Part shown: positions 1-64,000 of the stretch, piece by piece | How the letters are laid out: each line of letters opens with the position of its first letter | Position numbering within the stretch: position 1 is the first letter of the stretch | Sequence record: MT932213.1 | Source of the DNA: Escherichia phage VEc74 | Direction: 5' to 3' (one strand) | DNA: 64,000 nt | Position numbers and translations under genes: made by a program | Notes under the pieces: generated by a model | What the model saw: the letters and a program-made list of their open reading frames with translations, nothing else | What the model was told of the DNA's origin: nothing | Databases searched by the model: none

Positions 1-2178
1 TTAGGCCGCAAGGGCCTTCATAGTTTTAGCGATTTGGGAAACTTCATCATCACTTAAAGAGTTGCGATAACCGATGAAGTCAGAAACAATACGGAATTTC
101 TTGGTAAACTCAGCAACCATTTTATCACTGTTTTTTGAAGCATTATTTGATAATACATCAAAAAGATTAGTTACTGTCCAGATGTCATGACCGATGGTAT
201 CTCTTCCACCATTAAAATATACACCCTGTAATGAACTAACCATATTAGCAAGTCGTGTATATTCTTCAGAAACTTCATCTACACTGAAGTACTTCATCAT
301 AAAATCTAACTCAGGATACTTGATAATTTTATCAATATATCGTTTAGCTGAACTTGAATAACCTACATACTTATCATAATCTACATCATCAAAAGCATCT
401 ACATATAAATCACGCAAAGCTTCAAAAATACATTGGCACTGACCGAGTTCTTTTACCTTTTTCTGTAAAAGCGGACGAATAACATAAAATTCATTAATTC
501 CAATAAGATTAGCCATACGAATCAAAATATTCATAGATGGATGACAAAGAGATGTAGTACCATCCATAGAGAAAATATCAGAACGATGCATATACGCTAC
601 ATAACCAGTAATTTCATCTGCTTCTGACGTAAGTGTAAATAGTTCCTCTTTTTCCCAACGCCCATCTTTAATTTCAAACTTAAATGCTGTAGCAGCTTTA
701 GGACGAGGAGCTTTACTTTTAACTACCTTTGGAATATAGCTTTTAACTAAAGCTTCAATTTCTGACAAATAATGAATGTTAACTTCATCACTTTCGAACA
801 TCGCCATAATATCAGGGAGTAAATCAATCTGCGATTCTACTTCTGGATTAATAAACAGAAGACGCTCATTGTGATGAATATTCAAAGTGTTATTAAATTC
901 ACTATCATCTAACGCACGTGCTAATCCACGGACAATATTAACACGATTTTTAATATCATCAATAACGATATTAATTTTTGTTGTATTAATACCAAACAGA
1001 CGATAGCTTGATGCAACGGCTGAAGTTTCATGGCTTTGCTTAATACGTTTCAGCCGAGGGTCAAGATTTACTTCATACACAACTCCTGCATTGCATAACT
1101 TACTATCAGGTTCAAACATGCTCTGCATCTTTTTATATGACAGATTTTTAGTCGTGAATTTGACTGAATTACTAATCATATAATCTCGAGCAGAATACCC
1201 CATCTTCATCAATTCACGATATGTATGACGAGGAGATGTAGATTCTTTAAATCGTTTTACATCTTCATTAAATGCTTTCTCACTGAGTTCTTTAACTCGT
1301 TCAATAATATTTTTACGAGTACGATCATCCAGTGAAAGAGCCTCGCGAGATGGAGCAATATCAAGTGAACCCATTGGAAACTTAATGTAATTCACTTCAT
1401 TGCGAATGCTTAGCCAGTTACGGTCTCTAATAACACCATCGATAGGATAAACAATACCGCCGTAGATAGCATACAATCCACCACGATCAGGCCAGTATCT
1501 TTCTGGATTTACGCCGTAATAATCATCGAAATCCGGAAAATAATCAATTTCGCGGTCAAGACCATTAATGATAGCCAAATCTTTGAACGGTCGCATGATA
1601 TAAGAAACTTCATAAGCAAAGTTTCTAAAGTCTTTTTCTTCAACTGGAACTACGATTTCAATACCAGTTTTATCATCTGGACCCATTTCTTTTACGAATG
1701 TAGGTTTAATTTGTGGACCATCGCCATCCATGTAAGCTACATAACCACGAATTTCACCTTTATGATATGAAGTAATACTAAACGTATCAGTATAACTAAA
1801 CGGAGATTTAGAACCTAAACCAAATCCGCCAATAAAGTCATTAGATTCAGCTTTAGATGAACTGAAGTATGAATTATACAGACCAGGAGAATTATCATCA
1901 CCTTGAATATCAAAATCACTCATACCCGGACCAAAATCTCGGCAAACAAATCGCGGGTCTAATCGTCCTGGAACTTGAATGATAAATTTTTCAGGATTTC
2001 CATTGAGAGCATGGGCATCAATCATGTTAGTAATCAATTCACGGACTACTGCGCGAATCTTGTTTGTATACAAATCAGATGACAGAATTTTAAATACTTT
2101 AGGAGATGCTGTGATGCTAAATGCTTTTGATTTAGAACCATTACCAAGAATTGTTTCTTTTTCAGTGGTGATAATCAT
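1..2178 (-). CDS. rIIA: rIIA protein (rapid-lysis / exclusion locus)
   Basis: 725-aa ORF whose stop codon is at the window edge; length and position directly upstream of the gene 39 region match T-even rIIA. Confidence 0.85.
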
Positions 2179-2188
2179 AATTTCCTCA

Positions 2189-2392
2189 TTAATTCATATT
2201 ACGTTTAATAACTTCGGCAACTTCTAGTAGTTCATCTTTAGTTGCAGTGTCGGATTGAATTTTATCTCTAATATCTTTAAAGCGGTTTTTAAATTCTTCG
2301 GCTTCTCCCATATCGAAAAAGCGTTGAATGATTCTATATTCTCGATGAACTGCTTTATCAAAAAGTTCTAAATTTACTTTATATGATTTCAT
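2189..2392 (-). CDS. small hypothetical protein (rIIA.1 position)
   Basis: 67-aa ORF between rIIA and gene 39, same strand, preceded by an early promoter. Confidence 0.5.
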
Positions 2393-2417
2393 TTCAATAT
2401 CCTCATTTGCCCAATTA

Positions 2418-2447
2418 ATTATACCACATCCTTGTGGTAAAGTAAAC
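2418..2447 (-). promoter_or_regulatory. T4-type early (sigma70) promoter
   Basis: minus-strand GTTTAC, 17-bp spacer, TGGTATAAT extended -10, 26 nt upstream of the 2392 start codon. Confidence 0.6.
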
Positions 2448-4264
2448 TACTGGCTCATCCATTCTTTGCGAAGGTCAGCATTATCTCCCATGAGCATTTC
2501 AAAAAGCTCTTTCCAGTTCTCAGGAAGTTTAACAACATCATATACTGGGTTTTGAATCATCTCACGATATTCAGATTTTTCCAAAGAGCCAAGTCCTTTA
2601 ATATAACGGATGCTATGTTTAGGTAGAGCATCTTTGGCACTCTCATATTCAGCGACTGTATAAAACCATTCTTGTTTTTTACCGACCTGAGCGATGATTA
2701 CAGGAGTTTTGACAAAGCGAATTCGTCCTTGCTCAAACAGTTCTGGCCAATTACTAAAAAATCCGAGCAGAGAAGGATAAATGCTTCCTAGACCATCATG
2801 GTCAGCATCAGTCATAATAGCAATATTATGATAATTCAAGTTTTCAGCTTTTTCACCAAGAACTAATCCAGTGATTGCGCAAATATCAAATAGTTCTTTG
2901 TTTTTAAGCATATCTGCATAAGACATACCCCAACTGTTGAGAACTTTACCACGCAATGGATAACCACCGTGAAGTTCTTTATCACGAACATCAATAAGAT
3001 ATCCGATAGCCGAATCACCCTCAGTCAAGAAAAGAGTAGTGTCAGCATCTTTACCACAAAGATTCGCTTTGATATGTTTATGAACCTTAGCTTTAGAAGC
3101 CTTTTTAGCTGCTTTAGTTTCTGCTGCTTTTTCTGCCGCCAATTTACGAGCCAAAGCAGCTTCAATAATCGGCATTAGAATTGCTTCATTATTTAGAATA
3201 GCACGTGAAATCTTTTTAGCATCAAGTTGAATATGACTACGAATTTCGCCAAATGGAGAAGTCAAACGCTCTTTAGTTTGAGAATCAAATCGCATGTTTT
3301 TCATATCACGGACAAACATAACGATAGTCAAACATTCTTTGACACGCGCTTTAGTCACATCAATTTTGAACTTACGTTTGATTTGTGGAATAAGGTCTTC
3401 ACAAATATCATCCATAACACAGTCAATATGATGGCCACCATTCTTAGTATGAATGTTATTCACATAAGTTAATTGACGAAAACCATCCGGTGAACGACCA
3501 ACCGCAATAGAACAATTTTCTTGTTCTTGAACAATAGCATGTTCATCATACTGTCGTGCATATTTCTTAAAATTACCCTGAACCTTTTTACCATTAAAGG
3601 TAAATTGAATATCAGGATAAACAACAGCAAGTGTCTGGAGACGATCTAATGTAATGTCAAGATAAACTTGGGACAGCTCATTAGTTTCAAATGACATAAA
3701 ATCAGGAATGAAAGTAACACGAGTTCCTTTCCATTTTCCAGGAATATCTTCCCATGATTTATTTTCCATGCCATTTGAACAACGAACTACAATATTATTT
3801 TGACCGTCGCCAGTTTCACCGACAAACATCACAGAAAAAATGTTTGTCAAACTAGAACCAACACCATTCATACCGCCAGTGACGCGCTCTTTATCATCAC
3901 CGAAGTTACCACCTGCTTTTGGAATAGTCCATGCGGCAACAGGACCAGGAATTTCTTCACCGGTAGGTGTTTTAACCATCGCCTGTGGAATACCACGACC
4001 GTTATCTTCAACTGTTACTTGATTGTTTTTAATAGTAACATTAATTTTATTTGCGAATTTAAACTTAGTACGAATACCTTCATCTACTGAGTTATCGATA
4101 ATTTCATCAATAAGCTTAACAAGACCAGGTACATACTGAACACTTTCCCATTTACCAAACAGAAAGCGCTCATGCATTTCATTAGCTGAAGAGCCAATGT
4201 ACATGCCGCTACGCTTTTTGATATGTTCAATATCGCTCAGAATTTTAATTTCATTCTTAATCAT
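2447..4264 (-). CDS. 39: DNA topoisomerase II large (GyrB-like ATPase) subunit, continuous gene 39+60 form
   Basis: 605-aa ORF with GHKL ATPase and TOPRIM-like motifs; uninterrupted, unlike the split 39/60 arrangement of T4; ATG is the second codon of the tracked ORF. Confidence 0.9.
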   Translation of the reverse strand: MIKNEIKILSDIEHIKKRSGMYIGSSANEMHERFLFGKWESVQYVPGLVKLIDEIIDNSVDEGIRTKFKFANKINVTIKNNQVTVEDNGRGIPQAMVKTPTGEEIPGPVAAWTIPKAGGNFGDDKERVTGGMNGVGSSLTNIFSVMFVGETGDGQNNIVVRCSNGMENKSWEDIPGKWKGTRVTFIPDFMSFETNELSQVYLDITLDRLQTLAVVYPDIQFTFNGKKVQGNFKKYARQYDEHAIVQEQENCSIAVGRSPDGFRQLTYVNNIHTKNGGHHIDCVMDDICEDLIPQIKRKFKIDVTKARVKECLTIVMFVRDMKNMRFDSQTKERLTSPFGEIRSHIQLDAKKISRAILNNEAILMPIIEAALARKLAAEKAAETKAAKKASKAKVHKHIKANLCGKDADTTLFLTEGDSAIGYLIDVRDKELHGGYPLRGKVLNSWGMSYADMLKNKELFDICAITGLVLGEKAENLNYHNIAIMTDADHDGLGSIYPSLLGFFSNWPELFEQGRIRFVKTPVIIAQVGKKQEWFYTVAEYESAKDALPKHSIRYIKGLGSLEKSEYREMIQNPVYDVVKLPENWKELFEMLMGDNADLRKEWMSQ

Positions 4265-4291
4265 CACTTATCCTCGTTTGGTTTCGGGAAT

Positions 4292-4317
4292 ATTATACTC
4301 CGGTAATCATAAAGCTA
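4292..4317 (-). promoter_or_regulatory. middle-promoter candidate (MotA box TAGCTTTA, 12-bp spacer, TATAAT)
   Basis: minus-strand TTTAGCTTTATGATTACCGGAGTATAAT about 28 nt upstream of the gene 39 ATG. Confidence 0.35.
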
Positions 4318-4334
4318 AAGGCCCGAAGGCCTTT
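4317..4334 (-). terminator. GC hairpin (GGCC-UUCG-GGCC) followed by a U-rich tract
   Basis: inverted repeat aaaggcc cgaa ggccttt immediately 3' of the 4334 stop codon. Confidence 0.45.
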
Positions 4335-4603
4335 TATTTAAAACGAATAGTTGAATCCTTAAAGAACAGCCCAGAACATACTGTTCCTTCTACTTTCTGC
4401 CCGGTAGGTCCAATAGCACGAAATCCAGTATGCTGGAAATCATTTTCAGAGCAACCGAACCAATTATATCCAGTGATTTCAATATTAGTAAAACCACTTG
4501 AAGACAAAACTTTAGTTGCATTATCAGCATCAGTACATCCTACTAAAGACACTGCTAATACTAATGCTGCGATAGAACGATTAATATATTTCATAATTTT
4601 CAC
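4334..4603 (-). CDS. predicted lipoprotein
   Basis: 89-aa ORF with signal peptide and lipobox (LVGC). Confidence 0.5.
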   Translation of the reverse strand: MKIMKYINRSIAALVLAVSLVGCTDADNATKVLSSSGFTNIEITGYNWFGCSENDFQHTGFRAIGPTGQKVEGTVCSGLFFKDSTIRFK

Positions 4604-4971
4604 TTAAATTTAATGGCTTGAAGAAGACTAATAACTCTCAAGCGACTTCTTTCATCTTTAACTGTAAAGGAAAGAGGGTCACCAGATTTCATAGTGATAG
4701 TACATGCAAAATCAAAATCTTCTGTGACTTCTTCGAAGAAGTCAAATTCTTCATCATAAATTAGAACACTACTTTGCAGACTGTGAAGAGTTTTTCCAGC
4801 ATTTCCAGATGCTGTACCAATCATTGTAACATTATGACCTTTCATATCTTCAACGATAAATTCACTAGTCAATATTACAGCATTAATAGAACTATTCCTA
4901 TTACTAGCAGAAAGTAGAAATTTCTGTTCTTCACCTTCGCGAATACGATATTTCTTATCCATTTTAAACAT
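4600..4971 (-). CDS. hypothetical protein
   Basis: 123-aa ORF, start overlaps the stop of the upstream gene. Confidence 0.45.
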   Translation of the reverse strand: MFKMDKKYRIREGEEQKFLLSASNRNSSINAVILTSEFIVEDMKGHNVTMIGTASGNAGKTLHSLQSSVLIYDEEFDFFEEVTEDFDFACTITMKSGDPLSFTVKDERSRLRVISLLQAIKFK

Positions 4972-4973
4972 AA

Positions 4974-5150
4974 TTATCCCTTAAGTAAGTCGTAAAATCC
5001 GCCATTCACATGCTTAGGAGCAGAAGCCCGACGAGTAGACAAACGATGACATTTAGGGCAAACATCATTTTCTCGTTCAGAAATCTTTTTAATTTTTTCA
5101 TATTCATGCCCGCAATCTTCGGATTGGCATTTATAATCATACATTGGCAT
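4974..5150 (-). CDS. small zinc-ribbon protein (CxxC...CxxC)
   Basis: 58-aa ORF MPMYDYKCQSEDCGHEY...CPKCH, hand-translated; fills the gap between two tracked ORFs. Confidence 0.4.
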   Translation of the reverse strand: MPMYDYKCQSEDCGHEYEKIKKISERENDVCPKCHRLSTRRASAPKHVNGGFYDLLKG

Positions 5151-5152
5151 AA

Positions 5153-5572
5153 TTATTCCTTAAAATGTGCTTTCAACATCTGATACAAGGACCATGCCTG
5201 TTCATTATTTTCAATAGTAACTTTCATTACCGGGAATTCTGTGAAATCTTCTATTTGTTCTTGCTCTTCCTGCTCTTGTTCTTCAGCAGCCTGATATGGA
5301 TTTTCCACTTCATCAAAGAACCCAGCTTCGTTAGTAGAGAGCCAGATAAAGTTTTCGTCAAGAATATCACCGTGTTTTGCATATCCAATTGTGCCAGTAG
5401 ATGTCACAATTTTAGTAGGACGCCCAAGATAATCAGCATCTAAAATTTTAAAAGGTTCCATACCTAAACGTCGTGCGTAGATTCCGTTATCAGTATGGTC
5501 TTTAATAAAATTTTCTTGAGCTTGTTTATTTTTGAATTGATACCATTTATTAACTTCAAATTTAATAGCCAT
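5153..5572 (-). CDS. hypothetical acidic protein (goF position)
   Basis: 139-aa ORF with an [10 protein letters not shown] acidic tract. Confidence 0.45.
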
Positions 5573-5787
5573 TAATAAATTTCCTTCCAGTAAGTTGTGC
5601 CATCTTCAGTAATTTCACGAAATACACCGTAAATTGGTTGTTTATCACCAACCTTTTCATACACATAAACCGAAGTCAAGTGAGTAAACTTAATGGTGTG
5701 TTCCTTTTGAACTACTACCAAATCTGGATCAAATAATACATCTTCAAATTCGTCATTAGTGCAGTTCTGAACAATTTTACGTTTCAT
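5572..5787 (-). CDS. hypothetical protein (cef position, 71 aa)
   Basis: 71-aa ORF with ATGA-type overlap to the upstream gene. Confidence 0.4.
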
Positions 5788-5800
5788 TACAATTTCCTCA

Positions 5801-6070
5801 TTAATTGAACAGTGGAGCGATGCGTTTCAGAAGAGTAGCAGTACCTTTGGCAAATTTTACATCATGAAAAACAGTTTCTTCTTCTGTAACAACACGAACT
5901 TTAATGTTTTCACAATCCCAATTTTTACGAACAATCTTCAAAAGCTCCAGTAAATCTTTACATTCAGCAATATCGATAACACATCCACGAGAATCTTCCA
6001 TTATCGCACGATAACCGTAAGCCATACCATAATCGTTGAAAGATTGCTCGATGATAATTAAGTTTTCCAT
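5801..6070 (-). CDS. hypothetical protein
   Basis: ORF starting MENLIII at the ATG; the tracked upstream extension uses a TTG. Confidence 0.45.
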   Translation of the reverse strand: MENLIIIEQSFNDYGMAYGYRAIMEDSRGCVIDIAECKDLLELLKIVRKNWDCENIKVRVVTEEETVFHDVKFAKGTATLLKRIAPLFN

Positions 6071-6091
6071 TTTATTCTCCAAGTTGTTTTC

Positions 6092-6140
6092 TGCATCAGT
6101 AGTTGATATTGATATAGTACCATAATCAACTACTGATGCA
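6092..6140. repeat. perfect 16-bp inverted repeat (stem-loop) with a 17-nt loop
   Basis: TGCATCAGTAGTTGAT ... ATCAACTACTGATGCA; the loop carries a promoter -10-like TGGTACTATA. Confidence 0.7.
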
Positions 6141-6168
6141 TATAGTTTTATGAAAAAAATTTTAAACT

Positions 6169-6657
6169 TTATGCATAGAGAGCATTGCTATAGTGTTTAA
6201 TCCAGCTTTCAGGAATGACTTTATATGTTCCTAAAAATACCACATTGTACAGCTTAACGCCATCTTCTACCCATTGATCAGTAATGTATCCACACATAGC
6301 GCGAGTATAAACAGCCTTTCCATCATCTTTGATAAATTTAAATTCACAAGGAGCAATGAACTTGATAGCTTGACCGAGTTTCCACTTAAAGTCTACACCT
6401 ACATGCGAAGTATCAATCGTTTCAATTCCTTTAGCAGGAACAGCTTTCAAAAACGCAGGCTCAAGAAATTTCCATCGAACATAACCAAACTGAGGTTTAG
6501 ACTTTCCATCTTTAGGAATGATACGCACTTTTACTTCAGAATCTTCATCTTTAACACCATGTTTAAGCTGAATGCTTACAATTTCAACCAATTTTCCTGC
6601 TGCCTTAGAACGGGATTTATCAGATACACGAGCAATTTCACCGATATTAATATTCAT
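6169..6657 (-). CDS. motB: MotB-like protein
   Basis: 162-aa ORF at the motB position (T4 MotB is 162 aa). Confidence 0.5.
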   Translation of the reverse strand: MNINIGEIARVSDKSRSKAAGKLVEIVSIQLKHGVKDEDSEVKVRIIPKDGKSKPQFGYVRWKFLEPAFLKAVPAKGIETIDTSHVGVDFKWKLGQAIKFIAPCEFKFIKDDGKAVYTRAMCGYITDQWVEDGVKLYNVVFLGTYKVIPESWIKHYSNALYA

Positions 6658-6733
6658 AATTATCTCTCACTTGTTAAAAAGATTTTATACTCCACAGGAC
6701 CATTATACTCTGGTCCCAAGAGTTTGTAAACTA

Positions 6734-7273
6734 TTAATTCAAAATAGCTACCACTGCACTACGAGGTACTACGCTAAAATCACCTGCATGAACAACGTTC
6801 AGAAGTTCAACACCATCTTCAATCCACTGGTCTGTTACCCAACCACAGACCGAAACAAATGGGGTCTTGATAGCTACAGCACGAGTTAGAAGGTCAGTAG
6901 GATCGCATTCTTGAAAGAGGATGAACTCTGCTTCAAAAACTATAGTTTTAATTACTTCATCATTATCTAAACGGTGTACTCGAATCACGTAAGCTTTATT
7001 CTTATCATACCAGTTACTTTTTGAAAAGCTTTTAATCACAAACTCGCCTTCACCAAAAACATTAGTCAATGCTTTATAACCCAAATTTAGTTCAGTAGTT
7101 TTAATTTCAGTTTCAACCAGTTTGTAGGTTTTGCCGATTTCAATAGCGGTAGTCATAGTAGGTTCCTTAATTTCCAGCGGTTTAACAGGGCATACATAAG
7201 TGCTTACAACATCAAAATCAATCAGCTTAGCTACCGGATTTGGTGTGTATTCAGGATTATAATTAAATTTCAT
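6734..7273 (-). CDS. MotB-related paralog
   Basis: 179-aa ORF whose C-terminus (GWVTDQWIEDGVELLNVV) parallels that of the adjacent MotB-like protein (GYITDQWVEDGVKLYNVV). Confidence 0.45.
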   Translation of the reverse strand: MKFNYNPEYTPNPVAKLIDFDVVSTYVCPVKPLEIKEPTMTTAIEIGKTYKLVETEIKTTELNLGYKALTNVFGEGEFVIKSFSKSNWYDKNKAYVIRVHRLDNDEVIKTIVFEAEFILFQECDPTDLLTRAVAIKTPFVSVCGWVTDQWIEDGVELLNVVHAGDFSVVPRSAVVAILN

Positions 7274-7275
7274 AA

Positions 7276-7776
7276 TTATCTCATTTCAATAAAATCTACG
7301 AGTTCAGCATGCGATTTGCGGAACATTACTTGGTGCCCACCAATGATAACTTCATCTTCAGGAACTTCATATATAGCAAGATAAAATCCTTTAGAAGCTA
7401 ATTCTTCACGCTCTTCTCGTGTGAACCATCTCATCATATCATATTCACTAGCGAAAGCAAAATGATAAAGAGCTATAAACCATCCTGGAATATGATATTC
7501 TACTCCAACATAATCTTTCTTGAACTTAGTATTAATTACTATATTAGCGTTTTTAACTAATAGTTTATCTTCGTGTGGTAAAGGAATTCTTTTATTATTA
7601 TCGCTATGATGCATAAAATTAGGTCTGTCATAACCTACGTGTAATAGCCACTCTTCGCTCCATGAATCTATTATACTCCTGTACGGCGTTATTTGAACAC
7701 AAAGATTTCGACGTATTGTTATAGCATCTTCATAATCAAGAATACTAAACGATGATTCAACACGATAAATTTTCAT
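7276..7776 (-). CDS. hypothetical protein
   Basis: 166-aa ORF downstream of an early promoter. Confidence 0.45.
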   Translation of the reverse strand: MKIYRVESSFSILDYEDAITIRRNLCVQITPYRSIIDSWSEEWLLHVGYDRPNFMHHSDNNKRIPLPHEDKLLVKNANIVINTKFKKDYVGVEYHIPGWFIALYHFAFASEYDMMRWFTREEREELASKGFYLAIYEVPEDEVIIGGHQVMFRKSHAELVDFIEMR

Positions 7777-7803
7777 TTTATTATCCTCAGTAGCTATGGT
7801 GTT

Positions 7804-7833
7804 ATAATACCATAACTAACCGAGGAAGTAAAC
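7804..7833 (-). promoter_or_regulatory. T4-type early promoter
   Basis: GTTTAC, 17 bp, TGGTATTAT on the minus strand. Confidence 0.5.
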
Positions 7834-7839
7834 AACTTT

Positions 7840-8523
7840 TTATCGTTTTGTTGGAAGAGACAGAGGATCGCAATCTTCCTCTGACGGAGCATCTTCAAGA
7901 CCCATAGCGTATCGCAAAGCATACTTCATCATCAGGATGTCTTTCGCACAGTCATGAATAGAATCATGCGCAACGAATCCATCTAAAGTTCCTTTTGGAA
8001 GAGGACACGTGGTCATATCACGAACAAGCAGAAGTGCTTCAATTCTGGTACGAATATCACGCTGATTCCAGAATTTACATGGTTCTAACTTAAATGTGTC
8101 AAGCTCATTCTCAGAAACACCATTAAAACGTTGAATATCACGAATAAGATCGACTAAAATTGGAAAATCAAACGACATTCCACGGCACCAGCCTTGAGAT
8201 TTCCAAGGATCGATATTATGTGCATTGATGTAATCATTAAATTTTGCAATACCGTCAATAGTGCTTACATCTTCATCTGATGGTGCAATATTTTTTCTAG
8301 CTTCAGGTGATTGATTTTTCCACCATTCAATAGTGCTTTTAGTAAAAAGACGATGTCCTTTTTGGCTTTTTAAATCAAATTTGATTTTAATGCCACGTGA
8401 AACTAATTCATCAAACGTTTCAACGACTTCTGGATTAGGGTCAAAAGCAATTACAGCCAAATCAATAACAGCTGCTTTTTCACCACTTCCCATTGTTTCA
8501 AAATCTATAATAAAATCAAACAT
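7840..8523 (-). CDS. dexA: exonuclease A (DnaQ-like 3'-5' exonuclease)
   Basis: 227-aa ORF with an N-terminal DxE exonuclease motif (FIIDFETMG). Confidence 0.8.
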   Translation of the reverse strand: MFDFIIDFETMGSGEKAAVIDLAVIAFDPNPEVVETFDELVSRGIKIKFDLKSQKGHRLFTKSTIEWWKNQSPEARKNIAPSDEDVSTIDGIAKFNDYINAHNIDPWKSQGWCRGMSFDFPILVDLIRDIQRFNGVSENELDTFKLEPCKFWNQRDIRTRIEALLLVRDMTTCPLPKGTLDGFVAHDSIHDCAKDILMMKYALRYAMGLEDAPSEEDCDPLSLPTKR

Positions 8524-8765
8524 TAAACTTTCCTCGCTAAATCGCGAATTTGGCCTACAGTATAGTCTTGAATATAAACTTTATTAATAGGTTCATCAAT
8601 AAATTTTGCCATAGATTCAATATCTTTTTGCATCTCTTCAAGACTGTATATTATCTTTAAAGCTTTTTCGCGAATAGTAATATTTTCAGGACCAGAATTT
8701 TTCTCAATGACAGCTTTAACATTTGTCATAAGAGATTTAAATTGGTACCAACTTAATTCAATCAT
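8523..8765 (-). CDS. hypothetical protein (dexA.1 position)
   Basis: 80-aa ORF. Confidence 0.4.
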   Translation of the reverse strand: MIELSWYQFKSLMTNVKAVIEKNSGPENITIREKALKIIYSLEEMQKDIESMAKFIDEPINKVYIQDYTVGQIRDLARKV

Positions 8766-9018
8766 TAATAATCGCCTTATAAAGATAGCTAATTTCGCCT
8801 AAAACATAATCATTGATTGTAACAGTTTTCACTTCACCGCAAAAGAATTCTAACGCAATTAAATCTCGTTCAATTTCTTCTAATTGAAGCATCAACTTAC
8901 TAGATTCAATTTTTACAGTTTCACGATTTTTGCTATAAGCTATTTCATAAATTTCGCTTACTTTATCTTGAAGAAGATAAAACTGATCTTTAGTTATTTC
9001 CACTAATAGCTTCCTCAA
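8758..9018 (-). CDS. hypothetical protein (dexA.2 position)
   Basis: 86-aa ORF. Confidence 0.4.
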   Translation of the reverse strand: MRKLLVEITKDQFYLLQDKVSEIYEIAYSKNRETVKIESSKLMLQLEEIERDLIALEFFCGEVKTVTINDYVLGEISYLYKAIIND

Positions 9019-9024
9019 ATTTAA

Positions 9025-10344
9025 TCATACATAAAATACATCATAACGACCACGGGTAACACCAACATAAAGAAGTTGTTGAGCTAATTCAGCATCTGCA
9101 TAATGAATACAAGGCGTATAAATGAAAGCACGGTCTACAGACATACCCTGAGCTTTATGGAATGTTGATGCAGGAAGTGCTTTCACTTTACTGAACTGTG
9201 ATTTAGCATCCCAAAAATCGCTCCATGGGGCTTTTCCGCCTTTATTCCAATTTTTATAAGTTTCTGCCGTTTTACCTAAAAATAGGTTAAACTTATACAA
9301 TTCTTCATCGGATGAAATTATTTTAATCTTTTCACGATAATATTCATCATCGCCGTAAGTTTCTACTGTTAAATCCCAATGACGAATTAGATATTCTCCA
9401 GGAACACCACGAGCTTTAACAAATGTTGATGTATACTCTGCTTCTATAATACGAACTAATTGTCCGTTATTAAAAATAATTTCTGACACAGGCTTTCCAT
9501 CAATTTTATATGTTTTAATTAATGGTTCCTGCATTACAATAATTTCACCGACAATAAAATCTTTATCAGTTTCAAAAATCTTTTTACGAATAATGCTATT
9601 TAACTTGTCAACAGATTTATTCGTAAATGCCATTACGCGATTTTCAAACAAATCATCTAGTGATTTGACGATTGAAAAATAATTTACCATAAAATCGCGT
9701 AAAGCGGTATCACCAGTAAATCCACGTACTCCATGCCCGTCAACAACTTTATCATAAATCCACTTACCGTTACGAACGTCAGTAGCTACATCAATAATAG
9801 GAGCATTACTGCGTTTAACTTCAGTAAGTTCACACTGATAAAAATCTTTGTGTGTAAAGAATGGACTGATATAAGCAGTATTTTCTCCTGGGTCAACAGG
9901 TCTAATTTGCTTATTATCACCTATTCCAATTATAGTACACCAAGGTGGAATAGTTGAAAGCAAAATTTTAAATAGCTTTCTATCATACATTGACACTTCG
10001 TCGCAGATTAATACTCTGCATTTAGCTAAATCCGGTACTTCTTTTTGTTCAAAAAGAACGTTTTCTTCATATGTTACCGGGTTAATTTTAAGAATACTAT
10101 GAATAGTACTTGCTTCTTTCCCTGATAGTTTTGAAAGAATCTTTTTAGCTGCATGAGTAGGAGCTGCTAAAATAATACCAGTTTCACCCGTAGATATTAA
10201 AGCTTCAATGATGAACTTAGTAAGAGTAGTCTTACCAGTACCAGCAGGTCCATTAATAGTTACATGATGTTTCTTTTCTTTAATAGCCTTCATAACAATG
10301 TTAAAGGCATTTTTCTGGCCTTCTGTCAAATCATCAAATGTCAT
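9025..10344 (-). CDS. dda: Dda DNA helicase (SF1B)
   Basis: 439-aa ORF with Walker A GPAGTGKTT and helicase motifs; matches T4 Dda length. Confidence 0.85.
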   Translation of the reverse strand: MTFDDLTEGQKNAFNIVMKAIKEKKHHVTINGPAGTGKTTLTKFIIEALISTGETGIILAAPTHAAKKILSKLSGKEASTIHSILKINPVTYEENVLFEQKEVPDLAKCRVLICDEVSMYDRKLFKILLSTIPPWCTIIGIGDNKQIRPVDPGENTAYISPFFTHKDFYQCELTEVKRSNAPIIDVATDVRNGKWIYDKVVDGHGVRGFTGDTALRDFMVNYFSIVKSLDDLFENRVMAFTNKSVDKLNSIIRKKIFETDKDFIVGEIIVMQEPLIKTYKIDGKPVSEIIFNNGQLVRIIEAEYTSTFVKARGVPGEYLIRHWDLTVETYGDDEYYREKIKIISSDEELYKFNLFLGKTAETYKNWNKGGKAPWSDFWDAKSQFSKVKALPASTFHKAQGMSVDRAFIYTPCIHYADAELAQQLLYVGVTRGRYDVFYV

Positions 10345-10652
10345 CGGAAAGTCCCTGCAATTGGAATACTAACAATACGCCCAGTATCTAAAATTCGCTG
10401 ATATAATCTTTGTGTGTCTACGTCAGGCTTAACATGTTTAACTTCTATTTTATTAAACCAAAATTTACGTGGAGTCTCAACTAATCTTGGAATTCCCTTA
10501 CCTAAAGCTAGTTGATACTGCTCTTTAAGAGTGGTAAATACTTTATCAGCAATCTTCCATTCAAAAAATACAGCAGGGCGATGTTCATCAAGCGGAACTG
10601 GCGCCGTAAATCCGTCTTTGTCTCGGTAAACTATCGCATATACATAAACCAT
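10341..10652 (-). CDS. hypothetical protein (dda.1 position)
   Basis: 103-aa ORF. Confidence 0.45.
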   Translation of the reverse strand: MVYVYAIVYRDKDGFTAPVPLDEHRPAVFFEWKIADKVFTTLKEQYQLALGKGIPRLVETPRKFWFNKIEVKHVKPDVDTQRLYQRILDTGRIVSIPIAGTFR

Positions 10653-10653
10653 A

Positions 10654-11400
10654 TTATCCTCGGATAAGTTTAAAAATTGAACAATTCAGCGGATATCCTT
10701 TTTTCAGTTTAAGTTTATCAATAAAAGACAAGTTTTGATACCGCTCTACACCTTGAATAATTTTATCACACATATCATATTGCATTTCTGCTTCTGACAA
10801 CTTTTTCACAATTTTCCAATCCGAGCCTTTAAGAAGAACGTTCAGTTTAACAACTTCAGCGCCTTCTGCTATGCGAGAACCATCAATACGAGCTTTAAGT
10901 GCTATAATCCTCAGCTTAATGTCAGAGGTCTGTTTTGATTTAGAAAGCTGAGAAATGTGTTCAATTCGGTTTTCACGTTTTTTCTGTATAGCTTTAATTT
11001 GATTATAAGTCTTTTTGATTTTAGCCCATTTCTTTTCATCTAAATTTAGTTTATGAACTTTTTTCGCAGATGAACGACCAATTCGCAAAGCAAATAAATC
11101 ACGCTTTTCAATCAACTCTTCTAAAGTATAATCAGAACGAAATGTATTATACTTTTTCTTTACTGCAATAACATTCCCTTTAATGTATCCAATGTTATTA
11201 TCAAAACGTTCTAATGATAATTTCTCTCCTTCAATACGATTATCAAAAGGTTCTCCTGAGTAAGCACAAACTTTTTGATCTAAAATGTTCTTAATGTAAT
11301 TGAAGTCTAAGTTAAAATCTTTAGAACGTCTTTTTGCAGATGCCTGAGTATGCTCTAGACGACGTTTAATTTTACGAATTTGATTATTAGACAGTTTCAT
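10654..11400 (-). CDS. hypothetical basic protein at the srd position
   Basis: 248-aa lysine/arginine-rich ORF between dda.1 and modA. Confidence 0.4.
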   Translation of the reverse strand: MKLSNNQIRKIKRRLEHTQASAKRRSKDFNLDFNYIKNILDQKVCAYSGEPFDNRIEGEKLSLERFDNNIGYIKGNVIAVKKKYNTFRSDYTLEELIEKRDLFALRIGRSSAKKVHKLNLDEKKWAKIKKTYNQIKAIQKKRENRIEHISQLSKSKQTSDIKLRIIALKARIDGSRIAEGAEVVKLNVLLKGSDWKIVKKLSEAEMQYDMCDKIIQGVERYQNLSFIDKLKLKKGYPLNCSIFKLIRG

Positions 11401-11437
11401 ATTTTTCTCACATCTTACGGACGGGTTAACTACTTAT

Positions 11438-11467
11438 ACTATAACATTTTTACTTTAACTTGTAAAC
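11438..11467 (-). promoter_or_regulatory. T4-type early promoter
   Basis: GTTTAC, 17 bp, TATAGT, with an A/T-rich upstream element. Confidence 0.5.
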
Positions 11468-11523
11468 AACTTTATGAAAAATGCTTTAAAACTTTCATGG
11501 TATAATGAATCTAAGTCCTTCCA

Positions 11524-12126
11524 TTATAGATTAAATCCTTCAAAATCAAGAGTATAGATAGTGTATGTTGAATACTTTTTGTACTCATATCTATCTGCAA
11601 TTCTAAATACACTTCCAGCTGGTATCATTACTTCTTGTTCATCTGAAACTAATTCCATATTACGATAACGATGACTATCCGGAAACTTAAAGTTTGGATT
11701 GTATTCTTTACAGCGTAGAGCTTTTATAGCATACTCCTGGAAATTGAATACCATAGGAGCTTTGAATTCAAAAATAACTTGTGTGTTATATTCTAAACCA
11801 GAAGCAAAATGTAGAGCTATATTTTTATCATATGAAGCTGATACTACTTTATCAAATGTAATAATATCAATTCCTTGATTTAATACTTGTTTAGTCTCAG
11901 CTGGAACACCTCTCCAAAGAGGTTTATCGTTTGGTTCCAAACGAGATTTGATTATTTCATTTAACCAAGTATGGTCATCTGGCTTATTAGTAATACAATG
12001 AATTAAAAGTTCAATTTCAGATAAATTAAACCCTTCAGAAAGTAATTCTTCACGAATAGAAGCACGCACCGATGCATCCATTGATTTTATTTTAAAATCT
12101 TTTAGTTGCATTACTGAGTATTTCAT
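11524..12126 (-). CDS. modA: ADP-ribosyltransferase ModA
   Basis: 200-aa ORF with R-S-E type motifs (LWRGV, VSAS, EQEVMIP); tandem with a ModB paralog. Confidence 0.75.
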   Translation of the reverse strand: MKYSVMQLKDFKIKSMDASVRASIREELLSEGFNLSEIELLIHCITNKPDDHTWLNEIIKSRLEPNDKPLWRGVPAETKQVLNQGIDIITFDKVVSASYDKNIALHFASGLEYNTQVIFEFKAPMVFNFQEYAIKALRCKEYNPNFKFPDSHRYRNMELVSDEQEVMIPAGSVFRIADRYEYKKYSTYTIYTLDFEGFNL

Positions 12127-12746
12127 TCAACTACCTCAATATCATAAACTTTAAATGTTCCAAATGAATCGTGTAATTTTTCTTTTGAAATAGAAGTTAT
12201 TCTATACTTTCCAGTTGGAATCATCCATTCTTGTTCACGCACAATCATCATTAAGTTATCAGTACGCTCTGAATCTAGCCCATCAGTATCTTCATACGTG
12301 TACTTAAACTCAGTATTAGGAGAAGAAAGTATAATATCGCTGATATGGTCAGAGTAATTAAAAGCTTTATCAGTTTTTAAACGAAGTATTGTTTCAGTGA
12401 AATATTCAGCATAAGAAAAAGAACACGCTGTATGCAAACTAGTAGTAAATGAATCTACCCTATTTGTTGAAAATACATCTCCAACCTGTAAATTTTCTAT
12501 TATTTCTTTTGTCGATTTTGATATACCACGATATAATTGATAAGGCGATTTAGTTAAATGCTTTTTAATGATTTCATTTAAATGCTTATGAAGAGCTTCA
12601 TTCTTTTTGGCTTCCATACATTGCCAAAGAATTGACTGTTCAAAGTCAGTAAATTTTTCACAGACCTTTTTATACATATCATATTGAAAATCAACGCTTT
12701 CAGCTTTTATAGATAACTGTTCAACATCTGCAAGATTAATAATCAT
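12123..12746 (-). CDS. modB: ADP-ribosyltransferase ModB
   Basis: 207-aa paralog of ModA (YRGIS, EQEWMIP). Confidence 0.75.
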   Translation of the reverse strand: MIINLADVEQLSIKAESVDFQYDMYKKVCEKFTDFEQSILWQCMEAKKNEALHKHLNEIIKKHLTKSPYQLYRGISKSTKEIIENLQVGDVFSTNRVDSFTTSLHTACSFSYAEYFTETILRLKTDKAFNYSDHISDIILSSPNTEFKYTYEDTDGLDSERTDNLMMIVREQEWMIPTGKYRITSISKEKLHDSFGTFKVYDIEVVE

Positions 12747-12772
12747 GATAGCCTCCGTATACTTCAGAAGCT

Positions 12773-12802
12773 ATCATATCATTGTTAGAAAGGAAAGTAA
12801 AC
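12773..12802 (-). promoter_or_regulatory. T4-type early promoter
   Basis: GTTTAC, 17 bp, TATGAT upstream of modB. Confidence 0.5.
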
Positions 12803-12813
12803 AACTTTTTGAA

Positions 12814-12996
12814 TTATTTTGCCCAGGGAGCCCAAGGCGGAGGGTCAAGATGGTATGAAGCTAGTTCTTCTAGAAGAGCATCTGGGGCTTCAATTCCATA
12901 ATTCTGTAATACTATACGGTACTCTTTCTTATAATCACTAGAATCATTCTGGATATTCGTAGAATGATTATCTTCTAACATCTCAAATAAATCCAT
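12814..12996 (-). CDS. hypothetical protein
   Basis: 60-aa ORF. Confidence 0.4.
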   Translation of the reverse strand: MDLFEMLEDNHSTNIQNDSSDYKKEYRIVLQNYGIEAPDALLEELASYHLDPPPWAPWAK

Positions 12997-13004
12997 ATTA
13001 ATTC

Positions 13005-13475
13005 CTAGCGATAAAAACCAAATTGACGATTAGCTTCAATAATCTTTCTTTCTTCTTCGGACATTCTCCAGCGTAGTCCAACATCAAAATGAGCCCAGAC
13101 CATCTTAACAAATGCGTGTATGTCTTTAATATCTTCAATAATGAACGTTTTACTTTTAAAAGGCTGACTCGCTAATTTAACTTTATCATCTTCAAACAGG
13201 TCAAAAAGACCGTATTCATGAGCTCTTTTATAGCCTTTAATAGTTAAAGCCTCAGAAGAAGAAAACGGTGAATCGGTATTATGCAAAATATCTTCAGTAT
13301 GCTTTATAATTAGAATAACATTTTCTGGATATTTTCTTTCTTTTATATCTTTAATTAAACTATCTGGATTTTCTGCTAAAGGAATAATCAATGAGCAATT
13401 TTTATCAAGCGTATTTACTGATTTACCTTCTTTAGACATAAATTCTATTGAATAATGTTTTGCTACTTCAATCAT
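13005..13475 (-). CDS. hypothetical protein
   Basis: 156-aa ORF. Confidence 0.45.
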
Positions 13476-13632
13476 GTGATTTCCTTTTGCCTACTAATGG
13501 ACCGTCGGGAATTTTGTTTTCCTGGATATACTTCTCATTTTCTTCCATCATTTTACTACCAATTTTAAGAAGCAAATCCATTGCTTCATTTGCTTTAGCT
13601 TTAGCCTCTTCTAACGTCATATCTTTGTTCAT
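13468..13632 (-). CDS. small hypothetical protein
   Basis: 54-aa ORF with ATGA overlap at both ends; hand-translated. Confidence 0.35.
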
Positions 13633-13832
13633 GATTTATCACCATAGATGTCTCTCATCAATTTAAGCGCTGAGCGTTCTAATTTCTTTTCTTTCTCAGC
13701 ACTAATCATTGATTTCATCCATTCTTCCGATTCATTCTGCATTTCTTTATTTGCTTGTTCAACCCAACCATCATCAATATACATTGAGTTTGGTCTACTG
13801 AACCATTCAAGCATCTTCTTCAGAACTTTCAT
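13629..13832 (-). CDS. hypothetical protein
   Basis: 67-aa ORF. Confidence 0.4.
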
Positions 13833-14304
13833 TTGTTTTACCTAAAACAATAGTAGGAGCATCGTCAAATTCATGAATTTTGAGTAAATTTGGATTTAAA
13901 TTATTCCATACATAATAAATAAAGTATGATAAAGCATCTTCACTCGCAATTATAAATTTATTTCCTTTATCTATTTTCCAGTCATATACTGAATCGTACG
14001 AATAAAAAGATAAAGGGTTATCATTATATTGTTCTGCGCTAACATTAATGTATTCGGATTTAGTAAATGCTTCAATTGCTCTAAACGGACTATTTGACAC
14101 AGTTTCAATAATTCCGATCTTTTTAAGTTTTATTTCAGCATCTTCTGGAACTGGCATTGAAACGAAATTTTCTACGAGATACATAGGGTTACGATAACCC
14201 TTATCAATCATTACGGCTACAGTAATTGGAACATCTTTAGCAAACGACATACTATTACTGCTAATATACATTTCAAACAAAATCGCTTCCATAATTTTCC
14301 TCAA
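13807..14304 (-). CDS. hypothetical protein
   Basis: 165-aa ORF. Confidence 0.45.
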
Positions 14305-14642
14305 TCACAAGATGTAGATGAACAACTAGAATCACAAGAACTTCCACATGAATCGCCCGTCCATACATGAACAGGAACATTAGTATCATATGAATCAGAA
14401 CTAGACTGTGTATTCTGTGTATTAGATGATGTAGTAGGTGTTGACCAGCGCCAAGGATTTTTATAATATTCTTGGGCTTCTTCATAAGTCATAGTAACTG
14501 CTTCTACTGTTCCATCTCCCATATAAACATATTCAACTACAGTTAAAGGAAGGTAATCGTTTGAAATAGGAACTACACCTTCCCCAGGAGTTGTAGAGAA
14601 AAAATCCGTAAAGAAACTTTTAAACCAATTAAAGATAAACAT
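14301..14642 (-). CDS. hypothetical protein with a Cys/Ser-rich C-terminal tail
   Basis: 113-aa ORF ending [18 protein letters not shown]. Confidence 0.45.
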
Positions 14643-14854
14643 TACAAAAAGCCTCTTTGAAATTCGACTCTTTGAAATCCACCCCAGTCAGTGTATCGCA
14701 TTTCAGCATTGAACTCGACTGAACCATCTGCATGCATCATGAATGAATGCGTGACGATATCACAATCCCAGCTTTTCATACCCCATTTATCAGAGATAGC
14801 TTTATCAAGAACCTTCTGGAGGTCTTCATTTGGTTTAATCCAACGATTTAACAT
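14642..14854 (-). CDS. hypothetical protein
   Basis: 70-aa ORF downstream of a hairpin-plus-promoter unit. Confidence 0.4.
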   Translation of the reverse strand: MLNRWIKPNEDLQKVLDKAISDKWGMKSWDCDIVTHSFMMHADGSVEFNAEMRYTDWGGFQRVEFQRGFL

Positions 14855-14880
14855 GGTGTTCTCCTCTATAAGATATTTTT

Positions 14881-14910
14881 ATTATACCATACTCATTTTG
14901 GAAAGTAAAC
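14881..14910 (-). promoter_or_regulatory. T4-type early promoter (part of a PeSL-like unit)
   Basis: GTTTAC, 17 bp, TGGTATAAT. Confidence 0.55.
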
Positions 14911-14924
14911 CGTTTAAATGAAAA

Positions 14925-14946
14925 AAGGACTCCCGAAGGAGTCCTT
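14925..14946 (-). terminator. rho-independent terminator after soc
   Basis: GGACUCC-UUCG-GGAGUCC hairpin followed by UUUUUU on the minus strand. Confidence 0.65.
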
Positions 14947-14950
14947 AAAT

Positions 14951-15196
14951 TTATTCACCAGTTACTTTCCACAAATCTTCATTTGCAGCAATCCATGCAG
15001 CACGTTGATTTTCTTCATATACTGTAGAATATGCTGCTTTTTCTGAAGGGAATATCTGGTAATGAGCACCAGAAATTTTGTGAACGTCAGAATAAAGAGG
15101 GAAAGCTACAGAAATTTCCTTTCCTTCAATTTTCTTATTTCCATCTAATTTCTGCTCAAATGTTTTGATATTAACATAACCGCGAGTACTAGCCAT
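14951..15196 (-). CDS. soc: small outer capsid protein Soc
   Basis: 81-aa ORF between the mod region and gene 56, with a late promoter and terminator. Confidence 0.75.
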   Translation of the reverse strand: MASTRGYVNIKTFEQKLDGNKKIEGKEISVAFPLYSDVHKISGAHYQIFPSEKAAYSTVYEENQRAAWIAANEDLWKVTGE

Positions 15197-15226
15197 GTAA
15201 TTCTCCTTTTATTTAAATTACATGAT

Positions 15227-15234
15227 TATTTATA
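15227..15234 (-). promoter_or_regulatory. late promoter (TATAAATA)
   Basis: exact TATAAATA on the minus strand about 30 nt upstream of the soc ATG. Confidence 0.6.
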
Positions 15235-15278
15235 ATAATTCTCACGGCTTTTAAGTCGTCGTTTAAATAAACGAGCTA

Positions 15279-15797
15279 TTAATAACCTCGGTCTTGACGT
15301 GCGAAATTTTCAGCATTTTTCAGGTAATAAAGTTTAAAGATTTCTTCAGCCGTAAGACCAAGACCTTGGAACATGTTCAGAACAAAATGGAGAATATCAA
15401 TCATTTCAAATTTAATTTCCAACTGGTCTTGTGGAGACAAATCAGTAATCAAAGTTTCACGGCGTTCACCATGCTGCGACTTCCAAGGTTTCCATACAGC
15501 AGATGCATCTTTTTCGCCGTTGCTCATACCACCAAGAGAAGTCAAAAGTTCGCGGAATTCATCATCAATATAATCTTTCTGATTGCGCAGCCAATCAACA
15601 ACTTCACCTGCAGTAGCCAAATCATCAGGATGACGGTTATATTCAGGTTTATCTTTAGCTAAACGAACCTGCAAAGATTTCTGCATATCAAGCATAACTT
15701 GCAGCGGGTCTTTTTCATCACCGAGAATATCCCAGTATTCATTTTGAGCTTTATCAGCGCCTTCGATCAATTGTGAACATTCATTAAAGTATGCCAT
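15279..15797 (-). CDS. 56: dCTPase/dCDPase gp56 (MazG-like)
   Basis: ORF starting MAYFNE at an internal ATG with an AAGGA RBS; the tracked N-terminal extension is hydrophobic and likely spurious. Confidence 0.7.
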   Translation of the reverse strand: MAYFNECSQLIEGADKAQNEYWDILGDEKDPLQVMLDMQKSLQVRLAKDKPEYNRHPDDLATAGEVVDWLRNQKDYIDDEFRELLTSLGGMSNGEKDASAVWKPWKSQHGERRETLITDLSPQDQLEIKFEMIDILHFVLNMFQGLGLTAEEIFKLYYLKNAENFARQDRGY

Positions 15798-15868
15798 TAT
15801 TTTTCCTTTCAATTCATGGATTAGTAGATTAATTATACAATAAATATATAAAGCAATAAGGAGGACAT

Positions 15869-16069
15869 ATGGTACAAAAATTAATGGCACTTGTTAATGC
15901 CATCAAAGGTAATAAAAAGCGTATAGCTTTTACTATTTCTGCTATGGTAGGAATTTTACTCTGGAACTTTATTTTATCACCTGTTGCAATTGCGCATGGT
16001 ATTAATATTCCAGTAGTTACTCTTGATACATTCGTAGATTTAGCATTTGCTTTAGTTGGGTTAATTTAA
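15869..16069 (+). CDS. small hydrophobic protein encoded on the opposite strand
   Basis: 66-aa ORF with two predicted TM segments, AAGGAGG SD before the ATG, no minus-strand ORF in the 56-61 intergenic interval. Confidence 0.35.
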   Translation: MVQKLMALVNAIKGNKKRIAFTISAMVGILLWNFILSPVAIAHGINIPVVTLDTFVDLAFALVGLI

Positions 16070-17094
16070 ATCTTAGCATATTTAGATAACCGCATTTTAG
16101 CCATCAACCCCTGGGCAATATTATTTTTCATATATTCCATAATTTGTTCAGGGGTTGCACCTTCCTTTCTAATCATATCATTAACATCTTTTGATTTCCA
16201 GGGAGATTTATCCCAAAACATAACCCTTTCTCCTGCATCAACTAATTTAGTCATTCGCTTAATAGTGTCAGGATGACGAGGTTCATTATCTAAAACCCAC
16301 ACTCGTCTATCTTTAAATGGAACAATTTCTAGGTCTAATTGACCACCCGTAATAGCTATACCATTTTCAATAAAAAGTGAATCTATAGGTCCTTCTAGAA
16401 CATATACATCGCCATCTTTAACTCGTTCGACTCCATAGATTTTTGTTGCCTCAGGATAAGCTTTGATGGTGATATATTTTTGAGGAGCATCTTTCTTTAA
16501 TGCACGTCCTTGAAAAGACTCAGCTTTTCCACTAGCATTATAAATTGGAATAACGAGACGAGGCTCAGGTATTTCCTTTTTATATGTTCCCGGTGCTATG
16601 CTATTAACTAATTTAGGCCATTCAGTTGTAAACCAAAGATATTTCCATTTATCCTTTGGAATACAACGAGCTTTTACGTATTTTATAATTGGATGGTCTT
16701 CCGTCAGTTTATCTAATCTAACACATGACGGAAGAGATTTAATTATTTTCTTCTCAGGTTGTTTAGGAAGTTCTTTAGGTTTTTCTACTGGACGACTTTT
16801 ACCTTTTTCTTTTCTTATTTCAAAGATATACTCACGATATAAATCAGGTTCAAACTCCTTTAAATATATTCCGATTGGTGCATGATAGTTACAGTTATAA
16901 CAATGAATATTTCCTTCATTATTATCACCATAATACCATCCACGAGCTTTATTCTGGTCGGTTTTTGAATCTCCACAAACAGGGCATCTAAACCGTAATT
17001 TAAAAGTTGAACTATTATTTACTTGTGTGAATTTAGGTAAATGAGCTAATGCACGATACGCAAACTCATTATCAATCCAAGGTATTGATGACAT
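16066..17094 (-). CDS. 61: DNA primase gp61
   Basis: 342-aa ORF with an N-terminal zinc ribbon (CPVCGDS...HCYNC) and a TOPRIM-like core. Confidence 0.85.
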   Translation of the reverse strand: MSSIPWIDNEFAYRALAHLPKFTQVNNSSTFKLRFRCPVCGDSKTDQNKARGWYYGDNNEGNIHCYNCNYHAPIGIYLKEFEPDLYREYIFEIRKEKGKSRPVEKPKELPKQPEKKIIKSLPSCVRLDKLTEDHPIIKYVKARCIPKDKWKYLWFTTEWPKLVNSIAPGTYKKEIPEPRLVIPIYNASGKAESFQGRALKKDAPQKYITIKAYPEATKIYGVERVKDGDVYVLEGPIDSLFIENGIAITGGQLDLEIVPFKDRRVWVLDNEPRHPDTIKRMTKLVDAGERVMFWDKSPWKSKDVNDMIRKEGATPEQIMEYMKNNIAQGLMAKMRLSKYAKI

Positions 17095-17096
17095 TT

Positions 17097-17261
17097 TTAC
17101 TCTTCTTTTTCTTTAGATTCCTCTTTTTTCTTTTTAGGAATCTGTTCAGGACCTTTATTTACTACAGCGCCTGACGTTGTTCCGGTAGAGATATTTTCAG
17201 GATTACCACCTGAATCTCCAGCGACCATATCTTCTTTGATAAATTCTTTATATGTTTTCAT
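17097..17261 (-). CDS. small protein with a capsid-targeting-sequence-like N-terminus
   Basis: 54-aa ORF MKTYKEFIKE..., GAGG RBS, start abuts the stop of the upstream gene; hand-translated and below the ORF-track cutoff. Confidence 0.4.
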   Translation of the reverse strand: MKTYKEFIKEDMVAGDSGGNPENISTGTTSGAVVNKGPEQIPKKKKEESKEKEE

Positions 17262-17262
17262 A

Positions 17263-17889
17263 TTAACCTCTATTCATAAAAGCATTAAAAATTTGGTCAT
17301 CAATAGAAACATTTACTTTAGACTGTTTTTCTGATGGTAATTCATATCCACATATTACAATTTTGTGATCAATATCAAAATACACAGAAGCAATATGATT
17401 AATGATGTTTTCAGTAAAGTCTAAATCAACATCAATATCTTTTTGACCACAGCCCAAAGGATAAATAATGCGAGTAATTCGATTATCTTTAACAAAGATT
17501 CCACCGACATACTCTGTGCTGCGTTTAAAGTCTACACGCCGACGAAATGAAAAATATTCAGGCTCTTTATGAGCTCGGCTCATAGGGCACAACGAATAAC
17601 TAGAATAAGAGATGTCAAATCCTACGCCTTCAATATGAACTAAATTGTCATGATTAAACCAATTATAATCATATGCCAAGTCCATTAGATTGTCATATGT
17701 GAAAGGCACCGGATTAACATCATTGGTCACAAGCATATAATTGGCAACTGCTATAATTTCATTATTTTTAACGAATACAAACCGTGATTGATGCGAATGA
17801 CCTGGACCTGCGTTTTCACGATTAATGATATAACACTGGGCACCTTTATATTTGTACGTGTCTTTACACTTGTGCATTTGATAAAGCAT
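17263..17889 (-). CDS. hypothetical protein (61.1/61.2 position)
   Basis: 208-aa ORF. Confidence 0.5.
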   Translation of the reverse strand: MLYQMHKCKDTYKYKGAQCYIINRENAGPGHSHQSRFVFVKNNEIIAVANYMLVTNDVNPVPFTYDNLMDLAYDYNWFNHDNLVHIEGVGFDISYSSYSLCPMSRAHKEPEYFSFRRRVDFKRSTEYVGGIFVKDNRITRIIYPLGCGQKDIDVDLDFTENIINHIASVYFDIDHKIVICGYELPSEKQSKVNVSIDDQIFNAFMNRG

Positions 17890-18182
17890 TATTCACCTAC
17901 TACTTCAGCGATGATATTTTTATTATTGAAGTTTTTATCGCAATACAGAACATAATTATACTGCATTACACCACCAGACTTAAGTTGTTTTTGCACTTCA
18001 GCTTTCATTTCAGGACGATCGCGCTCAACGATATTCATAATATCTGCTTCAATTTGAGTTTCAACCTCAGTCTGATCAGCAGTCATAGACCATTCGCACA
18101 AATCTTTATCATAACCTGCCATAGCAGGCTGAGCAGCACAAGAAGCTAAAGCAAAAATTGTAGCAAAGATAAATTTTTTCAT
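17889..18182 (-). CDS. sp: Spackle periplasmic protein (superinfection exclusion)
   Basis: 97-aa ORF with a signal peptide at the 61.3 position; T4 Sp is 97 aa. Confidence 0.6.
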   Translation of the reverse strand: MKKFIFATIFALASCAAQPAMAGYDKDLCEWSMTADQTEVETQIEADIMNIVERDRPEMKAEVQKQLKSGGVMQYNYVLYCDKNFNNKNIIAEVVGE

Positions 18183-18210
18183 GATAATCTCCTCAGTAGT
18201 TTATGTTTAT

Positions 18211-18240
18211 ATAGTATCTCAATTTCCAATAAAAGTAAAC
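18211..18240 (-). promoter_or_regulatory. T4-type early promoter
   Basis: GTTTAC, 17 bp, TACTAT. Confidence 0.5.
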
Positions 18241-18242
18241 AG

Positions 18243-18539
18243 TTATTTTAAAACTTTTGCATAATCACATGTTACAAACTGTTTCTCTAGCTTGACGATT
18301 TTACGAAAGTATCTTTTGCATTGACGAATCTGCCTCTTCGTAGGACGTACAGCAAACTTAATAAATTCCACTCGACCAAATGGAGGACTTTCTTCTGCTG
18401 GAATATCTAACACCAATTCCCACGTATCTGCAATAAGTGCTTTGAATTGCGTATTTTTCCTGACGTTATACGGAGTAGGTTTAAATAAAACAATATGCAT
18501 ATTATCCTCGGCAATCCACTTCACATACTTTCTTGTCAT
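18243..18539 (-). CDS. hypothetical protein (61.4 position)
   Basis: ORF overlapping the dmd 3' end; start taken at the first ATG. Confidence 0.4.
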   Translation of the reverse strand: MTRKYVKWIAEDNMHIVLFKPTPYNVRKNTQFKALIADTWELVLDIPAEESPPFGRVEFIKFAVRPTKRQIRQCKRYFRKIVKLEKQFVTCDYAKVLK

Positions 18540-18684
18540 CAATGAAAGCTTTAACTAATGCTTTATTAACTTCAGCATATTGAGTAGTAGCCCATTGAAC
18601 GTCATCTTTCATCATTGTGATTTCTTTAGTAAACATGCTTTCATTCTTAAACCACCCCATAAAAACTACCTTTACCAATTCCAT
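18502..18684 (-). CDS. dmd: Dmd (discriminator of mRNA degradation)
   Basis: 60-aa ORF immediately downstream of gene 41; size and position match T4 61.5/dmd. Confidence 0.55.
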   Translation of the reverse strand: MELVKVVFMGWFKNESMFTKEITMMKDDVQWATTQYAEVNKALVKAFIDDKKVCEVDCRG

Positions 18685-18713
18685 AACAATCTCCTCATTT
18701 AACCAACAAGACT

Positions 18714-18743
18714 ACTATACCATAGTCTTGTCAGCTTGTAAAC
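18714..18743 (-). promoter_or_regulatory. T4-type early promoter
   Basis: GTTTAC, 17 bp, TGGTATAGT; the -35 overlaps the gene 41 stop codon. Confidence 0.5.
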
Positions 18744-20170
18744 TAAAATTTTAATTCATTTGCCAAAGCATCTAACTGAGCTCGAGCTGATTCGTTTCTT
18801 TGATAGCGATTCTGTTCAGCCTGAATCTGTTGTGAACCTGCTACTTCGTTCACTTCAGTTGGAGTAGAATCTTGTTCAATTTCTACCCATTTCTGATTTC
18901 CTTTTTGAACACCCATCAAAAACTTATTCCATTTATTCTTATCACCATATCGTGATTTGATTTGCTTAATGAGCTGTTGTTCAGCAGCTGCTAGCTCCTC
19001 GGTTTCAATGACCGCAAGCATAAAATCAGCTGTTGCTGGAAGACCAGCAGATTCTGCAATATCGCTCATGTTAACATCAGAAGAATCCCAAGCTTGTTTG
19101 CCGACCTGTGCTGCAGTCCAAAGAACAGTTTCGGTTTCAACAGCCAAAGCACGCAATTCCTCTGCAATAGCTTTAACAGTTGTGTAACTATTTTCTGAAT
19201 AAACTCTGATGCGGCAAGATTTACAAATACCTAGATAGTCGACAATAATGATTGTTGGAACAAAATTCTTTTTGAGCTTCAATTCGTTTAAAAGTGATCG
19301 AAATGTATTAGCATCTGCTCCGCCAGTAGGATACTGTTTAACGATTAAACGACCGAGAGTAGATTTCTCACGCCATTTTTCCATTTTTCCTTTATACTCA
19401 GCGTAAGAAATATGCCCATCATCAATGTCATCAAGAGAAACATCAAGCATATTAGCATCAATACGTTTAGCACAGACTTCTTCTGCCATTTCCATGGAAA
19501 TGTAAAGAACATTATGTCCGAGCTGCAAATAATCTGCTGCCAATGAACACAATCCTAATGACTTACCAACGTTAACGCCAGCCATTAAAACGTTCAGTGT
19601 TCCAGTCTCAGCTCCGCCTTTAGTAATTTTGTTTAGAATTCTGAGTTTAAATGGAACCTTACGAGCTTTATTCATATAAGATAGCCAACGTGCTTCGTAG
19701 TCATCCATCCAATCATGACCAACGTAGCTATCAAATGAAATAGATAATGCTTGGCGCATGATGTCAGGAATAGCACCAACGTCCGGCATTTTCTTATTTC
19801 GTTTTTCCGGAGGAAGCTCAGCATTAGTTTGAATTTCGATTATTTTAGACGTAGCATTAAACATCGCCCTTTGCTGAACATATTTTTCTGTTTCTTTTAT
19901 TAACCAACTGTGGTCTTCTGGAGAATCAGCTAGTTTTGAAATAAGTGTTTTTACACCAGAATATTCTGTTTCAGTAAATGAACTATTTTCTAATGCAACA
20001 TTTAACGCATTAATAGATGGAACGCTATGATACTCATTGACATGAGATTTAATTAATTTGAATGTATTTTTAGCTGGACCACTTTCAAAATATTCTGAAT
20101 CCATATATGGCCAAACTTTTGAAAAATAAGCTTGATCAAATATGAGATGAGAAAGAATAATTTCTACCAC
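18743..20170 (-). CDS. 41: replicative DNA helicase gp41 (DnaB-like)
   Basis: 475-aa ORF with Walker A GVNVGKS and DnaB-family motifs. Confidence 0.9.
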   Translation of the reverse strand: MVEIILSHLIFDQAYFSKVWPYMDSEYFESGPAKNTFKLIKSHVNEYHSVPSINALNVALENSSFTETEYSGVKTLISKLADSPEDHSWLIKETEKYVQQRAMFNATSKIIEIQTNAELPPEKRNKKMPDVGAIPDIMRQALSISFDSYVGHDWMDDYEARWLSYMNKARKVPFKLRILNKITKGGAETGTLNVLMAGVNVGKSLGLCSLAADYLQLGHNVLYISMEMAEEVCAKRIDANMLDVSLDDIDDGHISYAEYKGKMEKWREKSTLGRLIVKQYPTGGADANTFRSLLNELKLKKNFVPTIIIVDYLGICKSCRIRVYSENSYTTVKAIAEELRALAVETETVLWTAAQVGKQAWDSSDVNMSDIAESAGLPATADFMLAVIETEELAAAEQQLIKQIKSRYGDKNKWNKFLMGVQKGNQKWVEIEQDSTPTEVNEVAGSQQIQAEQNRYQRNESARAQLDALANELKF

Positions 20171-20179
20171 ACTTACTCC

Positions 20180-20524
20180 TTAAAAGAATTTAAATTTTTT
20201 CTTTGACCTTTTATTAAATGCATCTTGTAGTTGCATTGTAATACATTTTTCTACATGAGGAGCTAACTCAGCTTTTCTTTCTTGGTCAAGAACAGCAAAG
20301 TCCATTACAACCTTTCCATCAACCCAATCCAGTTTAGTTACATACACTATATGTGTAGAACCATCTTCTAGTTTAATGACAATCTCCTGGATAACATTTT
20401 CCATAGCGGATTTAATTATCTTAAGAGACTCATTAAAAAGACGTTCTTTTCTTTCTTCTTCCCCCTCCGAAGAGGGGGATTCATCGATAATTTCTAGATC
20501 TAAATCTAAATCATCTTTATTCAT
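20180..20524 (-). CDS. 40: gp40 (head vertex assembly chaperone)
   Basis: ORF of about 114 aa between uvsX and gene 41; start placed at the ATG overlapping the uvsX stop. Confidence 0.5.
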   Translation of the reverse strand: MNKDDLDLDLEIIDESPSSEGEEERKERLFNESLKIIKSAMENVIQEIVIKLEDGSTHIVYVTKLDWVDGKVVMDFAVLDQERKAELAPHVEKCITMQLQDAFNKRSKKKFKFF

Positions 20525-21698
20525 TAAATTCTTCCATATCACTTAACTGTTCGAGGTCAGTTTCTAAATCAGCTGCTGATTTACTTTTACTTTCTGGAGA
20601 TTTAAATTTTTCAACCTTTGAGTTAATCAATTCATCAACTTCAGCTTCAACAATTTCATTACTATCAATAGCACCTAACTGATAAGCACGTTTAATAGCA
20701 TCTCGGAATGGTTGATGCTTAAATAAAGGCCCCCAGAATGTAGTGCAGTTAGTATCTTTTGCACGCCAAGATTTTTCTTCGCGAATCATCTCGCCGGTTT
20801 CTTCATCAAGAAATTCACGAGCATACCAACCATTCTTAGGTTTTACTACAAATCCTAATTCTAGAGCCATATCTAACAATCCAGAATAAGGATCGATACC
20901 ACCGTCAAATTTAACATCAATAAAGAATTTACTTTTTTCTTTAACTGTACGAGATTTTTCTACATTTAGAACAAATTGATACCCCTGAAGATCAGAACCA
21001 TCTTTAATTTGACGCTTACCGATAATGAATACGGTATCAGCCGAATACATTACGCCTGTACCACCTGTCATCACGGTTTTACTGAACATTTCAATGGTTT
21101 CAATTGTATGGTTAACCGCGACGCACGGAATATTTTTAATGCTAAAATAAGGAGTAACAATACGGAATAATGACTTCAGTGATTTAGCACGAGTCATATC
21201 TGCCACAGATTTTTCATTCAAGGCATCTTCCGTTTCTTTCTTAGAAGCCATATTACCGATTGAGTCGATGAATACAATAACTTTTTCACCGCGCTCAATA
21301 GCTTCAAGCTGATTCACCATATCAATTTTCAGTTGTTCAACTGACTGGATTGGCGTATGAATTACTCGTTCCGGGTCAACTCCCATAGATCGCAAATAAG
21401 CTGGAGTGATACCAAATTCGCTATCATAGAATAGACAAACCGCGTCAGGATATTTGTTCAAATACGCCGCAACCATAGTCAAAGACATATTTGATTTAAA
21501 GTGTTTAGAAGGACCTGCAAAAATGGTTAAACCAGACTGCATACCGCCATCAATCGCACCGGAAATAGCGATATTAAGCATTGGAATTTTAGTACGAATT
21601 ACATCCTTTTCATTAAAGAATTTAGATGTAGTCAGTTCAGCAGTCATTTTAGAAGTGGAAGCTTTAATCAAACGGGATTTTAAATCTGCAATAGACAT
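20517..21698 (-). CDS. uvsX: UvsX recombinase (RecA-like)
   Basis: 393-aa ORF, clearly T4-UvsX-like over the N-terminal region but not identical. Confidence 0.9.
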   Translation of the reverse strand: MSIADLKSRLIKASTSKMTAELTTSKFFNEKDVIRTKIPMLNIAISGAIDGGMQSGLTIFAGPSKHFKSNMSLTMVAAYLNKYPDAVCLFYDSEFGITPAYLRSMGVDPERVIHTPIQSVEQLKIDMVNQLEAIERGEKVIVFIDSIGNMASKKETEDALNEKSVADMTRAKSLKSLFRIVTPYFSIKNIPCVAVNHTIETIEMFSKTVMTGGTGVMYSADTVFIIGKRQIKDGSDLQGYQFVLNVEKSRTVKEKSKFFIDVKFDGGIDPYSGLLDMALELGFVVKPKNGWYAREFLDEETGEMIREEKSWRAKDTNCTTFWGPLFKHQPFRDAIKRAYQLGAIDSNEIVEAEVDELINSKVEKFKSPESKSKSAADLETDLEQLSDMEEFNE

Positions 21699-21775
21699 TC
21701 ATTTTTTCCATAGGCATCATTATATTTTCCTCACTGGTTAAAGATAGAGTAATTATAACACAATAAATTTAGGCA

Positions 21776-22624
21776 TTAATCAACTGCTATTGGATGAATA
21801 GCATTAAACTTATGAAATGCTTCTGATTTTTCTTTACGCGAAACACACATGCGAAGAACCTTTAATGGCTCGTCTTCTTCACCCAACGATTTTCGTTTTT
21901 CAATATTCGATGTTTTCCAACGAGCTTGCTCTGGAAACTCTCTATTGATTTGCTCAAGCGCTCTATTATGTTTAGAATTACTACGAATTGAACTGCACCC
22001 ACCAGGAGCTTGTGCTTTTCCAGATACAACCAGATATTTGAACAAGGCCAAATGCGGATAACCTTGATTAATTAAATTGAGAAATGCATACATATCTTCA
22101 CATAAATCAATTTTTCCATACCCAATTTGTTCTGTCGTAAGTTTTCCGAGGTCATACCATGTATTCGTGAATCCATATGAATTTTCACGATAATTACCCC
22201 AAGATGAAGTAATTTTAAAAATAGGTAGACGAGCATGGCCATGATAATACCCACAATCCATGGCATCTTCAACGTATTGAATCAATTCATAGAACTGTTC
22301 ACGAGTTAATTGATTGACTTTATCTACGCAACGCCGATCATCTCTTTTTCGCATTGAACTCATACGAATAGTAGTATCATCGTCAATCATCCAAATTCGT
22401 TGACCTGCATACATATCAGTAATTGCTTTACGAGTTCCAGCAATTCCGTTTACATCATCAGGAATAGTTATAATTTTAGCTCTAGACCCATAGGCATCAT
22501 AATAAGCTTTTTCTTCATGTTCACGCACTACAATATGCGGTTCATAATCAGTCGGAAACATATCAAGGGCAGAAACTGCCCCGACACGCTGATAACTTGG
22601 AATTACGAATTGAATCATTTCCAC
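21776..22624 (-). CDS. putative DNA (hydroxymethylcytosine) glycosyltransferase at the beta-gt locus
   Basis: 282-aa ORF with a DDD (DxD-like) motif, between uvsX and gene 42 where T4 encodes beta-gt. Confidence 0.4.
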   Translation of the reverse strand: MEMIQFVIPSYQRVGAVSALDMFPTDYEPHIVVREHEEKAYYDAYGSRAKIITIPDDVNGIAGTRKAITDMYAGQRIWMIDDDTTIRMSSMRKRDDRRCVDKVNQLTREQFYELIQYVEDAMDCGYYHGHARLPIFKITSSWGNYRENSYGFTNTWYDLGKLTTEQIGYGKIDLCEDMYAFLNLINQGYPHLALFKYLVVSGKAQAPGGCSSIRSNSKHNRALEQINREFPEQARWKTSNIEKRKSLGEEDEPLKVLRMCVSRKEKSEAFHKFNAIHPIAVD

Positions 22625-23355
22625 TCACCTTTATAGTCTTTTTTCACAATATGAGTTTCGCCAGTATTCCACCAATGATCAACCAAGTAAAAATGACGAG
22701 AATATACATGAAGACTTCCAACATTCCATATAATAGAACCTGCTTTATACTGACGAGTTGAATCGCCTGCATTCAAATCAGATACTAATTTATCTAATAC
22801 GTATTTTTGCCATGCATAATCATTACGGAATCCGAAGACCACGTCATTTGAGCGCATGCTTACTACTGCATTGACTTTCTTATCACGAATCAGGTATTGT
22901 ACTGTATTAGTACACATGAAATCTGACATACCATCTTTATTGTAGTCAAATTGCATGGATGGACGAGTATAAATCATGATACCACGTCGAGAATCAGGAT
23001 TTTGACCAAGTTCAGCTAAACACATATCATACTGAGCATAGTTATCTTCTGACCAGATAGCCCAACCATAATTCGAGTTAATTTCACCTTTAGAAGATGC
23101 TACTTGTTGCCAAATCTTCGGTGTTTCACCCGGAATATCTTTAACGAACAAGCTTTTAGATTTATACCATTCAAGTTCACGCTGAATGTATTCATCATTA
23201 AGAGCGCCAAAAATAAACGGTTCATCTGCTACAAATGATGCGCCAATAATTTCAATAGTTTTAACGCCGGTTTTATCAACTACGAAATCTTTTTCCTTTA
23301 ATGCAAGTCCCAAATGAAGACGGATTTCTTCAACTGTCATAGAGTCACTAATCAT
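22615..23355 (-). CDS. 42: dCMP hydroxymethylase gp42
   Basis: 246-aa thymidylate-synthase-fold ORF; T4 gp42 is 246 aa. Confidence 0.9.
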   Translation of the reverse strand: MISDSMTVEEIRLHLGLALKEKDFVVDKTGVKTIEIIGASFVADEPFIFGALNDEYIQRELEWYKSKSLFVKDIPGETPKIWQQVASSKGEINSNYGWAIWSEDNYAQYDMCLAELGQNPDSRRGIMIYTRPSMQFDYNKDGMSDFMCTNTVQYLIRDKKVNAVVSMRSNDVVFGFRNDYAWQKYVLDKLVSDLNAGDSTRQYKAGSIIWNVGSLHVYSRHFYLVDHWWNTGETHIVKKDYKGEWK

Positions 23356-23362
23356 TTAAACC

Positions 23363-23512
23363 TCAATTGATACATTCATATTTAACTTGTAACAGTAATA
23401 AGCTCCAACCTAAAATAATAGTTGGAATCATAAGAGGAACCGTTACACTATAGTATATACTTATTATAATCATCAAGATTAAAAGCAACACTGCTATAAT
23501 TTTGCTTTTCAT
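23363..23512 (-). CDS. small membrane peptide
   Basis: 49-aa hydrophobic ORF with ATGA overlap to the imm stop; hand-translated. Confidence 0.35.
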   Translation of the reverse strand: MKSKIIAVLLLILMIIISIYYSVTVPLMIPTIILGWSLLLLQVKYECIN

Positions 23513-23760
23513 TCCTTCTCTCTGATGATAATTACTTGATTTGGCTGTGCAGACTTTTTGGTTTCACCCGCAATTGACCAAATAAATGTAATAAACCAAC
23601 CAATAATTGACCAGTTAAACAGTAAAGACGTGAAAAAGATTCCTACTGTCGATTTTGACCCACGCATCAAGGCGATGAACCATGGAAGCATGTATATAAT
23701 AATAGCCAACACGCCTGAAACTAAAACCATAAAAATCGAACCTGCTACTAAAGTTTCCAT
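23509..23760 (-). CDS. imm: immunity (superinfection exclusion) membrane protein Imm
   Basis: 83-aa two-TM ORF between gene 43 and gene 42. Confidence 0.8.
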   Translation of the reverse strand: METLVAGSIFMVLVSGVLAIIIYMLPWFIALMRGSKSTVGIFFTSLLFNWSIIGWFITFIWSIAGETKKSAQPNQVIIIREKE

Positions 23761-23767
23761 CTTTTCC

Positions 23768-24148
23768 TCACTTAGTCAAATTTTTTACGCATGAATTATA
23801 AGAATTCACTACATACTCCATCGGAGCATTTTTACCAGTACGCCATTGGTAATTATTAGCCCAATTAGCCCAAATTTCGGCGCAGTAGTTTTCAATTTTT
23901 TCTTCGCGTGTAATTACATCCGAATTACGATATGCTTGAGCAGATTCATCTGGACGAATAGCTTCGTCAAAATTCGCCTGCATTTGTTCTACTGTTTGCT
24001 TTGGAGCTTCTTTATAACACTTGACATTAGGATTATAAAATTTGCTTGAACAGTTTACAATTTTTCCTACATCAGACTGATTTACTACCGGTCCTTGAGC
24101 TACACAACCAGTAAGACCTAATGCAATAACCAAAATAGCGATTTTCAT
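23768..24148 (-). CDS. predicted lipoprotein
   Basis: signal peptide with lipobox (LTGC); start taken at the ATG, the tracked start is a TTG. Confidence 0.5.
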   Translation of the reverse strand: MKIAILVIALGLTGCVAQGPVVNQSDVGKIVNCSSKFYNPNVKCYKEAPKQTVEQMQANFDEAIRPDESAQAYRNSDVITREEKIENYCAEIWANWANNYQWRTGKNAPMEYVVNSYNSCVKNLTK

Positions 24149-24182
24149 TTCATTCTCCAAATCCGTATCAGTTGATAGTTGT

Positions 24183-24212
24183 ATAGTACCATGGAAGAAC
24201 AGTCTTGTAAAC
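24183..24212 (-). promoter_or_regulatory. T4-type early promoter (part of a PeSL-like unit)
   Basis: GTTTAC, 17 bp, TGGTACTAT, plus an A/T-rich upstream element. Confidence 0.55.
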
Positions 24213-24295
24213 AGTTTTGTGAAAAATTTTTTAGGGAATTCTAAAGGTCCAGAATCATCTGTTTTTCATAAGTATAGATTTATATTACTTGTATG

Positions 24296-24320
24296 AAAAA
24301 GGGACCCGGAGGTCCCTAGA
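24296..24320 (-). terminator. rho-independent terminator after gene 43
   Basis: GGGACC-UCCG-GGUCCC hairpin followed by UUUUU. Confidence 0.6.
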
Positions 24321-24329
24321 TTTATTCTA

Positions 24330-27026
24330 TCAGCCAAACAGGAAGTCTAACGAAGCTTTTTCTTCATAGTCCATACCAGCCGATTCACACATGCCCGCAA
24401 GCGGTTTAACAAACGATTTTTGGAACAAAGTTGAGTAGTCAATCCAAGATAGTACATCAGAACGAATTTCTTTTGGAAGTTCTGTGCCCGACGGCCAAGC
24501 AATGCACTTGTCACCAAATGGATTTCCTTCACGTAATGGAAGAACCATTACTTTATTTCCATCCAAAATTGGAGCTACACCCAGACCGCTAACAGCTCGA
24601 CGATAAGTTAGCACACCACGAATATGGAACGGACATTTAAATCCTGGCCAACCTTTATCATCATATTTCGCTATATCGTTCGCAGTTTTTACTTCAGCAA
24701 TAACTTTATAGTCGAGTTGACGATATTCTTTCTCGAAGTTCTTGTAATATTCTTGGACAGACTCTTCACCTTCTTGAAGAATACGCCGAATACTTTCTTC
24801 GAGAGCTTCTTGCACTGCTTTTGGTGTTGAACTCTGTTGAGTTTCCATACCCATGATTTTTAGATGCGGTTCAGCAAATCGCTTATCTTCCATATCATAA
24901 ACGTTCAGAGCATAACGTTTTTTCGCTTTCCAAAATCCACCAACGCCCTTTGAACCAAGTGGAGGACAAGAAATAGCTTCACGGTCCATATGCATCAGAT
25001 GCTCGCGGTTATTCATATAATCACATAACTCGCGATATGCAACATCAATCATAGGTTCCATCTTTTTCTTACCGAACTGATTCATGAATTCAACCAAATC
25101 GTTCTGCTCTTTGAATCGGTCAAGACCAACTTTTTCAATAACTTTATCTACACAAACATATACCGAATCAGTATCACCTGCTGCGATGAAATCTTCACCA
25201 TTAGTTCCGCATACTTTATTCAGATATTCATTAATTTTACGAGCAATCCACTGAATACCAACTTGACCGAAAATTGTGATAGCAGTAGCATTTCGCAAAT
25301 CATAATAACGGAAATGAATATTACCAAGAGCACCATAAAGACTGTTAATAAGAATTTTACGGTTCAGCTGATTTGTATTAGCAAGTGTAGCTGCTTTTTC
25401 ACATTCCTCAATCAGACTATTGAGAACAGATTCAGTATAATTCGATAGTTCATTTAAGAAATCATCACTGAACTTAACATATCGTTCAACTTCTGGTTTA
25501 GTTGAACAGGACCCTGCGCCTTTCATAATAATCTTTTTAATAGCTTCGGCATTCATTTCTTCAGCGAACATTTTCTTTTTCCAATCTTTACGCTGGAAAA
25601 ATACTTTAGCGATTTCCTTTGGAATGATACCTTCTTGATGCTTATCATACATCCATCCATTCGGAGAACAAGAATATTCATCACTCGGTTTAGGAGCTGT
25701 TCCTGCGATATATTCATGAATTGGATGAACTTTAAACTGCCCACGAATAGTCTCAGGACTAATGTTAACCTGACGAATAATGCTCGGATACAGAGACGTC
25801 AAGTCAAAACTCATAATATATCGACGAGCAATTGGTTTAGGTTCAAATACAAATGCACCCGGAAAACTTTGTTTAACGTGCGAACCTTGCTGAGGAATAA
25901 CCTTATGTTCACCTTTCAATGAGTTAAAAATAATAGCATCCCAAGTTTTAATAGGACTCATTACACCAGAAAAAGGCATTTTAGCATAATAAGACATACT
26001 TAAAACTAGATCGATAAACCCACGAATTTTATCAATTGCTTGAACTGATTCTACGTCAATGATGTTATAACTAATGTATCGTTGATGATTAGTCTCACGA
26101 AGTTTATTAATAGGACCGTCGTATGGTAATTTACCCTTTTTGGTTTCATGTTGAGCAACTGATTCCAAAGAGAATGACGGCAAATTAGTAAAAGCGAATT
26201 TCTTGTACAAATCTAAATAATCAAGAATAGATACGCCATCAATAGAATAAATTTCTTTGCTACCGTACATATTTTGAATTAGTTTAGATTTTACCCGACC
26301 GATTGGAGAGAAGCGTTTCATACTACGTTCACCGAGAACCATTTTAACGCGATTCATGATATACGGAACGTCAAATCCCTCAATATTCCAACCAGTAAAA
26401 ATAGCAGGTCGTTTCTGTTCCCAGAGATTGATATATTCCATGAGCATATCACGCTCATTATCGAATGGCATATAAATTACTCGGTCAAGAATTTCTTGAG
26501 GAACTTCATCACCACCTTCACAGTCAAGCTTAGCAGCTAACTTTGCATCCCATTTTGATACTGAACCATACATTGAATTCAAAAGGTCGAAAACATAAAA
26601 ACGATCATCAATTGAATCATAATGAGTGATAGCATCAATTTCATATTCAGCTTTCATTGGGTCAGGAAATTTATCACCAGTAACCTCAATGTCACAATTA
26701 GCTACACGAACAAATTTTCGGTCATAAACAATTTCTGAACCGTATGTATCACTGATATAAGCGAGTTTAAAATCGTTCATACCGAGAGCTTCGAGACCGA
26801 TGTCTTCCATTCGTTTCATCCAATCTCGAGCATCTTTCATTGATGGAAATTTTTGAGGAGCACAGTTTTTACCATAGATGTCTTTATATTTTGACTCTTC
26901 CTTACAATGCCTAAACATAGTTGGAAGATATTCTACTTCACGAGTACGTTCCTTTCCGTTTTCATCAATATAACGTTCAACAATGTTATTTCCGACTGTT
27001 TCGATAGAGATATAAAATTCTTTCAT
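24330..27026 (-). CDS. 43: DNA polymerase gp43 (family B)
   Basis: 898-aa ORF with exonuclease and polymerase motifs; identical length to T4 gp43. Confidence 0.95.
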   Translation of the reverse strand: MKEFYISIETVGNNIVERYIDENGKERTREVEYLPTMFRHCKEESKYKDIYGKNCAPQKFPSMKDARDWMKRMEDIGLEALGMNDFKLAYISDTYGSEIVYDRKFVRVANCDIEVTGDKFPDPMKAEYEIDAITHYDSIDDRFYVFDLLNSMYGSVSKWDAKLAAKLDCEGGDEVPQEILDRVIYMPFDNERDMLMEYINLWEQKRPAIFTGWNIEGFDVPYIMNRVKMVLGERSMKRFSPIGRVKSKLIQNMYGSKEIYSIDGVSILDYLDLYKKFAFTNLPSFSLESVAQHETKKGKLPYDGPINKLRETNHQRYISYNIIDVESVQAIDKIRGFIDLVLSMSYYAKMPFSGVMSPIKTWDAIIFNSLKGEHKVIPQQGSHVKQSFPGAFVFEPKPIARRYIMSFDLTSLYPSIIRQVNISPETIRGQFKVHPIHEYIAGTAPKPSDEYSCSPNGWMYDKHQEGIIPKEIAKVFFQRKDWKKKMFAEEMNAEAIKKIIMKGAGSCSTKPEVERYVKFSDDFLNELSNYTESVLNSLIEECEKAATLANTNQLNRKILINSLYGALGNIHFRYYDLRNATAITIFGQVGIQWIARKINEYLNKVCGTNGEDFIAAGDTDSVYVCVDKVIEKVGLDRFKEQNDLVEFMNQFGKKKMEPMIDVAYRELCDYMNNREHLMHMDREAISCPPLGSKGVGGFWKAKKRYALNVYDMEDKRFAEPHLKIMGMETQQSSTPKAVQEALEESIRRILQEGEESVQEYYKNFEKEYRQLDYKVIAEVKTANDIAKYDDKGWPGFKCPFHIRGVLTYRRAVSGLGVAPILDGNKVMVLPLREGNPFGDKCIAWPSGTELPKEIRSDVLSWIDYSTLFQKSFVKPLAGMCESAGMDYEEKASLDFLFG

Positions 27027-27084
27027 AGATATTCCTTAGTTTATAGCCCGAGTTATTAGGCTCTTGATATATTATACTCCAATT

Positions 27085-27102
27085 AAGGGGCCGAAGCCCC
27101 TT
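27085..27102 (-). terminator. GC hairpin (GGGGC-UUCG-GCCCC) between regA and gene 43
   Basis: inverted repeat directly 3' of the regA stop; weak U-tract. Confidence 0.45.
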
Positions 27103-27104
27103 GC

Positions 27105-27473
27105 TTAATTACCAATCGTATATTTAGGAACGAGTTTCCATTCATGTTTTTGTTTAAAAGAAATAACTCGGAAGTTATTAGTTAAATCTTTCATAAAAGT
27201 TCTTTGACCAGGAACGATTTCAATCAGTCCCCAATCTTCTAATAGCCATGCAATCGAATCACGACGAACTTCATCTTCTTCTGTCATTTCAACTTGGCGA
27301 CCATCCATACGAAGCATTTCTTTAAAATGAACGATATAGTATAGTCCTTTTTTCTGAAGAATATGACAGGACTGATACAGAACTTTATCTTTATTATTAG
27401 CAATTCCCATACGAGTCAAAGTTTCTTTTACTTTCAGAAAATCTTCAGGTTTTTTAAGAGTAATTTCAATCAT
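27105..27473 (-). CDS. regA: translational repressor RegA
   Basis: 122-aa ORF between gene 62 and gene 43. Confidence 0.8.
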   Translation of the reverse strand: MIEITLKKPEDFLKVKETLTRMGIANNKDKVLYQSCHILQKKGLYYIVHFKEMLRMDGRQVEMTEEDEVRRDSIAWLLEDWGLIEIVPGQRTFMKDLTNNFRVISFKQKHEWKLVPKYTIGN

Positions 27474-27474
27474 T

Positions 27475-28038
27475 TTACCATTCCAATGCTAGTTTTTTGA
27501 GTTGTTTCTGTTCTTTTACGTTCTTAGTCACTTCTTTCAAAAAATCATCCGTGACTAAACCTTTTAGTTCTTTTAATACTAAAGGTAGTTTTCCGTTTTT
27601 AGTAAGAATTGATTTATAGTTAATTGCATCATTTGTATTAACTTGATACCGCTTAGCAAGTAACTTAATAATCAATACTTCGGTGGAATCTTCAACCAGT
27701 TTTGCCCATTTACCATATCTTTTACCACGAGGAACTGCAGCCATCAGATAATTAAAATGAGCTTCATCACTTAATCCAGAACCGATTAAATTCATAGCAT
27801 ATACAGCTGGCATGCACTCTGGAAATTGTGATAATGCATTTTCGACCATGAATTTTGAATAATCTTTTTGAGCAATAGAGCATTTAGTTTTATTATTAAT
27901 AGCTCCAATTATTTCAAAAAATTCATTTTCAGCTTTTTCCTTAAAAGAATCAGCAGCAGATTGGACAGCTGTCCAATCTTTTGAATACCAAGCAACTTGA
28001 TGCTCGTTTAATTGAATATCATCTTCAAATAAGCTCAT
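27475..28038 (-). CDS. 62: clamp loader small subunit gp62
   Basis: 187-aa ORF adjacent to gene 44. Confidence 0.8.
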
Positions 28039-28039
28039 A

Positions 28040-29014
28040 TCACTTCCACTGCATTTCGCATGCCAATTGAATGAAAAGATATGCTAAATGTAACTCAGTA
28101 TTAGCCGCAATTCCATGATACTGGTTATTTTCACCAACAATTTCATACATACGAATAATACTTTGCGGAGTTACACGTGAATAAATTTCTTCGGCAAGTT
28201 TACCTACGAACCACGAATAATCAGCTGCATATTTTGGCGCTAAAGCTCTGAGCTGTTTAACATCTTTATTTTTGAGAGATTCAAGAACATCATCAATAGC
28301 ACCACGATCGTTAGTAACCAGTGATAAAATACCAGCATCCAAAACACCTTTAGATGAATAACTATCGAGCTCACCAATAGTTTTACGAAAATCAGGAAAA
28401 TTCTTTTTAACCAAAGCTGCTACAACTTTCATATCAGCTATAGCAATTCCTTCGCGCTTACAGATTTCAGTCAATCGCCGAATCATCTGCTTCATCATTT
28501 CAATTTTATCTTCATCGGTCGGTTGACCGAACGTAATAACTCGGCAGCGTGACTGAAGCGGTTTAATAATACCATCAATATTGTTAGCAGTAATAATAAT
28601 ACTACAGTTTGAACTATAAGCTTCCATAAAGGAACGAAGATGTCGCTGAGACTCTGCTAACCCTGAACGGTCAAATTCATCAATAACAATTACTTTTTGA
28701 CGACCATCAAATGAAGCTGCACTAGCAAAATTAGTCAAAGGACCACGAACGAAATCAATTTTACAATCTGACCCATTCACAAACATCATATCAGCATTTA
28801 CGTCATGACACAATGCTTTTGCTACAGTTGTTTTACCTGTTCCTGGAGAAGGAGAATGAAGAATAATATGTGGAATCTTACCTTTACTTGTAATAGATTT
28901 AAAGGTTTCTTTATCAAAGGCGGGAAGAATACATTCATCGATAGTAGATGGACGATATTTCTGTTCAAGAATGTGTTCTTTTTCATTTACAGTAATCATA
29001 ATTTCCTCATTCAA
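28040..29014 (-). CDS. 44: clamp loader ATPase gp44 (RFC-like AAA+)
   Basis: 324-aa ORF with Walker A SPGTGKTT and Walker B VIVIDEFD. Confidence 0.9.
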
Positions 29015-29030
29015 GTTTTAGTGTAAATTA

Positions 29031-29050
29031 TAAAGGGCCGAAGCCCTCTA
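29031..29050 (-). terminator. GC hairpin (GGGC-UUCG-GCCC) after gene 45
   Basis: inverted repeat followed by UUUAUAAUUU. Confidence 0.45.
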
Positions 29051-29737
29051 TTAAAAATCGTGGGTAGAATCAGCTTCAAGAGCTACTACATAATTCGCAT
29101 GTTCACCTTCAAATTTAGCAGCACCTTGTTTACCTTTTGCCCAGAGCAGAAGTTTATAATTTCCTGGTTGCATTTTCATATTTGCCATATTGATAATGAA
29201 ATTAAATGTATTTTCACCATCATAATCACCAAGAGTCAAAGAATATTTAACACGAGTCAAAGCAGAATCTTCTACTTTATTAAAACCGTTAATTACGATT
29301 TTACCTTCTTTTACTGTGATAGCAATTGTATCAATCTGCAGACCACGAGATACACGCAACAGCTGTTGAAGGTCTTCAGCTTTAATTTCAGTAACAACAG
29401 ATGCTACCGGGAATGGAATTGGTTTATTAGGAGCAACTACTGTACTCGGATCGGCTGCTGGCCAAAAAATTGTTGAGCGGGCATCAGCAATTTTAATATT
29501 TCCATCTTCTGACTGGGAAATTTCTGCATCATCATTAACTAGAGACAGAATACCGAGAAAACCGTTCAAATCGTAAATTGCTACATCAAAATCAATAACG
29601 TCAGAAATATTTGCTTCCGCATAAGTTGTACCATTAACTGCACGAGTCATAATAAATTGACCAGATTTAAGCATAATACCGGAGTTAATAGTAGCGAAAT
29701 TTTTAAGCAGAGCAGTAGTATCTTTAGACAGTTTCAT
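29051..29737 (-). CDS. 45: sliding clamp gp45
   Basis: 228-aa ORF; length and position match T4 gp45. Confidence 0.85.
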   Translation of the reverse strand: MKLSKDTTALLKNFATINSGIMLKSGQFIMTRAVNGTTYAEANISDVIDFDVAIYDLNGFLGILSLVNDDAEISQSEDGNIKIADARSTIFWPAADPSTVVAPNKPIPFPVASVVTEIKAEDLQQLLRVSRGLQIDTIAITVKEGKIVINGFNKVEDSALTRVKYSLTLGDYDGENTFNFIINMANMKMQPGNYKLLLWAKGKQGAAKFEGEHANYVVALEADSTHDF

Positions 29738-29766
29738 GTAATTTCCTTCAATTCAAATGAGATTTA

Positions 29767-29792
29767 ATTTTATAACTAATTTAATAAAGCAA
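29767..29792 (-). promoter_or_regulatory. middle-promoter candidate (MotA box TTGCTTTA)
   Basis: TTGCTTTA followed 11-12 bp later by TAAAAT/TATAAA upstream of gene 45. Confidence 0.35.
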
Positions 29793-30182
29793 TTAACGAT
29801 TAAAATCAGCTGCGATTGTTTCGGCAACAATTTGAGCAGCAACAATCAGACGTTCATCTGCATTACCGCAATAATCATCTTCAAGACGTTCACCACATGA
29901 AGTCATAATAAATTTAGCACCGGCGTTTAGGGATTCTGCAGTATGTTTGCGCATTAGTTCAATCCATTTATTACTTACTTCACGATCGATAGCTTCATAA
30001 TACGCATGACGAGCAGGTGCAGATTTAATTTTATTCTGAATAACTTCCATTGCGTTATCAGAAAGAGACAAAACCCATGCTCGACGAATTTTATTTTGGT
30101 TTTGTGGATTTGATTCAGAACGCACGTGTTTTGGCTGAATATCTTTTACATCAACAGTATAATTCACAGTAATTTTAGTCAT
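29793..30182 (-). CDS. rpbA: RNA polymerase-binding protein RpbA
   Basis: 129-aa ORF between gene 45 and gene 46. Confidence 0.55.
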
Positions 30183-30191
30183 AATACACCT

Positions 30192-30380
30192 TTAGTCATA
30201 ATAATCAGTAACAGTCCAAGCTTCATTTCTATTGGACATTATTTTCGTATATTCTGCTTTAAATGCATTCTTAAGCATAGATTCAGTAACTATATGCTCT
30301 TCATTAGAAAAATTATTTCTCAGAATATATCGTTTTATTTCAGGAATAGTTAATAGATGCTGTCCAGTTGAATATTCCAT
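30192..30380 (-). CDS. hypothetical protein
   Basis: 62-aa ORF. Confidence 0.4.
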   Translation of the reverse strand: MEYSTGQHLLTIPEIKRYILRNNFSNEEHIVTESMLKNAFKAEYTKIMSNRNEAWTVTDYYD

Positions 30381-30435
30381 GTTTTTCCTCCATAGAGATT
30401 ATACTCTAATAAATTAAAGCATAATCTCTTATAAA

Positions 30436-32118
30436 TTAAACCATTACAGTAAATCGACCAACTTTTTTCATTTGAAGATGCTGACCATATGCTTGTGGGT
30501 CATGGTCTCTATGTGAAATAACAAAAACATTAGTATTTTTTAAACTATCTAAAATAGTTGAAATAGCTTTTACGCCTTCAACATCAGTTGCTGAATCAAA
30601 AACTTCATCAAGAATTAGTGTGTTTATTTTAACACCTGAAACTTTTTCAGCAATATCGCGCCAAGTAAATAAAAGAGCAATATCAATTCGTGCTTTTTCA
30701 CCTTGACTAAATGAAGCATAACTAAAATCTTCACGACCACGGGATTTAATTGTCTCATTAAATTCTTCATCTAATGTAAACACATAATCCGCTTCCATTA
30801 TTTTAAGATAATGGTTAATCTGCTTATTAAATAATGGAATGTACTTTTTAATAATAGCACCTTTAATACCAGAATCTTTGAGCATATCAGTCAAAATTCC
30901 TCTGTGGTATTTTTCCATTACTAAATTAGTTTTTGTCTTAACAATTTTATCAAGTTCTTCTTGAAGCAGTGCTATTTCATCGGCATGGTCAATAAACTCA
31001 GATGATGCTTTTTCTATAGCCGCTTTAACTTTTTTAGCTTTATCTACCGTCGTGATTAGAGATTGCTTTTTATTGCGAATATCATTTGCCAACGTCTGCT
31101 GGGTTTTAATATTATCTCGGTATTCATCAACAAGAACTTTTAAATTATCACGGTGTGTTGAAAGCTGTTCAAACGAATGCGTGCATTCAGAAACTTTATC
31201 TTTAATTTTAGAAACAACTTTATCACCGGAACTTAATTGTGACAAACAGGTTGGACATAATCCACCTTCGTGATACATATTAATGACTTTATTATACGAG
31301 TCAATTTTTGATTTAATTAAAAATGCTTCTTGGCCGATTTTATTAAATGCATCAGTCGGGTCTTCATCCAAAACAATATTAACTAATCTTTCATTAGCTT
31401 CTTCTATTTCCGATTTTAGCGTTCTAGCTTCCTTTGCCAAATCGTCATACATATTCTGTAGACGAGTAAGGTTGTCACCAGACAATTTTTTCTGTCGTTC
31501 AACATTATCGTTATATATTTTAATTTGTTGGATAATACTATCTTTTTTAACATCAAGCACTTGGTTTTGTGAATTTAATTCACGTATTAGTGCTTTATTA
31601 AGCTTATCCATTTCAGCTAATGTTCCTACCTCGAGCAGGTCTTCGACAAGTTTTCTTCTTGCAGGAGTGGATAGGCCCATAAAAGGGGTATATCCAGCCG
31701 TGCCGAGTACGACGATCTGTTTGAAACTGGCGTATGACATTCCGATAAGCTGTTCAAATTCTGCTTGGAAATCTTTACTGCTGGCAGATTCATTAAGACG
31801 TGTACCGTTAACGGTGATTTCGAAAACATTTGGTTTTTGTCCTCTTTTAATATAGTATTTTTTCTCATCATATTCCATCCACAATTCAACTAAAAGTTCT
31901 TTCTTATTTGTACTGTTTATTAATTGGCCTTTCTTTACATCACGAAATGGCTTGCCAAAAAGCCCAAATGTGATGGCTTCTAACATAGTAGACTTTCCAC
32001 CGCCATTTCGTCCAGTAATAAGAGTTTTTTGAACCTTATCTAATTGAATGTCAATAGGATTTCCACCTACTGACATTATATTTTGATACCTAACTCGGTT
32101 TAGTTTAAAATTCTTCAC
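30436..32118 (-). CDS. 46: recombination endonuclease subunit gp46 (Rad50/SbcC-like ATPase)
   Basis: 560-aa ORF with Walker A GRNGGGKST, central coiled coil with CPTC zinc hook, and C-terminal signature/Walker B. Confidence 0.9.
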   Translation of the reverse strand: MKNFKLNRVRYQNIMSVGGNPIDIQLDKVQKTLITGRNGGGKSTMLEAITFGLFGKPFRDVKKGQLINSTNKKELLVELWMEYDEKKYYIKRGQKPNVFEITVNGTRLNESASSKDFQAEFEQLIGMSYASFKQIVVLGTAGYTPFMGLSTPARRKLVEDLLEVGTLAEMDKLNKALIRELNSQNQVLDVKKDSIIQQIKIYNDNVERQKKLSGDNLTRLQNMYDDLAKEARTLKSEIEEANERLVNIVLDEDPTDAFNKIGQEAFLIKSKIDSYNKVINMYHEGGLCPTCLSQLSSGDKVVSKIKDKVSECTHSFEQLSTHRDNLKVLVDEYRDNIKTQQTLANDIRNKKQSLITTVDKAKKVKAAIEKASSEFIDHADEIALLQEELDKIVKTKTNLVMEKYHRGILTDMLKDSGIKGAIIKKYIPLFNKQINHYLKIMEADYVFTLDEEFNETIKSRGREDFSYASFSQGEKARIDIALLFTWRDIAEKVSGVKINTLILDEVFDSATDVEGVKAISTILDSLKNTNVFVISHRDHDPQAYGQHLQMKKVGRFTVMV

Positions 32119-32330
32119 AAAAGATTCCTTTTAATGTATCTTTTAGACCATTCTATCATATCATCATAATCTAAAAAGTATTCATCAAATTCAGCCATGC
32201 AAACAACACCTTGTGCTGCTTTTGATGTGATATAAATTATTCCAACATATCTAGAATCTTCTTCGGTGTAATCAATATTTGCTATGAATTCATCGTTAAT
32301 GTCAAATGTCGAAAACTTCACAGTATGCAT
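32115..32330 (-). CDS. hypothetical protein (46.1 position)
   Basis: ORF starting at the internal ATG (MHTVKF). Confidence 0.4.
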   Translation of the reverse strand: MHTVKFSTFDINDEFIANIDYTEEDSRYVGIIYITSKAAQGVVCMAEFDEYFLDYDDMIEWSKRYIKRNLL

Positions 32331-32565
32331 CCTTAATACAAGATACAGCCATATCTTGTAATGATTTAGGTGTGTCATTATCTAAAATGTTGAAGTTAAA
32401 AGATACAGCCCAGTCAGTGCAGACCGTAACCTTTTTAATACAATTATCTTCAACCTCTAGTGGTTCAAACCAGTATTCAATAATTTCTTTATGCCCAATA
32501 TCATCTTTTACTTCGCATTCAAAATGCTGACTCATCATAACATTTTTAAATTCATCAAAAGTCAT
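32302..32565 (-). CDS. hypothetical protein (46.2 position)
   Basis: 87-aa ORF. Confidence 0.4.
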   Translation of the reverse strand: MTFDEFKNVMMSQHFECEVKDDIGHKEIIEYWFEPLEVEDNCIKKVTVCTDWAVSFNFNILDNDTPKSLQDMAVSCIKDAYCEVFDI

Positions 32566-33581
32566 TGTGTTGCCTCTACATATAACTGATTTGCATATTG
32601 AATAAGTGCTTCGCGATCAGAATCAGTGATGTCTGGAATTGCATTAATGTATTCTTCCATCAACGTCTGAAGAGATTGAACTTCAACCTCTTCGCTATCA
32701 TCTGACTCGACAGAGTTATCAATCTTTGACACAACTCGTAATGAATGCACAACTTTTTCTAGTTCAGATTCGAACTTCGTCAGATTTTTGTCTACCTCAG
32801 TTACTATAACACGTACTGATAGATTTGTAAAATCTTTATAGTCAATTTTTCCCTTAAATGGATATTGAATTCGACGATGCCAGGTAGTGTTGTTTGGAAT
32901 AAATTCCATTCGTTCTGTTTCTGTATCAAACATCCAGAACCCACGAGGGTCATTCTCGTCACCTGCTGTTAGTGTCCATGGTGTCCCAATATATCTGACG
33001 TTAGCAGCCTCAGAGATAGTATGGAAGTGACCAGACCACACCTCTTTATAAGTCTTAAGGAAATCAGGTTCAAGACCGTGAGATTTCATTCCTTTATAAA
33101 AATAAAATCCATTCAGCTCCCAATGACCAACACAAAAAGAAGCAGATGAAGTTTTGATGTGTTCAAGAATTTCACCAGTATTTTCTTCACACATCCAAGG
33201 AATTAAATCAATCAAGCATCCGTCAAAATCTACTGTAGTAGGCTTATCATATACTTTAACATTAGGATATTTAGCTAAAAGCTCAGTAGAAGCATTTGGA
33301 GTTAAAGTATTTTTAAAGTGCATATCATGGTTTCCTACAACAGTATGTAGGGTAATACCAGCATCATCAAGCATTTGAACTATTTCACGGGCAAACTCCA
33401 TAGTTTTATGTGTGATTGCTTTTCGCACATCAAAAATATCGCCGTATTGAATCCATGTAGTAATTCCGTTTTTCTTAGAATATTCTATCGCTTGCTTAAT
33501 TCCATCTAATTGGATTGATTGAATCCACTCATCATCAGCTTTAACGCCTAAATGCCAATCACCTAAATTTAAAATTTTCAT
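32562..33581 (-). CDS. 47: recombination endonuclease subunit gp47 (Mre11/SbcD-like phosphoesterase)
   Basis: 339-aa ORF with metallophosphatase motifs (GDWH, GNHD). Confidence 0.9.
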   Translation of the reverse strand: MKILNLGDWHLGVKADDEWIQSIQLDGIKQAIEYSKKNGITTWIQYGDIFDVRKAITHKTMEFAREIVQMLDDAGITLHTVVGNHDMHFKNTLTPNASTELLAKYPNVKVYDKPTTVDFDGCLIDLIPWMCEENTGEILEHIKTSSASFCVGHWELNGFYFYKGMKSHGLEPDFLKTYKEVWSGHFHTISEAANVRYIGTPWTLTAGDENDPRGFWMFDTETERMEFIPNNTTWHRRIQYPFKGKIDYKDFTNLSVRVIVTEVDKNLTKFESELEKVVHSLRVVSKIDNSVESDDSEEVEVQSLQTLMEEYINAIPDITDSDREALIQYANQLYVEATQ

Positions 33582-33718
33582 ATATCAAGAACCGTCATTG
33601 AAATGCAAAATAAAATTATTGAAATAAATCCATCTGGAGTGCTAAAGAACCCAATCCAACATGCTCTAGTGAATAGATAAAATGCGAGAAAAAGTATCAC
33701 ATATCCAAGAAATATCAT
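33578..33718 (-). CDS. small hydrophobic peptide
   Basis: 46-aa ORF MIFLGYVILFLAFYLF..., stop overlaps the gp47 ATG; hand-translated. Confidence 0.35.
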   Translation of the reverse strand: MIFLGYVILFLAFYLFTRACWIGFFSTPDGFISIILFCISMTVLDI

Positions 33719-33741
33719 TATATCAAACTCCGTATAAAGCT

Positions 33742-33759
33742 AAAGGGCCGAAGCCCTTT
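33742..33759 (-). terminator. GC hairpin (GGGC-UUCG-GCCC) overlapping the alpha-gt stop
   Basis: inverted repeat followed by UUUAGCUUUAUA. Confidence 0.45.
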
Positions 33760-34960
33760 ATTTTGTAATAATGTCAAACTGCTCTTTAAAGCAGAAGCTT
33801 GAATCTTGATGCTGATACAAAAATTCATAAGCTTTTTCGCGTTCACGGTCATAAAGAGCTCGGTCAGATGACAGTTCTTTAATACGTTCAAATGTTGATT
33901 CCATGTCATTTTCATCAAACCAAACGATACCGCTATCGTGCGAAATTAATGGAGTATTATCAACACGGAATTTTAAATTTTCGCCAGTAGATTTCCAAAA
34001 TACTGGAATTGTTCCACATGCACCAAGCTCGAGATGAGTATATTCTAAAGAACGCTGTAGATATTTTTTATCTAATTTACTCAGCTGATAACCAAATCCG
34101 GATTTACTCATGCGTTCAAGCATTTCGCTATTTACATAACGGTCGAGAATTTGCGTCGGCAAATTAGGAGCAATTTTAATTTGGTCTACTTGATGAAGAC
34201 GATAATACTCGTATGGAATTCCTTTTTCTTTAATAGGAATGAACGCTGGAGAACGTTCCAGACCTTCCATAATAGTACTTAGTCCTGCAGGTTTAAGATG
34301 TTTTTCGTGAAAATCAAACATCTGATAAAAGCCTTTCCATGTAGTAGTACGACCAATCCAACGATTGATATTCATGTTAATTTCAGAAACATCTTTCCAG
34401 TAGGTTGATCGAACCTTCGCAATATCCATGGGAGGCTGAAAGTTATATACGGTCGGTGCTTCTTCAATATCATCAAATAGAGAAACAGTTTCCGGATACC
34501 ATTCTTTCATCAGAACTTTATTAAAATCACCATTATCAGAATGGCTAAAAATAACATCAGCCCGACGAACAGTTTCTTCTAATCCCAAATTTCGACGCAA
34601 AGAAAGAGAAGAATGGTCATGCTGATAAACTACAACACGAACCGAAGGTTTAATGTTATCAATAATTTTTTTATAGTTATTAATGGTGTCTTCTTCAACT
34701 GAAGTAGCAGGAACTGAATTGATAACTAGAATATCACAATCATTTACCAGCTTAAGCGTTTTATCGTATTCTTTTGCCAATAAAACCGGAATTGAAAATG
34801 ATTTATAATCATGCGCGCAATTACGAGTAAATGATTTATCTTTAGCATAAACCAAAGTTACTTCATGACCATTTTTAATAAACCAATCACGCTGCTCAAG
34901 AGAAAATTTAGTTACACCGCAACCTTCAAGACCTCGAGCCATAAAAATGCATACTTTCAT
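33758..34960 (-). CDS. agt: DNA alpha-glucosyltransferase
   Basis: 400-aa ORF; length and position (between 47 and 55) match T4 alpha-gt. Confidence 0.8.
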   Translation of the reverse strand: MKVCIFMARGLEGCGVTKFSLEQRDWFIKNGHEVTLVYAKDKSFTRNCAHDYKSFSIPVLLAKEYDKTLKLVNDCDILVINSVPATSVEEDTINNYKKIIDNIKPSVRVVVYQHDHSSLSLRRNLGLEETVRRADVIFSHSDNGDFNKVLMKEWYPETVSLFDDIEEAPTVYNFQPPMDIAKVRSTYWKDVSEINMNINRWIGRTTTWKGFYQMFDFHEKHLKPAGLSTIMEGLERSPAFIPIKEKGIPYEYYRLHQVDQIKIAPNLPTQILDRYVNSEMLERMSKSGFGYQLSKLDKKYLQRSLEYTHLELGACGTIPVFWKSTGENLKFRVDNTPLISHDSGIVWFDENDMESTFERIKELSSDRALYDREREKAYEFLYQHQDSSFCFKEQFDIITK

Positions 34961-34984
34961 TTAATATCCTCATTGTTTTGGTTT

Positions 34985-35009
34985 ATTTTACCAAAAATTT
35001 ATAAAGCAA
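34985..35009 (-). promoter_or_regulatory. middle-promoter candidate (MotA box TTGCTTTA, TAAAAT)
   Basis: box and -10 correctly spaced, about 25 nt upstream of the alpha-gt ATG. Confidence 0.3.
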
Positions 35010-35026
35010 TATAGGAGCCGAGGCTC

Positions 35027-35200
35027 CTATCCGCATAATACGCCATACAGAGGCTCATTAGAGCTTCTAAATTTTATGCGCTTATATGTTATAGTTCCTT
35101 CTGCTTTAGCTTTATCGTGAGCCTCTTTAAAGCGTCTCATCATTTCTACTTTAGAGGAACGAATTTTATTATAATCTATTTCAGAAGTCTGGGTGTTCAT
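35027..35200 (-). CDS. small basic protein
   Basis: 57-aa ORF, hand-translated; its stop overlaps a GGAGC/GCUCC hairpin. Confidence 0.35.
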   Translation of the reverse strand: MNTQTSEIDYNKIRSSKVEMMRRFKEAHDKAKAEGTITYKRIKFRSSNEPLYGVLCG

Positions 35201-35203
35201 CTT

Positions 35204-35410
35204 TCACAGTTGCCACCATTTTTTGACTTGATAAGAATCAACCCACACTTTCATATTAGGGTCTGCTCTTACAATAGGAGGATTAACTTCTTTAATTGAA
35301 CTATCATGGTATTCTTTTTCAGAAATTTTCACACAAAGATGACCGTTCAAAGATTCAGTAAATCCTGCATTAATTTTAAGACGCTTGAATTTTACGTGTG
35401 TAAGCATCAA
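35204..35410 (-). CDS. hypothetical protein
   Basis: 68-aa ORF. Confidence 0.35.
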   Translation of the reverse strand: MMLTHVKFKRLKINAGFTESLNGHLCVKISEKEYHDSSIKEVNPPIVRADPNMKVWVDSYQVKKWWQL

Positions 35411-35693
35411 TCATATCCTCAATCTGCGATCTAGTAGTCTTCCAAAGAATACTAATGAGTTCATCATTATATGGCTGTTTTAGAATATCCCGACTTTTCT
35501 TGATAGCATATTCGTATTGAGCAAAATTATTGTTTTCAGCTGCAATTTGAGCGTGTTTATAAAGACGGTTCAGTTCGCGTTTGTTTTTAGACAATAACTT
35601 ATTTGCTTTTCTTTCTGCTTCAAGACGGTTCTTTTCTTCAATAGAAGAAATAAGCTTTTCCACTTCATCATTAATTTCGGGTTTATCAGTCAT
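35376..35693 (-). CDS. hypothetical protein
   Basis: 105-aa ORF. Confidence 0.45.
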   Translation of the reverse strand: MTDKPEINDEVEKLISSIEEKNRLEAERKANKLLSKNKRELNRLYKHAQIAAENNNFAQYEYAIKKSRDILKQPYNDELISILWKTTRSQIEDMIDAYTRKIQAS

Positions 35694-35694
35694 A

Positions 35695-35913
35695 TTATTT
35701 CTCTAATATAAAATAAAAATCATCATCTGTTAAATGATACCGATAGTTTAATTCTACACCATTAGATTTAAAAGCGGTATCATACGGATTTTCTGGATCA
35801 ATATCAATGTCAAGAGCTAAAACTTCCCTGAGATACATTTTAAGTAAATAGGGAATAGCTTCAACTTCAGGTATTTCTTCCAAGAATCCGGAGAGGTTAA
35901 TCGTTAGCCTCAT
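35695..35913 (-). CDS. hypothetical protein
   Basis: 72-aa ORF. Confidence 0.4.
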
Positions 35914-36460
35914 ATAAAAAATCCAAACTAGGAGAATCGTCTACAACACTTTTCTTTTCAGCCCCTGGTGTTCTATAGGTTGATTCTTCGTAATGCGTCA
36001 TTTTATCGTAGATGTCTTGAATAAAAGTTTCATCTACTAACGCAACCATATCGTCGTCACGACTGTCATAGACATTGTGAACGAAGTAACTATATTTCTT
36101 TGCAACTTCCTTACGTTCTTTTTTAATACGTTGGACGAATGCATTAAAACAAGCTTGAGTTATATATGCATGTGGGTTTTTATATTTCGTTTCATCAAAA
36201 TTATGAAGTCCCTTAATAGAAGCTTCTATACCATCTGCAATCATTTCTTGTTTCCAAGACTGGGTGTATCCTGAAAAGTTGAAACGTTTAGATAAGCCTT
36301 CTGCAATAAGCATAATGGCTAATCCGATAGTATCATTCTGACGAACTACTTTATTTGGGTCTTTATTATTTGCTAATTCTGTTTTCCAATCAATAATAGC
36401 TTGTAAAAGCTCTTTATTGTTTACGTAATTATATTTAGGCTTAGTTTCTGGCATTTTCAC
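35897..36460 (-). CDS. 55: late-transcription sigma factor gp55
   Basis: 187-aa ORF at the expected position; true start may be 2 codons downstream. Confidence 0.85.
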
Positions 36461-36534
36461 CTCTTAGCTCAATTCATAGATCTATTATATCATAATATTT
36501 GAAGATCTATCTTAAAGCATAGAGGATGAATCAG

Positions 36535-36804
36535 CTATCTAAGTAAACAGTATGCTTGGAATACTTTCTCCATCATCTTTTTAAATTCATGAATATCTAT
36601 ATAATGACTAGTTAAATCAGCATGATATAAAAAGTCTAAAAACTTTTCATGTGTGCTAACATATTCGCTTTCATTTAATTCAGAAACATGGCTTTCCCAA
36701 TATCCAACACCAGTCTTATTTGGGAAAAATGAAATTTTCATGTATTGGTCAACATAGAAAATGCCATAATTTTCAATAGTAATAGAAATATTAATAAATT
36801 TCAT
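36535..36804 (-). CDS. hypothetical protein
   Basis: 89-aa ORF. Confidence 0.4.
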   Translation of the reverse strand: MKFINISITIENYGIFYVDQYMKISFFPNKTGVGYWESHVSELNESEYVSTHEKFLDFLYHADLTSHYIDIHEFKKMMEKVFQAYCLLR

Positions 36805-37016
36805 ACATTCATCAACTTAGCCGCTTCAAGAGCTGCATCTAGTGAATCAAATTGATCGACATATTCAATCAATTCGCCGTAATTAGCATATAACCACCAT
36901 TGGCTAAATTCATACTCAAGGATAAATCCATTTCCTTCAATTTGAGTTAAACCAATGCCATTTGTATTTACTTCATATCCGGCAAGACGCAAATCATTGA
37001 TAAGAGATTCATTCAT
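36801..37016 (-). CDS. hypothetical protein
   Basis: 71-aa ORF. Confidence 0.4.
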   Translation of the reverse strand: MNESLINDLRLAGYEVNTNGIGLTQIEGNGFILEYEFSQWWLYANYGELIEYVDQFDSLDAALEAAKLMNV

Positions 37017-37018
37017 AA

Positions 37019-37345
37019 TTATACCTTAGTAATTTTCAGATCAGCAAATTTTTTCTTGCGTTGATTTTTCATACGACGAATAGTTTTATCAGAAATTTCA
37101 TGCTTTTGATAAGCTTTAGATTCTACACCAAAAGCTTTAACATCAAATTCTGACAAGATATATTGAACCAACAATTCACGAATAGTATTTCGTCCAATTT
37201 TCTGATCATTCTGTTTCATCATCTGATGAAGCTCTTTTTCCCATTTATCCAAAATTTGAGGAGTTACAATATCGCCTTTTTCTAGCAGAGAAACTACTTT
37301 ATCATATGCATAAGAATTGATGGCGTTTTTAATTTGAATAGTCAT
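37019..37345 (-). CDS. hypothetical protein
   Basis: 108-aa ORF. Confidence 0.45.
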   Translation of the reverse strand: MTIQIKNAINSYAYDKVVSLLEKGDIVTPQILDKWEKELHQMMKQNDQKIGRNTIRELLVQYILSEFDVKAFGVESKAYQKHEISDKTIRRMKNQRKKKFADLKITKV

Positions 37346-37380
37346 ACATTATCCTCAATTGCGTTAAAATTTTATTATCC

Positions 37381-37400
37381 AAAAAGGGCCGAAGCCCTTA
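37381..37400 (-). terminator. GC hairpin (GGGC-UUCG-GCCC) followed by UUUUU
   Basis: inverted repeat overlapping the 37398 stop codon. Confidence 0.55.
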
Positions 37401-37598
37401 GCTAAACTGTTTGGCGCCCTTCCAGCCTTCGTACATCATTGCGGCTGATATTAATATTGCTCCTGCGCATTTTGAATATTTGTGATTCCAAAACCAGTTC
37501 AGAAAAACTTCGTCATCAATACCTTGTGCTATCATATTTTCAAAGAACTGACGACGAGCTTCAGCAATTCGCTGCGATAATTTAGATTCAGGATTCAT
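37398..37598 (-). CDS. hypothetical protein
   Basis: 66-aa ORF. Confidence 0.4.
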   Translation of the reverse strand: MNPESKLSQRIAEARRQFFENMIAQGIDDEVFLNWFWNHKYSKCAGAILISAAMMYEGWKGAKQFS

Positions 37599-37737
37599 TT
37601 AAATTTCCCAATTACCGTTTTCATCAATAAATTTAATCCAGTCATTTACTGACCATTTGGTCGTATCGCCTTTTGGAGAAACATTTAAAGTGTATAGCCC
37701 TTGCTTAAAAAGCATGCGTTTGATATTCATATTTTCC

Positions 37738-38031
37738 TCAGCTGTAACGATAACACTCGTTTGATTTACGTTTAGCAACTCGTTGAGAAGTATTATAATC
37801 AAAATCATCGTCAATGTAAACTGATTTTTTCAACTTTCTCACTTCGCCGCGTAATTGACGATTTAACTCATCTTTAACTTCTGAATCAATGCCTTTCATT
37901 CTACGCCATTTATCTGAGCGAAAAATGTTTTCAACCATATCTTTATGACTTACACCATCAGGAGCTTTACGCTTTCCGAAATAGTCATAATCACGCACTT
38001 TTAAGTCTTTACGACGATACGTTTTACCCAT
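37738..38031 (-). CDS. hypothetical basic protein
   Basis: ORF starting at the internal ATG (MGKTYRR); the ATG overlaps the stop of the upstream small ORF. Confidence 0.4.
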   Translation of the reverse strand: MGKTYRRKDLKVRDYDYFGKRKAPDGVSHKDMVENIFRSDKWRRMKGIDSEVKDELNRQLRGEVRKLKKSVYIDDDFDYNTSQRVAKRKSNECYRYS

Positions 38032-38200
38032 GGAGTTTAATTTCCTTAGCAACTGAACTAAATACAGCACGATCACAAATCATACGTTTGTTCCATTTAA
38101 TCACAGTATAATGAACATCTAGATCATCGACTGCTGTAACAATAACGATATGTCCGTTAACACGATAATACTGGTCAATTTTAATCTCTTTATCAACCAT
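38024..38200 (-). CDS. small hypothetical protein
   Basis: 58-aa ORF downstream of an early promoter; hand-translated. Confidence 0.35.
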   Translation of the reverse strand: MVDKEIKIDQYYRVNGHIVIVTAVDDLDVHYTVIKWNKRMICDRAVFSSVAKEIKLHG

Positions 38201-38230
38201 ATCAATTCCTCAAAGGTAATTCATATGTTA

Positions 38231-38260
38231 ATAATACCACGGTTTGAACTTGTTGTAAAC
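38231..38260 (-). promoter_or_regulatory. T4-type early promoter (part of a PeSL-like unit)
   Basis: GTTTAC, 17 bp, TGGTATTAT with an A/T-rich upstream element. Confidence 0.55.
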
Positions 38261-38340
38261 AACTTTGTGAAAAATATTTTAGGGAATGATAAGAAAGGAA
38301 CGATAGCTTAGAATGGTAATATACAGAATGTGAGAAAGAA

Positions 38341-38356
38341 AGGCCCAGAGGGCCAG
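38341..38356 (-). terminator. GC hairpin (GGCCC-UCU-GGGCC) followed by a UUUCUUUC tract
   Basis: inverted repeat directly 3' of the nrdH-like stop. Confidence 0.5.
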
Positions 38357-38358
38357 TC

Positions 38359-38682
38359 TTAATCTTCTATGATATCTCTATCATATCCAAGTGAAATGAG
38401 AGTTTCTTTGAAGTGTTTAATGTTCTTTTGTCTAGAATCATTAATGAAAATGACTGGATAACGAATGTTAAGAGATGTGAATCCAGCGCGTTTAGCAAGA
38501 GATACAATCAGCGGACGATCATACTCAATCTTACCATTATTTGTAAGAACTTTATAGAAAGTAAAAGGAGCATTGAGCTCCTTTAGAAGTTTTGTAACTG
38601 ATTGACATCCAGGACAACGACCTACTTCATCTGGAATTCCATAGACTTCAATCTTATTCTTTAAGTTCGAGTTTTGTTCCAC
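38359..38682 (-). CDS. nrdH: glutaredoxin-like protein NrdH
   Basis: CPGC active-site motif; start inferred at a GTG preceded by AAGGAA, since the tracked N-terminal extension overlaps the next ORF. Confidence 0.5.
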   Translation of the reverse strand: MEQNSNLKNKIEVYGIPDEVGRCPGCQSVTKLLKELNAPFTFYKVLTNNGKIEYDRPLIVSLAKRAGFTSLNIRYPVIFINDSRQKNIKHFKETLISLGYDRDIIED

Positions 38683-38965
38683 GAGAAATAATTCCTTGGT
38701 AAGCCCAATAAGGAGGATTAACAGAATCCTCACCAGAGTTTTCTTCAGGAAAATAAACCTGGATAACGAAGCCGGATTCATCAAAGGTGAAATAAGTAGT
38801 AGGCAGTTCACCTAACAAATCGGCACGAGCGTTGATTTCTTCGAGGTCTTGTTCACGTCCAGCCCAGAAGCTTGGGTTCAGACTACATTCATAGAAATAA
38901 TAGTCATTACCGAACATATCAAAACCATTCCAACTCTCTACTACATACCGCTCAAAACTAATCAT
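38654..38965 (-). CDS. hypothetical protein
   Basis: 103-aa ORF. Confidence 0.45.
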   Translation of the reverse strand: MISFERYVVESWNGFDMFGNDYYFYECSLNPSFWAGREQDLEEINARADLLGELPTTYFTFDESGFVIQVYFPEENSGEDSVNPPYWAYQGIISRGTKLELKE

Positions 38966-38967
38966 AA

Positions 38968-39183
38968 TTAAGCCTTTTTATCAAGAACCGCATTCAGCTT
39001 GTTAGTAATTTTATCCAGACGCTCATTGAACTCACTAGAAGATAAGCCCTTTTCTGGAGAAATTAAACTAATCACGAAAAATATAGCAATAAAAGGAATA
39101 AGGAAAATAGCTCCAACTGCCATAAACAGAAAGAATGTTACAGTTGTAAGAAAATCAGCTAAACCTTTACGAAATTTATACAT
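38968..39183 (-). CDS. small membrane protein
   Basis: 71-aa ORF with two hydrophobic segments. Confidence 0.45.
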   Translation of the reverse strand: MYKFRKGLADFLTTVTFFLFMAVGAIFLIPFIAIFFVISLISPEKGLSSSEFNERLDKITNKLNAVLDKKA

Positions 39184-39298
39184 ATTTTACCCTTAATTGA
39201 TTAACCAAGCATTGATAAGCACTAAACTATACTGCGAATAAAATTCTGGACCAAAATGAAAAATCATATCATTTATAGTATCCATAATATAATTCAAT

Positions 39299-39769
39299 TT
39301 AATCATGTTTCCACACCCCATCGGTATTTGACCAAAGTCGCTGATTATCTGATCCTCGCCACAGCTTTTTAGTCGGAAGATTTTTCTCATACTTCCCATC
39401 AATAATAACATCAACATATTTAAGCATTTCTAGTTGTTTAATATCTTCAAATTTATATCCTGTCCACAACCAAATGCTTTTATTGGGATAAAGATTTTTT
39501 ACTGTTTGAACGATGCAATGAATAACATCTCGGTTATCAGGATAGAGAGGGTCTCCTCCAGTTATAGTTAATCCTTCTATATAATCATTATTCAAACATT
39601 CAATTAATTGTTCTAGTGTTTCACCAGTGAATGGAATACCATTTCTAGCATTCCATGTTGATTTATTATAACACCCTTCACATTTATGCAAACAACCTGT
39701 AACGAAAAGAACGACCCTGCAACCAGGGCCATTCACAAAATCGCAAGGATAAAATCTATCATAATTCAT
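39299..39769 (-). CDS. nrdG: anaerobic ribonucleotide reductase activating protein NrdG (radical SAM)
   Basis: 156-aa ORF with a CxxxCxxC cluster (CLHKCEGC). Confidence 0.9.
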   Translation of the reverse strand: MNYDRFYPCDFVNGPGCRVVLFVTGCLHKCEGCYNKSTWNARNGIPFTGETLEQLIECLNNDYIEGLTITGGDPLYPDNRDVIHCIVQTVKNLYPNKSIWLWTGYKFEDIKQLEMLKYVDVIIDGKYEKNLPTKKLWRGSDNQRLWSNTDGVWKHD

Positions 39770-41583
39770 TGGTGTTTAACCCTATGCATGATTTCTTTAT
39801 TTTTGCCGAGATTAAATCCACGTTCGTTCGGATTTCCCAAATAACCACATGTTCTTCTTATGGTATTCATCTTTTTAGGATCAGTTTCTCCACAAATAGA
39901 ACAAACAAATCCGTTTTCAGTAGGAGTCATTTCATGGGTACTTCCACATGTAAAACATTTATCCACTGGCATATTAACACCAAAATAATCTAAATGTTGT
40001 GCAGCATAATCCCATACGGCCTCAAGACCTTTCAAGTTATTTTTCATATCAGGAAGTTCAACATAAGAAATGTGACCACCTGTCGCAATGAAATGATATG
40101 GCGCTTCACGAGAAATCTTTTCAAACGGAGTAATATTTTCTTCTACTGAAACATGGAAACTGTTAGTGTACCAGCCTTTATCGGTAACATCTTTTACACT
40201 TCCATATTTTTCTGTATCAAGTTTACAGAAGCGATAACAAAGGTTTTCAGCAGGAGTCGAATATAAACTAAAAGCAAATCCGGTTCTTTCAGTCCACTGT
40301 TTAAGATGAGCATTCATTTTAGTTAAAATTTCTCGTCCAATATCACGACCGGCAAGAATATTCAATTCGTGAATACCAATGTATCCTAAAGACACTGAAC
40401 TTCTGCCGTTTTTAAATAACTCAATTATATCGTCATCAGGTTTAAGACGAACCCCGAATGCACCTTCTTGATAAAGAATAGGAGCAACAGTAGCTTTAAC
40501 TCCTTTTAAGGAACTAATTCTACACATCAAAGCTTCAAAACATAAATCCATTCGCTCATTGAACAATTCGATAAATTTCTGTTCATTGAACTGTGTTCCA
40601 ATATAAGAATCTAATGCGATACGAGGAAGATTCAGTGTTACAACACCAAGATTATTACGTCCATCAAGAATTTCATTACCGGTTGAATCTTTCCACACAC
40701 CCAAGAAACTGCGGCAACCCATTGGAGAAACAGGAATAGATGAGCCGGTGATAGCTTTATTGTTCTTAGCTGAAATAATATCAGGATACATTCTTTTGCT
40801 TGCGCACTCTAGAGCAAGCTGCTTAATATCATAGTTCGGATCGTCTTTATAAAGATTAACACCTTCTTCAACAAACATAACAAGCTTAGGGAAAATAGGA
40901 GTTATCCCATCACGACCAAGACCTTTAATACGATTTTTCAGAATTGCTTTCTGAATCATTCGTTCAGTCCAGTCAGTTCCCGTACCAAATGTAATTGTTA
41001 CAAAAGGCGTTTGTCCGTTTGAACTAAAGAGAGTGTTTACTTCATATTCATAAGCTTGAAATGCATCGTATACGTCTTTTTCTGTTTTAGATTGAGCATA
41101 ATTCAACGCATCAGCGATTTGCCATTTTTCTGCATCCTCAATATGTTTTGCATAGGTGCGTTTAACATAAGGAGAAAGTACTTTATCTACATTCGCAAAA
41201 GTCGTTCCGCCGTATTGGTGAGAAGCAACCTGTGCAGTAATTTGTGCCATAATTGCAGTAGCAACACCGATTGATTTAGGAGTTTCAATCTGTGCATTAC
41301 CAAGCTTAAATCCATTCTCAAGCATTCCTTTTAAATCTACTAAACAACAATTAGTAAATGGAAGAGCAGGGGAATAATCAATATCGTGGAAATGGATAAT
41401 TCCGCTTTCATGCGCTTTCATAATAAAAGACGGGACCATATTTTTGGCAATGTGTTTAGACACAATACCAGCCATAAGGTCCCGTTGAGTTGGAAAAACA
41501 CGAGAATCTTTATTAGCATTCTCGTTTAAAAGGTCTTTATTAGTTTTATGAATCAATCCTTCAATTTCTTTTTCAATTGTCAT
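39766..41583 (-). CDS. nrdD: anaerobic ribonucleoside-triphosphate reductase NrdD
   Basis: 605-aa ORF with a C-terminal zinc ribbon and glycyl-radical region; T4 NrdD is 605 aa. Confidence 0.9.
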   Translation of the reverse strand: MTIEKEIEGLIHKTNKDLLNENANKDSRVFPTQRDLMAGIVSKHIAKNMVPSFIMKAHESGIIHFHDIDYSPALPFTNCCLVDLKGMLENGFKLGNAQIETPKSIGVATAIMAQITAQVASHQYGGTTFANVDKVLSPYVKRTYAKHIEDAEKWQIADALNYAQSKTEKDVYDAFQAYEYEVNTLFSSNGQTPFVTITFGTGTDWTERMIQKAILKNRIKGLGRDGITPIFPKLVMFVEEGVNLYKDDPNYDIKQLALECASKRMYPDIISAKNNKAITGSSIPVSPMGCRSFLGVWKDSTGNEILDGRNNLGVVTLNLPRIALDSYIGTQFNEQKFIELFNERMDLCFEALMCRISSLKGVKATVAPILYQEGAFGVRLKPDDDIIELFKNGRSSVSLGYIGIHELNILAGRDIGREILTKMNAHLKQWTERTGFAFSLYSTPAENLCYRFCKLDTEKYGSVKDVTDKGWYTNSFHVSVEENITPFEKISREAPYHFIATGGHISYVELPDMKNNLKGLEAVWDYAAQHLDYFGVNMPVDKCFTCGSTHEMTPTENGFVCSICGETDPKKMNTIRRTCGYLGNPNERGFNLGKNKEIMHRVKHQ

Positions 41584-42053
41584 TTTAAACTCTTTCTAAG
41601 CTGCTTCTTAAATGAAGCTATTAACTGTGTTTTGGTGTCAGATTCATTATATTCAAATCCTCTTTGAAGCATCTCGGCCATCATTTCCTCTTTTCCTAAA
41701 CGAGAAAATTCCTTTGATTTATCTCCAACAAAGTTAGGGTGAATATTATTTTGGGTGTAATCGGATTTTAAATAAGTAAGTAAATTTTCTAACCATTCAA
41801 GATAATCAACACCTTGTCCCTTTAAGCCAGAACGATTAAATTTATGCTTCATTTGACCTTCTGCGGCATTGCAGAGATTACAAAGCAATCCACGCACCTT
41901 TCCTGCTTTTGGTCCATTTAATTCATGGTCATGGTCAAGATGATTAGCTTGAACATCAGGATTTAGTTCTCGTTGGCAAATTAAGCATTTACCGTTTTGT
42001 GCATCATAAAATTTCTGTTTTTCTTCTTTATATAATTTGCCAGTCAATAACAT
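41580..42053 (-). CDS. 49: endonuclease VII gp49 (Holliday junction resolvase)
   Basis: 157-aa ORF with an N-terminal CxxC zinc site and HNH-like core (DHDHE). Confidence 0.85.
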   Translation of the reverse strand: MLLTGKLYKEEKQKFYDAQNGKCLICQRELNPDVQANHLDHDHELNGPKAGKVRGLLCNLCNAAEGQMKHKFNRSGLKGQGVDYLEWLENLLTYLKSDYTQNNIHPNFVGDKSKEFSRLGKEEMMAEMLQRGFEYNESDTKTQLIASFKKQLRKSLK

Positions 42054-42094
42054 AATAAACCCTTACCTTAAATAGATAAGGGTATTTATTATTT

Positions 42095-42580
42095 TTAAGT
42101 ATTGTAAAACATTTGATGCAATCGCTTATATTGCCGAATCATTTGGTCAGAAAAAGAAATTTGAGTTTCAAGCCATTCAATGTACTCTGCGGCAGCTTGC
42201 ATTAAATTTCCTTCATAACCATCGTTATTTTCTTGTGCAGCTAATTTAGCTAATGCGTATGAAATATGTTCACCTTGAAAATCGGCTTTAGGCTTCTGAA
42301 CAACTTGATTAGTTCGCTCTACAACTTCTTCAATTTCGCCATTTTCGACTGATTCAGTATTCCACAAACACCAATACGTAATTGGTTTATCGTAGATGTT
42401 AATAATCTTTCCATCAGAAAGTTCAATTTCAATAATTCCAGTATCAGGCTCTATATCATCTTCACATTCTTTTGCAAGTTCACGAACTTTAAAGACAGTA
42501 CCTGCGCTAAGTTCCGGCCAGTAATTACATAGCCCTGTATCAGCACGATTAATTCTAAACCACTTATCTACTGTAATCAT
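42095..42580 (-). CDS. pin: Pin (inhibitor of host Lon protease)
   Basis: 161-aa ORF from the ATG, at the expected position after gene 49. Confidence 0.5.
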   Translation of the reverse strand: MITVDKWFRINRADTGLCNYWPELSAGTVFKVRELAKECEDDIEPDTGIIEIELSDGKIINIYDKPITYWCLWNTESVENGEIEEVVERTNQVVQKPKADFQGEHISYALAKLAAQENNDGYEGNLMQAAAEYIEWLETQISFSDQMIRQYKRLHQMFYNT

Positions 42581-42703
42581 GTCCCATCTCCATATCAATT
42601 AAGTCATTTATCGTTGGTTCATTATATACTGTTTCTTCATCAGTGTAAACCGGTTCTTCCGGCTCTGGCTCTACAGTTTCCCATCTAGCCGCCCACCAAG
42701 GTT

Positions 42704-42889
42704 TTATAGCGTAATCCATTCTCGTACTGTCTGAGTTACTACACGTTCTCGAAGCTCAACCAGTTCAACGGTAGGAACTGCATAATACCAGTCAGAATGA
42801 TAAGAACCTGAGCGAGATTCATTTACAGCCACATGTACATTATGTTTTGGACTAAAAATAAACACACTGACGATATTGGCATTTACCAT
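42704..42889 (-). CDS. hypothetical protein
   Basis: 61-aa ORF. Confidence 0.4.
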   Translation of the reverse strand: MVNANIVSVFIFSPKHNVHVAVNESRSGSYHSDWYYAVPTVELVELRERVVTQTVREWITL

Positions 42890-43036
42890 CTTGCACCCAG
42901 TCTTCTATTTCGATAGGTTTAAGATAATCGGAAAAATCGAAATCATAGTTTTCTGAAAATGCATCGTGGTCTTCGATGATTTCGCTCAGAACTGCATCAA
43001 CATCTAATTTATTTTCAATAGTCATTTTTTCACCAA

Positions 43037-43246
43037 TTAATTTCGCAATTTATTAAGTTCTTCATAATCAATCCAGGATTCTAATCCTGATGGCAAATCA
43101 GATTCAATTTCCCAAAGAAGTTCTTCAATTTTATGAAGACGATCTAATTCTTCAGCTGGAATAGTAACCATTGATGGAGTTCTTGATACACTAATATCGT
43201 AAATCATATTTACCCCAGTTTGACCATACAATCGCCGTATTTCCAC
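43037..43246 (-). CDS. hypothetical protein
   Basis: 69-aa ORF. Confidence 0.4.
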   Translation of the reverse strand: MEIRRLYGQTGVNMIYDISVSRTPSMVTIPAEELDRLHKIEELLWEIESDLPSGLESWIDYEELNKLRN

Positions 43247-43425
43247 TTAGAAATAGACTTTTCGCCGTTAGAATAATAAACTTCGAGTTTAGCACGATTA
43301 TTTTTAATTTGAATAACCTTGGCTGTCATCAAAGTTCCATACCCATAGTAAACTGCAACTTCATCACCTACATATACCGCGCTTCCGCGATAATCATGGA
43401 TATAATCAGTTCCTTCGAGCATCAT
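43210..43425 (-). CDS. hypothetical protein
   Basis: 71-aa ORF. Confidence 0.4.
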   Translation of the reverse strand: MMLEGTDYIHDYRGSAVYVGDEVAVYYGYGTLMTAKVIQIKNNRAKLEVYYSNGEKSISKWKYGDCMVKLG

Positions 43426-43685
43426 TTAAAGTATTCCCGCAATTGGTCAAATCCACCAATATGACTTCCATCAGGAGCAAATACCTGGGGCATTGTCAAG
43501 CCGATTTGAGTATCACGACCTAGTTTAGTCAGAAGCTCAGCGATTTTCTCATCATCAAAAACACCTTTTTCCGGCATAATGTTGATAAATTCAAACGGCT
43601 GTTTCTTCACGGTCAAAAGACGTTTTGCATTATCGCAATACACACATTTATGAATGTTGCTATCATAACCATATACTTTAAACAT
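43422..43685 (-). CDS. nrdC: glutaredoxin/thioredoxin NrdC
   Basis: 87-aa ORF with a CVYC active site; T4 NrdC is 87 aa. Confidence 0.8.
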   Translation of the reverse strand: MFKVYGYDSNIHKCVYCDNAKRLLTVKKQPFEFINIMPEKGVFDDEKIAELLTKLGRDTQIGLTMPQVFAPDGSHIGGFDQLREYFK

Positions 43686-43686
43686 A

Positions 43687-43929
43687 TTATTCCTTAATTC
43701 CTAGTACTTGTTTAAAAGTCTCGTCGTAATCAAGACTTTGGCCCGTTTGTTCTTTATGTTTGTATATAATATCACTTACTTCTGATAGCATATTTTTATA
43801 TGAACGAGTTAAAGCAGATTTAAGCACGCTGTATCTATCAGGAAATTTACCATGTTCATTATAATAAGCTATTGCTAATTCACGGACTGCCTTTTCAGCA
43901 GTCTCCATATATTCTTTACGCTTGGTCAT
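43687..43929 (-). CDS. hypothetical protein
   Basis: ORF from the internal ATG (MTKRKEY); the tracked extension overlaps the upstream gene. Confidence 0.4.
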
Positions 43930-44230
43930 TTTCTTCTCGGTCAAATCGGTGTTTACAATGGCGACATTTATAACGAAGATTATTAGTCTGCCAATGGACC
44001 AATTGCACCTGTTCAGTTCCACATTCAGGGCAATTAGGAACGTTTTTAGAAGCGCGTTCGCGGCGTTCAACCATGACCATTACAGAATCCCAATTAATAG
44101 GGCTGCTATAATCATCACAACCATGAATCTTTCCACGCATTTCCAAATCGTCTTCTTCACCAGCCATAATAATTTTAATTAGACTAGAATTACTTGAAGC
44201 TGCAATGTCTTCTAATAGACGCTTTTTCAT
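43916..44230 (-). CDS. zinc-ribbon protein
   Basis: 104-aa ORF with CPEC...CRHC. Confidence 0.45.
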
Positions 44231-45153
44231 TTCAATACCTCAATAGCATTACGTAAACCATTTGCTTTTGCATTAAGAGCTTTTAACAATTTGGTGTGTT
44301 CTGCAATTTGGGCTTCAACTTCAATCAAACGAGCATTGAGATATTCGCGTTCTTCTTTCATAGTATCATTCCCATGATTGGATTTTGGCGTAGGTTTAAA
44401 TTCACTAGGGTCCTTTAATTTAATAACAAATTTAGTTTCAAACAGTGAAAGACCATAATTCGTATTATCATCAAAGGATTTGACTACATCCATATCAGAT
44501 AATAACACGCGCAAATTATAAGCCAAAGAACTAATAGTTTCGTTATGTTTATTAGCTTCGCGTGGTTTCATATATGGAAGATTTTTATATATCTCGTGCG
44601 GAGCACAAATGATAATTGACAATTCAAATTGTCCATTTTGGGATGATGGAGTGAATTTAGCCGTAACCCAGTCTTTTACATTCACATTAATAGTACGGTT
44701 ATCACCATGACAAAACAGTCTACGAGAATGCTTAAAAAGCATATTCACGTTATTATTGAATTCGTGTGAAAATTCACTAGCAAATTTTTCTTTACTATCT
44801 TTAGAAAACCATTCTTCTAAATAAGTTCTTTTCACGTCGTTAATAATATTAAATGTAACAACACTAGCATTTGATACATTAGTCTCAATGTAGTTTGGAT
44901 ACATAAATTTTTTAACATTATTAACAGCTATCACAGAAGATAGTAATCGGGAACGTTTGAACCACTCGAGCAAAGAACCAAGAGAATGTGAATACGCATT
45001 TTGTGTATCTTTACAAATATGGTTTTCCCATCCAATATAGTCTAAAAAATCACGAAGAATATTATTGATTACTGCTCTGTGTCCGATCTGATAATTACGG
45101 TGTTTAGTAATAAGACTGTCAAAATAATCAATATAATGTTTACGAGTTTTCAT
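44227..45153 (-). CDS. hypothetical protein, member A of a four-gene tandem paralog family (C-terminal coiled coil)
   Basis: 308-aa ORF; shares central and C-terminal heptad-like motifs with the next three ORFs. Confidence 0.55.
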   Translation of the reverse strand: MKTRKHYIDYFDSLITKHRNYQIGHRAVINNILRDFLDYIGWENHICKDTQNAYSHSLGSLLEWFKRSRLLSSVIAVNNVKKFMYPNYIETNVSNASVVTFNIINDVKRTYLEEWFSKDSKEKFASEFSHEFNNNVNMLFKHSRRLFCHGDNRTINVNVKDWVTAKFTPSSQNGQFELSIIICAPHEIYKNLPYMKPREANKHNETISSLAYNLRVLLSDMDVVKSFDDNTNYGLSLFETKFVIKLKDPSEFKPTPKSNHGNDTMKEEREYLNARLIEVEAQIAEHTKLLKALNAKANGLRNAIEVLK

Positions 45154-45207
45154 GTTCTTCTCACTTGGTTAATGGTTTATACTCCGAGCCATCCTTGGCT
45201 TTAAATT

Positions 45208-46209
45208 TTACTTAATTAACTGTAAAGCTTGTTCAAGACGATCCAGGCGATTAACAGATTCTTCCCAAATCCTTTTAGCCTGCTCATATTCTTTCTGCGC
45301 TTTGTTAGAAATTTCTAGAACTTCTTTATAAGCTTTTTCTAGTGCAATAACTTCTGGACGAATTTCTACCGGTTCAGGTGAATCATCAAGATTATCCATT
45401 AGTTCCTCAAGGGTAGTTTCTTCTTTAGGAGTATTCACAATTTCATCACATTTTTGTTGGTAAATTTCTTTATCAGTAGGTGAATAAGCACATTTCACTT
45501 CACGAAGACTAATTACAATTTTATATCCTTCCCAGCCGCACATATTCTTAAAAGGATATGTATGAATATTTTCTACTGTTTCCATACAAAGTAATGCGGT
45601 CTCTAATTGACGAGTTATAGTGCTAGCAATTGAGAAAAATTTATTAATATTCTTTTGGTTAGCTTCTGGTGTAAAAAATCCATAATTCACAAAAATAGAT
45701 ACTTTATTTTTATCAAGTTCATATTCTTTTATGATAATCATATCAGAAGCCAAAGGATGAATTTGACGATAATCGCCATAACATAATTTAGAAGCTGATT
45801 TTAGAATTTGCTTCTTAAAAAGTCTGAAATTACTAATCCAACGACGAGTAAAAATATTCTCAGGGTCTTCTTTGACATTAAGATGATAAGAATTAACATC
45901 ACCGAACCAATTATATCCTACTACATCTTTGGTTCGTTTAATTTCTTTCCCAAAATTACCAAGAATATCCCGATTAACCAAATATGAAAGAAGACGAGAC
46001 TCTTTAAAGGTTTTCTTGATAACATCTTTATCTACACGGCTAGAAATTTTACGAATTTCATGAATAAATTTAGTAGAAGAAACAATACTTGCATCAACAC
46101 TATTGAGCCACTGATTGATAATAGAAATAACGCTATTTTGGCCAAACATCGGTATAGCTTTACCATCAATAACGCTATTGAATGATTTGATATATTCGTT
46201 ACGAGTCAT
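45208..46209 (-). CDS. hypothetical protein, paralog family member B
   Basis: 333-aa ORF from the ATG (MTRNEY); the tracked TTG extension lies inside the promoter. Confidence 0.55.
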   Translation of the reverse strand: MTRNEYIKSFNSVIDGKAIPMFGQNSVISIINQWLNSVDASIVSSTKFIHEIRKISSRVDKDVIKKTFKESRLLSYLVNRDILGNFGKEIKRTKDVVGYNWFGDVNSYHLNVKEDPENIFTRRWISNFRLFKKQILKSASKLCYGDYRQIHPLASDMIIIKEYELDKNKVSIFVNYGFFTPEANQKNINKFFSIASTITRQLETALLCMETVENIHTYPFKNMCGWEGYKIVISLREVKCAYSPTDKEIYQQKCDEIVNTPKEETTLEELMDNLDDSPEPVEIRPEVIALEKAYKEVLEISNKAQKEYEQAKRIWEESVNRLDRLEQALQLIK

Positions 46210-46237
46210 AATAATCTCCTCAGTAGAAAGTAAGAAC

Positions 46238-46267
46238 ATTATACCACATCCTTGTGGCAAAGTAAAC
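46238..46267 (-). promoter_or_regulatory. T4-type early promoter
   Basis: GTTTAC, 17 bp, TGGTATAAT; near-identical to the promoter at 2418-2447. Confidence 0.6.
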
Positions 46268-47286
46268 TAGTTCAGTGCATTTAGTGCATTGTTCAGTTTA
46301 GAACGTTGCTTTGTCAGATTTTGAACCCTTGACTGAGCTTGTTCTAACGCCTTTTCAGCTTCTAACACTTCATTGGTCGCTTTAACGAGTTCATCATCTA
46401 CTGCCTTAAGGGACTTCTCAATCGCATCCGCGTGCCATTTTTCAACAGGTTTAAGACTCGGATTTTCAATAGGAAGAAAATTCACTTTATTGAATTTCCA
46501 TGCATCTTTATTACCTGAACTATACATCCAAAATTTAGGATCATTTGACGAGTAATTAGATAAATTTAAGTTATCTTGCACTTCCTGCTTTTTCTCTTGC
46601 GGGACTTCGTCCTTTCTCAAAAAATCGTATTTAAATGAAACGATCATATCAAGTTCATATGATGTTGTATCTAACTTAAATCGTTCAAAACGAGGTAAAA
46701 TCTTAGATTGAACAGCAGCAACAACATCCATATACTTAAATGCTTCTGTCAACTGTGATTTAAGGCATTCACAAATTGAAAGAGAATTTTTTGTATTAGG
46801 TTTAAAGCTAATTCGTGCAGTTCTATTATTTTCTTTTAACGGTCTTACTTCCATCTGAAGAGTATAACCATCAAATTTCAGATTCTTTAAGTTAATATCA
46901 GAGCCTTTTAATCGACTAGCAGTAGACAAAATTTGCTTTAATTGTCTACGGAACAGAGCAATAAATCTCCATTCAATACGATAATGATTTGGATTGAAAA
47001 ATCCAGATGATAAATCGACCTTACTTTGACCAACGCCTTGAACAAATAGAGGATTTTTATAATCAATAGTTTTACAGAAATCGGTGAGCTGCTCACGAGC
47101 AGTCATTTGTGTAATATACCCCGCTTTATTAAAATGACGTAACCATTCACTGCTATTCATATATTTAAAGTGAATATCACGATTAACTTTATCAGGGTCT
47201 AAATTATTTTGGCACAAAAATGTCATAACATCACGAGTATAGCTGGCATTACGAACCATATCTTCAATTTGAGAACGAGTTTTCAT
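46267..47286 (-). CDS. hypothetical protein, paralog family member C
   Basis: 339-aa ORF. Confidence 0.55.
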   Translation of the reverse strand: MKTRSQIEDMVRNASYTRDVMTFLCQNNLDPDKVNRDIHFKYMNSSEWLRHFNKAGYITQMTAREQLTDFCKTIDYKNPLFVQGVGQSKVDLSSGFFNPNHYRIEWRFIALFRRQLKQILSTASRLKGSDINLKNLKFDGYTLQMEVRPLKENNRTARISFKPNTKNSLSICECLKSQLTEAFKYMDVVAAVQSKILPRFERFKLDTTSYELDMIVSFKYDFLRKDEVPQEKKQEVQDNLNLSNYSSNDPKFWMYSSGNKDAWKFNKVNFLPIENPSLKPVEKWHADAIEKSLKAVDDELVKATNEVLEAEKALEQAQSRVQNLTKQRSKLNNALNALN

Positions 47287-47294
47287 GGTGTTCC

Positions 47295-48209
47295 TTAAGA
47301 TTTAAGTAAATCAACAATTTTAATTAACTTTTCACGCTCAGATTTAGCTTTACTACTCAATCCGGATAGTCTGAAAATTTCATCGTCATATTGTTGAATA
47401 GAAATATTCAGCTCTTCAATTTGCTTATTAAAATAATCAATTTGTTCAGAATGTTTTTCGTTACTACGAACTGGTACAGGTTTTGTAGGCAATTTAGTTA
47501 AACTGGATTCATCCGGGCGATAAATTAAAATGCAATTTGAACCAATAGGGCATTTTGCACCAGATGAATATTCTAATGTTCCGGCTTCTTTTAAAACTTC
47601 AAAAGCTAAACAGAGATGATGCCCCATATTGACATAATCTGTAGAGTGAGCGCTGACGTAATAATCATCTCCACGAGTACTAAATTTAAAGCATTTAAGG
47701 TCTTCTGTATTATTAGTTTTAAAAATCATTTGTTTATCTAGACCTTTAGCCAATCGAGCGCCTAATGCTAATAATCGTCGTTGATTTTCCCACAAATCCG
47801 CAATCATTTGGTCGAATGATAATTTCGGCATTAGTCGACCATAAAGGTCGTATCCTTTATTATAATTGCGAAGGATTTCACTCGCATTAATACGAGACAA
47901 TGCTCCAATTTTATTAAGGGCTTTCATAATGCGATTAGATAAACTCATTCCAGACCCGTTTGTTCGCTGTAAATGTTTTTCTAATCCAAATCCAATATCA
48001 ACTTTAAATTTATCTAAAATTTCAGCATGAACATCTCTGTCAATAACATTCAAATCCAAAGTTGGGTTAAATCTATGAAAAAATTTATCTGGCTCTCCAC
48101 GACGAAATACAGTCCATTCATTCATCATTTTTTTATTAACTAAAGATTTAATTACTGCATTGACATTATTAATTACTACTGACATATTTTCCTCACTCAA
48201 TTTTACCAA
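47295..48209 (-). CDS. hypothetical protein, paralog family member D
   Basis: 304-aa ORF. Confidence 0.55.
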   Translation of the reverse strand: MVKLSEENMSVVINNVNAVIKSLVNKKMMNEWTVFRRGEPDKFFHRFNPTLDLNVIDRDVHAEILDKFKVDIGFGLEKHLQRTNGSGMSLSNRIMKALNKIGALSRINASEILRNYNKGYDLYGRLMPKLSFDQMIADLWENQRRLLALGARLAKGLDKQMIFKTNNTEDLKCFKFSTRGDDYYVSAHSTDYVNMGHHLCLAFEVLKEAGTLEYSSGAKCPIGSNCILIYRPDESSLTKLPTKPVPVRSNEKHSEQIDYFNKQIEELNISIQQYDDEIFRLSGLSSKAKSEREKLIKIVDLLKS

Positions 48210-48594
48210 TTACGCGGAATAAGATTGAACAGACTATATAAGTACCACATATAGATTGAACTAATGCCATTCCAAAGAACCAAACAATATTATCAAACCA
48301 TGTCTGTTTTACGTCGAAAGGACGTAAACTTACAGTAATATTATCACCTTTTTCTATTGATGAATACATCTCTGGGGAAATATATTCGCTAAATCTATAA
48401 CCGTCTTTGAGTTCATATACAGCAATAAACGATAAACTAGACCCCTTTCCTTGAGTTCCTGTAAGGGTATTAACTACAGTAACATCATAATCTTTATAAT
48501 GCATATAATCATTAATAGCATAATAACCATATGCAACTACTACACATAAACAGCATATCAATAAATTCAATCTTTTAATTATCAACTGTTTCAT
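48193..48594 (-). CDS. membrane protein
   Basis: 133-aa ORF with N- and C-terminal hydrophobic segments. Confidence 0.5.
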   Translation of the reverse strand: MKQLIIKRLNLLICCLCVVVAYGYYAINDYMHYKDYDVTVVNTLTGTQGKGSSLSFIAVYELKDGYRFSEYISPEMYSSIEKGDNITVSLRPFDVKQTWFDNIVWFFGMALVQSICGTYIVCSILFRVIGKIE

Positions 48595-48623
48595 AATAAT
48601 CTCAATTAAAAGGGCTTAGAACC

Positions 48624-48648
48624 ATTATACCATCCTTAGTATAAAGCG
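48624..48648 (-). promoter_or_regulatory. middle-promoter candidate (CGCTTTA box, TGGTATAAT)
   Basis: box, 12-bp spacer, and extended -10 upstream of the 48594 start. Confidence 0.3.
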
Positions 48649-48649
48649 G

Positions 48650-49177
48650 TTATGCGAGTACCGTCTTTAACCGTTCTTCAAACTTCCGAAGAGTATTCTG
48701 GCGTTCAGCTCTTTGCTTTTTGTAAGTTTCGATACGCTCTGAAATGAGAGTGTATCGTTCATTTACTGATTCTTTCATAAAATCAGGAATTTCACGAGAA
48801 GCTTTAATCTCGTCAAATTTATCAATAACAGCTTGCTCTTCAGCAATTAAGTTATCATACATCAAAATATCTTTCTTGATGAACTCAATATCTTCTTGAG
48901 TTACACGAGATAATTTAGATGCTTTATCCTTTTTGTACTGTTCGTTAGTATCACGAGACCAGTGTAATGTACGATTTTTATTCGTATTTTTGTAAATTTC
49001 TACAATACCAATCTCATCAATAATAACGATCCAATTCCAACGTGATTTGTAAATTTGTCCTCCATCAACAGTGATTTCACCTCCGATTGAGATGTCATTA
49101 AAGAACTTGCTTTGTGCTTCAGATTTAAATTTACCATCGTTGTAATTTACCAGGTTGAAAATATCTTTAGCGTTCAT
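48650..49177 (-). CDS. hypothetical protein
   Basis: 175-aa ORF. Confidence 0.5.
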   Translation of the reverse strand: MNAKDIFNLVNYNDGKFKSEAQSKFFNDISIGGEITVDGGQIYKSRWNWIVIIDEIGIVEIYKNTNKNRTLHWSRDTNEQYKKDKASKLSRVTQEDIEFIKKDILMYDNLIAEEQAVIDKFDEIKASREIPDFMKESVNERYTLISERIETYKKQRAERQNTLRKFEERLKTVLA

Positions 49178-49205
49178 TTTGTGTTCCTCCGTAGTTGATA
49201 GTTGT

Positions 49206-49235
49206 ATAGTACCACAGAGGAACAGTCTTGTAAAC
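49206..49235 (-). promoter_or_regulatory. T4-type early promoter
   Basis: GTTTAC, 17 bp, TGGTACTAT. Confidence 0.55.
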
Positions 49236-49237
49236 CA

Positions 49238-49552
49238 CTAAAAGAAACTTCTTTCACAATTTTTTCCACTGAACCACGCGCTCACTGCTTTCTTAGTCTC
49301 AGGAGCAGTGTTATCCATAAACCATTCAAAGGCAGCCTTTTTATGATTCTGGAGGGCTTCTCGGGCTTTAATCTGTTCACGGTCTATTAACACTAACATA
49401 TGAGCCTTTCTTGTCACCATGGGCTTCTTATGATTTTTTGAATATTCCCAATCATTTGTCCATCGCATCGTTGTTGCGAATTGAAGTACAGCTTCTTTAA
49501 TCTTAGTTTCGTAAATTTCACGAGCCTTTGAGTATAACATCACTACCTCCAT
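49238..49552 (-). CDS. hypothetical protein
   Basis: 104-aa ORF. Confidence 0.45.
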   Translation of the reverse strand: MEVVMLYSKAREIYETKIKEAVLQFATTMRWTNDWEYSKNHKKPMVTRKAHMLVLIDREQIKAREALQNHKKAAFEWFMDNTAPETKKAVSAWFSGKNCERSFF

Positions 49553-49641
49553 TTACCAGTTTAATTCTAGTCATCTTTTTAATGGCAGTCCATATAATCT
49601 ATTTCTGAACTGCCTTTTTGTCTTAGAAGGCCTCTTATGAA

Positions 49642-50610
49642 TTATTTCAGAAGAGTAACCTCAGCAATTTCTTCCCAACCGTTTTTGTCGGTCATAATAA
49701 AGTCAGCAAGATAAAGAGCAGTACGCAGTGAAACATTGCGTAAACGGTTAACATTGACTTTCATCCATGATAATGCTTTATAAGTTTCTTCATCAGAAAG
49801 ACCGCGCTTTTGCATCATGTCGGTTGAAAGAATAACATCTTCAACCCTGACCATAATTTCTTCATTAGTGTGAACACCCAAATCCAAATAAACTGAGCGG
49901 GACACTAATGCTTGTAAATGTGGAGCAAGTTTAGTACCACGGTCTAATTCGCGGTCAATATCAACGTTTGTGATAAAAACAATCGTTCCTTTAAATTCAA
50001 ACTCACGGTCAATGCCTTTTTCTTCTAAGTAAGAAGATGCAGTGCTCCAGCAGACTTTACGGGTCTCTCCAGTGTCCAGAGCAGCTTTCAGAAGATTAAG
50101 AATGTCCATATCAGAGAAAACATCCACATCATCAATCAAAAGGACAGAATTCTCTTCACGATTATTCCAAAGCTGCTCATAAAGACCGATACCCGAGATT
50201 TTACCATTGATGCTTTTATATTCAATGTATCCAATATCATTTGCTTTATTCAAAGCTTTATCTAAAGAATACGTTTTACCAATACCTGCTGCTCCCGAGA
50301 TAATTAATGAACGAATGTTTCCGTTAATAATACCATTCGTCATCATTCCCATAACATTAAATCTTTTATTAATGCGGGTTTTCATATCTTCATATGATTC
50401 TTTAACTTCTTCAACTTTTACACCATCATATGAAATGTCTGATTTGTAAACCCAAACACCGCGACGTTTACCATCAATTTCAACAAAAACTTTACCATCT
50501 CCTTGTGCATCTACCGGAGCATTATCTGGGAACCATTCGCCTAAGAGCTCAAAAGTTCCAGAGATTTCTTTACCGAAGTAGATACCCTTATTGATAGTTA
50601 CAGTTTTCAT
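49642..50610 (-). CDS. AAA+/P-loop ATPase
   Basis: Walker A GAAGIGKT and Walker B VLLIDDVD; start at the ATG (MKTVTI), the tracked start is a TTG. Confidence 0.6.
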   Translation of the reverse strand: MKTVTINKGIYFGKEISGTFELLGEWFPDNAPVDAQGDGKVFVEIDGKRRGVWVYKSDISYDGVKVEEVKESYEDMKTRINKRFNVMGMMTNGIINGNIRSLIISGAAGIGKTYSLDKALNKANDIGYIEYKSINGKISGIGLYEQLWNNREENSVLLIDDVDVFSDMDILNLLKAALDTGETRKVCWSTASSYLEEKGIDREFEFKGTIVFITNVDIDRELDRGTKLAPHLQALVSRSVYLDLGVHTNEEIMVRVEDVILSTDMMQKRGLSDEETYKALSWMKVNVNRLRNVSLRTALYLADFIMTDKNGWEEIAEVTLLK

Positions 50611-50644
50611 TTTATTCTCCAAATCTGTATCAGTTGATAGTTGT

Positions 50645-50674
50645 ATAGTACCATAAAGCTTTATGCTTGTAAAC
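50645..50674 (-). promoter_or_regulatory. T4-type early promoter (part of a PeSL-like unit)
   Basis: GTTTAC, 17 bp, TGGTACTAT. Confidence 0.55.
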
Positions 50675-50699
50675 AGTTTTGTGAAAAATTTTTGAAATA

Positions 50700-50722
50700 A
50701 AAAAAGGAGCCCGAAGGCTCCC
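50700..50722 (-). terminator. rho-independent terminator
   Basis: GGAGCC-UUCG-GGCUCC hairpin followed by a run of 7 U. Confidence 0.6.
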
Positions 50723-50724
50723 TA

Positions 50725-51738
50725 TCATTTATAATAACTTCGGTGGTTTTCAAGATAAACCTTCTCAAGGAAGTCATCCCAAAAACCCATGTCTACTTTT
50801 TGCTGCATACCGTTCTTAGAAGCTTCAGTAGATGCTGCTTCTACTTGATCGACCACATCTTCCAAAAACTCTTGAACCGTTTTAAATGGATGTTTACCCA
50901 ACTTCACGTCGAGAATAAATGGAGCGTCTTGAAGTGGATAAACCAAGTCACCAGTTTTGTAAATTTCCAATAGTTGAAGTCCACCACGACAAGCATGGCT
51001 CAGAGCTTTCCAGTCAATACCTTCGTTGGCTTCGGCCTTACGGGCACGTTCACCATATTCAGCATCTAATTTGTTCAGTGACTGCTTAAGCTCAATAAGA
51101 GAAAGCGTTGTCTGATATTTACGACCCAACACAGTGTAGAACGTTTGTGGGCCTGTTTTCTCATGATTATGGAACACCCATTCACAGAATTCGTTTTCTG
51201 GAAGACGATGCTTAATATCTTCAACTTTAGTACGACGCTGCTTAATGGAACCGTCTTCTTGGTAATCAACCCATTGCTCAGGGATTTGATTAACTACTTT
51301 CAATACATCACGTAATGCAGCCAAACGAGAACCCTTGACCCCGTATTTAGAAGCTTGCTTACGGACATATCCTAAATAGGATTTCATGTTAGTCGTATAA
51401 AAACGAGAACGGTTGTCTTGAATAAACTTCCACACATCAGGCAAATCAGATTTAACCATTAGTTCAGGTGGAGTGTGAAGCATATCTAATGCTACGGTTT
51501 CACCATCTGCTGCTAATTTAAAGAAATATTTAAGACTGTATAGTTCATGGTCAATATCATCTTTAGTGTTTTTAGATGATGTGTTGTTAGTGTTTTTACT
51601 CATGTGCTCTTTGACATTTCCGATAAGAATATCACGAGCAGGAGGAACAAAAATTTCTTTAAAATCTACATCAGATTCTGGGGTAGAAGTTCCATAAAGA
51701 TGACTACCAAAATAGCTTTTCATTACTGTTTTCATCAT
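50725..51738 (-). CDS. predicted nucleotidyltransferase (Pol-beta superfamily fold)
   Basis: N-terminal GS-x9-DVD motif (GSHLYGTSTPESDVDF) with downstream acidic residues. Confidence 0.55.
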   Translation of the reverse strand: MMKTVMKSYFGSHLYGTSTPESDVDFKEIFVPPARDILIGNVKEHMSKNTNNTSSKNTKDDIDHELYSLKYFFKLAADGETVALDMLHTPPELMVKSDLPDVWKFIQDNRSRFYTTNMKSYLGYVRKQASKYGVKGSRLAALRDVLKVVNQIPEQWVDYQEDGSIKQRRTKVEDIKHRLPENEFCEWVFHNHEKTGPQTFYTVLGRKYQTTLSLIELKQSLNKLDAEYGERARKAEANEGIDWKALSHACRGGLQLLEIYKTGDLVYPLQDAPFILDVKLGKHPFKTVQEFLEDVVDQVEAASTEASKNGMQQKVDMGFWDDFLEKVYLENHRSYYK

Positions 51739-52196
51739 TCAGCCTTATATTCAATAACAGGACATACTTTAGCTTTACGAGCTTTTAAAAATTCGACGAT
51801 AATCGATTTCTTGGGTTGAATAGGAGGTAAACCTTTATACGCCCTATCAATATTTTCTACGTGTAAAGCATAATCCTTTTTCCATTTATAGTCTTTATAT
51901 TTTTCATGCAAATGTGCAGGAATAACAAATGAACCGATAATAAGTAAAACAACCAAAAGCGCAAGTATAAATGCCGATGGAAGAAGAGTCCATAAACTAC
52001 CGAAAATAAGCCAACGTTGTAGGCTTTCTGCACAAATAATTGTTAGCCCTACGAGTATAGCACACCCAAAAATAGAAACGAAAAATGTAGGAATGGCAAT
52101 AGACCAAAAATATGCGCATAGTGTCTTAGGTCGTTGCCATTCATCGTTAAACAATTTGAATAATTTATAGTGCCAAGAGTTTTCATTAATAATCAT
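51735..52196 (-). CDS. membrane protein
   Basis: 153-aa ORF with three or four hydrophobic segments; ATGATGA overlap with the nucleotidyltransferase start. Confidence 0.5.
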   Translation of the reverse strand: MIINENSWHYKLFKLFNDEWQRPKTLCAYFWSIAIPTFFVSIFGCAILVGLTIICAESLQRWLIFGSLWTLLPSAFILALLVVLLIIGSFVIPAHLHEKYKDYKWKKDYALHVENIDRAYKGLPPIQPKKSIIVEFLKARKAKVCPVIEYKAE

Positions 52197-52198
52197 AA

Positions 52199-52720
52199 TT
52201 ATCCTTTCATTGAAGGCGTAACGGTTGTTAAATACTTAATCATAGCTTCAGCTTCTGATTTTGATAATGAAATTTCTCCATTGTTTTGACGAATAGAAAT
52301 AAAATCCGGATGACGGTCACCACCAGCTTTTAAAACACACATATAAGTATCAGTTTCATCTTCAATATCTGAAATGATTGAAGCAGTTCCACACGAATGT
52401 GGTTTTTGATAAATCAATACAGCTTTTCTTCCACCGTTTGACTGTTCATAAACTTTTAACACATCAAACAAATCACTTCTTTTATCAATAGCTAAGATGT
52501 TGTTTTCATCTTCAATATTAAATCCTTCGGATACTTCATAAAGTGTCACCCATAAATCACCTATATCGATAGTAGCATTTTCCTTTCCATGACTTTCAAG
52601 AGCATGACAAATTTTCTTAATTTCGTCATAACTCATTTTAATAATATCATCTCCTTGACTAAGGAAGATGTCATTTTTAAATTCAACACGAATTAAACCG
52701 CTTCCACTTGAAATAAACAT
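52199..52720 (-). CDS. hypothetical protein (paralog pair, member 1)
   Basis: 173-aa ORF; C-terminus resembles that of the next ORF. Confidence 0.5.
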   Translation of the reverse strand: MFISSGSGLIRVEFKNDIFLSQGDDIIKMSYDEIKKICHALESHGKENATIDIGDLWVTLYEVSEGFNIEDENNILAIDKRSDLFDVLKVYEQSNGGRKAVLIYQKPHSCGTASIISDIEDETDTYMCVLKAGGDRHPDFISIRQNNGEISLSKSEAEAMIKYLTTVTPSMKG

Positions 52721-52726
52721 ATTTCC

Positions 52727-53260
52727 TCACTTTGAAATCATAGTTGGAATAACAGAATCAAGATAAGTTTTTAGTGCAATAGCTTCGTCTTTGTTTAATG
52801 TAATGATATGTGATCGAAAATCGTCAATTTGACGAATAGATACTATATTTCCCTCTTCATAGCATTTTGACACATTTAAAATAGTTTCATCATTATGATT
52901 ACAGGAGTTAGTAATAATAGCATTACATTTTTTAAACCATTTTAAATTATGTTTTATTTTAGTAGAATCATAAAAATATTTAATGTTAGTTATAAAATTA
53001 TCCCAATTATTAATTGATAAGCACATTGACTCGCTTTTAATATTAAATCCTGGGCATGAAGAATAAAAATGAATTTTATGCTCATCATTAATGCTTACAA
53101 TTTTATCAGTGTAAGCATATTCAATTTGGGTTAAACGAACAATTTCGCTAAGCGTAAAATATAACATGTCATCTTCTTGCGTCAAACGATACATGTTATT
53201 TACTTTTTCTATAGCCAATTCACCAAAAAGTGGACTAACTTCTAATACTAATCGTTTCAT
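52727..53260 (-). CDS. hypothetical protein (paralog pair, member 2)
   Basis: ORF from the ATG (MKRLVLEV); C-terminal similarity to 52199-52720. Confidence 0.5.
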   Translation of the reverse strand: MKRLVLEVSPLFGELAIEKVNNMYRLTQEDDMLYFTLSEIVRLTQIEYAYTDKIVSINDEHKIHFYSSCPGFNIKSESMCLSINNWDNFITNIKYFYDSTKIKHNLKWFKKCNAIITNSCNHNDETILNVSKCYEEGNIVSIRQIDDFRSHIITLNKDEAIALKTYLDSVIPTMISK

Positions 53261-53419
53261 ATTGATTCTCTTCGACTCGCTCACAATTACATACTCCTTT
53301 GAATAATATCAATAATGTTGTTCACCAAATTATAAGTAAACATTGGGTAATTATATTGAATCATCACATACACAACAAACAAAACTTTCATTCTCTTCTC
53401 CTTGGCAGTTGACAAGATT

Positions 53420-53449
53420 ACTATACCATAACCTTGCCAACTTGTAAAC
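53420..53449 (-). promoter_or_regulatory. T4-type early promoter
   Basis: GTTTAC, 17 bp, TGGTATAGT. Confidence 0.5.
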
Positions 53450-53451
53450 CA

Positions 53452-53625
53452 TTAAATGACGTTTTCAATAAAATTCTGAAGCTTTGTGTGAGCATCAACC
53501 ATGATTTTCATTTCTTCTTTGGCGAAAGCTGTACCTCTTTCCCGAGAAGAATATTCATAGTCAGAAACTGCATTAGCATATTCTTCAATTAGCTTCATTA
53601 AAAACATCTGCTTTTCAGTTTTCAT
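53452..53625 (-). CDS. small hypothetical protein
   Basis: 57-aa ORF with a GGTGG RBS; hand-translated. Confidence 0.3.
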   Translation of the reverse strand: MKTEKQMFLMKLIEEYANAVSDYEYSSRERGTAFAKEEMKIMVDAHTKLQNFIENVI

Positions 53626-53809
53626 TATTCCACCTAATCATTTCAAGATATTGAACTAACTTAGCTTTAGATTTGTCCAAATCCTTTTTAGTTGCTTCTA
53701 TACCGTCGTATGAATATCCTTCACAATGCTCAACTGCCAATTGATATGAATCTATTTCAATATCACGTGCTAATTTAATGATTTTTTCAAACTGTTCACG
53801 TGTTAGCAT
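53615..53809 (-). CDS. hypothetical protein
   Basis: 64-aa ORF. Confidence 0.4.
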   Translation of the reverse strand: MLTREQFEKIIKLARDIEIDSYQLAVEHCEGYSYDGIEATKKDLDKSKAKLVQYLEMIRWNNEN

Positions 53810-53811
53810 AC

Positions 53812-54015
53812 TTAAACTCTCGTATTATGATCGATAATTTCATCAAGAAACATATCTAACGCTTCTAAAGCATTATCCACTTTAGTTTCAAAGTCTTTAA
53901 TGCCTTTATTCGAAATACCCGATGAATACCAAGCAAAGTCAATCAGCTCTTCATCTGCTTTACGAATTAAAGCTACCAATTCCTTAATTTTATCCGCTTG
54001 TTCGATACTAATCAT
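53812..54015 (-). CDS. hypothetical protein
   Basis: ORF from the internal ATG (MISIEQ). Confidence 0.4.
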   Translation of the reverse strand: MISIEQADKIKELVALIRKADEELIDFAWYSSGISNKGIKDFETKVDNALEALDMFLDEIIDHNTRV

Positions 54016-54203
54016 TATTCCACCACATATGAAAGAGAGAATATTGCACACGCCATGTGAGTTGCAACTTCATCACACATATTATAACGTTTCTTGAGAA
54101 GTTCTACAAGTTCTTCACTAGTAACTTCATCCATGTCGACGAAAAAATCACCATTAATGATGACGTAGATATTTCCTTCTTGATTAAGTGCTTCAATTTT
54201 CAT
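54015..54203 (-). CDS. hypothetical protein
   Basis: ORF from the ATG (MKIEALN) with an AAGAGGAG RBS. Confidence 0.4.
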
Positions 54204-54231
54204 GATGTTCTCCTCTTTATCCGATGGTTGT

Positions 54232-54261
54232 ATAGTACCACAGCTCAAACGGAAAGTAAAC
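54232..54261 (-). promoter_or_regulatory. T4-type early promoter (part of a PeSL-like unit)
   Basis: GTTTAC, 17 bp, TGGTACTAT. Confidence 0.55.
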
Positions 54262-54271
54262 CGGTAAAATG

Positions 54272-54296
54272 AAAAAAGTCTCCCGAAGGAGACTAA
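54272..54296 (-). terminator. rho-independent terminator
   Basis: GUCUCC-UUCG-GGAGAC hairpin followed by UUUUUU. Confidence 0.6.
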
Positions 54297-54298
54297 TG

Positions 54299-54685
54299 TT
54301 ATTCGAGGGAAAGAAGATACTTACTTTGGTAAAACATTCCAGTAATATCATCTATCGTGCTTTGAATGGCTGGAGGCATTTCTTTATAAATGCTGTTAGA
54401 TTGATCTAGTATGTGATCAATCATTTTAATTGTGTCGGTAGGAAGTTTACTGGCATCTGGAATTGAAGGTGTGTATTTTCTACCAGAATACCCCAAATAT
54501 TGCTCACCAAATTTATCAATCAAATCTGGCAACTCGGAGAAAATAAAATCGTATGCTTTGTGTCTAGCATAACTTTTAGTTTCAAAATGTGCAGAATGAA
54601 AATAAGCTTGTGCAGCCATTAATAAACCTAAGTATTCATCTGCCTTTGAAGGTTTTCCACTTTGTGAAAAGTCGCTGAATTTCAT
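54299..54685 (-). CDS. hypothetical protein (rI.-1 position)
   Basis: 128-aa ORF. Confidence 0.45.
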
Positions 54686-54975
54686 TCAGTCTCCAATTTA
54701 ATGTTCATAATTCTAGCGTATGATTGTGCCATCTCCGCGCCTCGCTCTATACATTCAAAATCAGAAGAGCACGGGTCATTTTTATAGGTCGTTCTCATAA
54801 AACTATAGAATTGTTCAGACGATTCTACGCTTTTATTTTCAAAAAGCATATAAACGTGCCTAATACCAGATTCCATAAATTTATCAAAATGAGGATCGAC
54901 ATTCGCTTCAATCGATGGAGATAAAACAAATGACAATCCTAGCATGGCAAATAGTGCCGTTGCTTTTAAGGCCAT
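54682..54975 (-). CDS. rI: lysis-inhibition regulator rI (periplasmic)
   Basis: 97-aa ORF with a signal peptide directly upstream of tk; T4 rI is 97 aa. Confidence 0.65.
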   Translation of the reverse strand: MALKATALFAMLGLSFVLSPSIEANVDPHFDKFMESGIRHVYMLFENKSVESSEQFYSFMRTTYKNDPCSSDFECIERGAEMAQSYARIMNIKLETE

Positions 54976-54987
54976 AAAGGCCTCCTA

Positions 54988-55200
54988 TCATTTTTGTCCT
55001 GTATTTACTTTATGCCGATGCACGGCCTTAACTTTATCAAGGTATTTTTCAAAATTTCGCAATCTAGTATAGTCTGCCGGAGATTGGTTGAGTGATACTT
55101 CTCGACGCAAAGCTGAAATGATATTTCCAACTTCCCTACGAATTTCATCTAATTGAAGCACAGTAAGATTGCGAAGTTGCTTTTCAGTTAATTGTAGCAT
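54988..55200 (-). CDS. hypothetical protein (rI.1 position)
   Basis: 70-aa ORF. Confidence 0.4.
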
Positions 55201-55242
55201 ATATACCCCTTTAGTTAGATAAACCTATTTATAACTTTTGCA

Positions 55243-55824
55243 CTAACCGAGCTTTTTAGTTAATTCATTCCAATGTTTTCTACACAAAGAAACATAAATT
55301 TCATCGCCAATACAGATTTGATTACCTTCTTTAACTGGTGTTCCATCTTCCATTAATCGAGCTGTCATAATCGCTTTTTTACCACAATGACAAACTGCTT
55401 TTAGTTCAATAAGTTTATCTGCAATCGCTAAAAGTTCTTTAGAACCTTCAAATAATTTTCCAGCGAAATCAGTCCTTAGCCCATAAGCCATAACAGGAAC
55501 ATTATATGTATCAACAATTCGACTTAATTGATGCACTTGTTCAGTTTTTAAAAACTGAGCTTCATCTACAAATACGCAATGAATATCTTTTTGTGCTTCA
55601 GCCCATTTATAGAACTCGAAAATATCCATATCATCTGTAATAATATTCGCTTCCTGCTTAATTCCAATGCGAGAAACGACTTCACAGACAGAATCGCGAG
55701 TATCAATAGCAGGCTTAAGAACTAATACACTCATTCCACGCTCTTTATAATTATGCGCAGCAGTCAAAAGAGAAGCAGATTTTCCAGCATTCATTGCTGC
55801 ATAAGTAAAAATTAAACTCGCCAT
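55243..55824 (-). CDS. tk: thymidine kinase
   Basis: 193-aa ORF with P-loop AAMNAGKS and a C-terminal zinc site (CHCG...C). Confidence 0.9.
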   Translation of the reverse strand: MASLIFTYAAMNAGKSASLLTAAHNYKERGMSVLVLKPAIDTRDSVCEVVSRIGIKQEANIITDDMDIFEFYKWAEAQKDIHCVFVDEAQFLKTEQVHQLSRIVDTYNVPVMAYGLRTDFAGKLFEGSKELLAIADKLIELKAVCHCGKKAIMTARLMEDGTPVKEGNQICIGDEIYVSLCRKHWNELTKKLG

Positions 55825-55825
55825 C

Positions 55826-56014
55826 TTAGTCCTTAGTTAAATTTTCTAAATATGTTTCTAAATCATTTTCAGCTTTATCGATAGATTTTACTAATTCGTA
55901 ATATGTTTCGGCATCTCCATAATCAGAAGATAATTCAAAAGACAAATCCTTTTCTAAACTAATAATTTCACCAACTAAAAATAATATTTCGTTCTTTTGT
56001 TCGCGAGTAATCAT
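55826..56014 (-). CDS. hypothetical protein
   Basis: 62-aa ORF. Confidence 0.4.
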   Translation of the reverse strand: MITREQKNEILFLVGEIISLEKDLSFELSSDYGDAETYYELVKSIDKAENDLETYLENLTKD

Positions 56015-56202
56015 AAGGAATTTATATAATCAATGAGTTCTTGTTCTTTATTATCGAATTCTTTAGAAAGTTCTTCATACTCGTTTGCACTAAAAGGACC
56101 ACATTCATTACAAACTTTTTCCAATTCACTATTTTTATCCATAACTTCGTGGATAAGAGAAAAGAGTTTGTCTTTTTGTTCTTTGCTTAAACTCATAACC
56201 AT
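56011..56202 (-). CDS. hypothetical protein
   Basis: 63-aa ORF. Confidence 0.4.
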   Translation of the reverse strand: MVMSLSKEQKDKLFSLIHEVMDKNSELEKVCNECGPFSANEYEELSKEFDNKEQELIDYINSL

Positions 56203-56420
56203 GTCACCTTTAAGCAGTATTCTTCTACATGCTGTTTACGACCTTTCTTATCAATAAAGGTATATTCAACGAATGTTCCAATGTAGTCTTTATCTACATC
56301 ATGTGGACTATTAATTGGACATTTAGTGCGACAAATGCGTTCCCATTGACGAATAATTACTGCCTTATTCTTTGGGTCATATGGATGTGGATAATGTATA
56401 TTCATAATAATGGTTCCCAA
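56193..56420 (-). CDS. hypothetical protein
   Basis: 75-aa ORF. Confidence 0.4.
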   Translation of the reverse strand: MGTIIMNIHYPHPYDPKNKAVIIRQWERICRTKCPINSPHDVDKDYIGTFVEYTFIDKKGRKQHVEEYCLKVTWL

Positions 56421-56869
56421 TCAACAATCACAATTTCTAATTTAGAGGAATACGTATCTAAAATCCCCTCAATAATATCCCAGTTCCCTTTACCTATGCC
56501 TGCACCAATCCTAGGCATATAGATTGTAGGTTTAATCAGTTTATTTTCACCGAACTCATTTAATTCTAACATACAATTCATTAAAGCGGAATATTCAAAA
56601 TGAGGTCCTGGTTGAAATTGAGTATAAAGATTAAAGCAGTAAGCTTTATGAGTCCTAAAGTATTTTTCATAAACTGAGTAAGAACCAAGTTTAGTTACAT
56701 CACCCCATTCAGTCTGTAATTTATCAGCTTCCAAAATTTTAGGGAAAGCTTTGGTTAATTGACCCGCTACGCCTGAACCCATAGTATGAAAACAATTGCA
56801 TCCATGCGCAATATTTTTACCTTCAGCGAAAAGGGCGACAATATCGCCCTTGATATATTTTACAATCAT
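56402..56869 (-). CDS. macro-domain protein (ADP-ribose binding/processing)
   Basis: 155-aa ORF with macro-like motifs (HGCN...MGSGVAG; IGAGIGKG). Confidence 0.5.
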   Translation of the reverse strand: MIVKYIKGDIVALFAEGKNIAHGCNCFHTMGSGVAGQLTKAFPKILEADKLQTEWGDVTKLGSYSVYEKYFRTHKAYCFNLYTQFQPGPHFEYSALMNCMLELNEFGENKLIKPTIYMPRIGAGIGKGNWDIIEGILDTYSSKLEIVIVDWEPLL

Positions 56870-57213
56870 CTAGTACTCAATCCTCGATTATAAGAATCTA
56901 CCAAACGGTCAACCATTGAATGACAAGCGGCTTTATCTTTCTCCTCCGCAACTGAACATTCTAAAGTATTCCACTTTTTAGCATATCGTTTTAATAATGT
57001 ATCGTTTTTGTATCTGCTTGATTTATCTCTTTCTCCGTCTTTATATGCATATATTAATTTCTGTGCAAATTCAGCTTGGCATGCTTTATTTTTCCCACAA
57101 TAATCTGCCGCAGTGCGGTTTACATATTCTCTAATTTCAGTATATGATGTATCTGCTGACGCAGAAGCAGAAAATGAAATTAATCCTATACATAAAACCA
57201 AAATTTTAGTCAT
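56866..57213 (-). CDS. secreted protein (vs position)
   Basis: 115-aa ORF with a signal peptide. Confidence 0.45.
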   Translation of the reverse strand: MTKILVLCIGLISFSASASADTSYTEIREYVNRTAADYCGKNKACQAEFAQKLIYAYKDGERDKSSRYKNDTLLKRYAKKWNTLECSVAEEKDKAACHSMVDRLVDSYNRGLSTR

Positions 57214-57751
57214 TTACTATTTCCAAAAGTTTATTATTTTTAAGGTAATTAGCCTTTTCTAGGACTTCAGAAGCATATTTAGAACCAGCTTTAACATTCC
57301 ATCCCGAATTATAAGAGGATATTGCTTTTCTTATATCGCCCTTATGTATATTTAACCAATAAGAAAGTTCAATGTACGCCCAGGAAGCTGAATTGGATCG
57401 TTTATTCAACATTCTTTTTATTTCAGCATCGGTCATATTATAACCAAGTTCCTTAACTCTCGCTCGCATAGTAGGCAAATAATTTTGGAACATTCCATAA
57501 GCGTGATGCTTTGGTTTAGATTTTAAATTAACTCCGCCAGAGCTTTCTTGCCATAAAATAGCAGCCATTATATGACCTAATCCGCTCTTGTGGATATTTT
57601 TATGTGTTTTATATTTTCCATCCTTAGAAAATTGTTCCCCGAATTGATACGCGTAACGCATGTTATCGAGTTGGACATTACTGAAAGTATGCTCGGAGCT
57701 ATGTGCCATCATTGAAATGGCCAATAGACCAGCGAGTAGTGCTTTTCTCAT
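57206..57751 (-). CDS. periplasmic lytic-transglycosylase-like protein (SLT domain)
   Basis: signal peptide plus ILWQESSG...GMFQ motif. Confidence 0.5.
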   Translation of the reverse strand: MRKALLAGLLAISMMAHSSEHTFSNVQLDNMRYAYQFGEQFSKDGKYKTHKNIHKSGLGHIMAAILWQESSGGVNLKSKPKHHAYGMFQNYLPTMRARVKELGYNMTDAEIKRMLNKRSNSASWAYIELSYWLNIHKGDIRKAISSYNSGWNVKAGSKYASEVLEKANYLKNNKLLEIVND

Positions 57752-57758
57752 GCTTACC

Positions 57759-58220
57759 TCATTGAGTTTTAATTACTGCTTTAGAAGCCTTTCCTGGTAA
57801 ACGACGACTGTTAATAATTGCCATCCTGCATTGAAGCGACGGGTCTTTGAACTTCGCATTAGGTTTACAAACTGTAAATCCAAGCCAAAGATTTCCATCT
57901 GTGATTTCTAAACGTCCAGGACGATATTCAACCCCATCAATAAAATCCTCGTCAATGTCAGGACGCGGAGGCATACTCAGGAATTCATTAACTTCTAAAA
58001 CATGGTCTTTTATTTTATGGAATAATTCAAAAACGTATGTCTCATCAATCTCCCGTTGAATTGCGCGATCAAGAAGATGCTGAGAATATTTTAGATGAAA
58101 CGATGAGACTCCTGCTGCTTTTGACGCCTCACGAATCTCATTGTTAATTTGACGAAACTCCGACTCAAAGTGACGACGAAGCTTATTTCGACGGATAAAA
58201 ACTTCTGTATTGATAGTCAT
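57759..58220 (-). CDS. regB: RegB endoribonuclease
   Basis: 153-aa ORF; size and position match T4 RegB. Confidence 0.7.
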   Translation of the reverse strand: MTINTEVFIRRNKLRRHFESEFRQINNEIREASKAAGVSSFHLKYSQHLLDRAIQREIDETYVFELFHKIKDHVLEVNEFLSMPPRPDIDEDFIDGVEYRPGRLEITDGNLWLGFTVCKPNAKFKDPSLQCRMAIINSRRLPGKASKAVIKTQ

Positions 58221-58247
58221 GTTATTCTCCTCTTAACTGATAGAAAA

Positions 58248-58277
58248 ATTATACCACAGTCAAGAGGAAAAGTAAAC
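58248..58277 (-). promoter_or_regulatory. T4-type early promoter
   Basis: GTTTAC, 17 bp, TGGTATAAT upstream of regB. Confidence 0.55.
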
Positions 58278-58279
58278 AG

Positions 58280-58600
58280 TTATTCTTTAAATCTAATCAA
58301 TTTATTCATAGACTTTGAAACTTCGGCACGAACCTCATGTAGATTTTTGAGCTGTTCAAGACGCTGCGTATAGTAAGCAATTTCATCTTCTTCGAGACAG
58401 TCCTGTGAATCTTCTTTAAGATAACGTGCATAGTCCTGGAAAGCTTTACGGACTACTTCCTGGAAGTCATCAAGACTTTGAATTTTCTTAGGAGCAACAG
58501 ATACACGACGAGGGGCAGTATAATACTCATAACCAAACCCTGCGCTTAATTGAGCCATTAGTATTTTTCCTCTGGTTGGAACACTGCACGACAAGCCCAC
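58280..58600 (-). CDS. hypothetical protein
   Basis: 106-aa ORF. Confidence 0.4.
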
Positions 58601-58860
58601 ATACTGGCTTCTTTGAGTTTCGTTTTAGCAATAGTTAACTGATCGAGGCTTTCGGCGTAATTCTTCGCGAGTTCATCATCTTCACAGCTATCAAATGCTT
58701 CCCAAAATTCATCGTATAAAGCATCAAAGATAAGTCCTAAACGAACTTCAGCGTCTTTAATAGCATTTACTTTACCGATTTTTTCGTCGGTATGTGGCTT
58801 ATAACCTTTAATATCTTCAATCATATTTGACTTCCTCACCAGTACATAAATCGTATTCAA
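58558..58860 (-). CDS. hypothetical protein
   Basis: 100-aa ORF. Confidence 0.4.
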
Positions 58861-59038
58861 CTAAACGAATAGGTTCATGAATGCCATATCCCTGAACAGA
58901 AATTTCTGTAGTAGGATAAATTCCATTAATATCACCCATGTTCCATGCTTCGTTAAATTGCTGTTCGCCTGAATTACTAAACCATTCGGCGAAAGCATTT
59001 AGCACATCTTCAGAACCTTCAATAATTATCTTTGCCAT
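58817..59038 (-). CDS. hypothetical protein
   Basis: 73-aa ORF. Confidence 0.4.
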   Translation of the reverse strand: MAKIIIEGSEDVLNAFAEWFSNSGEQQFNEAWNMGDINGIYPTTEISVQGYGIHEPIRLVEYDLCTGEEVKYD

Positions 59039-59400
59039 TACAAACTCTCGGTAAAGGTACGAGCGATAACATCGCGCTGCTGTTCCGGAGTCAGAGAGTT
59101 AAAGCGAACTGCATAACCGGATACACGAATGGTCAGCTGCGGATATTTTTCCGGATGCTTAACTGCATCTTCCAGAGTTTCACGACGCAGAACGTTAACG
59201 TTCAGGTGTTGACCACCTTCAATTTTAACTGTAGGCTGTGGCTCAATTTCAATTTCACGGGCATGCAAACCATAGAAAATTTCTGGGTCTACAAAAGAGT
59301 CCTCTTTAAAGGTTTTAGAAACGATAATTCGTGCTTGAATACCATCTTCAAAATAAATAGTACCTTTATGTGTGCCTTCAAGAATTTGATATGCTTTCAT
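59038..59400 (-). CDS. autonomous glycyl radical cofactor (GrcA/YfiD-like)
   Basis: 120-aa ORF with the glycyl-radical signature RVSGYAV near the C-terminus. Confidence 0.75.
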
Positions 59401-59407
59401 ATAAACC

Positions 59408-59740
59408 TCAATTAGAAAATAAATTTATCCAAGATTGTTCTTTAATTAAAAATGGCTCAGAATCATATGCCATTAAACTCTGTGTGATTAGTCCTTTAAA
59501 AGGCCCATCAATAAATTCCATGGTAAAATATGGAATTTTATTCATTAGCCGTGCATTAGGAGCAGTGCACAAAACTCTGCATCCTTTGAATACACCTTTT
59601 TGTAATTTGTATTGTTTGGGATAAAATTCGCTTAAAATGTTGTTATTTGCCAAAATTTCAAAATGATTCACCAATTTATTTTTAATAGTTTTTGGCGAAA
59701 AATAAAGATATTCGAAAAGCTGAGTGTCTGTCATCATTGC
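59408..59740 (-). CDS. hypothetical protein
   Basis: ORF from the internal ATG (MMTDTQ). Confidence 0.4.
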
Positions 59741-60273
59741 ATTCCAATTACGAAAAACTGTGGACGAGTAATACCACCAATACAACATTTAATATTACAG
59801 CAGCAGTGTACAGTGTCAATATGGACACTATAAATCTTATCCATATCAGGAGATTTGACAGGCTCATCAATTATATATAAAATTCGCGAAAGCGATAAAC
59901 CTCTGAACTTGCTTCCTTTATTACCAATAAAACTGCGCACAGAATCAGTAAATAAACGAAAACGTATATCATCATTAGAATAACGCGAAAATTCCTTTTT
60001 AATGTTATTTGCAGAAATTTTAGCGTAAGCTGAAGTATTAGAAAGAACAATAACTGTTCCGCCATCATACAACCAATTAGCAGCAAAGTTAGTCACAGCA
60101 ATTGATTTACCGGATTGACGTCCACCATCTAGTCGAAGTGTACAATACTGTTTAAGTAAGTCTTCAAATGGCGGGATATATTCGTTTTTACAAATTTCTT
60201 CTACTCTAGCATCAGAATGGTGTGTAAAAGCATTCATCAGGGATAGATAAGGACCAGTTAAAAATGTTCTCAT
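59734..60273 (-). CDS. P-loop NTPase-like protein
   Basis: Walker A GGRQSGKS and Walker B ILYIIDEP; start at the internal ATG (MRTFL); the Cys-rich C-terminal tail overlaps the next ORF. Confidence 0.4.
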   Translation of the reverse strand: MRTFLTGPYLSLMNAFTHHSDARVEEICKNEYIPPFEDLLKQYCTLRLDGGRQSGKSIAVTNFAANWLYDGGTVIVLSNTSAYAKISANNIKKEFSRYSNDDIRFRLFTDSVRSFIGNKGSKFRGLSLSRILYIIDEPVKSPDMDKIYSVHIDTVHCCCNIKCCIGGITRPQFFVIGMQ

Positions 60274-60309
60274 TTTATTCTCTCTAAATTTGGGCCATTC
60301 CATGGCGCA

Positions 60310-60341
60310 TGAATTGTCCATTTCTGTATTTACCCATTACC
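60310..60341. repeat. 32-bp direct repeat, copy 1 (flanks the ip cassette)
   Basis: TGAATTGTCCaTTTCTgTATTTACCCATTACC; 30 of 32 identical to the copy at 60946-60977. Confidence 0.6.
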
Positions 60342-60414
60342 GCACTTGGGCTCGACCTTATTACAGGTTGGCGGGAATCCCTCACAGAATCATGAGGTCC
60401 AGGTTGTTCCCATG

Positions 60415-60888
60415 TTATTTGAACGATTTAACGTACTGAATAGAACCTTTACTATTCACAAAGGCAATTTTACCATTTTTGTTATACATAGTAGCAGTAC
60501 GTTGATAGCCATAAGTTTGCTTACCAGATTGATAACCAACTAATGCAAAATTATCTTCACCCATTTTATTCTGTTTAGCGCGAATGCGTTCATGACCATG
60601 TGCCATAAGAACCTTAGCATCACCAGTTGCAATGGATCGACGAGTTTTTTCATCTTCAACTGTATTAACAAAGTCGTCAAATGAATCAAATTTAGCATGA
60701 GATTTATTATACAGTTTTCCATCTACTGCATAATTATATCCTTGTACATCCATCTCAACTTCTGTACCATCATCTAATACAGCAGTAATTTTCTGTCCTT
60801 TTTTAAATTTCAAAAGATCAGTAAAAGATTCAGCAATAATTTGAGAATTAATAGCTGCCTCAGTAATAAATTCTTGATATGTTTTCAT
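60415..60888 (-). CDS. internal protein with capsid targeting sequence (IPII-like)
   Basis: 157-aa ORF starting MKTYQEFITE, the CTS shared by T4 internal proteins. Confidence 0.6.
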   Translation of the reverse strand: MKTYQEFITEAAINSQIIAESFTDLLKFKKGQKITAVLDDGTEVEMDVQGYNYAVDGKLYNKSHAKFDSFDDFVNTVEDEKTRRSIATGDAKVLMAHGHERIRAKQNKMGEDNFALVGYQSGKQTYGYQRTATMYNKNGKIAFVNSKGSIQYVKSFK

Positions 60889-60945
60889 GTATATCCTTTA
60901 AATGTAAATAGTTTTATTCTTTAAGTTTTGGACAATTCATGCGTG

Positions 60946-60977
60946 TGAATTGTCCGTTTCTATATTTACCCATTACC
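60946..60977. repeat. 32-bp direct repeat, copy 2, preceded by a 10-bp stem hairpin
   Basis: TGAATTGTCCgTTTCTaTATTTACCCATTACC with GGACAATTCA/TGAATTGTCC hairpin at 60930-60955. Confidence 0.6.
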
Positions 60978-60996
60978 AGGTTCGAACTCGGCTTTA

Positions 60997-61561
60997 TTAA
61001 GAATTACCGCGGGCTGCATTAGCAACGGCGTAAGCGTACTGAACATTAGCGTCTTTAAACGTACCTTTAGAGGTATCTAGTTCTGCCTTAAAGCCACCTT
61101 TAGTCATAACCTCGGCGAATTCTTTACGGAAAGCCATTGCATCAAGACTTCTCCATGATGATTTGTGCTTGGCGAATTCAAGACCAGCGTAGTTGACAGC
61201 CTTAGCTAATTTATTATCAATAACCCATTTACCAGCTTTAGGCACAAACACCGGGCCTTTCTGTTTAGAGAACAGTTTTAAATTCCAGCGACGAAGGTCA
61301 CCGTCGGCTTTAACAAAAGCTGCGTCTAAGTTACTAGCAACAACATCCTGAATATGGCCAAATTTAAGCCCATCAACTTCAATATTTAGATCGGTACGCC
61401 AGCGAAGTCCTTCCCAAGCGAAAGCTTTAAAGTCGGAAGCCTTTGTAGCTAAGTACCGTTCAATAGGAGCCGTTTCCCGATCGATAGGTCCACTCATCTT
61501 TATTAATGCCTTTGGCCTTTTCCACAGAAGCTTCAGCGATAAATTCTTTATACGTTTTCAT
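60997..61561 (-). pseudogene. internal protein III-like gene with its CTS leader in a different reading frame
   Basis: 33-codon ORF MKTYKEFIAEASVEKAKGINKDEWTYRSGNGSY (61460-61561) overlaps the 166-aa body ORF (60997-61497) in another frame; the junction lies at a G-run. Confidence 0.45.
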
Positions 61562-61577
61562 GTGTTTCCTTTAATTT

Positions 61578-61895
61578 TTATTCTTTAGGGAAGTTTTTAG
61601 AATATGCATCATAAAGCTTATTTCCAATACGGCGGAAAACTCTAGCCGCAAAACGATTTTCTGGGTTTTTAATCATGATTTGCATCATATAAGTACCCGC
61701 GTCAGAAAGAGCTTCTTCATAGTACCCATTAATTTCTTTAAGAGTCCTACGTTTACCACCAGGACCATCAACAGTGATTTTCCATTTACCTGTAGAAGTG
61801 CGACTTGGCGGCTCAACTTGTTCAATCCAGATATAACCACCTTCTACACGTTGTCCTGCAGCAGATTCTGCAATAAATTCTTGATAGGTTTTCAT
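61578..61895 (-). CDS. internal protein with capsid targeting sequence
   Basis: 105-aa ORF starting MKTYQEFIAE. Confidence 0.6.
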   Translation of the reverse strand: MKTYQEFIAESAAGQRVEGGYIWIEQVEPPSRTSTGKWKITVDGPGGKRRTLKEINGYYEEALSDAGTYMMQIMIKNPENRFAARVFRRIGNKLYDAYSKNFPKE

Positions 61896-61949
61896 GTGTT
61901 TCCTTTAAATATTTTAATTAGTAATTTGTCTCTTCAAGTAACTGTGAAT

Positions 61950-61979
61950 ATACTATCACAATTCCAAGAGAAAGTAAAC
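61950..61979 (-). promoter_or_regulatory. T4-type early promoter
   Basis: GTTTAC, 17 bp, TAGTAT. Confidence 0.45.
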
Positions 61980-61983
61980 AACT

Positions 61984-62952
<969 letters not shown>

Positions 62953-62971
<19 letters not shown>

Positions 62972-63315
62972 TCACTCACAAACTCTTTCATTGACTCATT
63001 TTCAATATAAGACATGTAGCTATTATATTCCTTTAATTGTATTTTGTAATCCTTTTTTCTTTGCCAATTTATTTTAAAATTATCATAATGAAAATATAAA
63101 ATGATACCAAAGAATGAAAACAATGAAATAATTTTAGTATAACAAAGCTCACTCCAAACTTCTGTTATATTTACTGTGCCGTCGATGTTTAAAATAAGAC
63201 AGTCAATTAACAATCCAAAAAGACTACCCGCAAGAGCTGCAGCCAACGCCACAGCAAAAATTAAAAATGACTCAGGAAACGAATATTTGACTTTATTTAG
63301 TTTTGGCTTTTGCAT
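62953..63315 (-). CDS. membrane protein
   Basis: 120-aa ORF with two hydrophobic segments. Confidence 0.45.
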
Positions 63316-63689
63316 CGTGATTCCTTAACAAATTTCATAATTTCATCAAATTCATACGCAGCAAGTTTAAGCTGATGTTCCTTTTTAATCTTTTTACACT
63401 GTGCTTTCCAATCACGTACGCGTTTACGATAATGTCTTCCTTGATACCAGTATCCTACCCAATTTACGGGTACTAATAAAAGTGGAACTATTAATGGAAG
63501 AATTAGCATTAACACAAGTATTTCGCCAGAATCAATATCAGTCATAACATCTAAAACACCTCCAATAATCAATAGAATTACAAATGATATAAGTATAACA
63601 GGACCTATTAATACATCAGTAGAAATTATCTGACGCTTTAATTCATACTTCAACGGTTTACTTGGAAGGTATAGTGATGGTTTTGACAT
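63297..63689 (-). CDS. membrane protein
   Basis: ORF from the internal ATG (MSKPSLYL) with two TM segments. Confidence 0.45.
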   Translation of the reverse strand: MSKPSLYLPSKPLKYELKRQIISTDVLIGPVILISFVILLIIGGVLDVMTDIDSGEILVLMLILPLIVPLLLVPVNWVGYWYQGRHYRKRVRDWKAQCKKIKKEHQLKLAAYEFDEIMKFVKESRCKSQN

Positions 63690-64000
63690 ATTCTCTACAT
63701 TCCTTAACAAATTTTTCTAGTAATAAATCACTTTCAAAATTAGGATTTTCCACTAATTTATCAAAAAGATCATCAACAATATTCAAGATATTTCTTTTAC
63801 TAAGAATACGTTTATTTTCATGCTTCGTTTCAGAATCAACTATAAGAGTAAAGAAATATTTCTTTCCCTGAAATTTTACCGTAGTATCAATATAGAATAA
63901 ATTTGACTTTTGTAAGTTACGTTTAAACCATGCGTCACTTAAACTATAAACACCGAGATAATCAAAATCGTCGTTTAAATAACAAACTGTCCATTCAGGA
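63670..64000 (-). CDS. hypothetical protein, 5'-truncated by the window edge
   Basis: open minus-strand frame from the window end to a stop at 63670-63672; hand-translated. Confidence 0.35.

Follow-up and report, generated by a model that had tools for sequence, protein, structure and literature searches.

The question raised by this stretch of phage DNA is why genes encoding unrelated proteins should be preceded by the same sequence, from promoter to ribosome-binding site (RBS), and whether this sequence was copied from gene to gene. The window, i.e. the whole stretch of 64,000 nucleotides that was analysed (Escherichia phage VEc74, MT932213.1), is a segment of a Tequatrovirus (T4/T2-like) genome extending from rIIA to about ipIII/e. 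Its identity to T2, PST and ECO4 is 96-98%, and its gene order is collinear with that of T4. Three loci on the minus strand had been singled out. The first lies upstream of an 89-aa ORF (5801-6070; PHROG 3720, function unknown) located between motB and cef, a position at which T4 retains only an out-of-frame deletion remnant. The others lie upstream of imm.1 (23768-24148; 126 aa, a predicted DUF5481 lipoprotein) and nrdC.10 (49642-50610; 322 aa, a P-loop/AAA-like protein, PHROG 1250), the starts of both being set at the ATG. To these must be added nrdC.8 (48650-49177, minus strand; 175 aa, PHROG 2274); the four products are unrelated to one another.

Extent of the repeated unit

The minus strand matches the upstream sequence described in the earlier note at each of the three loci. 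TTGGAGAATRAAATG is found exactly at 6068-6082, 24146-24160 and 50608-50622. With up to three mismatches allowed, the 21-mer TGGTACTATAYMAYTATCAAC occurs at four places in the window (6102-6122, with one mismatch, 24171-24191, 49194-49214 and 50633-50653) against 0.01 expected, and none of 100 shuffles reached four. Thus all three copies are present, but the note had overlooked a fourth, that of nrdC.8, and the copy at 6070 is divergent. When the upstream regions are aligned, the likeness reaches beyond the promoter hexamers: over 51 nt, the copies of imm.1 and nrdC.10 (24142-24192 versus 50604-50654; repeat family D14) show 96% identity, and about 24 of these nucleotides belong to the transcribed leader, for which no consensus is known. 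A further 28 nt, comprising the UP tract and the -35, are identical in these two copies and only an 11-nt spacer differs. By comparison, identity over the 45 nt counted from the -10 is 22-60% for other early-promoter pairs of the window, and mostly 35-45%. As had been proposed, the repeated unit comprises promoter, leader and Shine-Dalgarno sequence and runs a few nucleotides past the ATG.

The same 21-mer precedes imm.1, nrdC.8, nrdC.10, e.8, motA and ndd.6 in T4. In IMG/VR relatives it lies 5' of at least three additional ORFs, bringing the different downstream ORFs to at least nine overall, and there are 6-8 matching places per Tequatrovirus genome (550 phage records). The repeat families of the window that reflect these multiple copies include D1, D2, D6 and D14. 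Separately, the ipII/ipIII region of the window contains a repeated 5' coding motif (repeat families D3 and D5).

The cassettes and their promoters

The nrdC.10 cassette is complete (50604-50723, minus strand; repeat families D1 and D14). The terminator hairpin of nrdC.11 (50704-50723) is followed by an A/T-rich UP tract, a -35 GTTTACA (50668-50674), a 17-nt spacer, TGgTACTAT (50645-50653), the transcribed leader (50621-50644), GGAGAATAAAA (50610-50620) and the ATG (50608-50610). The imm.1 cassette (24142-24317, minus strand; D1 and D14) has the gene 43 terminator (24300-24317), an UP tract, a -35 TTTACA (24206-24211), TGgTACTAT (24183-24191), the leader, the RBS GGAGAATGAAA (24148-24158) and the ATG (24146-24148). 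The nrdC.8 copy (49175-49235, minus strand; D1 and D2) combines GTTTACA with an imm.1-type spacer, TGgTACTATACAACTATCAAC and a short leader, ACGGAGGAACACAAAATG; its promoter extends into the 3' end of nrdC.9. Two related early promoters on the minus strand share less. One, at the position of T4 gene 55.6 (38220-38292; D1 and D6), has only the UP/-35 module in common with the imm.1 cassette (TTCCCTAAAA..TTTTTCACAAAgtTGTTTACA); the other, at the position of T4 mobD.5 (54199-54269; D2), shares TGGTACTATACAAC and is divergent thereafter.

The cassette of the 89-aa ORF (6068-6175, minus strand; D1 and D12) has an UP-like tract, TGgTACTAT (6114-6122), an exact GGAGAATAAAA (6070-6080) and an ATG at 6068-6070. 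It differs from the others at three positions directly 3' of the -10, and its leader is 12 nt longer. An inverted repeat (6092-6140; pair I1, arms 6092-6114 and 6118-6140, TGCATCAGTAGTTGAT and ATCAACTACTGATGCA, with 16 perfect pairs) brackets and overlaps the -10, and its left arm takes up the place of the -35. Its RNA fold has an energy of -34.3 kcal/mol (z = -7.3), and its 13-bp core is identical in T4 and five homologous IMG/VR loci. A search for -35/-10 promoters gave no match at this copy, where the GTTTAC -35 is absent. Since no -35 was matched, the promoter may be weak, dependent on the extended -10 only, or inactive.

T4 early promoters have reportedly been treated by Liebig and Ruger (in 1989) and by Miller and coworkers (in 2003). 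They consist of UP, -35, TGn and -10 elements plus more consensus regions (Hinton 2010, PMC2988021). The imm.1, nrdC.10 and nrdC.8 copies have TTTACA-17-TACTAT with a TG, and TGgTACTAT, i.e. a TGn extended -10 with a TAnnnT -10, is present in all four copies. The UP tract upstream of the -35 is AAAAATTTTTCACAAAAC at both imm.1 and nrdC.10; the 6070 copy has a tract resembling it, and that of nrdC.8 is weak. The copies share with T4 early promoters the GTTTAC -35, the TGn extended -10, the A/T-rich UP tract, a consensus beyond the sigma70 elements, and a placement in front of early genes, motA among them. They differ in a -10 that reads TACTAT, not TATAAT, and in a conserved sequence that, unlike the general consensus, reaches into the leader, about 40 nt further downstream. 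Judged by sequence, the cassette copies are T4-type early promoters, among about 17 promoters of early type on the same strand of the window. Homology to the T4 motA early promoter region suggests that they would be transcribed by unmodified host RNA polymerase right after infection.

The RBS coincides with a predicted RegB/S1 site

In T4, RegB cleaves efficiently at GGAGAAUAAAA (consensus GGAGRAYARAA) in single-stranded RNA, and nrdC.8 was reported to be moderately cleaved (Durand et al. 2006, PMC1702504). The RegB/S1 consensus is present exactly at 6070-6080 and 50610-50620 and with one mismatch at 24148-24158 (imm.1); that is, two of the three initiation regions carry the exact 11-mer GGAGAAUAAAA and the third a one-mismatch version. 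The single-stranded context is likewise predicted: the leaders are unstructured (z = +0.2 to +0.7 versus shuffles), with no pairing of GGAG in their minimum-energy folds. The same genome encodes regB (57759-58220, minus strand; PF10715, E = 1.4e-68), an endoribonuclease predicted to cut GG^AG in the cassette RBSs. RegB cleavage at the sites of the present phage is predicted from sequence. The 11-mer of the RBS is, on this comparison, the published optimal RegB/S1 cleavage site.

The earlier note had described a shared RBS plus first codons, and an in-frame prefix, TTG-E-N-K/E-M, on all three proteins. Such sharing is expected because the 11 nt before the TG are the RegB/S1 site. The frame is indeed open, but it appears to be a mere by-product of a fixed stretch: every ATG is preceded by an identical 12-nt sequence, TTGGAGAATAAA, and this alone gives rise to the in-frame TTG-E-N-K/E reading. 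We find it hardly credible that the shared block is a real N-terminal extension, initiated at TTG, that places M-E-N-K/E-M on all three proteins, even though TTG is a permitted start codon in bacteria and no stop intervenes before the ATG. No Shine-Dalgarno-like sequence stands 5' of the TTG, in contrast to the GGAG 6 nt 5' of the ATG. Both nrdC.10 and imm.1 start at the ATG in the T4 RefSeq annotation, and in the PHROG profiles the first residue is the Met encoded by the ATG. The motA and nrdC.8 family members carry ACG in place of TTG, and motA read back in frame from its ATG runs into a TAG stop. Starting at the ATG, imm.1 has a canonical lipoprotein signal peptide (MKIAILVIALGLTGC), whose positive n-region would be spoiled by an acidic MENE prefix. 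Moreover, these 11 nt already have a known role in RNA, namely recognition by RegB/S1 (PMC1702504). The evidence thus favours the ATG start; in all likelihood the prefix is non-coding and the TTG merely flanks the Shine-Dalgarno sequence on its 5' side.

Probable copying and reshuffling of the cassettes

Could each gene have evolved an optimal early promoter, start-site region and RegB/S1 RBS independently, by pure convergence and with no copying? As documented, UP, -35, TGn, -10 and GGAGRAYARAA each represent a functional consensus. Near-consensus RegB sites exist at other early genes of the window (regB, GGAGAATAACATG; motB.2, GGATAATAAAATG; position 53401, GGAGAAGAGAATG), and TATCAAC occupies the predicted start site in three RB69 promoters whose flanks differ. 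However, convergence on functional signals does not account for the identity, in imm.1 and nrdC.10, of the leader of about 24 nt that follows no consensus. Nor does it account for the sharing of whole spacers, which are not constrained in sequence, by other pairs (e.g. repeat family D4). Spacers and leaders are in fact shared in different patterns: the nrdC.10 spacer is that of T4 frd.3, and the imm.1 spacer that of nrdC.8 and ndd.4. Identity also reaches into unrelated coding sequence, ATGAAAATCGCT being common to imm.1 and the T4 copy 5' of ndd.6; similarly, ATGGAnAAy is common to the 89-aa ORF and e.8. Finally, T2 has an extra 161-aa gene (T2_097) between nrdC.11 and nrdC.10, exactly at the nrdC.10 cassette, and this indel is bounded by cassette repeats, i.e. 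direct repeats of the terminator and TTTTATTTCAAAAATTTTTCACAAA..GTTTAC. Against this evidence, convergence as the whole explanation seems to us very improbable. The shared spacers, transcribed sequence and first codons show, at the level of sequence, common descent with block-wise mosaicism of the cassettes. A role in gene shuffling is also seen in RB69, where imm.1 has been relocated with its promoter: it occupies another locus, and its promoter and leader are still recognisably related. Some differences between copies could stem from recurrent slippage (ACTACT to ACT), without gene conversion.

A different reading, compatible with cassettes, is that the block ACAACTATCAAC(TAC)TGATACRGA and the 6070 palindrome are a dedicated regulatory site, an operator or RNA element for a phage factor, for example as part of early-promoter shut-off. 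The block lies 5' of at least seven T4 transcription units including that of the regulator motA, and the TATCAAC start-site heptamer is kept in RB69. At the 6070 copy, an inverted duplicate of the leader lies across the -10, the palindrome core is unchanged in all relatives examined, and reviews call the mechanism of early-promoter shut-off unexplained. On the other side, the leaders lack structure and Rfam gave no match, the block is absent from most early promoters, and a stem-loop over the -10 is an ordinary feature of PeSL (promoter-early stem-loop) cassettes. In the RB69 orthologues the block is not conserved outside TATCAAC, a pattern more in keeping with lineage-specific copying than with deep constraint. 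We regard a dedicated site as unlikely; that the lineage-specific block in particular is a candidate phage-factor binding site aiding shut-off, and not a mere footprint of copying, is very unlikely.

Discussion

Very probably, the repeats are a sub-family of T4-type early-expression cassettes of the PeSL kind, copied and reshuffled, with a RegB-cleavable RBS; the Tequatrovirus-type identity of the phage further supports this explanation. PeSL cassettes were described in T4-like phages (Arbiol et al. 2010, PMC2839356; Comeau et al. 2014, PMC4122927), with the PST/T4 consensus TTTACW-N17-TAYWAT, and recombination between copies yielded mini-circles detected by inverse PCR (PMC2839356). Here as there, an A/T-rich tract, sigma70-like -35/-10 elements, a Shine-Dalgarno sequence and a start codon form one composite, present in many copies per genome 5' of small accessory ORFs; the published composite also has a stem-loop, a terminator or attenuator. 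TTTACA-17-TACTAT fits the published consensus, copies border the indels that distinguish close relatives (T2 versus the window at nrdC.10), and a stem-loop can overlap the -10, as at the 6070 copy. Two features are different: the position of the stem-loop is variable, and this sub-family shares an identical leader of unusual length. The terminator abuts the promoter only at nrdC.10; at imm.1 about 65-70 nt separate it from the UP tract. The 6070 copy has its palindrome across the -10, and neither terminator nor stem-loop is present at nrdC.8. The T-even internal-protein locus offers a further parallel, with conserved flanking motifs (Repoila et al. 1994, cited in PMC4122927). There, too, interchangeable small genes are bordered by short conserved sequences, regulatory or 5', but what is conserved is coding and specifies N-terminal targeting, whereas here it is non-coding.

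Right after infection, host sigma70 RNA polymerase would bind the UP tract, the GTTTACA -35, the TGn and the TACTAT -10, and would probably start transcription at the A of TATCAAC, a position that we infer. The transcript would then have an unstructured leader of 25-40 nt, and ribosomes would start at the ATG, 6 nt after GGAG. Minutes later, RegB and ribosomal protein S1 would cut GG^AG inside GGAGAAUAAAA, inactivating the mRNA and thereby helping to shut off early protein synthesis. The sharing of these sequences among unrelated genes would reflect in part functional constraint on the signals and in part cassettes copied from one another, their blocks being reshuffled through homologous recombination between copies. 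The same recombination would insert, delete and relocate small accessory genes between cassettes. The transfer of promoter-leader cassettes between unrelated genes, as put forward in the earlier note, is thus backed by the mosaicism and the repeat-bounded indels, but it is not a new idea. The cassettes appear to be one sub-family of PeSL elements, for which the concept of a promoter-leader cassette was already known in T4-like phages (PMC2839356, PMC4122927).

The repeated unit and the genes behind it

Megablast places the window in Tequatrovirus, where T2 (98% identity) and Yersinia phage PST (97.8%) match it over 49-52 kb; ECO4 and CM8 are 96% identical to it over 1-25 kb. From rIIA onward the window matches the T4 gene order, and its early genes lie on the minus strand. 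The earlier note had described a common upstream sequence in front of three of them: an 89-aa ORF between motB and cef (5801-6070, minus strand; PHROG 3720), the DUF5481 lipoprotein gene imm.1 directly 3' of gene 43 (23768-24148, minus strand) and nrdC.10, coding for a P-loop/AAA-like protein (49642-50610, minus strand). The three proteins are not related to each other. On re-reading the window sequence we found the three upstream sequences to be as described, and the repeat is thus confirmed. The sequence TTGGAGAATRAAATG is matched exactly at all three sites, and the minus strand of the window carries four copies of the 21-mer TGGTACTATAYMAYTATCAAC, where 0.01 would be expected; the fourth copy (49194-49214), before nrdC.8, had been missed. 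A repeat finder grouped 6103-6175, 24172-24244, 38220-38292, 49195-49267 and 50634-50706 into a single family and gave 96% identity over 51 nt between 24142-24192 and 50604-50654. A pattern scan of the minus strand of the window yielded about 17 promoters of the T4 early type. When these promoters are compared in pairs over 45 nt starting at the -10 hexamer, most pairs reach 35-45% identity, and the pair of imm.1 and nrdC.10 reaches 95%. Since the copies agree to this extent, their likeness is not confined to the promoter hexamers. The promoter-leader cassette proposed in the earlier note is therefore real; the translated prefix (TTG-E-N-K/E-M) proposed along with it is not supported, as discussed below.

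Other features of the window were also seen. Between imm and gene 42 it has an ORF for a hydrophobic protein of 49 aa (23363-23512, minus strand); the T4 record has no gene annotated at the matching stretch (T4 26220-26372), and in the RB69 annotation an ORF is described as 'similar to T4 42-imm intercistronic region'. A 5' coding block, ATGAAAACnTATmAAGAATTTAT on the minus strand, encodes MKTY(K/Q)EFI in several small genes (60852-60906, 61525-61579, 61859-61913 and 17231-17261); the block probably corresponds to the N-terminal signal, conserved among the internal proteins (ipII/ipIII region), that targets them to the capsid, and a further gene carrying it is found near 17.2 kb. A GGGCC-GAAG-GCCC hairpin with conserved flanks (TAAAGGGCCGAAGCCCTTTAT) is present in five copies, listed on the plus strand at 4316-4337, 27084-27105, 29031-29052, 33741-33762 and 37382-37403; these resemble terminator or stability hairpins that recur between genes.

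Anatomy of the copies

The imm.1 and nrdC.10 copies consist, in order, of the intrinsic terminator of the gene upstream, AAAAATTTTTCACAAAACT, GTTTACA, a variable 11-nt part of the spacer, aTGgTACTAT, ACAACTATCAACTGATAC(A/G)GATTT and GGAGAAT(A/G)AAATGAAAA. Before nrdC.8, the copy runs from the -35 through a spacer of the imm.1 type and the -10 to the 15th transcribed nt, after which comes a short, different Shine-Dalgarno region. This copy (49195) and that of nrdC.10 (50634) have 42 nt in common, stand 1,439 bp apart in direct orientation and flank nrdC.10 and nrdC.9. The copy before the 89-aa ORF (the 6070 copy) retains a UP-like tract, TGn-10 and the same GGAGAATAAAATG, with a leader that is longer; a promoter search at this locus found no -35, and in its place the leader is repeated in inverted orientation. 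The -10 is bracketed by a perfect inverted repeat of 16 bp (TGCATCAGTAGTTGAT / ATCAACTACTGATGCA; 6092-6140), which as RNA would form a hairpin with a folding energy of -34 kcal/mol (z = -7.3). The 13-bp core of this palindrome is identical in T4 and five relatives, and two A-to-G changes (ATACA to ATGCA), one per arm, lengthen the stem in the window phage only. Two further promoters, at 18706-18743 and 53412-53449, have a comparable palindrome around the -10.

In folding predictions the leaders did no better than shuffled sequences and are thus unstructured; together with the lack of any Rfam match in the whole window, this led us to reject a structured RNA leader or riboswitch. A mobile element with terminal repeats was likewise rejected, none flanking the copies. 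No promoter is annotated at these loci in the RefSeq and GenBank records of T4, and a literature search for RNA-seq mapping of T4 start sites returned nothing relevant.

RegB site and start codon

T4 early promoters combine UP, -35, TGn and -10 elements with additional consensus regions (PMC2988021). The site of the RegB endoribonuclease, GGAGRAYARAA, is cut in single-stranded RNA and is usually part of the Shine-Dalgarno region of an early mRNA (PMC1702504, PMC3014915); the RegB/S1 site GGAGAAUAAAA has already been published. Exact matches to the RegB consensus occur at only two places in the window, before the 89-aa ORF and nrdC.10; the imm.1 site has one mismatch, and several further early genes in the window have near matches at an equal 6-nt spacing to the ATG. 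Because of these matches, the unstructured leaders and the presence of regB in the window (57759-58220), the shared 'RBS and first codons' are a known RNA recognition element that is also a strong ribosome-binding site. Cleavage by RegB is predicted here.

The TTG that the earlier note took as a possible start, giving the in-frame prefix TTG-E-N-K/E, is the 5' flank of GGAG and owes its reading frame solely to the identical 12 nt in front of each ATG. The evidence for the ATG is fivefold, and we rejected the TTG as a start codon. A spacing of 6 nt separates GGAG from the ATG, and no Shine-Dalgarno-like sequence was found upstream of the TTG in the three genes; nrdC.10 and imm.1 begin at the ATG in the T4 annotation; PHROG profiles 1250, 1754 and 3720 begin at the residue that the ATG encodes; family members before motA and nrdC.8 have ACG at the TTG position; and inspection of the sequence shows MKIAILVIALGLTGC to be a canonical lipoprotein signal peptide, which an acidic MENE prefix would spoil. 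When such genes are annotated, the ORF should not be taken back to the TTG of uuGGAG.

Copying of the cassette

Convergence on a functional consensus explains the UP tract, the -35, the -10 and GGAGAAUAAAA, but gives no account of the approximately 24 nt of transcribed sequence that are identical between copies. The distribution of the copies also speaks against convergence: in T4 the 21-mer noted above precedes imm.1, nrdC.8, nrdC.10, e.8, motA and ndd.6, with a divergent copy upstream of cef; in IMG/VR relatives it is also found before at least three other small ORFs; and across 550 records each Tequatrovirus genome has 6-8 matches to a 90-nt query. Of the transcribed block between the start site and GGAG, RB69 promoters retain only TATCAAC, the heptamer at the predicted start; the remainder is specific to the T4 group. 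Copying fits this restriction better than deep constraint. A regulatory role for the block, for example as an operator for early shut-off, the mechanism of which is called unknown in reviews (among them PMC2988021), is less likely.

Promoter, spacer and leader assort independently among the copies. The nrdC.10 and T4 frd.3 promoters have the UP tract, -35, spacer and -10 in common (58 nt, 96.6%) but differ in the leader; the imm.1 spacer recurs at nrdC.8 and T4 ndd.4, the imm.1 leader at nrdC.10; the 89-aa ORF and T4 e.8 share the long leader and ATGGAnAAy; and ATGAAAATCGCT is common to imm.1 and the T4 copy upstream of ndd.6. The latter is followed by an 8-codon mini-ORF, MKIAEIEL (T4 41994-42019), whose first four codons are those of imm.1 and whose TGA overlaps the ndd.6 ATG. 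Because this mosaicism is block-wise and reaches into coding sequence, it indicates recombination among cassette copies. The set is a clean example of block-wise mosaicism of promoter, spacer, leader and ribosome-binding-site modules. An ACT indel and an A/G polymorphism differ among loci and genomes of the IMG/VR relatives, the differences being too few to separate slippage from gene conversion.

In relatives, an 87-aa ORF (MKFKFYY...) lies where T4 has the MKIAEIEL mini-ORF. Elsewhere in the window, the early promoters at 2418-2449, before rIIA.1, and at 46238-46269, about 44 kb away, agree at 97% over 32 nt, a stretch that takes in the entire spacer (GTTTACTTTrCCACAAGGATGTGGTATAAT); they are another sub-family copied as a block.

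Relation to PeSLs and to gene gain, loss and relocation

Promoter-early stem-loops (PeSLs) are composites of an A/T-rich tract, a sigma70-like promoter, a stem-loop, a Shine-Dalgarno sequence and a start codon; many lie in hyperplastic regions before ORFans, and inverse PCR has revealed their recombination into mini-circles (PMC2839356). A study of the PST/T4 pair widened the concept, with the consensus TTTACW-N17-TAYWAT (PMC4122927). The PeSL description includes stem-loops over the -10 box and so covers the palindrome of the 6070 copy. The cassettes in the window are an instance of the PeSL concept, a feature already known. Their weight as a new finding is slight: the T4 early promoter consensus, the RegB/S1 site and the PeSL cassette-shuffling model have all been published.

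Genes next to the cassettes differ between phages. T2 has an extra 161-aa gene, T2_097, between nrdC.11 and nrdC.10 (NC_054931, 1790-2570 of the T2 segment compared, corresponding to window ~50700); annotated as an RNA polymerase ADP-ribosylase and missing from the window and T4, it has on both sides direct repeats made up of a terminator plus TTTTATTTCAAAAATTTTTCACAAA..GTTTAC. The 89-aa ORF is intact in the window and one IMG/VR relative; in T4 (NC_000866 6483-6652) and four other relatives an internal deletion has left a 4-12-codon out-of-frame remnant and the last 17 codons, with promoter, leader and ATG kept despite the deletion. In RB69 (19011-19723 of the RB69 segment), the imm.1-imm pair is found between sp and 61.4, not between genes 43 and 42, and has a related early promoter and leader, TACTATctttcTATCAACTACagAGGAAATTGAAATGAAAA; the pair has moved along with its cassette. 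The nrdC.11/nrdC.10 junction, compared between T2 and the window phage, and the motB-cef ORF, intact in the window and deleted in T4, are handy natural test cases for PeSL-mediated gene gain and loss.

Follow-up and report, generated by a model that had tools for sequence, protein, structure and literature searches.

A probable promoter/stem-loop element with a strengthened hairpin between motB and a small early gene of a T-even phage

The PeSL elements defined in the phages RB49 and phi1 combine an A/T-rich tract, a sigma-70 promoter, a stem-loop and a ribosome site, and their stem-loops are located in the interval from the -35 to the -10 box or overlap one of the boxes (PMC2839356). One PeSL stem-loop of RB49 cut lacZ expression as much as rrnB T1 did, and strong expression was obtained with one complete PeSL element (PMC2839356). 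PeSLs were extended to the PST/T4 pair, where the promoter consensus is TTTACW-N17-TAYWAT and degraded copies are found beside indels (PMC4122927). In the five published PeSL subclasses the whole stem-loop precedes the start site, and in the PST/T4 figure it is drawn upstream of the promoter. Hairpins which sequester a ribosome site and carry an internal promoter are known from the leaders of T4 e, soc, 49 and I-TevI (PMC3014915, section 29). The internal promoter of these leaders is a late promoter (TATAAATA) that provides temporal control, and the Shine-Dalgarno sequence or the AUG is located in the helix. The early promoters of T4 are of the 'UP/-35/TGn/-10' type (PMC2988021). A T4 dRNA-seq preprint reports 150 phage start sites.

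The element described here is located in a window of 64,000 nucleotides (the whole stretch of DNA that was analysed; Escherichia phage VEc74, MT932213.1), which belongs to a T-even phage of the genus Tequatrovirus whose early genes are encoded by the minus strand. Across positions 5750-6700 it is 96-97% identical to the closest records. The element sits between motB and a small ORF preceding cef; the initial annotation had placed it between a motB-like gene and the next gene. These neighbours can be assigned to phrog_1671 (motB) and phrog_3720 (the ORF). The motB/ORF intergenic region is mentioned neither in the MotB paper nor in the T4 omics paper. The features of the region are, from upstream to downstream:

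7840-8523, minus strand: dexA
6702-6730, minus strand: canonical early promoter of motB (TTTACA, 17 nt, TATAAT), 11/12 consensus matches
6169-6657, minus strand: motB, 162 aa, stop codon 6171-6169 (phrog_1671, E = 6e-78)
6143-6168, minus strand: A/T-rich tract with a variable T-run, corresponding to the UP-element region of early-promoter cassettes
6137-6142, minus strand: weakened -35 TATGCA, 17 nt before TACTAT, overlapping the first four bases of the 5' arm
6125-6140, minus strand: 5' arm, occupying the promoter spacer; G6139 is one window-specific A-to-G change
6108-6124, minus strand: loop, with the TGn of an extended -10 at 6122-6120 and the -10 TACTAT at 6119-6114
6122-6118 pairing with 6114-6110, minus strand: inner helix in the loop, 5 bp
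6092-6107, minus strand: 3' arm, corresponding to the initial transcribed sequence of the ancestral cassette, with the second window-specific A-to-G change at G6094
6081-6091, minus strand: A/C-rich single-stranded linker GAAAACAACTT from the hairpin to the ribosome site, not U-rich
6068-6080, minus strand: Shine-Dalgarno GGAG (6080-6077) and ATG (6070-6068) of the downstream ORF
5801-6070, minus strand: 89-aa ORF, function unassigned (phrog_3720, E = 9e-46)
5572-5787, minus strand: cef, downstream of the 89-aa ORF
2447-4267, minus strand: gp39, fused

The inverted repeat at 6092-6140 is perfect over 16 bp, as first reported, and consists of TGCATCAGTAGTTGAT (6092-6107) and its exact reverse complement (6125-6140) on either side of a 17-nt loop. 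No other perfect inverted repeat of the window with a loop of 3-40 nt is as long, the runner-up measuring 11 bp, and the 16-bp repeat exceeds chance, since 100 first-order Markov simulations of the window gave at most 14 bp, in 3 of the 100. A folding-energy calculation, which had been recommended with the initial annotation, gave -27.8 kcal/mol for the minus-strand RNA of the element (z = -7.65), and none of 200 shuffled sequences was equally stable. An inner helix of 5 bp (UGGUA/UAUCA) forms within the 17-nt loop, so that the element is a near-palindrome with 23-nt arms which are 87% complementary around a 3-nt centre, and this near-complete palindrome of 49 bp spans the promoter core. In the minimum-energy fold of 131 nt the stem is lengthened by a U-run/GGAG helix and an AAGUUU/AAACUU helix. 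An Rfam scan of 5700-6800 returned mir-217 alone, with 29-31 bits where the gathering score is 70, and this was rejected as a spurious, generic hairpin resemblance.

The same site is annotated as a rho-independent terminator by WebGeSTer in the GenBank record of phage vB_EcoM_SA21RB (OL960580.1). The element resembles such a terminator in being a stable hairpin directly past a stop codon on the transcribed strand, but it has no U-tract (its tail is GAAAACAAC), its stem is A/T-rich and its loop is large, whereas a G+C-rich stem, a short loop and a U-tract are the usual criteria. A terminator scan found no terminator-like site at 6092-6140 on either strand, where the tail reads GAAAACAACUU, and the label was rejected. 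Without a U-tract and with a negative scan, intrinsic termination at this hairpin would be non-canonical.

The loop contains TGGTACTATA, a motif that occurs in five copies in the window, all of them on the minus strand, against 0.09 expected. The other four stand at the correct distance after GTTTAC, which bears out the earlier statement that the loop holds a -10 variant used by early promoters. That statement was accompanied by the claim that no properly spaced -35 lies outside the stem; this does not hold, as TATGCA at 6142-6137 is positioned 17 nt before TACTAT, at the 5' end of the stem. TATGCA matches TTGACA at 3/6 positions, and the TATACA of T4 and about 490 relatives matches at 4/6. 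This -35 is not recovered by a consensus scan of the window, and the embedded promoter may therefore be silent there. TGG provides an extended -10, and a position weight matrix built from the 19 canonical early promoters of the window gives the element 22.2 bits (26.5 bits for the T4-type version). It ranks 20th of 127,844 positions, next after the training set, and falls inside the canonical range, for which leave-one-out scores run from 17 to 42 save for two low outliers (0.4 and 1.0 bits). The upstream A/T tract contributes 6.6 bits (canonical mean 1.5) and the TGn/-10 region in the loop 12.5 bits (canonical mean 9.7). The predicted start, as judged from spacing, is A6107, which lies 7 nt past the -10 and is the first base of the 3' arm. 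The embedded promoter would thus be a weakened one, in which the upstream A/T tract, the TGn and the -10 are kept and the -35 retains only 3/6 matches, and it probably still fires at a reduced level. With T4 early promoters (PMC2988021) it shares the A/T tract, TGn, TACTAT, the leader and GGAG, but its -35 is TATGCA (TATACA in T4) rather than GTTTAC, and it would have to act as a TGn/-10 promoter aided by the upstream tract.

Other assignments of the locus were tried and rejected. A MotA-dependent middle promoter requires a MotA box, (a/t)(a/t)TGCTT(t/c)A, centred at -30 and 11-13 nt from the -10, whereas the candidate TGCATCA (TACATCA in the T4-type sequence) is located 14 nt from TACTAT; no middle promoter near 6.6 kb of T4 appears in Table 1 of Hinton 2010 (PMC2988021). 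In phage Kha5h an 'ori type 2 repeat' has been annotated; it falls within motB and does not make the element an oriA or origin iteron; oriA is placed near soc and not between motB and cef (PMC3016281).

The five TGGTACTATA sites and their flanks form a repeated cassette, aaaaatttttcacaaaact-GTTTACa-N14-TGGTACTATA-caactATCAACT..GATACAGa..TTGGAGAATaAAATG, the four further copies in the window sharing the flanking sequence. An intact paralogue in phage F2, beside tRNA-Arg, can be aligned to the element over 97 nt without a gap. Identities between the F2 copy and the T4-type copy are distributed as follows:

Upstream A/T tract: 18/20
-35 heptamer: 5/7 (GTTTACA against ATATACA); 4/7 with the ATATGCA of the window
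Spacer: 5/14
TGG and -10: 10/10
Discriminator: 2/5
Leader through ATG: 40/41; 39/41 with the window

Differences from intact cassettes are limited to the 14-nt spacer, the 5-nt discriminator and 2-3 bases of the -35. The alignments identify the element as a homologue of the T4 early-promoter cassette, in which the 3' arm and the putative ribosome site are the ancestral leader and the 5' arm is made up of the promoter spacer and the weakened -35. The cassette alone does not produce the hairpin, since paralogues that have the same leader and another spacer, namely the cassettes at 24188 and 50650 and the F2 copy, do not fold (z values of +0.86, +0.8 and -0.5 among them).

Comparison with other T-even phages, also recommended at the outset, revealed that the predicted hairpin is conserved in about 500 genomes, where the stem is kept as a 13-bp helix. 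A 61-nt query matched 491 phage records that carry the element. No record is identical to the window, and nearly all depart from it at precisely the same two positions (6139 and 6094). Nine metagenome contigs carry the element as well, seven in the T4-type form and two with GATATAG in the 3' arm. The metagenome scan, run with the 17-nt loop of the element, gave nine true T-even matches and about 74 chance matches, and no new stem variants among them; a search of IMG/VR with MotB peptides and the stem pattern returned the same 5 contigs and nothing further. The only variable part of the cassette is the T-run of the upstream tract (5 to 13 among relatives). The cassette is otherwise constant despite a swap of the upstream gene, which is either motB or, in RB51-type genomes, a motB-like paralogue, and despite changes downstream, where the ORF is present in full or, in T4-type genomes, as an internally deleted remnant.

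In T4 the hairpin lies at 6583-6631 of AF158101, with stem ends TACA...TACA and a 13-bp stem followed by an A.C and a C.A mismatch, and folds at -20.2 kcal/mol (z = -5.27). Each mismatch is repaired by one of the two A-to-G changes of the window (G6139 and G6094), which extend the stem from 13 to 16 bp and together add 6.8 kcal/mol of stability (-20.2 to -27.0). Neither change is present in any relative among the 491 records and nine contigs. The occurrence of GATACAG in paralogous cassettes and the reading of TACATC as a remnant of GTTTACATC make the T4 state ancestral on both arms, and hence the two changes derived. The probability that two random substitutions in 61 nt would repair both mismatches is about 2-5e-4. 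The left change (G6139) also costs the -35 one match, and this lengthening of the stem at the expense of the -35 suggests that the hairpin matters more than promoter strength in the genome of the window. The palindrome is a uniquely strengthened allele of a kind of promoter/stem-loop module known in T4-like phages. Within Tequatrovirus the element is near-invariant and offers no covariation, so that the structural argument relies on comparison between genera, whose stems are in different registers that make column-by-column scoring impossible.

For this comparison the region just upstream of cef was taken from ten further lineages:

Dhakavirus (JS98, CLB_P2): TATACA, 17 nt, TGaTACTAT; stem GGTAGGGTAGTG / TATTACCCTATC
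Dhakavirus (PSD9): same promoter as JS98; stem GGGTAGTAGT / ACTATTACCC, in a shifted register
Mosigvirus (RB69): TGTACA, 17 nt, TGaTACTAT; stem GGTCTAT / ATAGACC
Kanagawavirus (Kosakonia 305): full GTTTAC; stem GGTGTAGG / CCTACACC
Winklervirus (X20): full GTTTAC; stem GGTGTAGGAG / CTCCTACACC
Karamvirus (EnA02) and Moonvirus (KM16): full GTTTAC; stem AGGGCTAT / ATAGCCCT
Klebsiella phage kv_tblp2, unclassified: full GTTTAC; stem GGTAGGAGCAT / ATGTTCCTACC
Gaprivervirus (VR20, UPEC07): no -10; stem GATAGGGTA / GCCCTATC, a hairpin without a promoter (z = -4.3)
Roskildevirus (IT22): GTGTAC; short, non-significant 6-bp stem (z = -0.9)
Jiaodavirus (JD18): full GTTTAC; promoter without an enclosing hairpin

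The full GTTTAC -35 is present at the site in six lineages (Kanagawa-, Winkler-, Karam-, Moon- and Jiaodavirus and kv_tblp2), and the spacer pairs with the leader around the -10 in Dhaka-, Mosig-, Kanagawa-, Winkler-, Karam- and Moonvirus and in kv_tblp2. A clear hairpin (z <= -2.8) is found in seven of the ten other lineages; in six of these it overlaps a sigma-70 -10, and in Gaprivervirus it stands alone. Among the seven lineages with both promoter and hairpin, six folds are stable (z = -2.8 to -4.7) and that of RB69 is marginal (z = -1.6). When the window and the T4-type sequence are counted, z is at or below -2.8 in 9 of the 12 orthologous sequences folded, the exceptions being RB69, IT22 and JD18; Moonvirus KM16 is outside this z-scored set and has a stem identical to that of EnA02. 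Apart from this pair, stem sequences differ between genera, and stem length, which is 13 bp in nearly all relatives, is 8-12 bp in other genera. The comparison shows that the predicted hairpin has been re-invented with different stems at the same site in other genera. Owing to G.U pairs the sense fold beats the antisense fold in 10 of 11 lineages (sign test about 0.006), and the usually greater stability on the early strand points to selection of the structure in RNA. Each orthologous hairpin leads through an A/C-rich linker (AACAAAT and similar, comparable in all orthologues) to a ribosome site, and a U-tract follows none of them. The RB69 orthologue was predicted independently as early promoter Pe:6863 with an HMM score of 33.2 (PMC1524935, Additional file 3), and TransTerm predicted no terminator at the RB69 site (PMC1524935). 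Among the options offered in the initial annotation, that of a promoter disrupted by insertion of a palindrome is the nearest to this result. A promoter homologue is indeed present, but the ungapped 97-nt alignment to intact cassettes leaves no place for an insertion, and the recurrence of the promoter-in-hairpin layout across genera, mostly with an intact GTTTAC, argues for a conserved design and not for disruption.

By its predicted parts the element has the structural features of a PeSL save for a consensus -35, and its geometry is that of a variant. It is intergenic, running from the motB stop (6171-6169) through the A/T tract to GGAG and ATG, and has a stable stem-loop overlapping the promoter; the cassettes are similar to one another and are repeated through early, hyperplastic regions; and it adjoins gene gains and losses (the ORF deleted in T4, the motB paralogue in RB51-type genomes). 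The -35 and -10 are spaced by 17 nt, and TGn and TACTAT are perfect for the local family while the -35 is degenerate. Unlike in published PeSLs, the stem-loop runs from -35 to +16 and encloses the whole -10, with the leader as its 3' arm, and its stem is A/T-rich and not polyG/polyC; the PeSL terminator assay was carried out with a G/C-rich stem-loop from a different phage group. With the leaders of T4 e, soc, 49 and I-TevI the element has in common that the promoter lies in the 5' part of the hairpin and that RNA started internally is without the 5' arm. It differs in that its promoter is of the early sigma-70 type (the loop carries TGGTACTAT and no TATAAATA) and in that GGAG is located 11 nt outside the main stem.

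It is proposed, with a probability of roughly 60%, that the element is a PeSL-type composite in which a sigma-70 early promoter for ORF-cef-goF has been overprinted by an RNA hairpin with a boundary role. In an intergenic space of 100 nt filled by the promoter, the freedom to vary would be confined to the spacer and the first transcribed bases, so that the arms would have been written into these lightly constrained parts and the TGn/-10 left in the loop. With this layout, both arms would be present only in RNA that arrives from upstream. Read-through RNA from the motB promoter (6702-6730) is predicted to fold into a hairpin of -20 to -28 kcal/mol; the terminator scan found no terminator-like site between that promoter and the hairpin. 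RNA from the embedded promoter (predicted start A6107) would hold the 3' arm alone and stay open. The favoured role of the hairpin in read-through RNA would be that of a transcript boundary, attenuating or insulating upstream transcription in the manner of the RB49 PeSL stem-loop, with transcription restarting at A6107. A further possible effect of the hairpin is a block to exonucleases that would degrade the RNA across the motB/ORF junction.

An alternative is that the hairpin gates translation according to the origin of the transcript, as an early-promoter counterpart of the T4 e/soc/49/I-TevI device, for which the mechanism is established at late promoters (PMC3014915, section 29). In read-through RNA the U-run would pair with GGAGAAUAAAAU and hide the ribosome site and start codon, and RNA from the embedded promoter would be open. 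The minimum-energy fold does extend the stem through the U-run/GGAG helix, and at the early promoters 58253, 49211 and 7809 the ribosome site lies within the 3' arm. In six genomes the modelled probability that GGAG is unpaired is 0.05-0.22 in read-through RNA and 0.24-0.45 after a local start, although these differences are small (a negligible 0.22 against 0.24 in one of the six) and the site is predicted to be mostly paired in both RNAs. Moreover, GGAG is found 11 nt past the end of the main stem, the ribosome site is outside the stem in the orthologues too, the flanking helices consist of weak A-U and G-U pairs, and relatives have U-runs of anywhere from 5 to 13 nt. With the ribosome site outside the stem and a modest change in accessibility, translational gating ranks second for the copy in the window and is considered improbable; the early suggestion of a translational regulator is thus weakly supported by the accessibility difference and weakened by the position of GGAG. 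An equally low probability is given to the view that the promoter is a dead relic and the hairpin now serves only in RNA stability or processing, as a 3' exonuclease block for motB mRNA after a RegB/RNase E cut in the A-rich leader, as a 5' stabiliser of the downstream RNA or as an RNase III site. This view would account for the further degradation of the -35 in the window while the stem was strengthened, for the Gaprivervirus hairpin kept without any -10, and for the GGAG and A-rich run 11 nt past the stem, which resemble RegB targets (PMC3014915). However, TGn, TACTAT, the 17-nt spacing and T(A/G)TACA are kept in Tequatro-, Dhaka- and Mosigvirus while the intervening sequence is not, which argues that the promoter is under selection. 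A full GTTTAC promoter occupies the site in the six other lineages listed above, and a pattern scan of the window found no other canonical early promoter on the minus strand from motB to gene 39. An RNase III site requires double-stranded RNA that is largely continuous over some 20 bp or more. The helix of the window (16 + 5 bp with a 2x2 internal loop) is near this length and borderline, but the T4-type helix has 13 + 5 bp, and with 8-13 bp the stems of relatives fall short of it. Since two helical turns far exceed the length of most stems, RNase III processing, which the initial annotation had also put forward, is unlikely as a conserved function and goes unsupported as such.

It is very improbable that the element acts at the level of DNA, whether as a cruciform, as an operator at which a dimeric protein shuts off the embedded promoter or as a terminator of plus-strand antisense RNA. 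The near-complete 49-bp palindrome over the promoter core would suit such a role, as would UAUAGUUUUAU following the stem on the plus strand and the antisense tail AUUUUUAUAAUUU in Gaprivervirus, but stems that are wholly different between genera provide no common protein site, the sense fold is the more stable one in 10 of 11 lineages, the central mismatches and 17-nt loop disfavour cruciform extrusion, and the plus-strand terminator scan was negative at the site. T4 is the classic system for quasipalindrome-templated mutation, and the perfect 16-bp form is unique to the genome of the window, both of which would fit a functionless product of chance or mutation such as templated quasipalindrome correction. 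A single templated correction predicts TGTA...TACA or TACA...TGTA, whereas TGCA...TGCA is observed, and that event was rejected. About 500 genomes share a nearly unchanged 13-bp core between diverging flanks, other genera have independent hairpins at this site, and the pairing of spacers with their own leaders exceeds cross-promoter pairing across the window (p < 5e-5), all of which leaves a functionless origin hardly credible.

Under the composite reading a puzzling perfect palindrome becomes a regulatory module that can be annotated, and the labels 'rho-independent terminator' and 'no promoter here' are corrected. The comparison between genera indicates that a PeSL-type stem-loop is selected as an early-strand RNA structure, which the published descriptions assumed and did not test. 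The allele in the window, 7 kcal/mol stronger than that of T4, is a natural allele for experiments. The consequences beyond specialists in T4 transcription are small; the points worth following are the evidence between genera that an RNA hairpin of the early strand is selected, and the complementarity of spacers and leaders across promoters.

To assess this complementarity, the -35/spacer of each canonical early promoter was compared with the 40-nt leader of the same promoter and with those of the 18 others. The mean duplex energies and the numbers of strong pairs were:

Mean duplex energy: own leader -11.45 kcal/mol, leaders of other promoters -8.14 kcal/mol
Pairs at or below -16: own 6/19, others 5/342
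Pairs at or below -19: own 4/19, others 0/342

The mean of the own pairs was reached in 0 of 20,000 permutations (p < 5e-5), and the strongest own duplex is that of the 6092-6140 element at -26.9 kcal/mol. A possible, as yet doubtful, generalisation is that complementarity between spacer and own leader is a selected design of T-even early promoters. If this were the case, read-through RNA would always be structurally unlike locally started RNA, the translation, or the protection, of each small early gene would depend on the start point of its transcript, and the principle of e, soc and I-TevI would reach beyond a few late-regulated genes into the early regulon, with the 16-bp version of the window as a naturally strengthened allele for testing the design.

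Folds of the region from -32 to +32 at all GTTTAC-type promoters of the window give many hairpins that enclose the -10. The ribosome site, outside the 3' arm at promoters 53425 and 18719, is included in it at the three promoters named above. Spacer/leader pairing is strong in 6-8 of the 19 canonical promoters in the window.

On the minus strand of the window, about 40% of the canonical early promoters of the GTTTAC type carry a spacer that is complementary to their own leader. When the duplexes that each of the 19 canonical promoters can form between its spacer and its own leader were compared with those formed with the leaders of the other promoters, the own-versus-cross difference was supported by permutation (p < 5e-5). 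At three of the self-complementary promoters the 3' arm includes the Shine-Dalgarno sequence, and in the folded read-through RNA of such promoters the -10 would sit in the loop.

Early promoters with self-complementary spacer and leader (start of the -10 hexamer, strand)
58253, minus strand, Shine-Dalgarno within 3' arm
53425, minus strand
49211, minus strand, Shine-Dalgarno within 3' arm
18719, minus strand
7809, minus strand, Shine-Dalgarno within 3' arm
6707, minus strand
61955, minus strand
54237, minus strand

Other hairpins occur in early-promoter cassettes. In the window cassette at 50642-50675 the -35 region is complementary to the -10 region (arms of 19 nt, 79% complementary), a geometry which differs from that of the inverted repeat at 6092-6140. 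RB69 has a strong hairpin of the type that contains the ribosome site, located between the motB-like gene and motB.2 (L019, the RB69 comparison sequence, 3375-3434), where the spacer TTCTCCTCTGGTT and AACCAGAGGAGAA form a duplex of -26.1 kcal/mol. In RB43 many TransTerm 'terminators' fall within predicted early promoters, for example the terminator at 11434-11454 inside the promoter at 11413-11463 in RB43 coordinates (PMC1524935, Additional files 3 and 6), and this overlap is the layout of the promoter-early stem-loop (PeSL) cassette, arrived at from independent annotations.

The cassettes at 24150-24240 and 50610-50700 (minus strand) are near-identical to each other along a stretch of about 90 nt that runs from the A/T tract to GGAGAAT(a/g)AAATGAAAA, and homologous exchange between these distant loci could use them as substrates. 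The -35/spacer string GTTTACTTTGCCACAAGGATGTGGTA is common to the cef-upstream promoter of the Klebsiella phage JD18, a Jiaodavirus (L115, 340-400), and to promoters 2423 and 46243 of this coliphage window, which lie at loci other than cef-upstream; promoter cassettes are common to different genera and different positions.

A homopolymer T-run (6150-6156, minus strand) lies between the stop codon of motB and the core of the promoter in the 6092-6140 element. Its length ranges from 5 to 13 T in close relatives, and the adjoining 49 nt are nearly invariant among the same relatives. RB51-type genomes have a 139-aa motB-like paralogue upstream of the element (RB51, L008 782-888; GiZh, L009; also L075 and L078), after whose stop codon a motB 3'-end fragment, tgcataaagttt, is retained, which is consistent with recombination at the cassette edge.

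Downstream of the element, the 89-aa ORF is shorter by about 200 nt in T4-type genomes (window ~5856-6063 versus T4, L002 3010-3065), so that the 'intergenic' cef-motB spacer of T4 holds a dead gene remnant. A short direct repeat, ATGGAAAAyTT ... GTAAAATTyGC, contains the deletion junction, which suggests that the segment was lost by slippage or microhomology deletion and not by excision mediated by the cassette. The topoisomerase large subunit gp39, which in T4 is split into genes 39 and 60, is here a single unsplit ORF of 606 aa (2447-4267, minus strand), and the T4 gene 60 / mobA insertion is therefore absent from this genome.

What the first reader, a model, noticed from the sequence alone, without database searches (positions are those of the whole stretch)
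6169..7273. Adjacent MotB-like paralogs sharing a conserved C-terminal domain
The 162-aa and 179-aa ORFs have dissimilar N-termini but near-parallel C-termini (...CGYITDQWVEDGVKLYNVVFLG... versus ...CGWVTDQWIEDGVELLNVVHAG...). This indicates tandem duplication of a domain with divergence of the N-terminal portion.
Basis: seen in the sequence. Interest (0 to 1): 0.4.

Follow-up and report, generated by a model that had tools for sequence, protein, structure and literature searches.

The report
T4-like motB and motB.1 paralogs
Two neighbouring early genes of a T4-like phage share a small C-terminal beta-barrel fused to unrelated N-terminal domains; the similarity is real, but it was published in 2021 for T4 MotB and MotB.1, so the finding is ordinary.

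Summary
ORF 6169-6657(-) is MotB: a full-length Pfam PF17613 match, 154/162 residues identical to T4 MotB. ORF 6734-7273(-) sits where T4 has motB.1.

- **Similarity:** the two proteins align over 32 aa at 56% identity (E=3e-12), and the stretch is not low-complexity. Profile methods extend the match over the whole C-terminal domain, 57 aa in one and 73 aa in the other. MotB carries a ~20-aa hairpin insert there.
- **N-termini:** they are not diverged copies of each other. MotB has a basic KOW-like barrel. The 179-aa protein is acidic (pI 4.9) and has a short conserved N-terminal motif plus a barrel weakly related to the T4 MotB.1 N-terminal domain.
- **Prior work:** Son et al. 2021 (PMC7827196) described the shared C-terminal domain, the different N-terminal domains and a possible duplication. 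Kim et al. 2025 (PMC12152347) described the MotB.1 N-terminal fold.
- **What I add:** relatives exist with a KOW domain fused to a MotB.1-type C-terminal domain. This favours an old duplication followed by replacement of the N-terminal domain, not gradual divergence.
- **In passing:** the T4 reference motB.1 (119 aa) is cut short by one extra G that other T4 genome records lack.

Interest is low.

The parts
6169..6657 (-). motB: 162-aa basic early protein (pI 9.30), including the stop codon
   Evidence: Pfam PF17613 over 1-162, 359 bits. 154/162 residues identical to T4 MotB. Same position as T4 motB. AlphaFold2 mean pLDDT 83.8, two beta-barrels joined by a disordered linker.
6451..6657 (-). 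MotB N-terminal KOW-like barrel (residues 1-69, pI 9.75)
   Evidence: Five strands between residues 8 and 67 in the AlphaFold2 model. Foldseek finds tandem Tudor/Agenet/KOW proteins. HHpred KOW assignment in PMC7827196 section 3.1. Charge.
6172..6390 (-). MotB C-terminal barrel (residues 90-162), with a lysine-rich beta1-beta2 hairpin that the paralog lacks
   Evidence: Strands 97-109, 115-131, 134-141, 144-149 and 153-156, pLDDT above 90. Alignment A4.
6193..6300 (-). Shared core in MotB (residues 120-155, AMCGYITDQWVEDGVKLYNVVFLGTYKVIPESWIKH)
   Evidence: Only 52% nucleotide identity to the other copy, so no recent gene conversion.
6702..6730 (-). Promoter-like site TTTACA-17-TATAAT in the 76-bp gap between the two genes; a likely promoter for motB alone
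   Evidence: 11 of 12 consensus positions, the best site in 5700-8000. This is a consensus match only. The region as a whole has no more sites than shuffled sequence.
6734..7273 (-). motB.1-position gene: 179-aa acidic protein (pI 4.90), including the stop codon
   Evidence: PHROG 2333 over the full length, E=1e-81; T4 MotB.1 falls in the same PHROG. 68% identity over 74 aa to re-sequenced T4 MotB.1. Lies between motB.2 and motB as in T4.
7157..7273 (-). N-terminal extension (residues 1-39) carrying the conserved short motif LIDFDVVSTYVCPVKPLEI; predicted disordered
   Evidence: pLDDT about 30, yet 20 of 40 positions are invariant in alignment A2. 9 synonymous versus 3 non-synonymous codon changes against HY01, WG01 and G28. 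Kept in frame behind different N-termini in phages VR5 and UPEC01. The same motif sits directly before the C-terminal domain in KOW-type relatives.
6908..7156 (-). N-terminal barrel (residues 40-122), an alternative allele of the T4 MotB.1 N-terminal domain
   Evidence: hhalign against the T4-type domain: E=1.1e-4 over 77 columns. Both map to the same PHROG 2333 profile positions. Foldseek matches T4 P39415 over 121 columns, TM 0.58, but the model has low confidence. This DNA allele is in 387 phage records, the T4 allele in 154.
6737..6907 (-). MotB.1-type C-terminal barrel (residues 123-179, pI 4.3)
   Evidence: Predicted strands 132-136, 141-152, 155-162, 165-170 and 174-178 parallel those of MotB. 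Alignment A4. Charge.
6746..6853 (-). Shared core in the 179-aa protein (residues 141-176, SVCGWVTDQWIEDGVELLNVVHAGDFSVVPRSAVVA)
7276..7776 (-). motB.2 homolog (166 aa), immediately upstream and probably co-transcribed with the 179-aa gene (context)
   Evidence: Synteny with T4 motB.2. PHROG 1106. Only 2 nt separate it from the 179-aa start codon.

Best explanation
**Shown.** The window is the left end of a Tequatrovirus (T4-like) genome. The two ORFs are motB and the gene at the motB.1 position. They are old paralogs sharing one module: a small C-terminal beta-barrel, 57 aa in one and 73 aa in the other, whose last ~36 residues are strongly conserved (G-[WY]-[VI]-T-D-Q-W-[VI]-E-D-G-V-x-L-x-N-V-V). 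The N-terminal parts are different modules. MotB has a basic KOW-like barrel. The 179-aa protein has a short conserved motif followed by a barrel weakly related to the T4 MotB.1 N-terminal domain, which Kim et al. 2025 place with GoF and Frd.2.

**Inferred history.** An ancestral KOW + linker motif + C-terminal-barrel gene duplicated in tandem, and the C-terminal barrels diverged into a MotB type and a MotB.1 type. In the MotB.1 lineage the KOW domain was then replaced by another barrel. That barrel has since been exchanged between phages by recombination anchored in the conserved C-terminal coding sequence.

**Function of MotB, transferred from T4 experiments on a 95%-identical protein.** It is an abundant early protein that binds DNA tightly without sequence specificity. 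It co-occupies DNA with H-NS and StpA, changes H-NS-dependent repression, and doubles burst size.

**Function of the 179-aa protein, inferred with low confidence (about 0.25).** It is acidic and lacks MotB's lysine-rich hairpin, so it is unlikely to coat DNA as MotB does. The shared core is itself acidic and aromatic. It is therefore more likely a structural or protein-contact scaffold (self-association or a common partner) than the DNA-binding surface. On this view the variable N-terminal barrels set ligand specificity: DNA for the KOW domain, possibly RNA for the LSm-like barrel.
For: - **Identity and synteny:**
- **Shared module:**. There are only two copies in the window.
- **Fold:** the MotB model has two five-stranded barrels and matches tandem Tudor, Agenet, KOW and eIF5A structures. 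The strand pattern of the 179-aa C-terminal domain parallels that of MotB.
- **N-terminal domains differ:** the MotB N-terminal profile misses the 179-aa protein. It hits P0231, P0233, P0234, P0235, P0228, P0241, P0242 and P0244 at E=1e-9 to 4e-6. The C-terminal cores of those proteins are 62-85% identical to the 179-aa core, against 35-62% to the MotB core; the exception is P0244, at 53% versus 47%.
- **Single-copy relative:** a Klebsiella Kanagawavirus has one such gene at the syntenic site.
- **Cassette behaviour:**
- **Charge contrast:**
- **Small phage family:** only 34 clusters at 50% identity among 1.84 billion proteins.
- **Published function and prior description:** PMC6070864, PMC7827196, PMC12152347.
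Against: - The order of events (duplication first, then domain replacement) rests on architectures and percent identities, not on a rooted tree. Recombination could have placed a KOW domain onto a MotB.1-type C-terminal domain secondarily.
- The 179-aa model has low confidence (mean pLDDT 56.5).
- The link from its N-terminal domain to GoF is not significant (hhalign E=0.15), and the link to the T4-type domain is modest (E=1.1e-4).
- Son et al. assign the C-terminal domain to an OB/cold-shock nucleic-acid-binding fold and consider that either domain could bind DNA. Nothing here tests binding.
- T4 lacking motB.1 shows no phenotype in the laboratory, so no function for the paralog has been demonstrated.
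Confidence: 0.75

Rival explanations
1. Whole-gene tandem duplication followed by ordinary sequence divergence of the N-terminal half. 2021. On this view both N-terminal domains descend from the same ancestral barrel.
For: The genes are adjacent and on the same strand. Both proteins have two small beta-barrels. KOW, LSm and SH3-like barrels are topologically alike, so very deep homology cannot be excluded. The duplication was suggested in PMC7827196.
Against: There is no N-terminal similarity by BLASTP, hhalign or a MotB N-terminal profile. KOW-type N-terminal domains remain recognisable at E down to 1e-9 in proteins that carry MotB.1-type C-terminal domains, so time alone does not erase the signal. 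The N-terminal region is swapped as a cassette between otherwise 93-98% identical phages. It also occurs duplicated, or preceded by other domains, in some phages.
Confidence: 0.15
2. Partial duplication or domain shuffling only. On this view just the segment coding for the C-terminal domain was copied and fused to a pre-existing GoF-like gene, and the whole gene never duplicated.
For: The module is combined with at least four N-terminal contexts. A 43-aa remnant (P0246) fuses the MotB.2 N-terminus to the last 28 residues of the C-terminal domain, which shows that recombination occurs inside this sequence. goF lies about 600 bp downstream in the same gene block.
Against: The short 'DxDxxSxY...P..PL' motif lies between the KOW and C-terminal domains in KOW-type relatives. 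It is retained in the 179-aa protein and in P0240. This is easier to explain if a whole KOW-motif-C-terminal gene was the starting point.
Confidence: 0.1
3. The similarity is due to chance, low complexity or convergence.
For: The BLASTP alignment is short, only 32 aa.
Against: E=3e-12 by BLASTP and E=5e-14 by profile comparison. The composition is complex. The match extends over the full domain with profile methods and with matching predicted strands. The pair is conserved across hundreds of phage genomes.
Confidence: 0.01

Closest known systems
T4 MotB (Pfam PF17613; Patterson-West et al. 2018, PMC6070864; Son et al. 2021, PMC7827196)
   Same: The 162-aa ORF is its ortholog: 154/162 residues identical, full-length Pfam match, same genomic position, same two-domain architecture (KOW-like N-terminal domain plus C-terminal barrel).
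   Different: There are eight substitutions and nothing of note. My Foldseek hits put both halves nearest tandem Tudor, Agenet and KOW small barrels. eIF5A, the OB-fold hit cited in the paper, also appears among them. All hits are weak (best E=7e-4).
[quoted passage not shown] 2021; PHROG 2333)
   Same: The gene has the same position between motB.2 and motB. Its C-terminal domain is 68% identical over 74 aa. It belongs to the same PHROG. Proteins of exactly this 179-181-aa type (HY01, WG01, RB14 and others) are already in the paper's Table S4 and Figure S1.
   Different: The N-terminal domain is a different allele; hhalign detects the relationship to the T4 type only at E=1.1e-4. There is also a 39-residue N-terminal extension with a conserved short motif that T4 MotB.1 lacks. 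The T4 reference protein (119 aa) is in addition cut inside the shared core by a one-base insertion that other T4 genome records lack.
GoF / MotB.1 / Frd.2 LSm-like N-terminal domain family (Kim et al. 2025, PMC12152347)
   Same: The architecture is an N-terminal five-strand barrel, a linker and a variable C-terminal domain. Recurring sequence patterns are IEIGKTYKL vs [19 protein letters not shown] vs GMEPFKILD, and ILFQEC vs FFDEV.
   Different: Direct profile comparison with GoF is not significant (E=0.15). The structure model of the 179-aa protein is too weak to test the fold.
Tandem small beta-barrel readers and binders (53BP1 tandem Tudor, AGDP3 Agenet, Spt5 KOW6-7, eIF5A)
   Same: They have two consecutive five-stranded barrels of about 60 residues, and they are the best structural matches to the MotB model.
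   Different: There is no sequence relationship. E-values are 7e-4 or worse and TM scores are about 0.3, because the relative domain orientation is undefined. No aromatic-cage function is implied.

Membership tests
MotB (Pfam PF17613), tested on the 162-aa ORF | Full-length match to the family model above its curated cutoff | tested here: met
   359.2 bits against a 25-bit cutoff, residues 1-162 on profile 1-162. PHROG 1671, E=6e-78.
MotB (Pfam PF17613), tested on the 162-aa ORF | Position between cef and motB.1 in the early dexA-to-39 gene block | tested here: met
   Synteny with T4 and with phage G28.
MotB (Pfam PF17613), tested on the 162-aa ORF | Non-specific DNA binding, co-purification with H-NS/StpA, toxicity to E. 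coli | not testable with these tools
   Transferred from T4 experiments on a protein that is 95% identical (PMC6070864, PMC7827196). The basic pI of 9.30 is consistent.
MotB (Pfam PF17613), tested on the 179-aa ORF | Match to the family model above its cutoff | tested here: met
   34.3 bits against a 25-bit cutoff, but only residues 141-174 on profile positions 120-153. Membership is at the level of the domain, not the whole protein.
MotB (Pfam PF17613), tested on the 179-aa ORF | KOW-like N-terminal domain of MotB | tested here: not met
   The MotB N-terminal profile gives no hit at E<=10 with filters off. hhalign aligns the C-terminal 36 columns only.
MotB (Pfam PF17613), tested on the 179-aa ORF | Basic protein compatible with non-specific DNA coating | tested here: not met
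   pI 4.90 overall and 4.3 for the C-terminal domain. It lacks the lysine-rich hairpin of MotB.
MotB.1 group (Son et al. 2021; PHROG 2333), tested on the 179-aa ORF | C-terminal domain closer to MotB.1 than to MotB | tested here: met
   68% identity over 74 aa to T4 MotB.1, against 56% over 32 aa to MotB. Core identities.
MotB.1 group (Son et al. 2021; PHROG 2333), tested on the 179-aa ORF | Gene lies immediately upstream of motB and downstream of motB.2 | tested here: met
MotB.1 group (Son et al. 2021; PHROG 2333), tested on the 179-aa ORF | Full-length match to the family profile | tested here: met
   PHROG 2333, E=1.1e-81, residues 1-179 on profile 1-210.
GoF/MotB.1/Frd.2 LSm-like N-terminal domain family (Kim et al. 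2025), tested on residues 40-122 of the 179-aa ORF | Five-stranded bent antiparallel sheet homologous to the T4 MotB.1 and GoF N-terminal domains | tested here: inconclusive
   Against the T4-type domain: hhalign E=1.1e-4 over 77 columns. Against GoF: E=0.15. The AlphaFold2 model shows strand-helix-four strands at pLDDT about 55-65. Foldseek matches T4 P39415 with TM 0.58 over 121 columns.

The most novel reading that the evidence does not exclude
The shared acidic and aromatic C-terminal core may not be a nucleic-acid-binding OB fold. It may instead be a protein-contact module, used for homo- or hetero-oligomerisation or for docking on a common host partner such as H-NS/StpA-DNA complexes. 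The acidic MotB.1-type paralog would then act as a modulator or antagonist of MotB. The short conserved 'IDFDVVSTY..P.KPL' peptide appears at different positions relative to the barrels in different phages, and could be a portable linear motif that works together with that C-terminal domain.
Probability: 0.12. Interest if true: 0.45.

Novelty: already known. Interest (0 to 1): 0.15.

Why it matters
The pair itself adds nothing to what was published in 2021. Three by-products have modest practical value.

1. **Evolution of the locus.** Architectures in metagenomic relatives indicate that the N-terminal domain was replaced rather than diverged. The locus is thus a clear case of module shuffling among small beta-barrels in T4-like early genes.
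2. **Function of the shared domain.** The charge contrast between the paralogs argues that the shared core is not the DNA-binding determinant. This narrows where MotB's DNA and H-NS activity should be mapped.
3. **Reference error.** The T4 reference motB.1 is truncated by a one-base insertion, and the only functional tests of MotB.1 used constructs synthesised from that reference. Those negative results may need repeating with the 143-aa protein.

Tried and rejected
- **Possible third copy of the domain.** tblastn gave a hit at 51262-51456(-) with E=0.001. It lies inside a 337-aa nucleotidyltransferase (PHROG 388) and disappears with a profile of the domain, so it is chance.
- **Repeat proteins in the representative search.** The multi-stretch hits P0245, P0248, P0249, P0251 and P0252 match only about 19-26 profile positions each. 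P0245 and P0249, the two I read, are repeat proteins of the 'SGYATEQWV' kind. I treat all five as spurious.
- **Recent gene conversion between the two copies.** The cores share only 52% nucleotide identity, so I rejected this.
- **Sequence search of PDB with the domain profile.** It gave no hit at E<=10.
- **Rfam over the whole window.** It found nothing.
- **hhalign of the 179-aa N-terminal domain against GoF.** The result was not significant (E=0.15).
- **AlphaFold2 model of the 179-aa protein.** Mean pLDDT was only 56.5 because the alignment is shallow. I used it for the strand pattern only.
- **Terminator scan of 5700-8000.** It found none.
- **M40 as the true start of the 179-aa ORF.** One database entry (P0108) is annotated that way. 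I rejected it because codons 1-39 are under coding constraint and are conserved in frame in longer variants.

Full report
**What the window is.** The region is 96-97% identical to Tequatrovirus genomes such as vB_EcoM-G28. Gene order on the minus strand is dda, dexA.2, dexA.1, dexA, motB.2, [179-aa gene], motB, [93-aa ORF], cef, goF, 39.2. This matches T4.

**The observation.**
- ORF 6169-6657(-) encodes a 162-aa protein. It matches Pfam PF17613 (motB) end to end with 359 bits and is 154/162 identical to T4 MotB.
- ORF 6734-7273(-) encodes a 179-aa protein at the position of T4 motB.1.
- BLASTP aligns only 32 residues, but at 56% identity with E=3e-12.
- hhalign of the two family alignments aligns 36 columns at 98.2% probability, E=5e-14.
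- Pfam's motB model hits the 179-aa protein above its cutoff, but only at residues 141-174.
- The stretch is compositionally complex.
- PHROG profiles extend the relationship to 65-73 residues.
- A joint alignment (A4) shows correspondence across the whole C-terminal domain: 'DFKWKLGQAIKFIAP...CGYITDQW...' against 'DPTDLLTRAVAIKTP...CGWVTDQW...'. MotB has a ~20-residue lysine-rich beta-hairpin insert.
- A profile of the domain finds exactly two copies in the 64 kb. A weak tblastn hit at 51.3 kb was chance.

**It is already published.**
- Son et al. [quoted passage not shown] They suggest that one gene arose by duplication of the other.
- They catalogue 102 phage homologs in four categories. 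Their supplementary alignment and table include the 179-181-aa type found here, for example HY01, WG01 and RB14.
- Kim et al. 2025 (PMC12152347) describe the T4 MotB.1 N-terminal domain as an LSm-like/SH3-like barrel related to GoF and Frd.2.
- MotB's function was studied in PMC6070864 and PMC7827196. It binds DNA tightly and non-specifically, co-purifies with H-NS and StpA on DNA, alters H-NS-dependent repression, is toxic when over-expressed, and doubles burst size.

**Structure.**
- AlphaFold2 on a 57-sequence alignment gives MotB a mean pLDDT of 83.8. The model has an N-terminal five-strand barrel (residues 8-67), a disordered linker (70-83) and a C-terminal five-strand barrel (97-156).
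- Foldseek against PDB returns tandem Tudor (53BP1, UHRF1), tandem Agenet (AGDP3), KOW6-7 of DSIF and eIF5A. All hits are weak; the best has E=7e-4. MotB is thus a tandem small-barrel protein. Whether the C-terminal domain is better called SH3/Tudor-like or OB-like is not settled.
- The 179-aa protein models poorly (mean pLDDT 56.5). Its C-terminal strand pattern (132-136, 141-152, 155-162, 165-170, 174-178) parallels MotB's, without the long hairpin.
- The shared 36 residues correspond to the second half of strand 2 through strand 5 of the barrel.

**The N-terminal parts are different modules, not diverged copies.**
- A profile of the MotB N-terminal domain does not hit the 179-aa protein or GoF, even with filters off.
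- The 179-aa N-terminal domain (residues 40-122) aligns with the T4 MotB.1 N-terminal domain at hhalign E=1.1e-4 over 77 columns. Both occupy the same positions of PHROG 2333.
- A Foldseek match to T4 P39415 spans 121 columns with TM 0.58.
- The link to GoF is not significant (E=0.15).
- At the DNA level, window and T4 are 93-98% identical on both sides but unalignable from about 6860 to 7300. The N-terminal coding region is therefore an exchangeable cassette whose right-hand junction lies inside the conserved C-terminal coding sequence.
- The window allele is in 387 phage records and the T4 allele in 154.

**Wider family.** I ran a profile of the C-terminal domain against 1.84 billion representative proteins. 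It finds only 34 clusters at E<=1e-3, of which about 24 are convincing. Their architectures are:
- KOW domain plus MotB-type C-terminal domain.
- KOW domain plus a short 'VDTDVxSMY..P..PL' motif plus a MotB.1-type C-terminal domain (P0231, P0233, P0234, P0235, P0228, P0241, P0242, P0244). The MotB N-terminal profile hits these at E=1e-9 to 4e-6, and most of their cores are 62-85% identical to the 179-aa core (P0244 53%).
- T4-type barrel, with or without the motif, plus the C-terminal domain (P0230, P0240).
- Motif plus window-type barrel plus the C-terminal domain (this gene).
- Motif plus two tandem barrels plus the C-terminal domain (Gaprivervirus UPEC01, 251 aa).
- An extra N-terminal domain plus motif plus barrel plus the C-terminal domain (Dhakavirus VR5, 249 aa).

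A Klebsiella Kanagawavirus has a single KOW-motif-MotB.1-type gene at the syntenic site between a motB.2-like gene and cef. KOW domains accompany both C-terminal subtypes. The most economical history is therefore a tandem duplication of a KOW-motif-C-terminal-domain gene, divergence of the C-terminal domains, and then replacement of the KOW domain in one copy. This is an inference from architectures, not from a rooted tree.

**The N-terminal extension.**
- Residues 1-39 of the 179-aa protein are predicted disordered (pLDDT about 30), yet half of the positions are invariant.
- Codon changes against three phages are 9 synonymous to 3 non-synonymous.
- The segment is kept in frame behind other N-termini, so it is translated.
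- Its core, 'LIDFDVVSTYVCPVKPLEI', is the same motif that directly precedes the C-terminal domain in KOW-type relatives. MotB's conserved linker 'IETIDTSHVGV' may be its counterpart; I see this by eye and did not test it.

**How it probably works.**
- MotB is basic: pI 9.30 overall, 9.75 for the N-terminal domain, and the C-terminal hairpin carries six lysines.
- The 179-aa protein is acidic: pI 4.90 overall and 4.3 for the C-terminal domain.
- The shared core is acidic to neutral in both proteins and rich in aromatic residues.
- I therefore infer that the shared core is a structural or protein-contact scaffold, not the phosphate-binding surface. MotB's DNA binding would reside in the KOW domain and the lysine-rich hairpin. 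The paralog would not coat DNA.
- These functional steps are inference only. No function for MotB.1 has been demonstrated, and the T4 motB.1 deletion has no laboratory phenotype.

**Expression signals.** The best sigma-70-like site in the region is TTTACA-17-TATAAT at 6730-6702(-). It lies in the 76-bp gap between the two genes and would give motB its own promoter. This is a consensus match only. The 179-aa gene starts 2 nt after motB.2 and is probably co-transcribed with it.

**Side finding on the T4 reference.**
- AF158101.6/NC_000866.4 annotates MotB.1 as 119 aa ending '...GWVTDQWIGRWR*'.
- The sequence reads 'attgGaagatgg', whereas the window has 'attgaagatgg' and re-sequenced T4 (MT984581) encodes '...QWIEDG...' at that point.
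- Removing the extra G restores '...IEDGVELLNVVHAGEYSVVPRSAVVAILN*'.
- All thirteen other near-identical records match 550 nt of a 551-nt query. These are eleven T4 or T4T records plus RB55 and RB59.
- MT984581 and T4T annotate a 143-aa MotB.1.
- Kim et al. 2025 gave NC_000866.4 coordinates for their amber-mutant constructs, had their genes synthesised, and report a 13.8-kDa protein, so they probably used the 119-aa form. Neither paper mentions a frameshift.
- Their negative results for MotB.1 may therefore apply to a protein missing the last 28 native residues, including most of the shared core.

Noticed in passing
L002 (AF158101.6) 3292-3651(-) compared with L003 (MT984581.1) 370-801(-); corresponds to about window 6830: The T4 reference genome has one extra G inside motB.1 ('attgGaagatgg'). 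This truncates the protein to 119 aa in the middle of the shared core. Thirteen other near-identical records (eleven T4 or T4T, plus RB55 and RB59) match with a single gap, and the two checked encode a 143-aa protein. Kim et al. 2025 cite NC_000866.4 for their constructs and report a 13.8-kDa MotB.1.
   Followed up: yes
window 5801-6082(-): This 93-aa ORF between cef and motB lies on a ~210-bp segment (about 5855-6064) that is absent from T4. It is annotated as a hypothetical protein in phages G28 and RB51. It has no Pfam family, only chance-level hits.
   Followed up: partly
window 6092-6140: A long inverted repeat lies just downstream of the motB stop codon. As RNA on the transcribed strand it folds into a 16-bp stem, with a further 5-bp stem in its loop. 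Free energy is -27.8 kcal/mol, z=-7.3 against shuffles. It is 98% conserved in T4. There is no T-run, so it is not a classical terminator; it may be a processing or stability element.
   Followed up: partly
window 7157-7273(-); also P0231, P0234, P0235, P0240, P0244: The short conserved peptide '[IV]D.D[VIL]..[SCH].Y..P..PL' is predicted disordered. It sits at the N-terminus here, but between the N-terminal and C-terminal domains in relatives. It behaves like a portable linear motif of unknown role.
   Followed up: partly
L009 263-1018(-) (phage UPEC01, Gaprivervirus); L008 505-1254(-) (phage VR5, Dhakavirus): There are longer versions of MotB.1. UPEC01 (251 aa) has two tandem copies of the N-terminal barrel. 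VR5 (249 aa) has an additional ~80-residue N-terminal domain with no PHROG match.
   Followed up: partly
P0246 (43 aa, from the representative search): This is a deletion remnant that fuses the first 17 residues of MotB.2 (MKIYRVESSFSILDYED) directly to the last 28 residues of the MotB.1 C-terminal domain. It is comparable to the 29-aa 'Category 3' peptide that Son et al. noted in RB69. It shows that recombination occurs inside the conserved core.
   Followed up: no
L012 1671-2555 (Shigella phage SHSML-52-1, Mosigvirus): The same locus carries two tandem genes annotated as MotB-like (151 and 139 aa), plus a further 174-aa gene before cef. Copy number at this locus therefore varies between genera.
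   Followed up: no

Follow-up and report, generated by a model that had tools for sequence, protein, structure and literature searches.

At the middle promoters of bacteriophage T4, AsiA reshapes sigma-70 region 4 and MotA binds a box at -30, with the contacts made to the -10 element and to TGn left unchanged (PMC2988021). The consensus for these promoters is (a/t)(a/t)(a/t)TGCTTtA followed after 12 ± 1 bp by TAtaaT, with TGn optional; about half of the T4 middle promoters carry TGn (PMC2988021). Fifty-eight such promoters have been mapped (Hinton 2010, Table 1). Sigma appropriation has its reference system in T4, and the cataloguing of T4 promoters goes back decades, yet the site considered here, a plus-strand motif between modA and srd, is not among the 58, the nearest entry in that table being Pdda.1 at 11138. 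It conforms to the consensus of the mapped promoters and, like them, is presumed to be activated by MotA and AsiA.

Two T4 promoters are especially close to the modA/srd site. PuvsY has a MotA box, a 12-13 bp spacer, TGGTATAAT and then GAATCTAAGTCC(A/T)TCCA, as does the modA/srd site, and both promoters are conserved across genera. PuvsY precedes the gene that it expresses, has a mapped start and is the primer promoter of a proven origin (oriF), whereas the modA/srd site is directed at the 3' end of an opposite-strand gene, has no ORF to express, and has a start that is predicted. The second is P34i, the oriG promoter inside gene 34, which is a listed, mapped promoter antisense to its surrounding gene (Hinton 2010, Table 1; T4 record). 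Like the modA/srd site, it is MotA-type, antisense to the surrounding gene and without a coding role; unlike that site, it lies inside a late gene, belongs to an established origin, has the transcribed sequence TATAATGGTCCCAGAGAGTTCC and yields an RNA richer in purines. The modA/srd site would be of a known kind, a MotA-dependent middle promoter that is non-coding and antisense like P34i, and it is deeply conserved and belongs to the PuvsY subtype.

A homologous plus-strand site between srd and modA has been listed in RB69 as 'Pm:12081' (AAATGCTTTA, 13 bp, TATAATGGTTC). It is a hidden Markov model hit with the low score of 7.9, given in a supplementary list, undiscussed and with no mention of its conservation or antisense orientation (Nolan et al. 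2006, Additional file 4), and its homology to the modA/srd site was verified in the RB69 sequence. A T4 dRNA-seq study reports 150 starts, of which 22 are antisense (bioRxiv 10.1101/2024.04.04.588121). Searches of the open literature found no description of a MotA-dependent antisense promoter at modA, and none that links 'MotA-dependent' with 'antisense' for T4.

The window, meaning the whole 64,000-nucleotide stretch that was analysed, is a segment of a Tequatrovirus genome, and the 401 bases around the motif are 99.3% identical to T6 and 98.5% identical to T4. At the motif locus the T4 coordinate (NC_000866) is the window coordinate plus 384, and the T4 sequence of the motif is identical to that of the window. 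Every gene at the locus lies on the minus strand: modB (12123-12746), modA (11524-12126), which encodes the RNA polymerase ADP-ribosyltransferase and is the gene faced by the promoter, srd (10654-11400), whose upstream region carries the motif, dda.1 (10341-10652) and dda (9025-10344).

The motif itself is read on the plus strand. Its MotA box, AAATGCTTTA (11479-11488, centred at about -30), agrees with (a/t)(a/t)(a/t)TGCTT(t/c)A, having the core TGCTTTA at 11482-11488 preceded by AAA at 11479-11481. A 12-bp spacer, AAACTTTCATGG (11489-11500), contains TG at 11498-11499 and so extends the -10 hexamer TATAAT (11501-11506) to TGn; a sigma-70 -10 element of full sequence, at a 12-bp distance and with TG, is therefore present. 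The discriminator and initial transcribed region, GAATCTAAGTCCTTCCA, occupies 11507-11523, with the predicted +1 at 11513, the first A of AAGTCC. A sequence-only reading of the window had described a MotA-box match with a -10 element twelve bp later as a textbook middle-promoter arrangement directed into the 3' end of modA on the opposite strand. The letters do fit the published consensus (PMC2988021), and the position of modA at 11524-12126 on the minus strand bears out the direction. Two details needed adjustment. The start given at 11482 is right for the T of the core TGCTTTA, but AATGCTTTA begins at 11480 (11480-11488); likewise, the 12-bp gap holds for TGCTTTA to TATAAT, but AATGCTTTA is only 9 bp from TGGTATAAT (11498-11506).

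How often such an arrangement might arise by chance was estimated with 300 dinucleotide-preserving shuffles. The loose form WWWTGCTTYA-N11-13-TANNNT is expected 0.44 times per strand, falling to 0.04 when the -10 is fixed as TATAAT, and the full form of the motif 0.003 times per strand. The strict consensus is matched once on the plus strand of the 64 kb, by the modA/srd motif, and six times on the minus strand. In one genome alone the loose form could be a chance occurrence; the full form is unlikely to be one, with the proviso that the pattern was specified after the fact. A functionless match, arising by coincidence or as a by-product of the A/T-rich UP element that serves the srd early promoter, would find some support in the figure of 0.44 for the loose consensus and in the absence of the site from the list of mapped promoters, and the figure of 0.003 for the full form speaks against it. 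Comparison with other phages bears on the same question.

The srd neighbourhoods of other Straboviridae genera were collected by tblastn with Srd as the handle; a single-protein ModA query of IMG/VR returned close relatives only and was replaced by the Srd tblastn together with an Srd alignment. The gene order of ADP-ribosyltransferase gene, srd, dda.1 and dda occurs in Mosig-, Dhaka-, Karam-, Winkler-, Gelderland-, Jiaoda-, Teguna- and Krischvirus, and a different gene stands upstream of srd in Acinetobacter phage Minot, Serratia phage PS2 and Morganella phage MP1. When both strands of each 4.3-kb locus were scanned for TGCTTY-N13-14-TATAAT, a single match per locus was obtained in seven to nine other genera, and in Mosig-, Dhaka-, Karam-, Winkler-, Gelderland-, Jiaoda- and Tegunavirus that single match lies just upstream of srd on the strand opposite the genes. 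Among the IMG/VR srd loci of the Srd alignment set, 42 of 80 have one antisense motif upstream of srd, and the same 1.26-kb stretches contain just three matches on the sense strand. Three Mosigvirus-like loci (L032, L033 and L035) have a CGCTTTT variant that was detected with a relaxed pattern only.

Altogether, 60 loci provided 28 distinct versions of the motif, all of them antisense to srd, and the carriers comprise Tequatro-, Mosig-, Dhaka-, Karam-, Winkler-, Gelderland-, Jiaoda- and Tegunavirus, further IMG/VR groups and Acinetobacter phages. All 28 versions have the GCTT core and TATAAT, an invariance that is partly by construction because the search required GCTT and T[AT]TAAT. Other features were not demanded by the search. 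The three bases before the core are A or T in 22 to 26 of the versions, a G right after TATAAT and a T four bases after it are present in every one, and of the GG or TGn found before the -10 element, TGn occurs in 15 of the 28, the same share as among T4 middle promoters. The spacer is free in sequence and 12-13 bp in length, or 14 bp in the Acinetobacter phages. Within Tequatrovirus (11 sequences), substitutions are confined to the spacer and to TGCTT(T>C)A, a change that the consensus allows. Both boxes and their spacing are kept across genera in which the identity of Srd is only 35-70%. In two Acinetobacter-phage-like IMG/VR loci (L077 and L078), a TATAAT(G/A)G(G/T)TC core is kept upstream of srd together with a displaced MotA box or an additional -10, which suggests insertions within the promoter in these lineages.

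The distribution of the motif may be set beside that of MotA. A tblastn search detected homologues of MotA in the motif-bearing phage groups of Escherichia, Klebsiella, Enterobacter, Salmonella, Serratia, Yersinia and Acinetobacter, and T4 encodes both activating proteins, its motA and asiA being annotated at 161-163.6 kb, outside the window. In the srd loci of Krischvirus/RB49-like phages that were scanned, the motif is absent; neither motA nor middle promoters have been found in RB49-like phages (PMC1524935). It is also absent from Muldoonvirus and Gualtarvirus, in which srd is preceded by gaps of 33 and 3 bp, respectively.

The srd early promoter of the window (TTTACA, 17 bp, TATAGT, with a preceding TG; 11466-11438, minus strand) is back to back with the middle promoter, and their predicted starts are about 82 bp apart. 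An early promoter at 11438-11467 had been proposed from the sequence, and it is real: the hexamers and their 17-bp spacing are as given, and the record of phage Lutter annotates a 'promoter' at the equivalent place. The MotA box was also correctly placed within the upstream-element zone of that promoter, of which it occupies about -48 to -57, and this overlap is the remaining point in favour of a functionless by-product of the UP element. The arrangement is not constant, however. In Tequatro-, Mosig- and Dhakavirus and in the Acinetobacter phages the motif is upstream of the early promoter and back to back with it (by about 100 bp in the Acinetobacter phages), and in Karam-, Winkler-, Gelderland- and Jiaodavirus the order is reversed, with the motif downstream of the early promoter, in the srd leader, where the function of an UP element is impossible. 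A role for the motif solely as an UP element of the srd early promoter was accordingly rejected, since it lies downstream in these four genera and a placement at -40 to -60 is not fixed.

Because its position relative to the srd early promoter is not conserved, the motif is an autonomous unit. Conservation of two boxes at a fixed distance around a free spacer also makes an RNA element acting on the sense strand unlikely. The sequence-only reading had left the choice between coincidence and an antisense RNA open; coincidence is now highly improbable, in view of 28 distinct versions in more than 10 lineages, with strand and spacing kept and the spacer sequence free. The boxes and spacing kept across genera, the free spacer and the shifting position relative to the early promoter all favour a middle promoter, and on sequence grounds the modA/srd motif is very probably a functional promoter of the MotA type.

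A further element was observed in the srd leader. At 11411-11424 on the minus strand (CCGTCCGTAAGATG), a small, conserved, hairpin-forming element reads CGTCCGTAAGA(T/C)G. It is present in Tequatro-, Mosig- and Dhakavirus, Jiaodavirus has it inside the spacer of the antisense promoter, and in some Tequatrovirus genomes a 7-bp deletion adjoins it.

The near-identity of the modA/srd site to PuvsY extends beyond the promoter boxes. Aligned on the published start of PuvsY (T4 115371, the first A of AAGTCC), the T4 promoter reads TAATGCTTCA-CGTTAAAACGTGG-TATAAT-GAATCT|AAGTCCATCCA, and from -15 to +11 the two sites are identical at 25 of 26 bases. By analogy with the mapped PuvsY start, +1 of the modA/srd promoter is placed at window 11513 (T4 11897), which supports, to within a base, an earlier prediction of a start near 11512. 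The exact 18-mer TATAATGAATCTAAGTCC adjoins only srd or uvsY in the T4-like genomes of IMG/VR. When the uvsY upstream regions were fetched from the same genomes as the srd loci, the two promoters of other genera were found to share a consensus after the -10 element, roughly TATAATG-R-N-T-Y-W-A-R-G-T/G-Y-C, and the mean downstream similarity of the srd site to uvsY promoters was 9.0 of 16 positions, compared with 6.1 of 16 for the other middle-promoter-like sites of the window. Co-variation of the two promoters within genomes was not significant (permutation P = 0.22), so the near-identity in Tequatrovirus would reflect a subtype common to both promoters or some local event, and would not be due to their concerted evolution across genera.

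A third promoter of this subtype appears at 48612-48651 on the minus strand (CCGCTTTA, 12 bp, TATAATGGTTCTAAGCCC). It differs from GGTATAATGAATCTAAGTCC at 3 positions, a degree of match expected 0.02 times in shuffles, and lies about 32 nt upstream of the ATG of a membrane-like ORF of 133 amino acids (48594..48193). Since it precedes this ORF, the subtype is not restricted to origins. The sequence after the -10 element that is common to the modA/srd site, PuvsY and the third promoter points to a possible, as yet undescribed subclass of middle promoters.

The RNA that would be made from the modA/srd promoter begins 11 nt before the modA stop codon (11524-11526, on the other strand). It is predicted to be an untranslated plus-strand RNA antisense to modA (11513-12126) and may run on into modB (12123-12746); the promoter is thus opposite a target gene and directed into it. 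No conserved plus-strand ORF was found downstream in 16 lineages, which argues that the product is non-coding. An unannotated small protein encoded on the plus strand inside modA would have candidates in two ORFs, at 11561-11668 (35 aa, GTG) and 11699-11878 (59 aa, TTG). Such a protein is hardly credible, however, as the ORFs near the start vary in position, frame, start codon and length across the 16 lineages, a convincing ribosome-binding site is missing from all of them, and in four lineages no ORF reaches 25 aa. In Yersinia phage phiR1-RT (L018), a possible unannotated ORF of about 24 codons (GGAG, then ATGAGCAAATATATC...) was noted in a 156-bp gap, between the antisense promoter and the annotated srd start.

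With regard to structure and extent, the first 148 nt of the T4-type RNA fold no better than shuffled sequences (z = +0.33), and a search of the 260 nt after the -10 element detected no intrinsic terminator. The first 100 nt are rich in C relative to G (C/G of 1.55). Untranslated RNA with more C than G is of the type terminated by Rho. Two adjacent terminator-like hairpins with weak T-tails were observed inside modA, at 11908-11923 and 11927-11944 on the plus strand, about 400 nt into the predicted antisense RNA; the region 10500-12800 has 4 terminator-like sites, compared with 0.6 expected. An Rfam scan of the T4 locus and those of eight relatives, at permissive E-values, returned nothing relevant, and no similarity of the RNA between genera was found beyond about +10.

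The Acinetobacter phages present a different picture. There, about 115-150 nt of non-coding sequence separate the promoter from a strong bidirectional terminator downstream, and the predicted RNA is structured in comparison with shuffled sequences (z = -2.2). Loci L022 (approximately 1381-1560), L072 and L074 display the promoter, then GGTTCTACCGGTTCACCGCTC..., a G+C-rich stem region and a bidirectional terminator, AAAGGAGCC...GGCTCCTTT, and may produce a discrete non-coding RNA of about 115-150 nt. It could be supposed from these phages that the conserved product is generally a discrete small RNA, acting in trans or having a function of its own, with the overlap of modA incidental in T4-type phages; the conserved G after the -10 element, the T four bases after it and the A(R)G start context across genera are in keeping with such an RNA. 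It is nevertheless improbable as a general account, given that the T4 type has neither a terminator within 260 nt nor a significant fold, that Rfam has no match, that sequences are unrelated between genera past about +10, and that the conserved start context is common to promoters of ordinary mRNAs.

The main rival makes the site the promoter of a replication origin that works through an R-loop, like oriF and oriG; its MotA-dependent transcript would remain paired with a readily unwound stretch immediately downstream and would prime rightward leading-strand synthesis. Each of oriF and oriG consists of a middle promoter and an A+T-rich unwinding element within about 100 bp (PMC3016281). The modA/srd site has by its sequence the middle-mode promoter of such an origin, one identical at 25 of 26 bases to that of oriF, and it is a deeply conserved promoter without a gene to express, for which P34i of oriG, antisense and non-coding, is the precedent (T4 record). 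Downstream of the start, A+T content is 70% (+1 to +50) and 74% (+51 to +100), compared with 70 and 70% at oriF and 60 and 72% at oriG, although against a window mean of 65.6 ± 6.7 these values, compatible as they are with an unwinding element, are non-discriminating in so A+T-rich a genome. Arrays of nascent DNA put 'oriA' near soc (PMC3016281), and the promoter is about 3.4 kb away and points towards soc.

Several observations make an origin here unlikely all the same. None has been reported at 11.9 kb, and the T4 record has oriA at 16763 on the minus strand, 4.9 kb distant and primed by a gene 56 transcript; assignment of the modA/srd site to oriA was rejected because of that position and strand. 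Purines make up 45% of the first 100 nt (with C exceeding G), compared with 63% for oriF and 56% for oriG, which is, weakly, less favourable for a stable RNA-DNA hybrid. Finally, the PuvsY-like subtype appears also to drive ordinary mRNAs, as from window position 48651 upstream of the 133-aa ORF. With respect to oriA, a middle-promoter-like site was observed at approximately 15823-15858 on the minus strand (TATTGCTTTA, 11 bp, TATAAT-TAATCTAC), with AATCTA after the -10 element. It is probably the counterpart of T4 P56/69, whose transcript is named as the oriA primer in the T4 record (rep_origin at T4 16763).

The reading preferred here is that the modA/srd site is a MotA/AsiA promoter that makes an untranslated antisense RNA and thereby helps to shut off the early modB-modA-srd unit, to which as a whole we would give a probability of roughly 0.5. 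As MotA and AsiA accumulate, the host RNA polymerase would bind at the MotA box (11479-11488) and TGnTATAAT (11498-11506) and begin plus-strand transcription at about 11513. The untranslated and unstructured RNA would then run head-on into the early unit, antisense to the 3' end of modA and possibly to modB, and the modB-modA-srd unit would be switched off at the early-to-middle transition. Two routes to shut-off may be envisaged, one through competition with, or occlusion of, the srd early promoter, the other through head-on transcription and antisense pairing over modA. Firing in vivo, the extent of the RNA and its regulatory effect are what we infer from this arrangement.

A number of features favour shut-off. 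The motif is always within about 100 bp of the srd early promoter, and in nine genera it is oriented so as to fire into the ADP-ribosyltransferase gene. In two genera the predicted starts coincide: the face-to-face promoters of a Karamvirus locus (L014; sense TTTACA, 17 bp, TAGAAT ending at 1723, antisense -10 at 1742-1737) both predict a start at about 1730, and the sense and antisense promoters of a Gelderlandvirus locus (L016) both predict one at about 1728. With starts predicted at the same base pair, the sense and antisense promoters of Karam- and Gelderlandvirus would be mutually exclusive. Furthermore, ModA is highly toxic to E. coli, and how T4 turns off its early promoters is stated as unknown (PMC2988021); a toxic early product and an unexplained stop to early transcription both lend weight to a shut-off mechanism.

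Other features restrict the forms that shut-off could take. No single geometry of occlusion is conserved, because genera differ in where the motif stands with respect to the early promoter and to the modA stop codon. Nor can an antisense role specific to modA be universal, since the Acinetobacter phages have a gene other than modA upstream, and have a bidirectional terminator about 115-150 nt downstream. The first ten or so transcribed bases are conserved and shared with PuvsY, which a model of antisense action or interference does not require. The modA/srd site is the sole one of its kind on the plus strand in 64 kb, and so is not a general shut-off device. Shut-off as such, considered apart from the rest of the reading, is put at somewhat short of even odds. 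Stated in its boldest form, the site would be either a MotA-triggered reversal of polymerase flow that silences a toxic ADP-ribosyltransferase unit or a third, overlooked R-loop origin of the oriF/oriG class, and this we offer as a tentative proposal.

The modA/srd site is among the best matches to the middle-promoter consensus and is conserved more deeply than the neighbouring early promoter. A conserved MotA promoter without a gene would point to a regulator of the early-to-middle switch or to the promoter of a replication origin. The rules for origin R-loops are an open question in a review of the subject (PMC3016281), and a single promoter mutation at this defined intergenic site can address both ideas. 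If it is true that MotA triggers such a switch at the modA/srd junction, the switch would offer a specific explanation of how early transcription, whose shut-off is unexplained, comes to a stop.
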